From Ylistrum balloti (Eukaryota), in the NCBI RefSeq assembly GCF_031769215.1, contig NW_026782221.1:186001-250000 (forward strand): 64,000 bases of DNA, in the 5' to 3' direction. Below the pieces are notes generated by a model that did no database searches, was not told where the DNA came from, and saw only the letters and a program-made list of their open reading frames with translations. The translations under genes were made by a program, and so were the position numbers. The stretch's first letter is position 1, and each line of letters starts with the position of its first letter. Shown here piece by piece: positions 1-64,000 of this stretch.

Positions 1-650
1 AATTGGGTCCAGTGTAGGGACGCCGCGCTTTCAATTGGTAGGCCCTCAACCTGTTTCGGACTGTTTGGGGAGACACACGACGCCCAAACAATGTCCTTGT
101 AGTCTCTACTGCGGTTTCGAATCGATTGCGCAAGTGTATCAATCGTATACGACGGTCATCCCTGGCGGTCGTTTTACGGGGACGGCCGCTTCGGAGACGA
201 TCGGATGTTGACCCAGTTTGGTTTAAACGACTTACCAACTGGCAAATTGTCTTAACATTGCAACCAAAACGCCGTGCAACTCGACGGCGAGACTCCCCAG
301 CCTGGATCATGCCTACAGCCCTTTCTCTCTGTACTTGTGATAGCCGGGGCATAATGATAAAGTTAATAGATAGCAAGATTCTAAGATTTCTAAGTCCTAA
401 GGATCTAAGGAACAGTTGTCAGTTTGAATGTTTATGAAATTCAAGCGAAGATACAAGTTAGTCGCAGAAAACCTCGTGCAGCTCTTTCGCTAATACAGAC
501 TTTCACGCTTGAATGATTTTGGTAACTCCCTTGGATTTTGTAGTGTAACACATTGCCATTTTCTAATATTGCACAAACGTCATTTTGTTTTCACTCATTT
601 ACAGGTATTCGCCAAGAAAACATGTTAACCTTTCTTTTTTTTGTTGAGTA
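1..650 (-). mobile_element. Tc1/mariner DNA transposon, 5' part (TIR, leader and N-terminal transposase), truncated by the window edge
   Basis: Minus strand from ATG at 352 reads MPRLSQVQRERAVGMIQAGESRRRVARRFG...SDRLRSGRPRKTTARDDRRIRLIHLRNRF..., i.e. paired-like HTH plus the GRPR motif. After a 1-nt frameshift in the C5 run at 67-71 it continues QTVRNRLRAYQLKARRPYTGP. A Tc1-like terminus TA|TACTCAACAAAAAAAAGAAAGG lies at ~650. Confidence 0.85.
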
Positions 651-1706
651 TATATTAAAATGATATGTCAAAATAACATTACTACATATATACAAATAAA
701 TGTTTCATGTGCAAACCATTTCGGAACTAGACTTATCGACGGAAGTAATAAGAATGCTATCAAATCAGAAGAAATCGTGTCAAGTATCAGAGTTTATAGA
801 TACAACCAAGATGAGGTCGTAATAAATGTCAGCGGATATAACCTGTATCGTCATCATCCATCAGGTGATCGTGTTTTAAAGGTCTGGCTCTAGTTGCTCA
901 AAGGTCAGTTAGAATCAGCCAGTGGTTCGTGGAAAATCCTAATTATTTCCACTGTAGAAATAAAATAAGTTGTTAAAAGCAAAATGAAACTATAAATCTT
1001 ACCTGTCCCAAAACTCTACAGCTGTGAAATGAGTAAAAAAAATCCCAGTCTTGTTTTATTCTTATTTATAATTTTTCACTAACCTCTGATTATGTCTAAC
1101 CAGTCTTTCAACGATCGCGGCCAGATGTTTTAAAGTAGTCATTGTTATCGCAAAGTTCCACAACACTCCCTTACATACATATGTATAATGGAAAATGAGC
1201 TTTGTCAAATTCAACAGTATCTCAACCTGCATTCACAGAACACCAAAGCAGGATCCTGACAAGACCTGAAAGGTCTTCAAGTGTTGTACTTCTCGTCAGT
1301 AATCGACTAGACAGCCACATTTGTATACCCAAAACAAACCCTAGTTTTCTTTCAACATAAGAGGACATATTAAGGAAAGCGACCAAGTACATTCGGGAGA
1401 TCGAACCAGTTGTAATTGACATGCCAAATGCCCACTTAAGCAATGTAATAAATTGCTAACTGTCATTATTCTAACTGTAATAATTATTACAGGAAGGTTA
1501 ACCTTACTGTACAACGAAGCACATGAAAGACTGGGATTATAACCGAACATATGTGTTAGATTACCTAACTTTGTAATTTTAATCACAGAGAACCATATTC
1601 GCCAAATCAATATCGCTCAATAGTCTTCAGTTGTCAGAATAAGGAAGTCGGACAGCCACGTTACCATATCGAAGGAATATAGTTTAATACAATTGTGAAG
1701 ACCGAC

Positions 1707-2342
1707 GTACTGCTTTAGTAAACACCGGTCTGTCAGTGACAGTATATGAAACATTTATAATCACATTTAGTTTTAAGCTCAGTACCTTTCCAACATTTCC
1801 ATATAGATCAAGCTTGTGCAGTATCAACAGTCGAGGACTCATTACGCTTGTAAAATCAATATTAATGACATCTATATGTTTATGTTTGCCAAGGGTGAAA
1901 CAGAAGTGAGGTTGACAGAACGTGTTGTCAAAGGAGGAGTGCCATTTTGGGCCTTCTGGTGGCCATGACGAATACTTTTTATTTTTTGTCTATTAAAACC
2001 TTGAGGTCAGGCGGTAATGATATGACATTAATCTAAGGTCAGCTCAAGGCTGTTCAGTTGTTATAGGGGGGACGAGTGGGGGATCAAATTCATAATTATT
2101 GCAATAATTATCAAACTAAAATATTTTTTTTTAGTTTTTTTCTCTTAAATGTCATTTGATGATATATTTCAAAACCTTATAGAAAAAATGACCAAAAAAT
2201 ATGCCATTGTTGAAAAGTAGGTCACAGTAGTTAAGTGCCCTAATTACTAATTAAGTCACACTTGAGCACCGTTTTTTGTCTTTATGCATCTATAAACAAT
2301 ACGTTTATCACGTGCAGTGTATTTATTTGAAATATTTTTGCA
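1707..2342. repeat. Left arm of a ~636-bp inverted repeat (partner 3527-4161)
   Basis: Read directly as the reverse complement of 3527-4161. About 6 substitutions over the first ~600 bp, with a few more at the inner end. Identity stops abruptly at gtactgc (1707). Confidence 0.95.
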
Positions 2343-3802
2343 AATATGGTTGATATCAAAATGGAAAAAATCAATTTAGCACCGGGTTTCACAGGATAAT
2401 GAATGACCTTTGTGTATTACTTACGGGATTGTATTTTTGTTTACTGTTTTAGTAAGGGGAATGGTGGTGTTGGGATATTCATTTAGGAAGTCACAATCTG
2501 ACCAGTTCTCCACCGTCATTGCGTCATCAACACAACTAAGGAAACTTGAGGAGGCAGTTGTTTGTGCAGTATCAGACGGGTGTCGGTCATAAGAAAGATA
2601 CCATAGGACAGATGCAATGTGGGCACAGCAGCCGACTACTCCTGATATTGGGGTCAGTCCATTGGAATATTCAATCCAAAGATTGTACACCTTTTTCATC
2701 TCTGGACTTTCCACAAACGAAACATCGCGATTCAGTAAGCGTAGCTCGTGGAATATCAAGTTTGATTTTTTTAGAGTGAGGTGTCTCATTCTGATGGTCT
2801 AAACCACTGTTAGAATGCTCTACTGGTTCATGGTGTTTGTTGAATCTCCCTCTGCATTTCTTACATACAGGGTCACCTAAACATAAATCTCTATTGATGT
2901 TATCTTTCACGAAAGACAGAACATCTGCCTGATTCAGACAGTATATTCTGACTTTATAATCTGCTTTGCAGCAAGCACACTGCTTGCGTACTGGCATTTT
3001 ACAAAAATTACAAAAAGTTAATAAAAACTAAACAAAATACTATAATACTATTATATATATATCACACTTGTATGAATGAAATTATATTTAACATTTTAGT
3101 GATACACAAGATATGTGCACAAGTCAATGCATGTACGAACTGCACAGAACAAAGTATACTTATATATCTAGATATACCATGTATTACATACACTGCATTG
3201 TAGATTACTGAAGTTTGCTAGTGTTTGAAACAAGACCATTAACAAGGTATACATCAGGGAGATGTCATGATGTCATACTATTTTATGTTAAAGCTCTAGT
3301 GTCAAACCATCTGATGTTAAAGCTCAAGAATACAACTAATGCACGGAAGAATGATTATACTGTGAAATTTATTTGAAATAATTTTTCATACAGTATAATT
3401 CAATATTTATTTTCATTAACCGGAATAAGATAGTGACTAGTGCTCTTGCACTTTAAATTGTAACCAGTCTATTTAAATGGCATGCCTCTCTTACCCTGAC
3501 TATAACTTCATCATTGCTCTAATTCATGCAAAATTATTTCACATAAATACATTGCACGTGATAAACGTATTGTTTATAGATGCATAAAGACAAAAACCGG
3601 TGCTCAAGTGTGACTTAATTAGTAATTAGGGCACTTAACTACTGTGACCTACTTTTCAACAATGACATATTTTTTGGTCATTTTTTCTATAAGGTTTTGA
3701 AATATATCATCAAATGACATTTAAGAGAAAAAAACTAAAAAAAATATTTTAGTTTGATAATTATTGCAATAATTATGAATTTGATCCCCCACTCGTCCCC
3801 CC
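2066..3802 (-). mobile_element. Internally deleted DNA transposon with a SWIM-finger transposase remnant (probably PIF/Harbinger-ISL2EU group); putative ~277-bp TIRs starting GGGGGGACGAG
   Basis: ORF 2997-2671 gives a Cys-rich N-terminus (CACC...CKKC...CFVCG). It is fused near 2700, in another frame, to a C-terminal piece YNLWIEY...GCCAHIASVLWYL (SWIM second half), stop at 2421. No DDE core remains. Termini at TATA|GGGGGG (2066) and CCCCCC|TATA (3802) are inferred. Confidence 0.6.
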
Positions 3803-4161
3803 TATAACAACTGAACAGCCTTGAGCTGACCTTAGATTAATGTCATATCATTACCGCCTGACCTCAAGGTTTTATTAGACAAAAAATAAAAAGTATTCGT
3901 CATGGCCACCAGAAGGCCCAAAATGGCACTCCTCCTTTGACAACACGTTCTGTCAACCTCACTTCTGTTTCACCCTTGGCAAACATAAACATATAGATGT
4001 CATTGATATTGATTTTACAAGCGTAATGAGTCCTCGACTGTTGATACTGCACAAGCTTGATCTATATGGAAATGTTGGAAAGGTACTGAGCTTAAAACTA
4101 AATGTGATTATAAATGCTTCATATACTGTCACTGACAGACCGGTGTTCACTAAAGCAGTAC
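3527..4161. repeat. Right arm of the ~636-bp inverted repeat
   Basis: Reverse complement of 1707-2342. Confidence 0.95.
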
Positions 4162-4440
4162 TGAAGGACAATCATGGCTCTAACATACAAGTATTTGTAG
4201 AGGACACCAAGCTGTCATCCGGTAATGGTAATGTCACAAAATACACAACAGCTCCAATAGTACATCGCTGTCTGATATACAGCAGAAGACAAAGAAATTA
4301 AAAGATCTTAAAAATAACCCAAAAGAAAATAAACACTGGATATTCGCTAATCCTGGATTACTGTTCAAAAGTTTCACGTACGTTAATTCATCCATGATTC
4401 GAACTCTGTGCAAAACTCGCATACGCCATCATGTTTAACA
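3895..4440 (+). pseudogene. Degraded CR1-like LINE reverse transcriptase remnant
   Basis: HIDVIDIDFTS..RLLILHKLDLYGNVGKVL resembles vDvIylDFsKAFD..rLLhKL..YGi.Gk.L. SNIQVFVEDTKL (FVED at 4194-4205) resembles S.i.lFADDTKL. ANPGLLFKSFTYVNSSMIRTLCKTRIRHH resembles AnrmLGlikRsFtyld.....LYkslvRPH. Confidence 0.65.
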
Positions 4441-4743
4441 TTATTATTATTCTCTTTATTGCCTCCAGAGATGAAGATTACAGAAGAATGTTGAACATAT
4501 ATACAAAGCGTACGATACATATATAAATGATTACAGAATATGAATAACATAGATACACACTTTATGCTTTAGGAGTAGGCATATCAAGTGCAAATTAAGC
4601 GAAAGGGGGTATTTTAAGGTATACCCATAGAGTTTCAAAATACAATTTTCTGACACAAATCAGGTAAATTATAATGAATTGTTAAGTCACATGACTCCTA
4701 CAAAATGTACATGGACTATTTGTTATCCTTACCATTATATATA

Positions 4744-7700
4744 TTAATTATAATATAGTTTACACATCTTGAACACACAAATACAGGATTTTATCCTGAA
4801 TTCAATCAGCTCTTCTGCACTAATTTGATAGTTTACATTTCCTCCAATCAATATATGTAATAACTGAAGGTCTGGGAGAGAGTGTAAATAAACACTAAAC
4901 AGTATATCTGTGGTATTAATTATACAGCACCACAGTTGGTCCCTCAACTCGGAAGTATAAATACACTGTAGCACTAGATGTGTCATAGGGTCTTGATATA
5001 GAAACCCACATTTGTGACATAATTCCATGGTAGTCAAGCTACGAATGGTTACCACTATTTTCATCATGTAATGTATATATTTTCTGTATTGAGGAAATCG
5101 AAGTGCTAACTTCCATAAAATACTAGGTTTGGGTTGGTTATGTATTTCTCTAAACCTTGTAAAATCATCATCAAACTTCATACGTTCCTTTAGATTGTAC
5201 TCTTCATATTTCATTACAGCATTATATACTGTTGTTTTCCAATGGCTTTTCTTTCGAAAAATTCCAGTTTCTACAAAAGTATCTAGATTTTGAAGCAGTG
5301 AATACTTTTTTAATATTTTGACTATGTCTGGGATGAAACCGATCTGGTATGGTCTACCTAGTCGAAACAAAAATAGTCTGGTAATGAAAACTTTATAAAC
5401 AAAAGACATTGTTTTCAATCTACACAATCTTCCAAAAAATAACAACTTTCTAATGTCTATATATGCTTCGATAGAGGTCCAACCAAGTAAAGATGTACAC
5501 ATATCTGTTCTGGTTCTCTTTTCAAACCCTTGAACAGATTTAACAATAAAATGTTGCGCCCTTTCTAGCATTATTATTTCGGTTTTTGTCAATTGCCAAA
5601 GCTCACATCCGTATAAGGCTGATGGATAAACTTTAATTTTGATAAGCTTCGCCACTGTTAAAGGGTTTAGAGCACAAGGATGTGCACCAGAACGAACAAG
5701 GGACATCGTACCCGATCTTAACTTATTACATGCACGTGCTGTTCTCTCAAATGAGTTCTGTTTACAGTTTAATAAGATACCAACATGTGTAATGCCATCA
5801 GTCTGTGGTATAATACAATTGTACAGATAAAGCTCATTATACACAGTGCAAGTTCTACTATTTGGGTTTGTGAAGGTAACAATTTTGCTTTTTACAGCAG
5901 AGAATGAAAAACGCCATCTTTTACTATAATTTTCACTTATTGATATCATTTTCTGAAGACTTCTAAGACTCGTACTGACCAAACAGATGTCGTCTGCTTG
6001 AGTAGGAACATTAACATTTAAATCAACAATTACTGCTCCTAGGCCAGAATTCTCTATTTCATTTAGTAAATCGTTAATAAATACTAGGTACATTTTGGCA
6101 GACAATGCCCCTCCCTGTAATATTCCACGTTCCATTTTGAGCATGGAGGATTTTAACCCATTGAATAAAACACAACTTTCAACATTTGTATACATACATT
6201 TTAGTAAAATCCACGTCTTCGCATTTAATCCTAATTCATAAATTTTGTACAATAGTCCAGCGTGCCACACAGTGTCGAACGCTTTGTTACTATCTAAGAA
6301 AGCAACATGGACGTTGGAACCATATTCAATATTGTGACTTATACATTCTTGAAGACTGAATGATGTGCATAGACTACACAAATCTTTTTGATAGGCAGAC
6401 TGTTGTCTATTTGGAAATACACGGGAATTTAAAACTCGTTGGATTCTTTGTGCTAAAACCATTTCAAATATTTTAAAAAATACAGGTAATAATGTGATCC
6501 CCCTGTAGCTGTTGGGGTCTTCTTTCTTTTTACCTTGACCTTTATACAATGTTATAATAATGCCTTTTTTCCAGTCTTTTGGAATGTATTCGTTTTTTAT
6601 GACATTATTAAATAAGGTGGCGATATATTCAAAAAGTACTGTTCCACCATGTTTAATGTGTTCGTATACTATACCGTCCCACCCTCCTGCTTTTTTAGAT
6701 TTGAGACCTCTAGACACCAAGGCAATTTCTGAAGTGGTAATGCATTCGTTCAGGTATATGTCTACCTCATTATGAACTTTCTTTTCAATTTCGTTCACGC
6801 GGTTTATGATTTCTCTTTGGAACGTGTTGTCCAATTCTTCATTCGGTTTATCATGGAACAAATTTTCGAAATGTGTCGCCCACGCTTCGACGATATTTTT
6901 GGGGTCTCGTAAAATTACATTGTTGTATTTCATTTCAGTCTGAAGTGTTTTGCTTTTACAAGATTTACCTTTGTATAATTGCCAGAATAAATTCTGGTCA
7001 AGTTCACTGGATTTTTCTATTTCATTAAATTGTTCAGACATATACCTATTAAATGCATCACGAAGTTTTCTTCTGAAAGAAGTTTTGCTCTCTTTATACT
7101 GCAGAAAACTATGATAGAAATTTCTAGGTTTTCCTTCATTTAGCCATTTTTGCCTTTTAATTTGCACCGAAGTGTGCATTTCTGACAATTCTTTAGACCA
7201 ATATGGTTTTAAATAGCTCTTGTACTTTTTTATAGGCAAGGTAGAGTTGGAGGATTGCAATATAGCTGAAACAATATCTTTGGAGAACTGGTCTATGCAT
7301 TCGTTAGACATTTGTCCGGCAGGCAATTCTATTAACTTTAAATTATTTCCCAACTCCAGCATATAATTATTAATATTACCGTTATGCAGGACTTTTTTCC
7401 AGTTATATTTCACAAAATTTGATGTATTTGATGCATTACACCGATATAGCAACGGTGAGACCTTTATAGAACATACAATAGGGCTGTGCTCAGACACATT
7501 CATAGCTTCATCATCTAGTACTTCACATGAATCAACTAAGTCAATCTTATTTGACTGGACAAGAACATGGTCAATACAAGTACAGTTACCCGTCTGAGGC
7601 CAAAATGTATAAACAGGTCCCTTGCAGTCTGATTGTACGTTGGCAGACAGTAGGTTCATTCTATCTAAAAATAATCGGAAAATTGTGGATCTCTCGTCAT

Positions 7701-8214
7701 CTTTAAATTGGTACCGGGGACCCTTAATTTTAACATTTAAGTCACCTATAACTATCACTAGTCCTTGTTCCGAATAAACAGAGACAAGCGATTCTAATAG
7801 GTCTATGTGGTCAGTGAACATTTCAATAGGTCTCGAGGAGGCTGGCATATAAGCCAGAAAACAATATATATGCTCCCCATTCTGAGTTTGAATCTCACTT
7901 CCAATAACTCTCGGACTATCCACAGGGATTTCTTGAACAATTAGCGATTTGTCTTTGTACAGAATACCAACACCACCTCTAATACTACATCTGTAACGTA
8001 GTGGGTCAATTTCATAGACTGGTTTTGCTATATAAGAGTAACCGCTACTTTTAAAAGTATCAAAAAAGGACATGCTATATTCTCTCAGCCAGTGTTCGGA
8101 GACACCGCATATATCAATGCTGTGTGTATTGAGACAATTAAGAAGATACGGCGTGCCAGCCATTATCCCCTCGATGTTCCAACACATAATGTTAAGTTTT
8201 TCAGCCACGCCCAT
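4744..8214 (-). CDS. Retrotransposon ORF2: apurinic-like endonuclease + reverse transcriptase + C-terminal CCHC finger (1156 aa)
   Basis: Endonuclease motifs WNIEG, VSEHWL, RGGVGILYK, IGDLN, IDHVLV, SEHSPI. RT motifs YRGITLL, FLDSNKAFDTVWH, GILQGGALS, QADD. C-terminal CHKC-x9-H-x4-C. Confidence 0.97.
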   Translation of the reverse strand: MGVAEKLNIMCWNIEGIMAGTPYLLNCLNTHSIDICGVSEHWLREYSMSFFDTFKSSGYSYIAKPVYEIDPLRYRCSIRGGVGILYKDKSLIVQEIPVDSPRVIGSEIQTQNGEHIYCFLAYMPASSRPIEMFTDHIDLLESLVSVYSEQGLVIVIGDLNVKIKGPRYQFKDDERSTIFRLFLDRMNLLSANVQSDCKGPVYTFWPQTGNCTCIDHVLVQSNKIDLVDSCEVLDDEAMNVSEHSPIVCSIKVSPLLYRCNASNTSNFVKYNWKKVLHNGNINNYMLELGNNLKLIELPAGQMSNECIDQFSKDIVSAILQSSNSTLPIKKYKSYLKPYWSKELSEMHTSVQIKRQKWLNEGKPRNFYHSFLQYKESKTSFRRKLRDAFNRYMSEQFNEIEKSSELDQNLFWQLYKGKSCKSKTLQTEMKYNNVILRDPKNIVEAWATHFENLFHDKPNEELDNTFQREIINRVNEIEKKVHNEVDIYLNECITTSEIALVSRGLKSKKAGGWDGIVYEHIKHGGTVLFEYIATLFNNVIKNEYIPKDWKKGIIITLYKGQGKKKEDPNSYRGITLLPVFFKIFEMVLAQRIQRVLNSRVFPNRQQSAYQKDLCSLCTSFSLQECISHNIEYGSNVHVAFLDSNKAFDTVWHAGLLYKIYELGLNAKTWILLKCMYTNVESCVLFNGLKSSMLKMERGILQGGALSAKMYLVFINDLLNEIENSGLGAVIVDLNVNVPTQADDICLVSTSLRSLQKMISISENYSKRWRFSFSAVKSKIVTFTNPNSRTCTVYNELYLYNCIIPQTDGITHVGILLNCKQNSFERTARACNKLRSGTMSLVRSGAHPCALNPLTVAKLIKIKVYPSALYGCELWQLTKTEIIMLERAQHFIVKSVQGFEKRTRTDMCTSLLGWTSIEAYIDIRKLLFFGRLCRLKTMSFVYKVFITRLFLFRLGRPYQIGFIPDIVKILKKYSLLQNLDTFVETGIFRKKSHWKTTVYNAVMKYEEYNLKERMKFDDDFTRFREIHNQPKPSILWKLALRFPQYRKYIHYMMKIVVTIRSLTTMELCHKCGFLYQDPMTHLVLQCIYTSELRDQLWCCIINTTDILFSVYLHSLPDLQLLHILIGGNVNYQISAEELIEFRIKSCICVFKMCKLYYN

Positions 8215-10087
8215 TCTCAGTTAGAAATACTTCGCGAGGAAGCCACGGGCGTACATATATGCCTTCTGGCCAGAAAGACCGGTTTCCAACAAAACATTTG
8301 CCGTCATCTACCACGTTTAGTTGTGCCGAGGCTGTTCGTTTGTAGTCCCTTTCGAAATATCGAAGAAAAGTAACTTTGACATTTTTTCGCTCGAGGTATT
8401 GTCGCATCAGCTCCTCTGACGAAGTGGCCTTATTGATACCATGCACATAGAATCTTTGGACTCTACTACGATTCACAGGTTTAAATCCACCAAACTGTTC
8501 GCGCTGTATGTTACATACTGATGAAGGGCAGTGGACTTGTATTGGTTTTGGTTTATCATTTGTCTGTTCAATCCTGGTATTATCGGTTGTAGATTTTTCT
8601 AGTGGAGAAATTTTCGGCACTGATGAAGAGCAGTGAACTGGTATAGGTTTTGGCTCCTCGTTTATCCGTTTGTCTGTCGTACCATCACTTGCAAATTTGC
8701 TGATAGTATCACTTTTCCTTTGCTTGTTGCTGCTGGTGTCGTCTAACACATGAAATCTGTTTGACAGATTAAGTGTCGGCTGTGTTGCTTTGTTGTCCCT
8801 CGACTTGCCTTGTGTCATAACTGTTCGTTGGGCGTCTTTGTGGTCCTTTGAAACCCTCTTTTTGAGATCGTTTAGTTGTTTTTGTAGAGTTGATGTCGAC
8901 AATTTTAAATGTTCTATCGCTTCTTCTAAGTTTTTGTACTCCGTATCTTGTTGCTTCATTTTCTGATTTGTAAGCCTTATTTGGTATTTAAGACTCGCCA
9001 CACCGTTTTGTTGTTCATTATCATATCTTTGTGCGATATTCAGACAGTCTGTCATTTTCTCCTTAGTTCCAGAAATATCAGATTTCAATATGTTAATTTT
9101 CTTTTCGATATTTACACCAAGTTTTTGAATTAAATTGTCTTGCTCATTAATGTCTTCCTTATTGTTGTTAACATTTATCTCCAACTTGTTGTTTTCTTGT
9201 CTTATGGTTTCGATTTTCTGTTGTGTCTCCTTTTCTATTTGTTCTAATTTACTTTTAATTGTTCCGTTCTCTTTCTCACAATTTTCTAACTGATTTTTCA
9301 ATGTCTTTATCTCCACCTGAAACTTTTTAGCTCTATTTTGGGCACCTTTTTCTTTCAAAAGTTTCTTCATTGTGCTTTTCAGTTCATCTATCTGTTCATT
9401 ATAGTTTGTTTTCAATTCGAGGATCTCTCGTTGTATCGCGACCACAGTTTCGGTCAACACATGTACACCAGCTACATCGTCAGATTGTGTCTGTGATTTT
9501 TGAAAAGGTGCGTTTACGCTACCGATTCGCTTTTTCTTTGTGGGTACAACTTCTGCGATATCATCAGAAAATTCACCGTCACATGCAAGCAACAAAGTAA
9601 AGCAGTCTTTCGATAATTTTTTCTGCAAGGACGCAGGTACAGTTTGACCCCATTTTCGCGTTTCAATTCGTCGTCTCAGATAACCATCTTTCACGGGGAA
9701 ATCATCACGCGCTACGGCTTTCTGATAAAGTTCATTCCTGATCATCTCTAAGTCCGTGACATTGTCTCTGGTTAATTTTCGGATGTAGTCAATTACTATT
9801 GTTCGTGGTTGATTTTTAATGTTTTCAATTTCAGTGATATAATACTTCATTGTACTAGTATTATGGGTATTAGCACTGTTCTCAGTCGAGGTGCTGGTTT
9901 GGGTATCATCCCAGTCACTATCATCAGCATCACAGATGACGTTTTCGCGTTGTCCATTTTGCCATGGGCTAATTAGCATGTCGGGTAGCACCACGTTAGT
10001 GAGGGTTGTGTAACGAGGGGTGTGATTGCCGTCACTTACACTTACTGATATATCGTCGCAACTTTCGGCTACATTTACATCCGCCAT
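8201..10087 (-). CDS. Retrotransposon ORF1: coiled coil plus C-terminal RRM-like domain (628 aa from ATG 10087)
   Basis: Long heptad-rich central region. C-terminal RFYVHGI...FWPEGIYVRPW is typical of non-LTR ORF1 RRM-like domains. It overlaps the ORF2 start by 14 nt. The track start at 10093 is TTG; the first ATG is 10087. Confidence 0.88.
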   Translation of the reverse strand: MADVNVAESCDDISVSVSDGNHTPRYTTLTNVVLPDMLISPWQNGQRENVICDADDSDWDDTQTSTSTENSANTHNTSTMKYYITEIENIKNQPRTIVIDYIRKLTRDNVTDLEMIRNELYQKAVARDDFPVKDGYLRRRIETRKWGQTVPASLQKKLSKDCFTLLLACDGEFSDDIAEVVPTKKKRIGSVNAPFQKSQTQSDDVAGVHVLTETVVAIQREILELKTNYNEQIDELKSTMKKLLKEKGAQNRAKKFQVEIKTLKNQLENCEKENGTIKSKLEQIEKETQQKIETIRQENNKLEINVNNNKEDINEQDNLIQKLGVNIEKKINILKSDISGTKEKMTDCLNIAQRYDNEQQNGVASLKYQIRLTNQKMKQQDTEYKNLEEAIEHLKLSTSTLQKQLNDLKKRVSKDHKDAQRTVMTQGKSRDNKATQPTLNLSNRFHVLDDTSSNKQRKSDTISKFASDGTTDKRINEEPKPIPVHCSSSVPKISPLEKSTTDNTRIEQTNDKPKPIQVHCPSSVCNIQREQFGGFKPVNRSRVQRFYVHGINKATSSEELMRQYLERKNVKVTFLRYFERDYKRTASAQLNVVDDGKCFVGNRSFWPEGIYVRPWLPREVFLTENGRG

Positions 10088-10786
10088 AGTCAATAAATAG
10101 CAACAAAATCAAAATTCGATGCTTCAACTTATTTACGTGAAAACAGTACATAGTGAGTACCATCAGTGACAAATAGATTATATCTGAAACATACAGATAC
10201 ACGTGTCTGATAGTTGATGGGACAAAGGATACTACATGATGTGCCAGCTAGAGAAGAAGACAAATTACTTCATCTAAGCATCTACAGCACAATAAAGAGA
10301 ACATTAAAAAACAAAACAAAACAAACAAAAACATAACCATTAATCAAAGTACACAAGGTATAGTTCACCTGAATTTTTTTCATCCTCCGAAATATAGAAC
10401 TACGGTTTTATGAATTTTCATCAATCAACTAGTTCATTACATTATGTAAAATAGCTTATTTCAACAACTATTTATATTTTTAAATGTTGTATTTAAGTAA
10501 ATTCTGGGATCAATTCTGTCGAATTACCTCGCGTGCCAACAGTCAGCTGTTTTCCGTCACTGCCGAATACAGTAAAATTATATGTGGCAAGTACATTCCG
10601 ACAACGGCGGTCCAGTTGCAGTGTAAATTGGGTTCTTCGGTAGGAGTTTCGTCTCGTTTGAAGTTGGAGTTACCTCCCTTGTATCACAAACCCGGAAATG
10701 CGAATACACGTACACGTTGTGGGTTTGTAAACAAAACGGTACGGCACTTTTGTAAGCGACAATCGTAACGTTCTGAAGAATACAAC

Positions 10787-23571: not shown

Positions 23572-25038
23572 ATCCATCCCCTTCTGAAATATGTCCCTCT
23601 ACGTACGTATTTGGTCGAATTTTCATTGGTTGGGATGCTCTCTCATTAGAAGATTGAAAAGTGACTATACGAATTATTGAACACAGTAAAGTGTTACATT
23701 CTTTAGCTATAACATTTATCTAGGGTTTGCTGGACTGTTGTTAAAGCACCAGCTGTACCAGGGTATTTAGTGATGGTCTGAAATAGGTCTACAAGAATAC
23801 TGTGTTATGTACGGTTCTATTAGATAGAGGTGGTCCCTGTCTTGTGGAACATGTTGTTAGATGCAGGTTTATCACTATATCAAAAAAAAGTATAAAAAAA
23901 TTATCGAAATCATTACCAGATAACGAACTACACTATATATCACTAACAGACACAATTATACTTCATTACGATGTCTAATTAGACATTATCCCTTCACATG
24001 ATTTCAATTAAGATTTTTCTGCTAGGGCCAGTTTTTCATAGATGATATACACAGTATGGATGAAATAAGCCTCAAAATACACAAAAAAAAACGTCAAATA
24101 GTTAATTATTAATTGTTGTCTGATCAGCATTTACAATATAAGGATATATATCCGCTAACAGAAGAGTTTAAAGAAGTATTGGGATAAACAATTCACGTCA
24201 TAGAGAAATCAAATACATGTATATAGAAAAACAGTCAAATGAAACACCGGTCATAAGCCAGATAAGTAAAACAAGATTTAAACAGAAACCAAATATATAA
24301 CTTGTACACAACAGAAATGATATGCCAGTATTACTAACAGCTATTGAAGAAACACCACACAATTTATGACACCTAACATACAACATACATCAAAACAATT
24401 TGTATACCTAACGGGACGTCTGATCGATACAAGCGTGGTGATAAACTATCTCTGAAGCGTTCAACACGTTTTCTACAGAGACTTGTAACTAAAACATAAA
24501 ACAAGGAGAGTATGATATATATCACACCAAACAGATAGGCGTGGCCTTGACTCCCAAAGATACATTTCTGGCAGAGTCAGCATGAGAGCATTTTCATATT
24601 TCGAACGTATAATATTTCTGAACGTAACAACAGTGTTAGAGATCATTCTTTATTTTTATGACTAGGGACGAATAAAACCACACATCTCAGAAAAAAACTT
24701 GGTATGGGATGATTATTGTTTGTAGAGTAGTGGAACTATGTTTTATATATACCTCTAACTGGTTACAACCATGTGTCAGTTTATCACCTTTCCCTACATT
24801 TCATTAGATGGAAAAGACCAGAATCATGTAATCATGCATTTCTGATAAAAGCTGAGAAATAATAAAAGTATCTTATGAAATAAATTACATATTACAACAG
24901 CAGAAAAATGAAGAAAATGCACGGAATTTAAAACTTATACGACAAAAAAGTGAAAAAGAAAAAATAGAAGTCATTACAAAACTGTTAAATTCCAACGTCA
25001 CCGAGATGGGTTGCCTATAGTACCAGCACATTACAAAG

Positions 25039-25860
25039 TCAGCAATACTTCGGGGTGATGATGGAATATAACACCATCTCACGGAATATCATACTCTCAT
25101 TCCACCGTCCGTCTGATGTCTGAACATGCTTCACAAACCCGTACTTCTGTCCGAGTTCCGAGCACGGAACACTGGCGTACTGGTTTAAAGGGATATACTT
25201 CTCCGCCTTGTGGGAATATGTAGGAGATTCACAAATATCCAAATCAACGGCATGTAATCCACTATTCAGGTTACAGGGCACAGGAAGTGAGAGGTGTGCA
25301 AACTTCCGCCGAACAGGTGGTAAGATCTTGTATATCGGTGCTGTAAACTGTGGACGTCTAACGTAGATCTCGTGATACATGTGTGTTTCATTGTTATTCC
25401 AGAAAAAGATATCAACGTATGGCCATCTAAATGGTTTGTATGGAAGGTGTTTGGATCTTGCGTCATAAAACTTCCAGGCATAATTAACTGGAGTAAAAAA
25501 GTCAAAATCAGGCTTCATTTTGGGTAAAATTTCAGCCAATCGATCTCTATCAGATGCGTTGACCAGGACATCAACGTCGTCATCCCAGGGTATAGGGCCA
25601 TGGTGCCTGAAGGATCCAATCAGAGTTCCACCTTCCAGTATATACGTGATATTATTCTCCGTCATTAATTTGTCGAAACGCTCCAAAGTCCGTAGTAAGT
25701 CATCAATATCATTATCCGTAATTTGTGGTTTAAACGGGCTGCTAGGCATTTCTTGTTTGTTCCGAAACTTGAATCCGAATATAAAAGCATAAATGAAGCC
25801 ACAGCTAAGCAGTACTTCAAGGCAAACTTTCCATATACATGGTTTTGGTATTGAGTACAT
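25039..25860 (-). CDS. LicD/fukutin-family phosphotransferase, paralogue 1 (type II membrane, single coding exon, 273 aa)
   Basis: LEGGTLIGSFRHHGPIPWDDDVDV and WPYVDIF match the LicD nucleotidyltransferase signature. N-terminal hydrophobic segment. The track start at 25875 is TTG; ATG is at 25860. An acceptor lies upstream at ~25923. Confidence 0.92.
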   Translation of the reverse strand: MYSIPKPCIWKVCLEVLLSCGFIYAFIFGFKFRNKQEMPSSPFKPQITDNDIDDLLRTLERFDKLMTENNITYILEGGTLIGSFRHHGPIPWDDDVDVLVNASDRDRLAEILPKMKPDFDFFTPVNYAWKFYDARSKHLPYKPFRWPYVDIFFWNNNETHMYHEIYVRRPQFTAPIYKILPPVRRKFAHLSLPVPCNLNSGLHAVDLDICESPTYSHKAEKYIPLNQYASVPCSELGQKYGFVKHVQTSDGRWNESMIFREMVLYSIITPKYC

Positions 25861-26824
25861 GTCAGCGTTCAACACTCAACTTGTATAAGCTGTGGACCAA
25901 GTCTGAGTAAACAGGATGTCACTACAACAAGAAACAAACATGTTTTAAGTTCAGAAACTCCTGGAACTGTTCGGATGAATGTTATCCACTTTCTTCACCA
26001 AGTTACAATCCAATAACAACCAAGGGCACATTGTAGTTACACAAACTTCTCTCATTCAATTTGGATAGCCGTGGTAAGAACCGATCTCCATCTATAAACA
26101 TCAAATGGGTGCTACTTCCTCGAAACTAACTGGTAACTTTAAAACGTTTCTGTATTATCTAATATTGTGAGAGAGGAACTACACTACAGCTGAGTATTGT
26201 GTAGAGGACGGTGCTGGAATGGATAGATAAGCTTAGCTTGCACACAGTCTGATCGTTCCCCTCGGGCTGTAGGCCGTTATGTCCATCCTTCTTGTCTAGG
26301 TGATAAAATTCTCCGCGACAACACACCGGATCATATTTCTACAGCCAAGGCGAAACCAAGTGATATTGACATGCATCCTGTCAGACAACTGTATCCACAT
26401 TGATTTACGTGTACCTGTAAACTGCTGTATTCTTTTCGTTTTTGCTGCGTAAACTATTTCCGATATCAGGTTTACATTCCGCAAATGAATATAAACTCAA
26501 TACAAAATTCGAACAAATTTGTTCTCGTGACCTGTTATGTTTTGATTAAACTCTATTGAGTTTATTTTGGAGGGGAAAGCGTTTACATGGACAAATGGAC
26601 GTAATTTTATACAGTAGGAACTAATGAGATATGTGTCATTTTCTGTCTTGGGGTGTCATGAAGGAATGTCATTCGTTGACGGAGGTTGTAAAGCCCTTGT
26701 TTTGTATCTCGCACTCTCATTGGAAGACACTGGTGCGGAGGTTACAATGGATCTCAATCGATTTGCCTTCATCTAGTCTTCAAACGGGGGCAGAAAATAC
26801 CAAGAAACAATTATAATCAAATCC

Positions 26825-28985
26825 ACAGGGACCCATATCAAACAAATCTACAGGACTCAGACCGAACAAACACACGGGGACCCAAATCAGACACACATAC
26901 AGGGACCCATAACAGACAAATCCACAGGGATACAGATCAATAGGGACCCAGATCAGACAAAAGCCACAGACACCCAGATCAGACAAAAAGCCATAGAGAC
27001 CCAGATAAGACAAAGTCACAGACACCCAGAGCAGACAAAAAGCCACAGACACCCAGATCAAACAAAAGCCACAGACACCCAGATCAAACAAAAGCCACAG
27101 ACACCCAGATCAGACAAATAGCCACAGACACCCAGATAAGACAAAGTCACAGACACCCAGATCAGACAAAAGCCACAGAGACCCAGATAAGGCAAAGTCA
27201 CAGACACCCAGATCAGACAAAAGCCACTGACACCCAGATCAGACAAAGTCACAGAGACCCAGATCAGACAAACTCACAGAGACCCCGATCAGACAATGTC
27301 ACAGAGACCCAGATCAGACAAAGTCACAGAGATCCAGATCAGACAAACTCACAGAGACCCCGATCAGACAATGTCACAGAGACCCGGATCAGACAAAGTC
27401 ACAGAGATCCAGATGAGACAAAGTCACAGAGACCCAGATCAGACAAAAGTCACAGACACCCAGATCAGACAAAGTCACAGACACCCAGATCAGACAAAGC
27501 CACAGAGACCCAGATCAGACAAAGTCACAGAGACCCAGATCAGACAAAGTCACAGAGATCCAGATGAGCCAAAGTCACAGAGACCCAGATCAGACAAAGC
27601 CACAGAGACCCAGATCAGACAAAGTCACAGAGACCCAGATCAGACAAAGTCACAGAGACCCAGATCACAGAGACCCAGATCAGACAAAGTCACAGAGATC
27701 CAGATGAGACAAAGTCACAGAGACCCAGATTTCACAAAGCCACAGAGACCCAGATCAGACAATGTCACAGAGACCCAGATCAGACAAAGTCACAGAGACC
27801 CAGATCAGACAAAGTCACAGAGACCCAGATCAGACAAACTCACAGAGACCCCGATCAGACAATGTCACAGAGACCCAGATCAGACAATGTCACAGAGACC
27901 CAGATCAGACAAAGTCACAGAGACCCAGATCAGACAAAGTCACAGAGACCCAGATCAGACAAAGCCACAGAGACCCAGATCAGACAAAGTCACAGAGACC
28001 CAGATCAGACAAAGTCACAGAGACCCAGATCAGACAAAGTCACAGAGATCCAGATCAGACAAACTCACAGAGACCCCGATCAGACAATGTCACAGAGACC
28101 CAGATCAGACAATGTCACAGAGACCCGGATCAGACAAAAGTCACAGACACCAAGATAAGACAAAGTCACAGACACCCAGATCAGACAAAGTCACAGAGAC
28201 CCAGATCAGACAAAGTCACAGAGACCCAGATCAGACAAAGTCACAGAGATCCAGATCAGACAAAGTCACAGAGATTCAGATGAGACAATGTCACAGAGAC
28301 CCAGATCAGACAAAGTCACAGAGACCCAGATCAGACAAAGTCACAAAGACCCAGATCAGACAAAGTCACAGAGACCCAGATCAGACAAAGTCACAGAGAT
28401 CCAGATCAGACAAAGTCACAGAGACCCAGATCAGACAAAGTCACAGAGACCCAGATCAGACAAAGTCACAGAGACCCAGATCAGACAATGTCACAGAGAC
28501 CCAGATCAGACAAAGTCAACGAGACCCAGATCAGACAAAGTCACAGAGACCCAGATCAGACAAAGTCACAGAGACCCAGATCAGACAAAGTCACAGAGAC
28601 CCAGATCAGACAAAGCCACAGAGACCCAGATCAGACAAAGTCACAGAGACCCAGATCAGACAATGTCACAGAGACCCAGATCAGACAAAGTCACAGAGAC
28701 CCAGATCAGACAAAGTCACAGAGACCCAGATCAGACAAAGTCACAGAGATCCAGATCAGACAAAGTCACAGAGACCCAGATCAGACAAAGTCACAGAGAC
28801 CCAGATCAGACAATGTCACAGAGATCCAGATCAGACAGTCACAGAGATCCATATCTGACAAAGTCACAGAGATCCATATCTGACAAAGTCACAGAGATCC
28901 AGATCAGACAAAGTCACAGAGACCCAGATCAGACAAAGTCACAGAGACCCAGATCAGACAAACTCACAGAGACCCAGATCAGAAA
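26825..28985. repeat. 25-bp minisatellite (ccagatcagacaaagtcacagagac)n, ~85 copies
   Basis: Direct reading; degenerate at the left edge and homogeneous further in. Confidence 0.97.
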
Positions 28986-30011
28986 ACCTTTTCAGAGATC
29001 CAGATCAAACAAGCGTTGGTGCTGAGGTTACAATGAATCTCTGTCGATTTGCCTGCAACTATTCTTCAAACGAACCGGGGATACAAAACGCCATAAAACA
29101 ATTAAAATCCTATCCACATTGGCCCATATCAGATCAGTAGATGATATCAACGTACTTAACAGAAATGTACGGTCCAGATAAAATATGGAAGGATTTACCA
29201 TTATTAGGATAATTAGCTTTGTTTGGAATGTTCTGACAGTTGTATGGAACACTGCAGAATCATAATTATAAAGGCAATACATTAGCGCCTCGACAGCTTT
29301 AACAACTTACCAAGTTATATCTCAAAGAACACATATTTAAACTGTTATCTGAAACTAAATGACTCCCAGCTTCTATTGCACTCATGCATTTATGTTTCGT
29401 TGCTATTTATGGAAGAGGAAGATGTAATTACAACAGATTCCAAAGCCAAGCTGAAATCGATTGGAGACATTCTTCGGGTTCTCGTGCTAATATATCTGTG
29501 TGATTGGAAGTGCCGAATATCTAGTACTTTTCTAAATAATGTGCGCCTTTTTCACGAACAACTTATGAGCAAATCAAATAAGATCTATATCAAGACTTCC
29601 TTCGTGGAAACATTAAGTTAGAATGAATTTTCTTCACTGGCGAAAACTTGTCACACTTCGTCCAATATTACTGAATGTTACAGTGTGCATCAAGTGATAT
29701 TGAAGAACAGGAACTCGTGTTCTCGGCTTGGTAAGCACAGAACTATGTTCACGTGTATTACGTAAGACATTTCACTCTCCCTAGTATCAAGTCGCGATAC
29801 CGGAGTGTTACGTTTTACCACGAGGCAACAGAAATCAATAGAACAATCGTATTACTTTTTGTAACAGTACAGTCTAATGTCATTTCCATGGCAATACTGT
29901 TTCCTCTAAAACACCGGAGTTGCTACCTATCCATTACACACTTGTTATGCATTGAAGCTTACATACGACTTAACATTGTAGTACCAGTATACTCGGACGT
30001 TACCCACGTAA

Positions 30012-33000
30012 ACAATGTAGTTGTCCAGTCAACCGAACCATGTAGTCATCCAATCAACTGAACCATGTAATTGTCCAGTCAACCGAACCATGTAGTCATC
30101 CAGTCAATTGAACCATGTAGTTGTCCAGTCAACTGAACCATGTAGTAGTCCGGTCAATTGAACCATGTAGTTGTCCAGTCAACTGAACCATGTAGTTGCC
30201 CAGTCAAGTGAACCATGTAGTTGTCCAGTCAAGTGAACCATGTAGTTGTCCAGTCAACAGAACCATGTAGTCATCTAATCAAATGAACTATGTAGTTGTC
30301 CAGTCAATTGAACCATGTAGTAGTCCAGTCGATTGAACCATGTAGTCATTCAGTCAACTGAACCATGTAGTTGCCCAGTCAACCGAACCATGTAGTCATC
30401 CAGTCAGCTGAACCATGTAGTTGTCCAGTCAACTGAACCATGTAGTTGTCCAGTCAACTGAACCATGTAGTTGTCCAGTCAATTGAACCATGTAGTAGTC
30501 CAGTCAAGTGAACCATGTAGTAGTCCAGTCAACTGAACCATGTAGTCATCTAGTCAACTGAACCATGTAGTAGTCCAGTAAACTGAACCATGTAGTAGTT
30601 CAGTCAACTGAACCATGTAGTCATCTAGTCAAATGAACCATGTAGTTGTCCAGTCAACTGAAACATGTAGTTGCCCAGTCAACTGAACCATGTAGTAATC
30701 CAGTCAACTGAACCATGTAGTAGTTCAGTCAACTGAACCATGTAGTCATCTAGTCAACTGAACCATGTAGTAGTCCAGTCAACTGAACCATGTAGTCATT
30801 CAGTCAACTGAACCATGTAGTTGCCCAGTCAACTGAATCATGTAGTAATCCAGTCTATTGAACCATGTAGTCATCTAGTGAACTGAACCATGTAGTTGTC
30901 CAGTCAACTGAACCATGTAGTAATCCAGTTAACTGAACCATGTAGTCATCTAGTCAACTGAACCATGTAGTTGTCCAGTCAACTGAACCATGTAGTCATC
31001 TAATCAACTGAACCATGTAGTTGTCCAGTCAACTGAACCATGTAGTAGTCCAGTCAACTGAACCATGTAGTAGTCCAGTCAACTGAACCATGTAGTAGTC
31101 CAGTCAACTGAACCATGTAGTCATCTAGTCAAATGAACCATGTAGTTATCCAGTCAACTGAAACATGTAGTTGCCCAGTCAACTGAACCATGTAGTTATC
31201 CAGTTAACTGAACCATGTAGTTGCCCAGTCAACCGAACCATGTAGTTGCCCAGTCAACTGAACCATGTAGTAGTCCAGTCAACTGAACCATGTAGTAGTC
31301 CAGTCAACTGAACCATGTAGTAGTCCAGTCAACTTAACCATGTAGTAGTCCAGTCAACTGAATCATGTAGTCATCTAGTCAACTGAATCATGTAGTTATC
31401 CAGTCAACTGAACCATGTAGTAATCCAGTCAATTGAACCATGTAGTCATCTAGTCAACTGAACCATGTAGTTGTCCAGTCAACTGAACCATGTAGTCATC
31501 TAGTCAACTGAACCATGTAGTTGTCCAGTCAACTGAACCATGTAGTAGTCCAGTCAACTGAACCATGTAGTAGTCCAGTCAACTGAACCATGTAGTCATC
31601 CAGTCAACTGAACCATGTAGTCATCTAGTCAACTGAACCATGTAGTTATCCAGTTAACTGAACCATGTAGTTGCCCAGTCAACTGAACCATGTAGTTGCC
31701 CAGTCAACCGAACCATGTAGTCATCCAGTCAATTGAACCATGTAGTAGTCCAGTCAACTGAACCATGTAGTAGTCCAGTCAACTGAACCATGTAGTAGTC
31801 CAGTCAACTGAACCATGTAGTAGTCCAGTCAACTGAACCATGTAGTCATCTAGTCAACTGAACCATGTAGTTGTCCAGTCAACTGAACCATGTAGTCATC
31901 TAGTCAACTGAACCATGTAGTTGTCCAGTCAACTGAACCATGTAGTAGTCCAGTCAACTGAACCATGTAGTAGTCCAGTCAACTGAACCATGTAGTCATC
32001 TAGTCAACTGAATCATGTAGTTATCCAGTTAACTGAACCATGTAGTTGCCCAGTCAACCGAACCATGTAGTTGCCCAGTCAACCGAACCATGTAGTCATC
32101 CAGTCAATTGAACCATGTAGTAGTCCAGTCAACTGAACCATGTAGTAGTCCAGTCAACTGAACCATGTAGTAGTCCAGTCAGCTGAACCATGTAGTTGCC
32201 CAATCAACCGAACCATGTAGTCATCTAGTCAACTGAACCATGTAGTTGTCCAGTCAACTGAACCATGTAGTAGTCCAGTCAACTGAACCATGTAGTAGTC
32301 CAGTCAACTGAACCATGTAGTAGTCCAGTCAACTGAACCATGTAGTCAACTAGTCAACTGAATCATGTAGTTATCCAGTCAACTGAACCATGTAGTTGTC
32401 CAGTTAACTGAACCATGTAGTTGCCCAGTCAACCGAACCATGTAGTTGCCCAGTCAACCGAACCATGTAGTAGTCCGGTCAACCGAACCATGTAGTAGTC
32501 CAGTCAACTGAACCATGTAGTAGTCCAGTCAACTGAACCATGTAGTAGTCCAGTCAACTGAACCATGTAGTCATCTAGTCAACTGAATCATGTAGTTGTC
32601 CAGTCAACTGAACAATGTAGTCATCTAGTCAACTGAACCATGTAGTTGTCCAGTCAACTGAACCATGTAGTAGTCCAGTCAACTGAACCATGTAGTAGTC
32701 CAGTCAACTGAACCATGTAGTCATCTAGTAAACTGAATCATGTAGTTATCTAGTCAACTGAACCATGTAGTCATCTAGTCAACTGAACCATGTAGTTGTC
32801 CAGTCAACTGAACCATGTAGTTGCCCAGTCAACCGAACCATGTAGTCATCCAGTCAATTGAACCATGTAGTAGTCCAGTCAACTGAACCATGTAGTCATC
32901 TAGTCAACTGAACCATGTAGTTATCCAGTTAACTGAACCATGTAGTTGCCCAGTCAACCGAACCATGTAGTTGCCCAGTCAACCGAACCATGTAGTCATC

Positions 33001-33730
33001 CAGTCAATTGAACCATGTAGTAGTCCAGTCAACTGAACCATGTAGTCATCTAGTCAACTGAACCATGTAGTTATCCAGTTAACTGAACCATGTAGTTGCC
33101 CAGTCAACCGATCCATGTAGTTGCCCAGTCAACCGATCCATGTAGTTGCCCAGTCAACCGAACCATGTAGTCATCCAGTCAATTGAACCATGTAGTAGTC
33201 CAGTCAACTGAACCATGTAGTCATCTAGTCAACTGAACCATGTAGTTATCCAGTTAACTGAACCATGTAGTTGCCCAGTCAACCGATCCATGTAGTTGCC
33301 CAGTCAACCGAACCATGTAGTCATCCAGTCAATTGAACCATGTAGTAGTCCAGTCAACTGAACCATGTAGTCATCTAGTCAACTGAACCATGTAGTTATC
33401 CAGTTAACTGAACCATGTAGTTGCCCAGTCAACCGAACCATGTAGTCATCTAGTCAACTGAACCATGTAGTTATCCAGTCAACTGAACCATGTAGTAGTC
33501 CAGTCAACTGAACCATATAGTCATCTAGTCAACTGAACCATGTAGTTGCCCAGTCAACTGAACCATGTAGTAGTCCAGTCAATTGAACCTTGTAGTAGTC
33601 CAGTAAACTGAACCATGTAGTTGTCCAGTCAACTGAACCATGTAGTAGTCCAGTCAGCTGAACCATGTAGTAGTCCAGTCAACTGAACCATGTAGTTTGT
33701 CCAGTCAAGTGAACCATGTAGTAGTTCAGT
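30012..33730. repeat. 25-bp minisatellite (cagtcaactgaaccatgtag+5 variable nt)n, ~148 copies
   Basis: Direct reading; variable slot ttgtc/tagtc/tcatc/ttgcc/ttatc/taatc. Confidence 0.97.
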
Positions 33731-36536
33731 CATCTATAATGTTTTTGTGTTGAAAACATATTGCATCATGAATATTGGTTAAAAGGATTAAAATATTAGA
33801 AACTATTTACTTGTGTTGTATTTCAGGACAGTTTATAAGATCAAAGTCAGTATGAACACTAGCTTAGTACAAATACATTACAATGAAGTATGTGTCGATT
33901 TCTTACATGAGAGGATTTGCGTTCATACATTAAAATTCACGGACCTTCAATGTTGGCCTGTTGTGATGATTGGAAGGTATTTCAGGTGGGAAAAAATATA
34001 TTTCTATGTGCAGAATATATTCAAACGGGTCGCTTGCTCAAATTCCCACCTCAAAAATTAAATTGAACACCAAAAATATGTCCATAAAATATTGCTATAA
34101 TTTTGTTTGACAGAAATTACCAGTATAAAAAGGCTCTCGTGATTAATTGATATTGTGGTTGATACGATAATTGTATTTCTTATTTAAACAAATCTGATTT
34201 TCCACGGCTTCACCATAAATAACTTGGAAATAAATATTTTCAATAAAAGGTTTACATACACAAACGGATATAAAATGCTTTTAAACTTTTGCTTGCTTTC
34301 ATTAAATCAAATGTCGCAGAGAATTGCATTTCGTTCAATTTTGACAAAAAATATGGCACCATATCAGTATAAAAGCGACCTTTGATAGCTTATACTTCTC
34401 CAATGAACCATCAGTCATTTTTTAAATTCAAATTAAACGTAATATTTTTTTTAAAAAACAAGATACTCGTAGTGCTTTTCAAATTAATCAATATCATTTT
34501 CTAAATTCAAAAACCAATAAAAATCAATGTCTAAAATGTCATATAAAAATTTCAAGTTTTTAACGCCATACCTCCCTTACAACTTTTCGGCAAATCTGAA
34601 TTTTAGTCGGTCTCGATATGCTGTTACATGTTTTATACCGAGTGGTACAGAAAAGGAAGATTTCGCCATACAAATGTTAAGTAATCGGTTCTCTTTATAT
34701 TCTTGATCCCGTATAGACCAGCTACCATATTTTCGAATTATCACATTTTCTCGTTATATATAATATTAGTGCCAACCATAAATAACAATATTAATTCTTA
34801 ATTTCTTTGTCACGGTTTGGACCATTTTTTCAGTAAATTTACTGAACTTATAGAAATAAAAACATTAAGTTAGTATTACAAGGCTACACAGTGAAGATGT
34901 TGGTGACCAAATATAAATAATTATAGTTAACGCAAAAAGTATACGAAGCAGTTTAATTAAAAATATTTAGAGTTGTTATAAAATGTACATTTTTTTGTAA
35001 GTGTGGGTGTGAGACAACAATAACAACTTCATTTGGTCAATTCCTAGCTATGATATTGGTATAAGTATGTACAGCTATATTAAATTAACCAAACGGTATA
35101 TATCAAATACAGAGTTTAAAAAACAGTTATGTTAATGTAAATGCATTAGTAAAACTAAATGGCCCTGTGCTACAGGCGCTTATAGTGTCGTCACAATGGA
35201 ATGACATCACCCTACATGTCATTATACTAACAACCGGCTAAGGGGTCTTCACTATCGCCTCATAAAAGGACAATACTTTTAAAAACATTATTTTTTCTGA
35301 TATCTGAAAGACCCTACAATCTCTGAAACACATGATTCAGGTCTATTACAGACATTATGTATAAACATCAATTTTCCCAATGTAAATATGAAATGTTGGA
35401 TAATTTGTCAACATGTTATGTGTCTCGTAAACGACCAACTTCCCCAACCTTATAAAAACGAACATCAAATTATCAATATACATAGGATAAACTACCTTTC
35501 CAGATGACATACATGTATATTATTCTTACATAGTTTATGTGAATAAAGCCTAAATTATCTATCAAAGTTCTGTGTTTATATTTAAGGTTACAGGCGAGCT
35601 AGGGACATCTGTATGTTTTACTGTATATACATGTATCTGCTTTCGAACAAATGAGAGACATGGGCTGCCATTCTTAAAACCTTTTGTATCGATGATGAAT
35701 GAAGAATTGTCGGCTATAACATTCAAATCGATCTTGGCAAAATCGAGATAATTAAAATGTTAGCGTAATCACAGGCTTGCTAATTACCACATCATTAAAT
35801 GGAAATAAAAACAGCTCTCCTTATTATCTAGATTTTTATTTTATTTTCGAGACAAGGATTTACTGTAAAATTGGCATAAATTCGAACTTTGACCTTGAAG
35901 TAAAGTCAATACAGTGACTGTTTGGTGATCGTTTGTGTGTCTTTTATGCAATCTCCACTGTTTTGTATGTTTTATAAGTCTGATCTAGATACCTTAACGG
36001 TTTACAGGTTACATGGTGTATCTATGGAGATATATATTAGAAGAATGGTGACAACGAGAAAAATCAGTACTCGTATCGTATGTCGCGCTTCAATTTTATG
36101 GGGAAAATACGGAACGAAATAATAACCAACAGTAAACACATCATAAACAGCAGAGAAAAAGACAGTGACTCCGAATTTTGACAATAACTCAAACAATAAA
36201 TTACCTGGAAAATCCTTTAATTGTTCGTGTCATATTCATTTGAATGTTTCACAATAGTAAATTTCGGCATTTGGTGTTAAAAATGCAATATCAGAACTTA
36301 GCCATGTCCTATATTTGCCGTGGAAGAACAGCTAGGAACTCAGAATAATTAGTATCATTTCCTTAATTAAAATCCGCTAGTGAAATATTCGCCATGCAGC
36401 TTTAAGGCGAAAATAATGGCAATTAGACGCTGGTGAAAAATACAGTTATATGATATTGTGTGTATCACACAAGCATTGGCACAATAATTAACTGGTTCAT
36501 CTTATATTTTACATAAACCACGTTCAGTTCAGACCG

Positions 36537-37700
36537 TCATGGAGACTCGCTCCAACATGGAAGTGCTGTTTTTGTTTGGTACAGTACACAATTTCCAACC
36601 TTGACCGTTTCCATGACATAGTGGTCATGTGTCTCCCGAAACACAAAAGGGAACTTCCGATATAAAGTTTCACATTTCACCGTCTTCCGTGAGTCAGGGT
36701 CCTTTGACCTCTCCTCCTTATGGGTGTATGAGGAGGTGGTGCATAGTGAGGGGTCGTATGTCCTTGAGAGCACGCGTGGAGAGTTACAAGGCACAGGCTG
36801 TAACGATCCCTGATACGGTCTGAGTTGGAGAGGAAATACGTCGACTTTTCGAAACATGAAGAGCTGTGTGTATCGGTTAGCTTTATCCCAAATGTGTGTT
36901 TCATTTTCTCCAAAAAAGAATATATCAATATATGGCCAGGCAAATGGCCTTTTAGATCGAGTTGTATTTCTTAAAAAGAATTTCCACTGAACGAGGGGAG
37001 GGCGATATAAAGTGTATTCCGAAAGGGATTCCAAAGCACGTGACATGGCCTCTTTCTGAGATCCATTGACGAGGACATCAATGTCGTCATCCCACGGAAT
37101 CATTGTGTGATGACGATGTGCGCCGATCAACGTTCCACCATACAACATGAATGTCACGTTTGCCTTTTTCAGTGCTGAGGAAAAATGATGAAATGTTTTA
37201 AACATTGAATCCAGTTCCTGTATTGTCAGACCTGACCTAAAACGCTTCTCGTTTAACATTTCCGCCTCGGGATTTACCTCATAGGTCCCAGATCGCTGAT
37301 CGATTTTAAATAAAAATTGCAGATTTTGCAATTCAATTTCAAATGGGTGTCTTGCCTTTTCTTCAACCGAAATATTTGGCATCAACAAATAATCTGCATA
37401 CCGGCTATTTTGTCCCTTGTAGTTGTATAAATGTTCATAATACGGAGAGACATGACAGTGCTCTTTACTTCGTAATCCCTCGTCTGATTTAGACGTCGTT
37501 TTCCATATACTGAACAAAGCAAATGACACCGATACTATGCTAATTATTATTAGAATGAACATCCGCTTGCAGTTGACCTTTCTGGCGTAGCCGTCCCGTT
37601 TACCCTTCATGTTATTACAACCGAGTATGGTCGAAATGACTTTGTTACGGCGACTGCCTGGTGTATAGTACATGTCCGATTCGTCCAAATGGGTAAACAT
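36537..37700 (-). CDS. LicD/fukutin-family phosphotransferase, paralogue 2 (type II membrane, single coding exon, up to 387 aa)
   Basis: LYGGTLIGAHRHHTMIPWDDDIDV and WPYIDIF. TM segment MFILIIISIVSVSFALFSIW. Acceptor at ~37860 and donor of a probable 5' UTR exon at ~38125. The true start Met is uncertain. Confidence 0.92.
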   Translation of the reverse strand: MFTHLDESDMYYTPGSRRNKVISTILGCNNMKGKRDGYARKVNCKRMFILIIISIVSVSFALFSIWKTTSKSDEGLRSKEHCHVSPYYEHLYNYKGQNSRYADYLLMPNISVEEKARHPFEIELQNLQFLFKIDQRSGTYEVNPEAEMLNEKRFRSGLTIQELDSMFKTFHHFSSALKKANVTFMLYGGTLIGAHRHHTMIPWDDDIDVLVNGSQKEAMSRALESLSEYTLYRPPLVQWKFFLRNTTRSKRPFAWPYIDIFFFGENETHIWDKANRYTQLFMFRKVDVFPLQLRPYQGSLQPVPCNSPRVLSRTYDPSLCTTSSYTHKEERSKDPDSRKTVKCETLYRKFPFVFRETHDHYVMETVKVGNCVLYQTKTALPCWSESP

Positions 37701-38874
37701 TCTATTATTGGTGTAGAGTTAGATTTTTATTAGAACTGGTCACGGTACATGCTGCTTCACACTGCCTTACCATTAAGATAACGTGGGGTATCTGTTGTCG
37801 CCTTCTCTAAACCAGTTCTATGATAAATCATAAGTAGGTCCTGTTGGTCAGGGACATTCTGAAAGAAAAAGAGTAAATGGCCGAAATACAACAACTCGAC
37901 GATCACTATTTCAACACGTATGTAAATATTCAAAATAATGATAATAATGATATACAGAGGCCCAACCGTGGGGGAACGACGCTCAAACAGATCGTAGCAA
38001 CACGTTTAACCCACTCTGATGCCATTTACCACCATATAGACTGGTAAACTACGTAATGAAAAGTGTGTAAAACAGTAGAAAACGTGTTCACTGTACAACA
38101 TAGTGTACAACACGTATCGTACTTACATAAACATGGTGGGTTTCACCGGGTCTTTGTACTGCAGCATTTTTCGACCTTCCTCTCACGTCGATAGCCACAC
38201 ATGTGCGCGAGATGTACAGATGACATCGTCATCATGATGATTAGTCTTTCTCTGTCCATTTTATAACTTGCACTCCCAGTATTGATCGCGTGTGCCCAAA
38301 TCCGCACGCTGCACGGCACCGGATCCAGCTCCGCCAAGATGTTATATTGATTTTGGTCCCAGTGTTGATGATGTGATCGTCGAATAACGTTCTAGCCGAT
38401 CATTTTATCTATTGGGTGATAAGATGATCCTGTACTGCCCATCACCTGTTCATGTTACTTTGATTCATCACCTTATGTCATTTGAAAATCACTGCTAAAA
38501 GGTAATGATAAAACAAACTTCAACATTATTAGTCTATAATTATTCAAGAATATTCTAAACTAAGTATAGATTTTTCCACAAAACTACATACACAATAGGT
38601 ATATTTACTGTGCTGACGATATATGGATCTGCCTTCTCAAAGAGAAGATTTAGAAAAGTAAGTGACAATGACTGTGATATCTGATTCCTCAAAAAAAACC
38701 CAGTTATTTATGATAACTAAAAAAAGTATGTTATTGATGTTTCAGTCCGAGTTAATCTCTGCAGTCTCTAGAAATTATGTTTTACATGTAGAACAATTGA
38801 TAATGCATGTGTTATTTGATTATCAGCAAGACTTCCTCTGTCCTATTAATGTCATTGGTTTAAAACAGATATAG

Positions 38875-41175
38875 AGTTATGAATCAACAGCAACATTTTT
38901 AATTCTAGAGGTTGAATTCTGAGGTTGTAAATCAACGGTGACATTTTTAGTTCTAGAGGTTGAACTCTGCAGCTGTGAATTAACAGCGACATTTTAATCC
39001 TAGAGGTTGAATTCTGAAGTTGTGAATCAACAGCGAAATTTATAATTCTAGAGGCTGAATTCTGAAGTTGTAAATCAACAGCGAAATTTATAATTCTAGA
39101 GTTTGAATTCTAAGGTGTGAATGAACAGTCACACTTTTAATTCTAGAGGCTGAATTCTGAATTTTTGAATTAACAGGGACAATTTGATCTCAGGAGATGC
39201 CAGTTAAAACGGCATTTCAGTTTCTAGAGATGTGAATCAACAGCGGCGTTTTGGTTACTAGAGATGTGAATCAACAGTGGCGTTTTGGTTTCTAGAGATG
39301 TGAATCAACAGCGGCGTTTTGGTTACTAGAGATGTGAATCAACAGCGGCGTTTTGGTTTCTAGAGATGTGAATCAATTTAAACACCTTTAATTCTAAAAG
39401 TTAAATTCTGAAGTTGTGAATCAACAACAATTGTACTTCTAGAGGTTGAATTCTGAAGTTATAATTGAACAGCGTTAAAGACTGACATTTTGATATTTAG
39501 AGTTGTGAATCAACAGCAACATTTTTTTTTATTATTTATTTTAGAATTTGAAATATCAAGTTAGGAATTAACAACATTTTGAATTCTTGAGATGTGAACC
39601 AACAGTGAAAATTCTAACTCTAATGTTGACATTTTAATTGTTGAGTCGTGAATCAATGGGGACATTTTTACTAATTGAGTCGTGAATCAATGGTAACATT
39701 TTAATTGTGCAGTCGTGAATAAATGGTGACATTTTTGACTTATTGAGTCGTGAATCAATGGGGACATTTTGACTTATTGAGTCGTGAATCAATGGGGACA
39801 TTTTGACTTATTGAGTCGTGAATCAATGGGGACATTTTGGCTTATTGAGTCGTGAATCAATGGGGACATTTTGACTTATTGAGTCGTGAATCAATGTGAC
39901 ATGATGACTTATTGAGTCGTTAATCAATGGGGACATTTTGACTTATTGGGTCGTGAATCAATGGGGACATTTTGACTTATTGAGTCGTGAATCAATGTGA
40001 CATTATGACTTATTGAGTCATTAATCAATGGTGACATTTTGACTTATTGAGTCGTGAATCAATGGTGACATCTTGACTTATTGAGTCGTGAATCAATGTG
40101 ACATTTTGACTTATTGAGTCGTGAATCAATGGGGACATTTTGGCTTGTTGAGTCGTGAATCAATGTGACATTATGACTTATTGAGTCGTTAATCAATGGG
40201 GACATTTTGGCTTATTGAGTCGTGAATCAATGGGGACATTTTGACTTATTGAGTCGTGAATCAATGGTGACATTTTGGCTTGTTGAGTCGTGAATCAATG
40301 TGACATTATGACTTTTTGAGTCGTGAATCAATGGGGACATTTTGACTTATTGAGTCGTGAATCAATGTGACATTATGACTTATTGAGACATGAATCAATG
40401 GTGACATTTTGACTTGTTAAGTCGTGAATCAATGGTGACATTTTGACTTATTGAGTCGTGAATCAATGGGGACATTTTGTCTTATTGAGTAGTGAATCAA
40501 TGGTGACATTTTGGCTTAAGTCGTGAATCAATGGTGACATTTTGACTTATTGAGTCGTGAATCAATGGGGACATTTTGACTTATTGAGTCGTGAATCAAT
40601 GGTGACATTTTGACTTATTGAGTCGTGAATCAATGGGGACATTTTGGCTTGTTGAGTCGTGAATCAATGGTGACATTTTGACTTATTGAGTCGTGAATCA
40701 ATGGGGACATTTTGACTCATTGAGTAGTGAATCAATGGTGACATTTTGACTTATTGAGACATGAATCAATGGGGACATTTTGGCTTAAGTCGTGAATCAA
40801 TGGTGACATTTTGACTTATTGAGTCGTGAATCAATGGGGACATTTTGACTTATTGAGTCGTGAATCAATGGTGACATTTTGACTTATTGAGTCGTGAATC
40901 AATGGGGACATTTTGACTTATTGAGTCATAAATCAATGGGGACATTTTGGCTTGTTGCATCGTGAATCAATGTGACATGACTTTTTGAGTCGTGAATCAA
41001 TGGTGAAATTTTGACTTATTGAGTTGTGAATCAATGGGGACATTTTGACTTATTGAGTCGTGAATCAATGGTGACATTTTGACTAATTGAGTCGTGAATC
41101 AATGGTGACATTTTGACTTATTGATTCATGAATCAATTGTGACATTTTGACTTATTGAGTCGTGAATCAATGGTG
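38875..41175. repeat. Graded tandem repeat: degenerate ~43-bp units, a short 34-bp block (39225-39370), then a homogeneous 34-bp array (tattgagtcgtgaatcaatggggacattttgact)n at 39640-41175
   Basis: All three tiers share the core gtgaatcaa; 34-bp period checked at 39781/39815 and 39241/39275. Confidence 0.93.
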
Positions 41176-43353
41176 ACGTTTGTAACGTTACATCATTAAA
41201 TAAATAACTTTCCTCTGTTTTTTTGTTTTAATACAATGGGGTGTCGTGATGAAAAAAATCCTTTGCTCCAGTTGATCCGATATCCATGGGCTTGTTACCA
41301 ATATCTCCTTTCCGAGAAAGATGCAATACCTGACGGACAGGCATATAAGGAAATGGATGTTGATCAAAACTATGAGAAAGTTTCATGGTCAACATCATGA
41401 TTTCATATATCTTGGGGAATATCCTTTATGTATTACCTCTTGTGATACGAAGTAAAAGATGATTGTTAGTATGTCTTATATAAACAGTGACATTACTTAC
41501 TTGAATTGACCAAGGTTTATATGGTGGTTGTAGTCAATGATACAGAAGATGCTTTCTTTCTACTTCTCATCAATAAATATACGACAGACTTTTCAAATAC
41601 TTAAATCTTAAGACTGCACATGCGTGATAATAAATCCCGAGTGAAAATGAAAAATGATTTCCTTAACAGTTATTCTATACAGTCTCACATTCCAGTTGAT
41701 AAATGGTAGATGACAGGTTTGTATTTCCAACAAAGTATTCAATCATCCATATGATTCCATATTTGGATTGCCATTGCTAGTCTTATTTGTGTGTGTATCA
41801 CTACATAGTGAATACTACTTGTCTACATTTAGGATAATTAACAACACATCATCAATTGTAAAAATGTCATGAGATTTTTAATAATCTAACATAACAATCA
41901 ATACCTGTTTAAGGGCCTGTCAGTCCTTTAACAAGTATCAATAATATGTGTACATATGTACACCTTCACGTATCTATAATTGACATAACCAAATGGTTAT
42001 ATGGCAGTGTTACAAACATTATGTACTTTTTTATGTTACATTTGTATATATACAATATAGTGTTTTTTACATTCATATGTATACGCATGAAAGAATCATG
42101 CTCTGATCATGATCATCTCACTTCTGTCCTATGCCTGAACAGTACTCCATAAATAGTGACTCCTGCAACATCTCAATCATAGGCACAAGAGAGTGATTTA
42201 TGTTATACATATACTGTTATATTTCTTGGCCGCTGCAATGTGTTAAATTTCTCCATATGTCACCAGTTAGCAGTTGTCTGGAGCCATGAACTTCACAAAC
42301 CTGTCATACATGTGTATAAAGCATCCTTTTATACAATTTCAAGTTAAAGTAAACATGCTGTGTCATCATATATCTGGGCAGATAAGTTAAATGTTATTTG
42401 TTGTTGACTTTTCCTTCTATCAAAACTGGCCACAGTGAACATCGTCTACAAATTTTATCACTGATCATATAAATTTTCATTTGGAGTGATATCTTTTCAA
42501 TACAGAGCTGCTTTCAAATTCATAAGTTGACTACATTGTCACTTTCATATTAATAGCATGGGTATACAAAGCAATTACTCATTATACACAAGACTTTATA
42601 ATTTAAAGAGGGACTAACACAAAATATAAGGCTATTTAATGTTAAGTACAGGAAAAGTGACAGAATAAACTTTTGATTAAAGGATTTACTCTCTCATCGT
42701 AAAATGTAACAATACACAATTTCTCAGTTTCAGATGAAAGATTATGATATAATCTGGACAAACCATTGAAGTAGAATACGTAAGTTGACATATATCATCG
42801 TTTTGCTCCTCATACATAGTTTTTATAAAGTGAATCAAGTATCCAGCACATCAATCTGAACGCTATCTCATATTGCTTTACAATCAACATAATAATTCAC
42901 TACTCTCCTCCTGTATAAAAATGTATTCAAGTTGTTTTGGGAACTTTTTTTACAGTTGAAAAAAGGCAGTTTCCCCATTCAAAATTAAGGCAAGCTTAGA
43001 ATGAAAAATTTCATAAGATTTAACATGTGTAGTGAACAAAGTATGTCCCCAAAAAATATCTGAAAATTTCTTTTAAGGCATTTATCAAATCACATATAAA
43101 GATCTCCAAGCTACAGTCTTACTATAGATATTTAAAGACATCTTAACATTTGTTTCCTTTTCACTTACAAAAGCTACTTTAAGTTATTACCTTGTGAGGT
43201 AGTAACAAGTAGCTGTATGATGATGTTAAACTTTCAAAACTTCTCACTGCAATGACCAAGAACCAGAAGCCACTGAAACTATTCTTCTCCAGTCTACATG
43301 TCATAGGCATAGTAATCCACGACAGATCCGAAACAGATTAAAGGTCAGGTAGG

Positions 43354-46300
43354 TCACACAATTTTTCCATACTTCTGTACAAATTGTTCCAGGTCCTTAG
43401 TCGGAATGCTTTTTGCTGCTTCATTAATCTACAGTAAAAATAAACACTTTTTTAAACTTGTGAGTCACAGTTCACATAGATAATAAGTATACCTTTCATT
43501 CAGTCATGATCATTAAGCTTGTTTTCATAAATTGTATTGGTTCCTTAAATTTGACTGACTAAATCAGATGTAAAACTTGATATGGAGTTATTTTTATCTC
43601 TTTTTTTATCAAGAGATTCAGGACATATTTTTACGTTTTTCTAAAGTTTTTTATTTCATTTTTCAAAGTAGGTACATGTGACCATTGACCATGCATTGCT
43701 AATTCTTTGATACTTCATTTTGAATATAAACTAAATCTGTTTAGGTGTTCATGAGAAATCTTTGCATATATTTATAGGATGAACACATAGACTAAACACT
43801 AACTATTCACACCCTATCTGATTGTGTGTGACTAAACAGTAACTATTCACATCCAAGGACCCTATCTGAATGTGTGTGACTAAACAGTAACTATTCACAC
43901 CCAAGGACCCTATCTGATTGTGTGTGACTAAACACTAACTATTCACACCCAAGGACCCTATCTGATTGTGTGTGACTAAACAGTAACTATTCACACCCAA
44001 GGACCCTATCTGATTGTGTGTGACTAAACACTAACTATTCACACCCAAGGACCCTATCTGATTGTGTGTGACTAAACACTAACTATTCACACCCAAGGAC
44101 CCTATCTGATTGTGTGTGACTAAACAGTAACTATTCACACCCAAGGACCCTATCTGATTGTGTGTGACTAAACACTAACCATTCACACCCTATCTGATTG
44201 TGTGTGACTAAACAGTAACTATTCACACCCAAGGACCCTATCTGATTGTGTGTGACTAAACAGTAACTATTCACACCCAAGGACCCTATCTGATTGTGTG
44301 TGACTAAACAGTAACAATTCACACCCAAGGACCCTATCTGATTGTGTGTGACTAAACACTAACTATTCACACCCAAGGACCCTATCTGAATGTGTGTGAC
44401 TAAACAGTAACTATTCACACCCAAGGACCCTATCTGATTGTGTGTGACTAAACAGTAACAATTCACACCCAAGGACCCTATCTGATTGTGTGTGACTAAA
44501 CAGTAACTATTCACACCCAAGGACCCTATCTGATTGTGTGTGACTAAACAGTAACAAGTCACACCCAAGGACCCTATCTGATTGTGTGTGACTAAACAGT
44601 AACTATTCACACCCAAGGACCCTATCTGATTGTGTGTGACTAAACACTAACTATTCACACCCAAGGACCCTATCTGATTGTGTGTGACTAAACAGTAACA
44701 ATTCACACCCAAGGACCCTATCTGATTGTGTGTGACTAAACAGTAACTATTCACACCCAAGGACCCTATCTGATTGTGTGTGACTAAACAGTAACTATTC
44801 ACACCCAAGGACCCTATCTGATTGTGTGTGACTAAACACTAACTATTCACACCCAAGGACCCTATCTGAATGTGTGTGACTAAACAGTAACTATTCACAC
44901 CCAAGGACCCTATCTGATTGTGTGTGACTAAACAGTAACTATTCACACCCAAGGACCCTATCTGATTGTGTGTGACTAAACAGTAACTATTCACACCCAA
45001 GGACCCTATCTGATTGTGTGTGACTAAACAGTAACTATTCACACCCAAGGACCCTATCTGATTGTGTGTGACTAAACAGTAACTATTCACACCCAAGGAC
45101 CCTATCTGATTGTGTGTGACTAAACACTAACTATTCACACCCAAGGACCCTATCTGATTGTGTGTGACTAAACAGTAACAATTCACACCCAAGGACCCTA
45201 TCTGATTGTGTGTGACTAAACAGTAACTATTCACACCCAAGGACCCTATCTGATTGTGTGTGACTAAACAGTAACTATTCACACCCAAGGACCCTATCTG
45301 ATTGTGTGTGACTAAACACTAACTATTCACACCCAAGGACCCTATCTGAATGTGTGTGACTAAACAGTAACTATTCACACCCAAGGACCCTATCTGATTG
45401 TGTGTGACTAAACAGTAACTATTCACACCCAAGGACCCTATCTGATTGTGTGTGACTAAACAGTAACTATTCACACCCAAGGACCCTATCTGATTGTGTG
45501 TGACTAAACAGTAACTATTCACACCCAAGGACCCTATCTGATTGTGTGTGACTAAACAGTAACAATTCACACCCAAGGACCCTATCTGATTGTGTGTGAC
45601 TAAACACTAACTATTCACACCCAAGGACCCTATCTGATTGTGTGTGACTAAACAGTAACAATTCACACCCAAGGACCCTATCTGATTGTGTGTGACTAAA
45701 CACTAACTATTCACACCCAAGGACCCTATCTGAATGTGTGTGACTAAACAGTAACTATTCACACCCAAGGACCCTATCTGATTGTGTGTGTATGTAATTA
45801 CTACAAATAAATTACAAAGGCTAAAAAGAATATCTCTTTTCAACGGTTTTCATTTTGGAGAGTAATTTTTCATTTTATACAGAATTGGTAGCAATAAAAT
45901 GGATTAGACTTGTTTGCTTTACTAAATGAATACTCCATGCATTGTGTGGTATCATTTGGAGCGAATCATTTTGTGGTTTTCTGGTATCTAGCTACATCTA
46001 TTTATGTAGCCGTTAAAACTACAAGACTGAAGCTTTTCTGCTGATTTGTTTTTTAGTTTCTTTTTAAAGTTTAATTAATGGTATAGTTGCTGTATATAAG
46101 TATGAATGTAGCACTGACATTAAAAAATCTCATCATATACCAATACCAAAACACTGCAACTGACCTCTCTCCACTTGCTGATTCCTGTATCCACTGTTCG
46201 TTTAGTGCCAAGAAGCTTTTTCTGTCGCAGAGCCACGTGCTCCCTAAGCAGGGTGTTCTGTTGCTCCAGCTGACTGATGACATGTTCAAGCTGTGCTTTC

Positions 46301-49140
46301 TCTTTCACTTTGACAGAGATATTGTACACGTGACTGTCTCGTTGGGGGTCACCTGATGGCCGCCTAACACAAGCACAATTATTACAATTTTTCAGATGCT
46401 ATCATAAAAATTATGATTCCAATGTTCTTTAATACAATTCCATGTATAACATCCAAATTCATTTTTTCTACATTTTTACCTACATACATGTTCATTTGTA
46501 TATGTATATATATCTTTCTAATATTTAAATTCTCACCATGCTTCCTTTTCGTTGTCTTTCTGACTCTCGATTATTCCATCCAAGTCATTAAGTATTTTTT
46601 CCATCTGTTCTTCTGCAAACATCAACATCACTTCCTCCTTCAAACAGATAAGTACAATAACAGCTCAAAAAACAATCATATGTTTGTGTAAAATATTGTA
46701 TATTCTATATACCAGTATATGTAAGAGTTGAACCAATGCATATGACATTTACCTTATAATTGGTTCACTTCATGCAATTTCAAGAAAACAATTTTCAAAA
46801 CAAATTATTTTCACTGATCATGCTACCATTTTTGAAACTATTATCATACCTATGTGCACCAGCTTTTATTTTCCATTACCAAAAAATCACAAGTCATAAA
46901 ATAGCAACATGAACACCTGTCTTTTGGGTTATTGGAGCAGAACAATCAAGCTTACATTTTAAATTTTGTTTTAAAATGACTCACACTGATGTGACTGTCT
47001 AGTTGCTTTGTGAGCTGCCCATGTATCTTTTTGAGGACTTCAGGATTCTTCTTGTGAATAGGGCGAAGATGTTTTTGAAATAACTGTAGTCTAAAATAAG
47101 TAAAGGGAAAAAATTATTACATGATCCACTTTTAAAATAATTTTCTTATTAAACAGTCTGTAATATTTCTATACAATCATACAGATATATACATGTATCT
47201 TGTCTTCAGTGAAATTCAACTGTTGAAAACAACAGTACATGTAGCTGAGCTCATTCTACACTTCAATGTGATATTTCTTTGTGGGTAAAGGTTCCAATAT
47301 AATCATCATTTCTTCTCTCTCTGACTATGTAGATCTAGAGTCAGGGTTTTCCATAATTTTGTTAGTAGTAGGCTGTGTAGTGAAAGTAGGAGGCTGGTCT
47401 GCCGTGTACGTGTAGTCATGTACGTAACATTATTATGGAACTGGATTGGTGTAGGCGTCCAAATGATCAAAGTAGCCAGTCAAATTGGCCGGCGACTGGC
47501 TCTTATGGAAAACCCTGTAAAGTACAATATGTTTCTGAATTTCATTCAGGGCTCTCGATCTGCCAGATTTGGTACCGATATTCGGCCCCATTCCCAATGC
47601 AAAATATTATCTTTTTTCCTAATTTAGACCCCAAGTTTTCCCAATTCTAAGGAAAACGCCGCTATTTTCCCCGATTCTAAGGGCCCCTGGCCCCAGTCCC
47701 AAAATGGGGTGTGAGAGCCCTGTCATTTGTTACAAAATGTAATACATAATTGACAATAACTAGCAAGAGAGGAAGAGAATTATCTATACTTTGCAATATA
47801 TATGTACGGTACTCAAAATTAAAATTTCTAGCAAGATTTGGCTAAATGATTTTCATACTGAACCAAAAGGGCATGTAACAAAAATCTTAAAAAGTTCAAA
47901 ACTACAGGAAACAATCTAGCTTTGTTCATTTATATTACATGTAATAACAAGCTAGTGTATAAGTGTTCTAGTTTTGAATTGAAGTATTGTTAGATGTGCC
48001 TGTGATTGCACAGTGGCCTGCATTGCAGACAAACCAGATCTCCAACACTATATAAATTCAGGCATATATACACACAGTCCTGCAAATACAAATACAGGTC
48101 TCAAAACCTAAGTCAAGTCTCATCAGAAAGGAAAATTAGATTTGAAAGTATAGCTAAGTCTGACGTTATTTCATAAGTGAACAATTGGTTACTCTGGCCG
48201 TGGTCGTAAGTTACATATTGACTAAGATCGGAGGGTAAGAAGACACATGACACATTAAATACACTTGTGTGTATTCAAATACCTCCCTCCCCTCCTTCAT
48301 CTCTTACCAATGTCAGGTAATTAGTTACACAGTAAAATGAGCAGATCAGCATGGCTTGTACATAGTGTTAAATACAGCCCCTGTCACTCAGCTGACACAT
48401 TATGCTTCTTTGGTTCAGTTGGTAGAGCTATGGATAATATCTCCTTGGAGGCCAGGGTTCAATTTCTGTCTACACAATTAGTGCAGGAATGTTATACTTC
48501 TGTTCTTTCACACTGTAACTCATTTAAACAAGTCCCTATGTGTGATTCAACTACATTTTTGTATATAGTCAAAACGATAAACGAAATCTATGTACTTGTG
48601 GTGTAATTTTTCATCACAAAATCCCACACTGATATATGTCTCTGACTGAAATTTACCCAATTAGTCCCTATATAAAACGTGCATCCGCTTAGACGTTTCA
48701 TATCGTGATTTTTAACCCTTGAAATTAGATATTTAGTATCTATGTTATTGTCGAACCTTAAAGCCTTCGAGTTTCGACAATAACATTGATCAATCAAATA
48801 TCCAATTACAAAAGTGAAAAATCATGATATGAACTGTCTAAACGAATGCATATTTCAGATGTTAACATTCGCAGGCATTTCGGACTATCATGCTCTTGTT
48901 CGATGCCACAAGCTTAGCCTATGGTAATCAAAACAATACACGAAATCAATTACATATTTTCATCACCAAAAACAGCAGCGCTACATTGTTGGTGTGGAGG
49001 ACGGTGACATACTTTGCAGATGAAATTATCTTTTTCCTGGCTTGTGCCAAAGCCTTGTCAAGAATCTGCATTCTTCCTATTGGTTCGGGCTTCTGGGATT
49101 CATCATTCGTTGTCTCCATGGACTCACTTTCGTCTGCCAT
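43354..49140 (-). CDS. PMF1: Polyamine-modulated factor 1 / Nnf1 (MIS12 kinetochore complex subunit), 5 exons, 202 aa
   Basis: Exons 49140-49013, 47090-46985, 46637-46537, 46363-46165, 43428-43354. All introns are GT-AG, frame-compatible, total 609 nt. Protein GRMQILDKAL...KQLDSHISEEVML...LNDLDGII...EAWRPSGDP...QLEQQN follows the Nnf1/PMF1 pattern, including WRPSG. Confidence 0.88.
43790..45790. repeat. 48-bp minisatellite (aaacagtaactattcacacccaaggaccctatctgattgtgtgtgact)n, ~41 copies, 480-bp higher-order period, in PMF1 intron 4
   Basis: Direct reading; the variant tgaatgtg recurs at a 480-bp spacing, as do the repeat-derived ORF starts at 44616, 45096 and 45576. Confidence 0.97.
47342..47517. 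mobile_element. MITE, 176 bp, perfect 15-bp TIR CAGGGTTTTCCATAA
   Basis: TIRs at 47342-47356 and 47503-47517; flanks tagagt / taaagt (6-bp duplication with one mismatch). Confidence 0.75.
47547..47722. mobile_element. MITE, 176 bp, 10-bp TIR CAGGGCTCTC, 5-bp TSD TCATT
   Basis: TIRs at 47547-47556 and 47713-47722; tcatt at 47542-47546 and 47723-47727. Confidence 0.75.
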
Positions 49141-49440
49141 GATCTTCCCGCGGAGACGTTCAAAATTTCCCACTGCTCCTAGTTCGTTTGAAGTTTGTCG
49201 CCTACGGTTTGAAGTAAGCACTTTCGCGATCCTGATCTTTAATTTCCAGTTGGAAACGAAACTATGTTGGAATGGGTTATGAAGAATTACATTTATATCG
49301 ACGAAACTAGAGCCGAGCAACCACTGATTGTATACAATAGAATAATTTACTCCTGAGTAAGAATGATAAATAAATATAATACATTATCAAAATATATCGT
49401 GTCGTTTTAGTTAGGTAGTCTTAATTTTGTATTAACCAAG
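49141..49440. promoter_or_regulatory. Probable bidirectional promoter shared by PMF1 and FKRP
   Basis: Divergent start codons are only 300 bp apart. Inferred from geometry; no TSS data. Confidence 0.55.
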
Positions 49441-51063
49441 ATGTCAGCGTCCATCTACAAAGAATCCCAAAAGAGAGGAAACAAAAAACATGGTTTCAAA
49501 TCTTATGCTGAGTTCAGTTTCTTCACACGAAAACGGTTTTTGAAAATTGGTAGCTTACAGTACATGAAATGTCTTATGGTTGTGCTGGTGATCAATTTGG
49601 TGATATTTTTGTACCTGATGTATGCGCACAATCTTTTCTCTGTTGACCAATACGTGTTATCTGCTGACGGTGCTTCACACTATCACAGAGAAGATGCCCA
49701 ACATCTTGTTCTCGCAAGGGAAGTAACAGTTGTCATTAGAGAATTCGAAGATTTCGAAAACCGTGTACATGAAACGGTAAACAGTTTTAAACTGATATCA
49801 CCATATATGACCGTGATTGTAATCTCAGATAACATTCCTTACCCACCACTGAAGTTAAACTTCAGCCAAACGGTGCACTTTGTGAATCTGCAACTGCAGC
49901 CAATGTTAACCAATCCTACAGATGTCATCAAAAGATTGATTGTAACCCCATACACACTGTTCGTTCCTGATGGCACTAACATAACAAGGTCCAAACATTT
50001 ACTCCATGCTGTCAAAAACATGAAAACGAGAAAGTTTATAAAAGCTTTAGCCATCCCAGTTGGTTATGAAAAGCTCAACTGTCCTGGAATGGATGTGCAC
50101 TTAAGATCATGGTCTGTTGATTTCACTAACTTTGTCGGAGGTGAAGGAATGTGTGACTATGTGCAAGGCAACCATGCACTGTTAATGTTGACTCATGACC
50201 TTTTTGAATTGACAAGTCCATTCGAACGTCCACTGTACGTCTCATTGTATATGCAATTGACACTGAGGAGATGGAAAACAGGGGTATTTTCAGGCAATGT
50301 TTTTATGCCAACAACCATATTTAAAGATTTCCGAAGTGAATGGAAACATAAACATATGGAAGAATTAAGACTTGAAAATACTATGAGAAAATTTGAAATT
50401 AAAAAGGTATCTTATGATAAACAAAAAGAGTTTTATTATGGATGCACAAAAGATACAGAGAGATGCTTTGGAACAGTCATCAACGATATGCCTGATTTTT
50501 TATATAGAGGAAAATGGACTCCACCTTGTTGTTTAGAAGCAATAAGAGAAACAGCCAGACATGTTTTTAATATGTTGAATAAATGTTCTGCTCGTTACTG
50601 GCTAGAAGGGGGCAGCTTATTGGGAGCAGTAAGACACAAGGACATCATTCCATGGGACTATGATGTTGACATCGGTGTTTATAAAGAAGACCTAGACAAA
50701 TGTGACCAGTTTGTAACATTGACAAAGAGAAACAGTTTTACTGATGAAGCAGGATTCCACTGGGAAAAGGCAACTGAAGGAGAATTTTTTAGAGTCCATT
50801 ACAGTACTGTTAATCGAAATCATGTAGATATATTCCCTTTTTATCCAAAGTCTGGAATAATGACAAAAAGAACGTGGTTAAAAACTCATAGACAGGATAC
50901 AGAATTTCCGGAAAATTATCTGAAACCACTTACGAAAGTGGAGTTCATTGGAATGAATGTTTCTGCACCGAATAATATCAGACAATTTTTAGAATATAAG
51001 TTTGGAAAAGGGGTTATAGAAACACCAAGGTTTCCCAACTCAGAAATTGTGGTTGGTGGCTAA
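49441..51063 (+). CDS. FKRP: Fukutin-related protein (ribitol-5-phosphate transferase FKRP), single coding exon, 540 aa
   Basis: TM anchor, stem with VTVVIREFEDFEN, Cys cluster GCTKDTERCFGTV...WTPPCCL, catalytic YWLEGGSLLGAVRHKDIIPWDYDVDIG, then WEKATEGEFFRVHYS..N..HVDIFPF and HRQDTEFPE. Confidence 0.95.
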   Translation: MSASIYKESQKRGNKKHGFKSYAEFSFFTRKRFLKIGSLQYMKCLMVVLVINLVIFLYLMYAHNLFSVDQYVLSADGASHYHREDAQHLVLAREVTVVIREFEDFENRVHETVNSFKLISPYMTVIVISDNIPYPPLKLNFSQTVHFVNLQLQPMLTNPTDVIKRLIVTPYTLFVPDGTNITRSKHLLHAVKNMKTRKFIKALAIPVGYEKLNCPGMDVHLRSWSVDFTNFVGGEGMCDYVQGNHALLMLTHDLFELTSPFERPLYVSLYMQLTLRRWKTGVFSGNVFMPTTIFKDFRSEWKHKHMEELRLENTMRKFEIKKVSYDKQKEFYYGCTKDTERCFGTVINDMPDFLYRGKWTPPCCLEAIRETARHVFNMLNKCSARYWLEGGSLLGAVRHKDIIPWDYDVDIGVYKEDLDKCDQFVTLTKRNSFTDEAGFHWEKATEGEFFRVHYSTVNRNHVDIFPFYPKSGIMTKRTWLKTHRQDTEFPENYLKPLTKVEFIGMNVSAPNNIRQFLEYKFGKGVIETPRFPNSEIVVGG

Positions 51064-52373
51064 ATCAATATTTTCTTTATGATAAATGTACATGTGAAGT
51101 TGTGATGTTAATCCTTGTGAATAGGGCATAATATTTACAACGTTTTTTTGTTTTAGATGTAAGTGAGATATTGTACAATTTATAAATTTTAATCTGACTC
51201 CATGATACAACTCCTGCTTTTTTAACATATTGATGGTATGTGGTGTACTCTGCAATCAACAGATACATGTAACCTATGTTTGTATCAATAGGTATATTTT
51301 TGATTTAGGAATATATACAAAACTGCATACATATATAGTAACTTTAGCTTAATTGAAAATACGATGGTCACATGCAGGATGAGATGAGATACCAGTTTTA
51401 AGAAATATATAGAGTGTAGTGAAAAAAAATTGAATAAAGTCTTACGATAGTTTAAATTAGCAGTCTTGCGATTAACTTTCTAAATCTTTCTCTGACTTGG
51501 AATGTAATACCTTGCTAAAATAATTATTTATCCTGAATCATTTCATGCCTTGCATTGAAAGATCAGGGACATATTTTTTTTTTTGTGAGCACTGTTTGTC
51601 TTTTGTCAACATTAACTTGGCCCATAACTATTGCAATGTAAGAGGTAGGGCTTTCATATAATTTTGACCATGACTGTGACCTTTGACATATAATTGAAAA
51701 ACTTAAAACATTGGCCTTAACTGTATCACTGTTAGGAGATAGGCTTTAATATTTGACAGAGGTACACCCCTTGAACTTAGAAAATTTCCGATAATTCACA
51801 GTTTCTGTTCATTGCTGCGGGTGCACATATTGAAAATTTGCAATGTTTCCCTCATTATCTGAGTATACAAGCATATTTTGTGTGGAAGGGTGAATTCAGA
51901 TCTCGGTGAAGACAAGTGTTTCACAAAGGGTGTATGCAATTAGCATATGTCTTACACAGTACATTTTTTATGTTCCACTCCAGAAGTTTTGTACATCTTG
52001 GGGCAGTGTTTCATAAACACATTTTTTTTTTTGGTTTGTTTTTGTATTGGTGCATGTCTGAAACATGATTAGACAGTTTTATACTTTGTTTTATAATGAA
52101 AACTTAGGTTCAAATGTGATCAATGTATACCTTTTGCATGTTGGTACAAAATTACAATAGAAATATGGGAAACCCACATGTATTAAAACGTTTATATCTT
52201 TCAAAGAAAGATAATTTACCATCGTGTTATTCAAATATACTTTATTGAATTCAATAGAGAAAATGTCTTTTAACTTTAGTCATTTTTAAATAGAACGAGA
52301 GTATTATAGCCCTTTACTGTAAATATAACATTCATGACAAGTTTTTGAAAAATTAAAAAGAAGAGGTCCAACA

Positions 52374-53032
52374 CCTGAGCAAGGTGATATATTCTACTTT
52401 CTTCTACAGCTAATTGCTGACATAATTCGGCCTTAAAAACTATCATTCGTATTAGGGGTATGTGTAGAGTAATAATTGAAGACAACGCTATGAGGACAAG
52501 CTAAAGAGTTCAAACAAAAAATGGTTTATGAAGGAAGATCCTGGAGAAAGAAATGTCTTGGCATCAGAAAATTTTTAGGGCTTCCTTTTATTTCAGAAAC
52601 TCTTAGGTTATGTTCAGCTGAAGAAGGATATTAAGACAAGGTAGACAGGTAGATGATAAAGTGTGTAGAAAGTGGTGGAGTTGATTTTAATTTCTTACAG
52701 CTATGCAACTTTGGGCAATATCCAATGATCCAACTCATCTTGTTGAATGAAAGTTTATAAAATAATATTTCTTTGAGTATCACATGCTGCCCTTGGAGAG
52801 TGAAGAGTTAAATAGAGTTGGTTCAACATCCATGTAATAAATGTATGAGGCTTGGAATGTGATAGTATAGATCCTTATGAAGAAGTGGTTTTCATTTCAT
52901 CTGGGGCTTGGAGAAGTTCTTGTCACTATATGAACATCATGTAAGCAATGCCCTGATGATGGCTTGCTTTTAAAGCTGCATCATGTCAGTAACTTGCTGT
53001 AGAAGAAAGTAGAAAAGATCACCTTGCTCAAG
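52374..53032. repeat. 50-bp imperfect inverted repeat pair (52374-52423 / 52983-53032)
   Basis: 44/50 identical after reverse complement; no TSD seen. Confidence 0.7.
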
Positions 53033-53869
53033 TGATGGAGTTTTTTTTTTTTAATTTTTAAATTGTTACATTTACAGTAATGGGCTTATTCAGTAGTTTA
53101 CCACTTTTTTTTAGAAACCCCTATATACCACTAGGTATCTTCCTGAAGTCTAGAAGATGAACCTCCATACACATCTGAATTTAGCAGGATGTTGGTTCTT
53201 TGGAAATATCTCCAATTGGAGATTTTTCTTGTCTTAGTTATCAATACATGTTTCCAAATTATTGTGACATTCTATCATCTTTTTTTTTACATTGGTGTCA
53301 ATAGATTTCAGAATAAGTCAGTATTATTTGATACAACAAAATCAAAACTGATTTCAAAATGTTTTCCCTTTTTCTGTTCATGCTGAACAGGCTAATATTA
53401 TCATTGATATATTTGCATTTCAAATGTTCACATATTGTCATATACTCTGAATGCTAGAAGCTTTTTTATTAGTAATACTATATGTCAAATTCACATGGAG
53501 AGTAGATGATGGATTCTCTAATAGATGTAGATAGTATAACATAATATATTTATTTATTACAAGTTCATTGTTTTCTTTACAATTTAGTTATATGTGTTCT
53601 GGAGTATTAATGTATTTGGTTATAATGATTCATAATTTAAGATCTCTTCATTAACTTACATGTACCATCTAAGTAGGAATATTTTACAAGTTTTTATCCT
53701 TAAGGCAAGTTGGAAGATTGTAGAATTATCAACATTCATGTACAGTATAGTTTCAGATTTTGTTTTTAAAGACACACTTTGTCAATTTCTTGTGACTGAT
53801 TTTTCTACTATGTTTCTAGCTGACCATGGACTGTGGTCCGTGTTCCATGGTTCATCATCAGTCCTTAAA

Positions 53870-54810
53870 CACTTCTCGTTATCACTATTTCCCGGGAAGT
53901 TCACGTACGGGATAAATCTCCTCAAATGTAAAATGAAGGTTTCCCTATGGTCCCTAGTTGTAACGTTTTGATTTTGGAACTGATCAGGAAAACAGAATGG
54001 GTGACTGGTGGCCATGTTTGATTTTGGACAATGGAAGTTTGTTTGTTATCACCTTTTCTTAGGAAATACTACATAAACATCAATGTTTTTTCTCCAGTTT
54101 CATATGTATGCTCCCCTTGGTTTCTAGTTTGTTCTTTTGATTTCGATTGTGGAAATACTGATTAGCTGACACAAGGCCATGTTGGATTTTTACTATGAAA
54201 GTTTTTCATATCTATTTCTTGAAAAAAACGGGATTATGGAACTTGCTCAAATGTCACATGGTTGTTGCCCTTGGTCCCTAGTTGTGCCCTTCATATTTTC
54301 GGACAGATCAGAGAAGCACAATAGCTGATAGGTGGCTCTCTTGGATTTTGACTATGAAAATTTGTTATCACTATTTTTGTTAAGAGAAACTTCTTGCATA
54401 TTTTTCAAATTTCCTAGGTACATTCTCCATTGTCCCTAGTTGTGCCTTGTTGATGTTTTTGAGTGGTCAGAAAAGCAAAATGGTTGACCAGTGGCTTACT
54501 TAGATTTTGACTTTGAAAGTTTATTATCACTATTTCTTGAAAAAACCTGGATGGATCTTTCACAAAACCTAAATGTAGGTTACCCTTGGTCCATACTTGT
54601 ACCCTTCTGATTTTGGAACTTGCTGGACAGTAAAATGACTGTAGTCATCTTGGATTTTGAAAGCTAAAGATTATTATTGCTTCTTCTTATGGTAAATTAT
54701 CAAATTTCATTTAATGAAAAGCAAATAAAAGGAAAGAAGAGAAAAAATAGGGAAAAACTCCAACATTTGATGGAAAACACCAAGGTCTTTGTGAGATCTC
54801 TTGTATAAAC
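53870..54810 (+). mobile_element. Helentron/HINE-like element with ~5 diverged ~155-170-bp internal tandem repeats
   Basis: ggtccctagttgt...ttggattttgactatgaaa...ttatcactatttcttg recurs near 53950, 54120, 54270, 54430 and 54590; weak terminal hairpin aggtct-ttgtg-agatct near 54785. Class is inferred from architecture. Confidence 0.45.
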
Positions 54811-55489
54811 TAGAAATCTAAGATAACCAGGAGGAACACAAGGTCAAACTGCTGACAACTTATATGGATATATTCTTATAATGTTACATGTATATTAAAT
54901 AAATATTTGATGTAGACCTAAATATAGGAAAACTGCATGTTTTTATATTGGGACCAATCATATAATAAGAAATAAAGCTTTTAACCAGAACTGAATACAA
55001 GATTTTATGTAGGTCCACTTGTGTGTGTATATATATTATTGAGACCATTCATAAGATAATAAATCCAGATTTTAACCAGATTTGAATTCCAGATCTAATG
55101 TAGATCAACTTTCTTTATTTTTTTATAATCATATATATCAATTACATTAAAAACTTAAGAGTTACATAAGTTAATTTCAAATATACATATATACAGAGCA
55201 TATATTGTTGATTCTTTAAAGGTGTATTTTTCAGGGCATTGTTTTGTGTAAAGATGATGAAGAAAGTACATTTTTGTAATACATAAACTTATGTCTAGAT
55301 ATGATCAGTGATTATTAGATAGAAGCATTTGAAATTTATTCTTTGTTAGATTTTGAAGGAAATACTTATTTATGGTAATGTACATTGAATGTTTTGTGCA
55401 CCAAAAATATAGAATTCCTGTACCTGACAGTGTTTCTTTTACTAAGACAAGGCTTCTGTATCAGGCATAGATTTTCTTAACCCATATCA

Positions 55490-56775
55490 CATTTCTGTAC
55501 CCAAGAGAGTGTTGTGTACCTCACAGACTAGCATTTCTGTACCCATTGTAGCATTTCTGTACCCAGTGTAATGTTTTTGTACCTCACAGACTGTAGCGTT
55601 TCTGTACCCAGTGTAGCGTTTCTGTACCCAGTGTAGTGTTTTTGTACCTCACAGACTGTAGCGTTTCTGTACCTCACAGACTGTAATGTTTCTGTACCCA
55701 GTGTAGTGTTTCTGTACCCAGTGTAGCGTTTCTGTACCTCACAGACTGTAGTGTTTTGTACCTCACAGACTGTAGCGTTTCTGTACCTCACAGACTGTAA
55801 TGTTTCTGTACCCAGTGTAGTGTTTCTGTACCCAGTGTAGCGTTTCTGTACCTCACAGACTGTAGTGTTTTGTACCTCACAGACTGTAGTGTTTCTGTAC
55901 CTAACAGACTGAAGCGTTTCTGTACCTCGCAGACTGTAGCGTTTGTGTACCCAGTGTAGTGTTTGTGTACCCAGTGTAGTGTTTCTGTACCCATTGTAGT
56001 GTTTCTGTACCCAGTGTAGTGTTTTTGTACCTCACAGACTGTAGCGTTTCTGTACCCAGTGTAGTGTTTCTGTACCCAGTGTAGCGTTTCTGTACCTCAC
56101 AGTCTGTAGCATTTCTGTACCCAGTGTAGTGTTTTTGTACCTCACAGACTGTAGCGTTTCTGTACCCAGTGTAGCGTTTCTGTACCCAGTGTAGTGTTTT
56201 TGTACCTCACAGACTGTAGCGTTTCTGTACCCAGTGTAGTGTTTCTGTACCCAGTGTAGTGTTTCTGTACCCAGTGTAGCGTTTCTGTACCTCACAGTCT
56301 GTAGCGTTTCTGTACCCAGTGTAGTGTTTTTGTACCTCACAGACTGTAGCGTTGCTGTACTCACTGTAGCGTTGCTGTGCTCACTGTAGTGTTTCTGTAC
56401 CTCACAGACTGTAGCGTTTCTGTACTCACTGTAGCGTTGCTGTACTCACTGTAGCGTTGCTGTACTCACTGTAGCGTTTCTGTACCTCACAGACTGTAGC
56501 GTTTCTGTACCTCACAGACTGTAGCGTTTCTGTACTCACTGTAGCGTTGCTGTACTCACTGTAGCGTTGCTGTGCTCACTGTAGTGTTTCTGTACCTCAC
56601 AGACTGTAGCGTTGCTGTACTCACTCTAGCGTTGCTGTGCTCACTGTAGCGTTGCTGTACCTCACAGACTGTAGCGTTTCTGTACCTCACAGACTGTAGC
56701 GTTGCTGTACTCACTGTAGCGTTTCTGTACCTCACAGACTGTAGCGTTGCTGTACTCACTGTAGTGTTTTTGTAA
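55490..56775. repeat. Composite minisatellite of 20- and 25-bp monomers (gtagtgtttctgtacccagt, gtagcgttgctgtactcact, gtagcgtttctgtacctcacagact)
   Basis: Direct reading; degenerate copies continue to ~57230. Confidence 0.95.
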
Positions 56776-57714
56776 CTTTTATACATGTAGTATTGCTGAA
56801 CCTTCCATAATGTTCCTGTACTTAACATTGTGACCCAGCATATTGTTTCTGTACCTAAAGTTGTGTTTCTGTACTGTATGTAACACTTCTGTCTTTTCAA
56901 CTGGTGTTTCTGTACCTGACACATTTAGCATTCCTGATTCTTACATTGAGTTCCAATACTTAGTTTGGTGCTTCTGTGACATATACATGTATGCAGACTT
57001 TCTATCTCAGGCATCTGGACTTTCTGTATCAAATATAGCGTTTCTGTACCCAGCATATATACAGTGTATTGTCCCCAATATCTGACTTCTGCACCTGACG
57101 TAGCCATTTAGTATCTATGTACATCTGTAGCGTTGCTTTGTACCTGATATAGTATTTCTGTGTCTGACAGCGTTTCTTTGTCTGACAGCGTTTCTGTGTC
57201 TGACAACGTTTCTGTATCTGTGTCGTCTAGATCACTGCCATTCCAAAACCTAATTATTCTCATTAAGAATTATGAGACGTGTAGAATTTGTACGATGACT
57301 GTAGAAAATTTTATCACTGATAAGGAGGTTTATAAAAAGAAATTTGTGGAATGTATACTAATTTCTGCCAGAAATTGGGAAAATGTTGCATATACATTTG
57401 TTACAACATGTATTCACTAAAAGTTGGTTACGTTTTTGTTTTGTTTTTGTTTTACAATTCCGCAATATATAGTATGCCATAAGATAGCAGACAGCTTCGT
57501 GTTGTTAGATACATATGTAACTTTATTTATAAAATCTGCTGGAATTTATTATTCTTAAAAAAATATATATGTGTGTTTGATATGTACATTGTTCCCTTAC
57601 AAAATAATTATGGATATCTTATAGGTCAACAATAAAATGCTTTAAGTTTTTTTTGTGATCACTTGATGTGTGTGTGTTTGTTTGCTTTTTATTTTACTTT
57701 TTTTTTGCTCATAT

Positions 57715-58350
57715 AGTCGCCACTTTGTCTATCCATCTGTCTTTCTGTCCGTCCTTTCATGTCCGAAACATAACTGTTCTAACAGGTTAGCAAGGTTCGT
57801 GAAAATTGTTGTATACATTGGTCTTACAATGACGATGTGCAGTGTGCCTAATTCAGGGTCCACGATCCCTCAGACACAAAGTTATTGCCCTTTATTAAAA
57901 TTTCGTGTCTGGAGCATAACTTGATTTGCATTTAAATCAGAATATTGAAACTTGGGTTTATACTTGGTCATATTAATAGGATGTGCAGTGTACACAATTC
58001 AGGGTCTGCAATTTCTTAATTCTTAAAAGTCGGTGCCGATTGTTCAAATTTCCGTGGCATAATTTTGTTTTGCTTATAACTAGGTGTATACTTTGGTTAT
58101 GCGAAGAGGATGTGTACAGTACGGAATTCAGTGCCTGAACCACTTAATTACAGAATTATTGCCCTTAGTTAAATTTCTGAGTTCATTGAAGTTTCAGATA
58201 CTCGTTTGATTTTTTGTGATTATTTGATTTGTGGAATATTTTGATATACAGAAAAGACAAGATGAAAACAAGACAGACTAAAACGGAGGCCGTGTGGTTA
58301 TATCCCCATGGCGTAATTTTATATCTACCGTGCTTTATCCTACTTCTGTT
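57715..58350 (+). mobile_element. Possible second HINE-like element
   Basis: GTCC/GTCT microsatellite-like head (ctgtctttctgtccgtcc), followed by three diverged ~130-145-bp repeats containing gatgtgcagtgt...aattcagggtc. Confidence 0.35.
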
Positions 58351-58963
58351 TTTGTGTGCAGCAGTTGATCGACATTTTAGGGCTTGTCCCTGGTATCATG
58401 ATTTTCCCCGATACAGATAAATGTCGCGTTGACTGGCGACGGGGGAATATCCCTCAACCCAGTATTTCGAGAACTGCAAGTTGTAGAAGCTTAGGAAATG
58501 TTTTAAAGTTCCTTGCGTTCCTTGTGTGATATGACCTAATAATCTGTGTACGATATTTGTCATGATGTCTGGCTGTGTCGTTATTACCGAGCTCTGAGAG
58601 AAGATGACATAGATCTAGATTTAGATTACCCGAGGGTGAAGTCCATTTCTCCTCAGTAAAGTATCATTCTGTTGATATTTTGCCATTGATTCATTTTGAA
58701 TCAATAAAAAAATGAATAAATAAAAACAAAATATTGGTTACATTATTTACACACTGTATTTAAAACAAAACCTGCCAGATAAAGATATACGACAGAAGTT
58801 TCCTGTATTTTTGTGGAATTTGGCGAAACGTCTGCTGGCGTTCTGTCTAGGCACTACTTCTATACGGCTTTGATGTACTTTATCAATTAAAGACATTGTC
58901 TAGATCTTTTGTGATTTCACCTTTCACTGATTTGGCTCCTCTGTATCATATCCACGGGTAAAC

Positions 58964-61900
58964 CTAAATTTTAGCCATCGGATTCATCAGTACCTGTAAC
59001 AAACGTGGTTTATAAAAGTGTAAGGATTTCTTAAATGAAAAATGTGTGGCACGTTTCATAAACTACGTTAGAAATGGGGACATATATGAGATTCTTTTTA
59101 TCTTCTGATGATTATTTTGGTAAACATTACTGAAAACACTAGTTCGTGTCACGCTGACCGTCACAATAGGCTGTATTACACAATACAATACACAAAAATA
59201 TTACATATTCGCTAAATATAACAGGAATCATGTGATAAATATAGGGTCTGAATGTGCTTTCATGTCTGTTTCTGTTTTTTTTTTTTTTTTGTTTTTTTTT
59301 TGATGGCGCACCGGTATGTTACAAGGCTAGCCATAATTAAAACTTCGGGACAAGTTACATAAAATCTCATATGACATGGAAACATATTGAAGGTATTTTT
59401 TTCGCATAACTCAGAGCAGATACACTTTTAAACTTAAAAATGTGTAGAACAGAATCAATTTGGGGGCAACAATTTTCCTGTGCCATTCTTAATAACGTCA
59501 TTGTCCATATTATGACATCACAATCGCTTTTTGACTGGCACAGCCAATGAAAAACAATCCAGGGTACGTTACACAAGTGACATACATGTAAACATATTAC
59601 TGGACTGGATAACAGGCTAAAATGTAAAAACACCGAGAGACACGTGATGATTGGAATCAGTCATACCTGTTCACATACCTATCTATCATTGTGTGTTTAA
59701 TAACAATAATATAATTATGGTAATTTGAGATAAATTTAAGCAATTTACACCTGAAAACAGCTGAAAACAAATCAAGTTTTCACTTATTACCAAGTCGATC
59801 GAATACCTTTGGGCTGGACAAGGTAGCTTAACTTCATGATAACGGAAGTCAAACATTAAAAAGCTGCTAAAATCGCATGTAGAAGAAAATACTGATTTTG
59901 TATACAAAAGAAACGATAAATATAATTAATAAAAACAAGGAATTTAAAGATAACAAGTATCTGTAAATGAAGAGTATTTCTTATGTAGCTATATATGTAT
60001 CGTTACTATGACGATAATATATACATCGACTACTATCGACTTACTGTTTTGACCTCTGTATATTGTTGAAGTCCGTATTCTCCCCTGAAATGTACGAGAT
60101 CAAATACATCATGAATGAGCAGAAGTGGCGAGACGGTCAACAAGGAGTGCCGAAAAAAACTCGACAACTCTAAAATAATAGATAAAATGTAACTTTATTT
60201 TACAACAATGGCGAAATAGTAAAGTCACACCTTCATATATGTAGATCTATTTTCTAAGATTTCTTACATTGTTAACAATAGTCATATATATGGCAGTTAA
60301 CATCTTTTTTTACTTGTGATGCAGAAATATACAAGATGTTGTTACATATTGAGTCATTCGTCATTAGCCCCTGTGTTTGATTATATCAACATATAATCAT
60401 TTTGCATTTAACGCAGATTTACTTACAATTCTCGCCCTATTCCCGACATTTTGAACCCACCAAATGGACTTTGTGGACAAATGACATTATAGGCATTCAC
60501 CCTGAAAAATAAAATCTCCTTGAAGGATTCTTCTAGAGACGTTCTTGGAATAAAAAATATAGACATGATGTGAAGCCCAAAGGAGGAATAGTTAAATACA
60601 AAATGTATTATTACATGGGAAATTCAATATTTCCTTATATCAATCAGTATGAAAAGTCGGAATATTGGCTAGTGTTAATAGAACATGAAGTACAAGTGTT
60701 TTATTCCATTGATGAAATTTTGCGATTTTACGGGAATCATGGAATTTAGGTGCTTTCCCCATTGGCTAACAGTTAAAATAGTTTGAAATCAACAATATTT
60801 AAAAGTATTCTAAACCTTGTTAGTTGTCAAAGGAACTTGGACGTGACATACAGAGTTACACACCGAATTCCACAAAAATAGAATTTCAAAGGATTTGAAC
60901 GGTATCGTGACACATGGACACTAACACGTTTCACAATGAGCTTGTGGATATTTGGCGAGCCACCATTCTATAATCAATGTAAGTATCCTTTCGTTTTCTA
61001 GGAGTTGTGACCTTGGTGACTTTATTTGAACTTACCACACAGATCCAGCCTTTACATTATTACTAAAGGTTATTGCCTTCTCAAGGTCGTTTGTGAATAT
61101 GGCAGCAGCCAGTCCATATGCTGTGTTGTTGGCTTTCTCAATCAAGTCCTCCATGTCCTTAAATTTTATTATTTGCTGAACAGGCCCGAAAATCTGAATC
61201 CAATGAAAGAGAAGATTTTTTTAAGACTCGACAAAAATACCCAACCACACTTAAATGGAACAAAAGTTATTTGTACTGTTTGTATTTTCAAAACATCCTT
61301 CTAAAGCATCGTGTCAGTGTAACTTTTGATTGGAGTTCTGTTGAAAATAGTCTCGGTTGCGTCATGTATGGTTAGATATGAGCTTATTTGTCATGTTGAT
61401 CAATGGTATTTTACATGTATGTTACAAAATCCAAACTAAAAGGATGACGTCATTTTAGAGTATATAATGATTGGATATTGGTTGTCGGGTATTTAAAAAC
61501 GTATACATTTAGTTACGTAATGCCATTTTACCAATCGATATTGCAAGATGATATAATTAAAACTGTATTTAGATAGGATATGCATAAAGTAGATTGTACA
61601 AGACTCATAAGTGGACAGCACCATTTCAAACAAATAAAGAAAACTGAACCTCACTAATTGTTTCGTCTTCTAGGAGTCGTTAGTGACGGTAAAAGTCTTA
61701 ATGTTAAACCTAGGAGGCGACTGAGGGAAAATCAAAAGTGCCACTATTTGAATGACTGAAAACGTGGCATGCAAGTTACAGTAAACCTCGAAGACTCATA
61801 TTTCACCAGCAGTGTCTACCACCTGCTATTTCAAAGATTATTCAAAAGACACACACGTGAATAGCACGCTTTAATATAAACAGTATTATACAGCTATTTC

Positions 61901-63906
61901 GTCCTTCTAGATATTATGTCTTGATATAGGTACACTTTATATAACATAGTAAGATTGGCGCTGAAACATTTGATAACTCAGTGTGAAAAAAATGTCTAAA
62001 AAATGAATATACCAATATTGCTAAGCTATGCTAGCTAATATCACTCGAACGTTACACCGCGGGAGTATTACAAAGACAATGTGTTCAAAGTGAAGGAACA
62101 CTTCTGGGGTAACTTTAAGATGAAAGACTATTATCTGTGAAATTTCACTGTTCAATATTCAAGTACATAACAGTAATTTTTTCTTAACTGTCATCTCAGA
62201 TTAAAGTCTATCACAATAACCAAAATCTGTATCTCGGATTTTCAACACAACTGTATTGTCAGTTAGATGATTATAAAACAGGAGAATATATGTGTTATGG
62301 TTATTATTTTAAAGGTATGATGTGCATTCAGAAAAGGTTTGACATATCTGTATCAATTATTCCGATAAATCAACATTGTAATACGTGTTATAGATTACGG
62401 CCAAGGACCATTATTACCGCAGTTATGTGACAACAATTGTAAGATCGTACAGAGGCCCCAAACCAACTTTTCTTGACGACATAGAAATTCATAAACATAA
62501 TTAGTTCTGCCATATGTTTTTGTTTAATGCAGTGTTAATCTTGACATTTATCACCACGATGTATGCCGTGGTTTGAATGAACAAGTACATTTTTTTTAAT
62601 TCAGAGTTTTACTTGGTACTCGATTTCAAGTAATGTCTGCCTTATCAATTGGTATCAAGAACTGTATTTCAGTTAGTGGTGAAATATAATTAGTTACAAG
62701 ACGATGTATTTATTAAACCTTACAATGTGCTCAACATGACAGGATCGGAGCTGATTTCCCCTGTCTCGTTGTATTTTATACGAACCTCCTCCCTGCCGAT
62801 GGTCATGTTTTCTGTGACCCCCGAGAACACTGTTGGCTCTATGAAGTAGCCTTTGCCTTTGATTGCTTTCCCACCACATTCCAATTTGGCACCTTCTTTT
62901 TCTCCGATTTTGATAAGCGACAAGATCTTCTTGAACTGTGTTTCGTCAATCTGAATCATGTTGAGCAATGACAAAATGACAACCATTAATAGAAATGCTT
63001 TTGTCCACAGAATTTTAGTGGTATTGTACACCAAATAGTGGTCAGTTAAAACCAAAACAGCGATATACCTGTGGTCCTGACTCAAATTGTGGATCAAACG
63101 GATCTCCAACAGATCGGGCTTTAGCTCTGTTGACAAGCCTGTCCTTGAAATCCTCATAGATCTCTTCCTGGACATAGGTTCTCGACCCTGCTGTGCAGCA
63201 TTGGCCTTGATTGTAAAACAACGCTTGGTGGGACATCTCTGCTGCAAAGTCCACTGAAAAAAGACATCAACAGTGGTAATCATTCTACAAAGAGGTAGGG
63301 GTATATGAGATGTATACTAACTGCCCTTTAGAAGATACCTTACACAAGAAGTAGTTCAATGGTTATGCACATGGTCCTCATTCCTCTAGGACAAATATGT
63401 TAAAACGACCCCCTGGTAACAATAGAATAATGGTAATAATATGAAGTACATCATATTGACATATTGGATTGAGAACTTCAGCATGATATTGCTTTCAGAA
63501 AATCTGGAAATCTGAAATCTGGATTTTCTCAGGAAATTTAATTCTTGTATACTAAATCACTGCTTACAGTTTGCATCTGCGAAAATAACGTTGGGACTTT
63601 TGCCTCCGAGCTCCAATGTAACTCTCTTCAGATTGGAATCGGCAGCAGCCTTCATAATGAGTTTTCCGACCTGCAATGTAAATTGATCTTGATTGTAAAA
63701 GTAAACCAAACTATGTGTAAACTTGTATTAAAGTTCACCATGAGTTAATATTTATCACCTATAACTTACTCGTCATAATACAATATACCCACCTCCGTAG
63801 AACCAGTGAATGCGACTTTGTTAATGCCCGTGTGACTCGAGATGGCAGCACCGGCGGTCGGACCATATCCGGCAACTATATTGACAACCCCTGGCGGAAA
63901 ACCAGC
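58964..63906 (-). CDS. ALDH1A: Aldehyde dehydrogenase, ALDH1A/ALDH2 family (ALDH1A/retinal dehydrogenase-like residues), 3' portion; 5' exons lie beyond the window
   Basis: Exons 63906-63793, 63670-63568, 63253-63069, 62950-62786, 61193-61036, 60501-60427, 60084-60045, all GT-AG and frame-compatible. Motifs [17 protein letters not shown] (catalytic Glu), [11 protein letters not shown] (catalytic Cys), [16 protein letters not shown]. The last exon is uncertain: either 58993-58964 (VLMNPMAKI*) or read-through to a stop at 60033. Confidence 0.93.
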
Positions 63907-64000
63907 CTGCATGCAAATATTCATAAAGTTACTAATATATATTTTACTATAATTAGAAGCGAACATGACACAGATAATTTTGTCGTGTAAATTAGAAGTC

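What the first reader, a model, noticed from the sequence alone, without database searches (positions are those of the whole stretch)
25039..51063. FKRP flanked by two short LicD paralogues: candidate invertebrate glycan phosphodiester-modification cluster
Seen: three LicD/fukutin-superfamily genes within 26 kb, all with single coding exons and intact GGtLiG..RH...IPWDxDxD motifs. Known: FKRP transfers ribitol-5-phosphate from CDP-ribitol; bacterial LicD transfers phosphocholine from CDP-choline; mollusc glycans and glycolipids carry phosphocholine and aminoethylphosphonate whose transferases are, to my knowledge, not identified. Inference: the two stem-less Golgi-type paralogues are candidates for those activities and may have arisen locally from, or been kept beside, FKRP.
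Basis: partly seen in the sequence, partly recalled or inferred. Interest (0 to 1): 0.7.

Follow-up and report, generated by a model that had tools for sequence, protein, structure and literature searches.

The report
Scallop FKRP beside two LicD genes
A scallop chromosome carries the muscular-dystrophy-type enzyme gene FKRP about 12 and 24 kb from two intact, conserved genes of a large uncharacterised family of related Golgi-type enzymes. The closeness is a scallop-only rearrangement, not a sign of common local origin or of an ancient gene cluster.

Summary
All three ORFs are real, intact and under strong purifying selection (dN/dS 0.05-0.08). One is a textbook FKRP orthologue with stem domain, zinc-finger cysteines and catalytic Asp residues. 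LicD-A (273 aa) and LicD-B (387 aa) are type-II membrane proteins with a LicD catalytic core.

The title's geometry is wrong. Both paralogues lie on one side of FKRP. An unrelated gene, PMF1/Nnf1, sits between LicD-B and FKRP, head-to-head with FKRP.

A and B belong to a large family (at least 934 clusters at 50% identity). Named members are molluscs, annelids, flatworms, a rotifer and one green alga. A and B are old paralogues, not scallop tandem duplicates (AU p = 0.0016). Their profile is closer to bacterial LicD than to FKRP, and they lack every FKRP-specific feature.

The order Nnf1, B, A is shared by three scallop genera, with FKRP beside Nnf1 wherever the fetched DNA reaches. In a clam and a gastropod FKRP lies 13-26 Mb from the LicD genes. 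No LicD lies within 10 kb of FKRP in an oyster or a mussel.

Local origin from FKRP is therefore not supported. The phosphocholine/aminoethylphosphonate-transferase idea stays plausible but untested, and was already proposed for nematode LicD homologues. No RNA evidence was obtained.

The parts
25039..25875 (-). LicD-A: intronless CDS. The likely start is the ATG at 25860, giving 273 aa; the stop is at 25039-25041. N-terminal signal anchor at residues ~8-32, LicD catalytic core, Cys-containing C-terminal extension.
   Evidence: Pfam LicD 62.4 bits; P0115 identical; orthologues 76-81% identical in Pecten, Argopecten and Mizuhopecten; dN/dS 0.082 against P. maximus; one hydrophobic segment; 4 N-glycosylation sequons.
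36537..37700 (-). LicD-B: intronless CDS of 387 aa. It has a 46-aa cytoplasmic tail, a TM segment at 47-65, a ~90-aa low-confidence stem, and a LicD catalytic core plus family-specific C-terminal extension at 145-385.
   Evidence: 52.1 bits; 81-82% identical full-length orthologues in Mizuhopecten and Argopecten; AF2 core pLDDT above 90; best PDB match FKRP 6kam, E 4e-8; dN/dS 0.048-0.076; all 4 differences inside the ORF in a second DNA run are synonymous.
49441..51063 (+). FKRP orthologue, single coding exon. It is 540 aa from the first ATG; the annotated model starts at Met42 (49564) and is 499 aa.
   Evidence: FKRP_N 2e-60 plus LicD; 88% identical to P. maximus FKRP, 42-45% to vertebrate and hemichordate FKRP over ~91%; zinc-finger Cys335/342/363/364, Arg341, Asp406/408/410/463 and His483/Gln485 invariant or nearly so; dN/dS 0.065.
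43323..49147 (-). PMF1/Nnf1 gene, unrelated to LicD, lying between LicD-B and FKRP. Conserved exon blocks are at 43323-43430, 46142-46371, 46509-46643, 46964-47104 and 49010-49147. Exon 1 is ~300 bp from the FKRP ORF, head-to-head.
   Evidence: 83-88% blastn blocks against P. maximus; Pfam Nnf1 on the P. maximus model; open frames; 87-89% aa identity; Nnf1 adjacent in Gigantopelta, Saccostrea and Argopecten.
26818..33732 (.). Two satellite arrays of 25-bp units (26818-29012 and 30011-33732) between LicD-A and LicD-B. They inflate the gene spacing and produce the spurious long ORFs at 27296-29025.
60420..63256 (-). Aldehyde dehydrogenase exons flanking the cluster beyond FKRP. In Mactra an ALDH gene with 59-64% aa identity in two exons lies next to the B-type LicD instead.
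14948..19043 (.). Aldose-1-epimerase exons flanking the cluster beyond LicD-A, the same neighbour as in P. maximus.

Best explanation
The window is a scallop (Pectinidae) chromosomal segment with the gene order aldose epimerase, LicD-A, LicD-B, PMF1/Nnf1, FKRP, ALDH; Nnf1 and FKRP are head-to-head.

FKRP is the orthologue of the vertebrate CDP-ribitol:ribitol-5-phosphate transferase.

LicD-A and LicD-B are two anciently diverged members of a large, uncharacterised eukaryotic LicD subfamily. Members are intronless here and have an N-terminal signal anchor, a nucleotidyltransferase-fold core with hGG(S/T), PWDDDxD and a third Asp, and a conserved Cys/His-containing C-terminal extension.

Inferred mechanism, not shown: in the Golgi/ER lumen each binds a CDP- or CMP-activated alcohol through two divalent cations held by the Asp cluster. 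It then transfers the phospho-alcohol to a hydroxyl of a glycan, releasing CMP, as FKRP and bacterial LicD/Mf1 do. The donor could be phosphocholine, phosphoethanolamine, aminoethylphosphonate, glycerol-phosphate or ribitol-phosphate. It cannot be read from sequence.

The proximity to FKRP arose by intrachromosomal rearrangement in the scallop lineage. That rearrangement brought the ancestral Nnf1-FKRP pair next to an ancestral LicD-ALDH neighbourhood. It is not a duplication of FKRP and not an ancient functional cluster.
For: Identity and integrity.

Selection: dN/dS is 0.082 (A), 0.048-0.076 (B) and 0.065 (FKRP). All four polymorphisms inside ORF B are synonymous.

Topology: one N-terminal hydrophobic segment in each protein, luminal N-glycosylation sequons including the family-conserved N-x-T of FFxENxTH, and conserved Cys.

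Fold: the AF2 core has pLDDT above 90. The only close PDB match is the FKRP catalytic domain, followed by the LnuA and ANT(2'') nucleotidyltransferases.

Catalytic residues: Asp204/206/208/259 of B correspond to FKRP Asp360/362/364/416, which are essential by mutagenesis (PMC6965139). They are invariant in 37 family members.

Family age and breadth: hits in molluscs, annelids, flatworms and a rotifer, with no deuterostome or ecdysozoan hits. There are 934 50%-identity clusters at E<1e-30, including a green-alga protein with two such domains.

A and B are not tandem duplicates: the AU test rejects A+B monophyly (p = 0.0016). B groups with the Mactra LicD.

Not derived from FKRP: hhalign gives E 1.3e-28 for A/B against bacterial LicD, 1.7e-17 for A/B against FKRP, and 2.2e-20 for FKRP against bacterial LicD.

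Synteny: the same order and orientation occur in P. maximus, and Nnf1, B, A in Argopecten. The genes are dispersed in Gigantopelta (15.7, 28.5 and 32.6 Mb) and Mactra (3.9 and 29.9 Mb). No LicD lies within 10 kb of FKRP in Saccostrea or Mytilus. Mactra LicD sits next to ALDH, as the scallop cluster does.
Against: No transcript evidence was obtained. The only run holding the sequence is a low-coverage DNA run.

No enzymatic, localisation or glycomic data exist for any family member that I could find.

The bacterial alignment used for the profile comparison was drawn from hits to A and B, so it is biased towards similarity to them.

Deep nodes of the family tree are weakly resolved, and LicD-A sits on a long stem branch (1.24 substitutions per site).

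FKRP and short LicDs share a chromosome in the gastropod, the clam and the scallops. An ancient but loose linkage is therefore not excluded.
Confidence: 0.72

Rival explanations
1. One reading: A and B are the mollusc enzymes that put phosphocholine and/or aminoethylphosphonate (or phosphoethanolamine) on N-/O-glycans or glycolipids, using CDP-choline, CDP-ethanolamine or CMP-AEP.
For: The LicD fold and complete catalytic residues are present. The four-Asp PWDDDxD motif is shared with bacterial LicD and with Mf1, the only biochemically characterised PC transferase, which also accepts CDP-ethanolamine (PMC11982090). FKRP has DYDVD instead. The best NCBIfam hit is Mf1. Named members come from molluscs, annelids and flatworms; zwitterionic glycan modifications are reviewed for invertebrates including molluscs (PMC6994554), and PC-modified N- and O-glycans are documented in the trematode Fasciola (PMC10755494). 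The many paralogues per genome fit the need for 'a range of PC-transferases' (PMC10755494). The animal enzymes are unidentified (PMC6994554).
Against: Nothing in the sequence specifies the donor. LicD-family enzymes also transfer ribitol-phosphate, and yeast Mnn4 acts in mannosyl-phosphate transfer (PMC2794190, PMC6965139). The Mf1 hits are far below the equivalog cut-off (45-50 bits against 225). A microsomal PC-transferase activity in C. elegans pointed to phosphatidylcholine as a potential donor rather than CDP-choline (as cited in PMC6149742). A green alga has members too. No nematode members appeared in the searches, although nematodes are the classic PC-glycan animals.
Confidence: 0.3
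2. A and B arose from FKRP by local tandem duplication followed by loss of the stem domain, and the cluster is the remnant of that event.
For: The three genes are physically close and all have intronless CDS. They share the catalytic motif. FKRP and short LicDs are on the same chromosome in the gastropod, the clam and the scallops.
Against: A/B identity to FKRP is confined to ~60-170 residues at 23-37%. The A/B profile is closer to bacterial LicD than to FKRP. The zinc-finger loop, Arg295 equivalent and Rbo-interacting His/Gln, described as 'conserved in only FKRP orthologues' (PMC6965139), are absent. Each gene has its own orthologues in distant taxa. An unrelated gene intervenes, and its head-to-head pairing with FKRP is ancestral. 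Tight linkage is absent outside scallops.
Confidence: 0.04
3. The arrangement is a selected, co-regulated functional gene cluster for glycan phosphodiester modification.
For: Order and orientation are conserved in three scallop genera despite dS of ~0.8-1.4. All three genes are under strong constraint.
Against: The cluster is absent in the oyster, mussel, clam and gastropod examined. Housekeeping-type genes are interleaved or adjacent (PMF1/Nnf1, ALDH, aldose epimerase). Kilobases of satellite DNA separate the genes. Conservation of microsynteny within one family is expected without selection. No expression data were obtained.
Confidence: 0.1
4. The A/B-type family entered eukaryotes from bacteria by ancient horizontal transfer of a licD gene, and later acquired a signal anchor and a Cys-containing C-terminal extension.
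For: The CDS is intronless in the mollusc gene models examined. The profile is closer to bacterial LicD than to FKRP. NCBI names several members after Rickettsia LicD-like proteins (RT0683-like, RP688-like). The eukaryotic distribution is patchy: Spiralia plus a prasinophyte alga.
Against: FKRP is also intronless and also scores well against bacterial LicD. The family-specific C-terminal extension is shared by the alga and the animals, which argues for an old eukaryotic family. The bacterial set used was chosen by similarity to A and B. No rooted phylogeny was made.
Confidence: 0.2

Closest known systems
FKRP (human fukutin-related protein, PDB 6KAJ-6KAN), CDP-ribitol:ribitol-5-phosphate transferase
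   Same: ORF 3 is its orthologue: it has the stem domain, zinc-finger Cys4, the Arg295 equivalent and all four essential Asp. A and B share the NTase-fold catalytic core, the hGG(S/T) motif and the Asp cluster. FKRP is their only close match among solved structures.
   Different: A and B have no FKRP_N stem domain, no zinc-finger loop and no conserved Rbo-interacting His/Gln. They have DDDxD instead of DYDVD. They carry a different C-terminal extension with conserved Cys and His.
Bacterial LicD phosphocholine transferases (H. influenzae LicD, S. pneumoniae LicD1/LicD2) and Mycoplasma fermentans Mf1
   Same: Pfam LicD. The PWDDDxD motif has four Asp, as in Mf1 Asp50/51/52/54 (PMC11982090). This is the best profile-profile partner of the A/B family (E 1.3e-28) and the best NCBIfam hit.
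   Different: A and B are eukaryotic type-II membrane proteins with luminal glycosylation sequons and an extra C-terminal region. The Mf1 equivalog cut-off is not reached. There is no lic operon context. Only the first ~60 positions of the Pfam LicD profile match directly.
Fukutin (FKTN)
   Same: It also has a LicD-type catalytic domain without a zinc finger (PMC6965139) and is a type-II Golgi protein.
   Different: No vertebrate or other deuterostome protein appeared among the 114 and 46 hits to B and A, although the length window covered FKTN. Orthologues of A and B are named 'uncharacterized' or 'RT0683-like' rather than fukutin.
Putative LicD-like PC transferases of Caenorhabditis elegans
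   Same: The same hypothesis: an animal LicD homologue as the glycan phosphocholine transferase, postulated from homology and unconfirmed (PMC6149742).
   Different: No nematode sequence appeared in the searches with A or B, so they are probably a different LicD subfamily. This was not tested directly.
Yeast Mnn4 (LicD-family protein in mannosyl-phosphate transfer)
   Same: A eukaryotic secretory-pathway LicD-family member acting on N-/O-glycans (PMC2794190).
   Different: It uses a sugar-phosphate from GDP-mannose and is fungal. It was not compared here.

Membership tests
LicD/FKTN/FKRP superfamily (Pfam PF04991), for A, B and FKRP | Match to the LicD profile above the curated threshold | tested here: met
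   62.4, 52.1 and 67.2 bits against a cut-off of 22.6.
LicD/FKTN/FKRP superfamily, for A and B | NTase catalytic signature: hG[GS], DxD and a third acidic residue, plus the extra Asp equivalent to FKRP Asp360 | tested here: met
   G189, D204, D206, D208 and D259 (B numbering) are invariant in 37 family members. Their roles are defined in PMC6965139.
LicD/FKTN/FKRP superfamily, for B | Nucleotidyltransferase fold of the catalytic domain | tested here: met
   AF2 core pLDDT is above 90. Foldseek's top 13 hits are FKRP chains (E 4e-8), followed by LnuA and ANT(2'').
LicD/FKTN/FKRP superfamily, for A and B | Transfer of a phospho-alcohol from a CDP-activated donor | not testable with these tools
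   Needs a recombinant enzyme assay.
FKRP, for ORF 49441-51063 | FKRP_N stem domain plus a LicD catalytic domain | tested here: met
   PF22921 at 2e-60 over residues 91-324, and LicD at 385-426 and beyond.
FKRP, for ORF 49441-51063 | C4 zinc-finger loop with the acceptor-binding Arg, and the Rbo-interacting His/Gln | tested here: met
   C335, R341, C342, C363, C364, H483 and Q485 are invariant across 18 FKRPs from molluscs to vertebrates. They are mapped to human C289, R295, C296, C317, C318, H435 and Q437.
FKRP, for LicD-A and LicD-B | Stem domain, zinc-finger loop and Rbo-interacting loop | tested here: not met
   There is no FKRP_N hit. In the hhalign alignment the two distal zinc-finger Cys align to non-Cys residues, and the region holding the other two has no counterpart. 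The HxQ loop is not conserved.
Fukutin (FKTN), for LicD-A and LicD-B | Orthology to vertebrate FKTN | tested here: inconclusive
   No deuterostome hits appeared although the length window covered FKTN. No FKTN sequence or structure was available for a direct test.
Mf1-type cholinephosphotransferase (NCBIfam NF045866 equivalog), for A and B | Score above the equivalog cut-off | tested here: not met
   45.5 and 49.8 bits against a cut-off of 225. Only the N-terminal ~60-100 profile positions match.
Conserved functional gene cluster (FKRP plus LicD paralogues) | Linkage retained across lineages beyond the taxonomic family | tested here: not met
   The arrangement is present in the window species and Pecten, and Nnf1, B, A is present in Argopecten. 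It is absent in Mactra, Gigantopelta, Saccostrea and Mytilus.
Expressed gene (A, B) | Transcript evidence | tested here: inconclusive
   The only run found is genomic DNA. Function is inferred from dN/dS and conservation only.

The most novel reading that the evidence does not exclude
The A/B-type LicD family, with hundreds of diverged members in molluscs, annelids, flatworms and rotifers, comprises the long-sought Golgi transferases that add zwitterionic phosphodiester or phosphonate groups (phosphocholine, phosphoethanolamine, aminoethylphosphonate) to spiralian N-/O-glycans and glycolipids. Paralogues such as A and B would differ in donor or acceptor.
Probability: 0.3. Interest if true: 0.75.

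Novelty: new member of a known kind. Interest (0 to 1): 0.4.

Why it matters
Glycobiology reviews from 2019 to 2025 describe the enzymes that decorate invertebrate and helminth glycans with phosphocholine, phosphoethanolamine or aminoethylphosphonate as unidentified. These groups are immunologically active and are discussed as drug targets in flukes.

This work defines a large, conserved and strongly constrained family of luminal LicD-type enzymes. The family has complete catalytic machinery and is clearly distinct from FKRP. It gives concrete intronless ORFs that are easy to express and to assay against CDP-choline, CDP-ethanolamine, CMP-AEP, CDP-glycerol and CDP-ribitol.

The linkage to FKRP adds little. 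It is a lineage-specific rearrangement and should not be used as evidence of shared function.

Tried and rejected
Its contigs run at even depth through intergenic DNA, so it is a DNA run and nothing can be said about expression, transcript ends or UTR introns.

Representative search: the top 150 hits were all family members at E<1e-71. The search showed the family's size but did not reach the boundary with FKRP, FKTN or bacterial LicD.

A rooted superfamily phylogeny was therefore not made. A tree of the A/B family, FKRP and bacterial LicD alone cannot show which two are sisters, so profile-profile scores were used instead.

Paper searches: searches combining LicD with mollusc or flatworm terms returned no listed paper that mentions LicD.

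ENA contig of 271,776 bp: it holds both an FKRP (P0229) and a short LicD (P0047), but it could not be read because no DNA was served. No LicD was called within 10 kb of its FKRP.

Pseudogene or retrocopy reading of the intronless ORFs: rejected on dN/dS and on intronless orthologues across molluscs.

Bacterial contamination: rejected, because the ORFs are embedded among conserved animal genes at syntenic positions in three scallop genomes.

P. maximus LicD-B orthologue: it contains an N run (assembly gap). I left it unfilled and used only the part beyond it.

Full report
OBSERVATION

The three ORFs exist as described.
- LicD-A is at 25039-25875 (-). The listing starts at a GTG. The first ATG, at 25860, gives 273 aa, which is exactly the genome's own gene model P0115.
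- LicD-B is at 36537-37700 (-) and is 387 aa.
- FKRP is at 49441-51063 (+). It is 540 aa from the first ATG; the annotated model is 499 aa (P0161).

Pfam places all three in LicD, at 62, 52 and 67 bits against a threshold of 22.6. Only the third carries the FKRP stem domain (FKRP_N, 2e-60). The catalytic motifs are intact in all three.

Best hits are 76-92% identical to proteins of Pecten maximus, Mizuhopecten yessoensis and Argopecten irradians, so the window is from a scallop. Orthologous gene models are co-linear with the ORFs, which confirms single coding exons.

GEOMETRY

I aligned the window to the P. maximus loci and read the frames of the conserved blocks. This gives the following map:
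- aldose-1-epimerase exons at 14.9-19.0 kb
- LicD-A (-)
- two 25-bp-unit satellites at 26.8-29.0 and 30.0-33.7 kb, which create the spurious ORFs at 27.3-29.0 kb
- LicD-B (-)
- a 34-bp-unit satellite
- PMF1/Nnf1 (-, five conserved exon blocks at 43.3-49.15 kb, with a 48-bp-unit satellite in an intron)
- FKRP (+), about 300 bp from Nnf1 exon 1 and head-to-head with it
- ALDH exons at 60.4-63.3 kb (-)

FKRP is therefore not flanked by the paralogues. Both lie on one side of it, and an unrelated gene lies between LicD-B and FKRP.

ARE THE GENES FUNCTIONAL?

dN/dS against P. maximus is 0.082 for A, 0.048 for the C-terminal half of B and 0.065 for FKRP. Against Argopecten, full-length B gives 0.076.

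A second DNA data set (X1) differs at four positions inside ORF B, and all four are synonymous.

Each protein has one N-terminal hydrophobic segment, which indicates a type-II signal anchor. The luminal parts carry N-glycosylation sequons, including the family-conserved N-x-T in FFxENxTH, and conserved cysteines.

No RNA evidence could be obtained. The only run found is genomic.

WHAT A AND B ARE

A and B are 33% identical to each other over ~230 residues (E 2e-41). They are 23-37% identical to FKRP, and only around the catalytic motif.

Homology searches retrieve full-length relatives in gastropods, cephalopods, bivalves, a chiton, annelids (Paralvinella, Ridgeia), trematodes, cestodes and a rotifer. 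After these the next hits are bacterial LicD proteins. No deuterostome or ecdysozoan protein appears.

A profile search of 1.84 billion representatives finds 934 clusters at E<1e-30, so the family is large and diverse. One hit is a green-alga protein (Pseudoscourfieldia marina, 729 aa). It holds two complete copies of the domain, including the family-specific C-terminal extension.

In a 37-member alignment the invariant residues include G189, G193, R196, P202-W203-D204-D205-D206, D208 and D259 (B numbering), plus two Cys. A conserved His is nearly invariant. D204, D206, D208 and D259 correspond to human FKRP Asp360, 362, 364 and 416, all essential by mutagenesis (PMC6965139).

An AlphaFold model of B has pLDDT above 90 across residues ~145-380. 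Its only close match in the PDB is the FKRP catalytic domain (E 4e-8), followed by the LnuA and ANT(2'') nucleotidyltransferases.

RELATION TO FKRP

ORF 3 has every FKRP hallmark: the stem domain, the four zinc-finger cysteines, the Arg295 equivalent, the Rbo-interacting His/Gln and the catalytic Asp residues. All are conserved from molluscs to vertebrates.

[quoted passage not shown] They carry PWDDDxD, the four-Asp form found in bacterial LicD and in the characterised Mycoplasma PC transferase Mf1 (PMC11982090). FKRP has PWDYDVD.

Profile-profile comparison gives:
- A/B family against bacterial LicD: E 1.3e-28 (score 203)
- A/B family against FKRP: E 1.7e-17 (score 135)
- FKRP against bacterial LicD: E 2.2e-20 (score 153)

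This is the opposite of what a derivation of A and B from FKRP predicts. One caveat applies: the bacterial set was chosen from hits to A and B.

A AND B ARE OLD PARALOGUES

In a maximum-likelihood tree of 51 family members, the scallop B clade groups with other bivalve sequences, including the Mactra gene. The scallop A clade sits elsewhere on a long stem. Forcing A+B into one clade costs 28 log-likelihood units, and the AU test rejects it (p = 0.0016) (quick tree). Deep nodes are otherwise weakly resolved.

SYNTENY

P. maximus has ALDH, FKRP, (Nnf1), LicD-B, LicD-A, aldose epimerase within ~19 kb, in the same order and orientations as the window. Its LicD-B is interrupted by an assembly gap, which I left unfilled. 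The gap explains the chimeric Nnf1+LicD gene model LOC117333919.

Argopecten has Nnf1, LicD-B, LicD-A in the same order and orientation.

Outside scallops the picture differs:
- In the gastropod Gigantopelta aegis, FKRP (15.71 Mb, head-to-head with Nnf1, with a WD40 gene downstream) and two short LicDs (28.47 and 32.61 Mb) share a chromosome but are 13-17 Mb apart.
- In the clam Mactra antiquata, FKRP (3.95 Mb, WD40 gene downstream) and a B-type LicD (29.87 Mb) are 26 Mb apart. That LicD lies next to an ALDH gene whose exons are 59-64% identical to the window's ALDH.
- The oyster Saccostrea has the head-to-head Nnf1-FKRP pair, and the mussel Mytilus has KY, FKRP, WD40. Neither has any LicD ORF within 10 kb of FKRP.

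The simplest history is as follows. Nnf1-FKRP(-WD40) and LicD-ALDH were separate neighbourhoods on one ancestral chromosome. Rearrangement in the scallop lineage brought Nnf1-FKRP in between ALDH and LicD-B. The tight cluster is thus lineage-specific.

MECHANISM (INFERRED)

By homology with FKRP (structure and mutagenesis) and with Mf1/LicD (biochemistry and genetics), A and B should bind a CDP- or CMP-activated alcohol with two divalent cations on the Asp cluster. They should then transfer the phospho-alcohol to a glycan hydroxyl in the secretory pathway.

Shown here: fold, residues, predicted topology and selective constraint.

Not shown: transcription, localisation, donor and acceptor.

These are the four-Asp motif, the taxa in which the family is found, the many paralogues per genome, and the stated lack of known enzymes (PMC6994554, PMC10755494, PMC11982090). 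However, LicD enzymes use several donors, and a PC-transferase activity in C. elegans microsomes pointed to phosphatidylcholine as donor (as cited in PMC6149742). The same paper notes that LicD homologues were already postulated as nematode PC transferases and remain unconfirmed. I put this reading at about 0.3.

VERDICT

A and B are good but untested candidates for glycan phosphodiester transferases. They did not arise from FKRP, and the linkage is a scallop-specific juxtaposition.

Novelty: new members of a known superfamily, in an uncharacterised subfamily. Interest is moderate (0.4). It rests on the family as an experimentally tractable candidate for an open question, not on the cluster.

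Noticed in passing
window 49010-49564; L004, L009, L002: PMF1/Nnf1 and FKRP are head-to-head, a few hundred bp apart, in the scallops, the oyster Saccostrea and the gastropod Gigantopelta. This looks like an old bidirectional gene pair. A ~712-717-aa WD40 gene lies downstream of FKRP in Gigantopelta, Mactra and Mytilus but is replaced by ALDH in scallops.
   Followed up: partly
L002 3668-9536 (Pecten maximus LR736846.1): The P. maximus gene model LOC117333919 (P0004, 394 aa, Pfam Nnf1 plus a faint LicD hit) is a chimera of Nnf1 exons and the C-terminal half of the LicD-B orthologue. It was evidently caused by an N run (assembly gap) inside the LicD-B ORF.
   Followed up: yes
window 26818-29012, 30011-33732, 38875-41181, 43811-45790: There are four large satellite arrays with units of 25, 25, 34 (and 48/95) and 48 bp, each up to 3.7 kb. 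The ORFs of 520, 245 and 173 aa at 27296-29025 are artefacts of the first array. In the second DNA run (X1), contigs show 49- and 102-bp length differences in the 39.0-39.3 kb array.
   Followed up: partly
P0372 (Pseudoscourfieldia marina, 729 aa): A prasinophyte green alga encodes a protein with two tandem copies of the A/B-type LicD domain, including the C-terminal extension (26% identity to LicD-B over ~250 aa each). The family is therefore not confined to animals.
   Followed up: partly
window 49441-49563: The 41 codons upstream of the annotated FKRP start (Met42) are in frame. tblastn aligns the P. maximus locus across all 540 residues at 88% identity overall, so the real start may be the first ATG.
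   Followed up: partly
P0283, P0416, P0417, P0418 (Biomphalaria): Several short A/B-type LicD proteins of Biomphalaria are deposited under the name 'fukutin-related protein', although they are 303-336 aa long, too short to carry the FKRP stem domain. KAI8789232 and KAI8789234 lie on one contig, which suggests tandem paralogues in the snail.
   Followed up: no
window 4744-10093 (-): Two long overlapping ORFs (1156 and 630 aa) lie on the minus strand upstream of the cluster. They are probably a retrotransposon and were not examined.
   Followed up: no
P0295 and P0201 (Haliotis asinina): A short LicD (named 'RT0683-like') and FKRP of Haliotis asinina are reported on contigs of identical length (89,013,229 bp), so they are probably on the same chromosome. 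This would extend the loose same-chromosome association to a second gastropod. Coordinates were not retrieved because the look-ups were exhausted.
   Followed up: no
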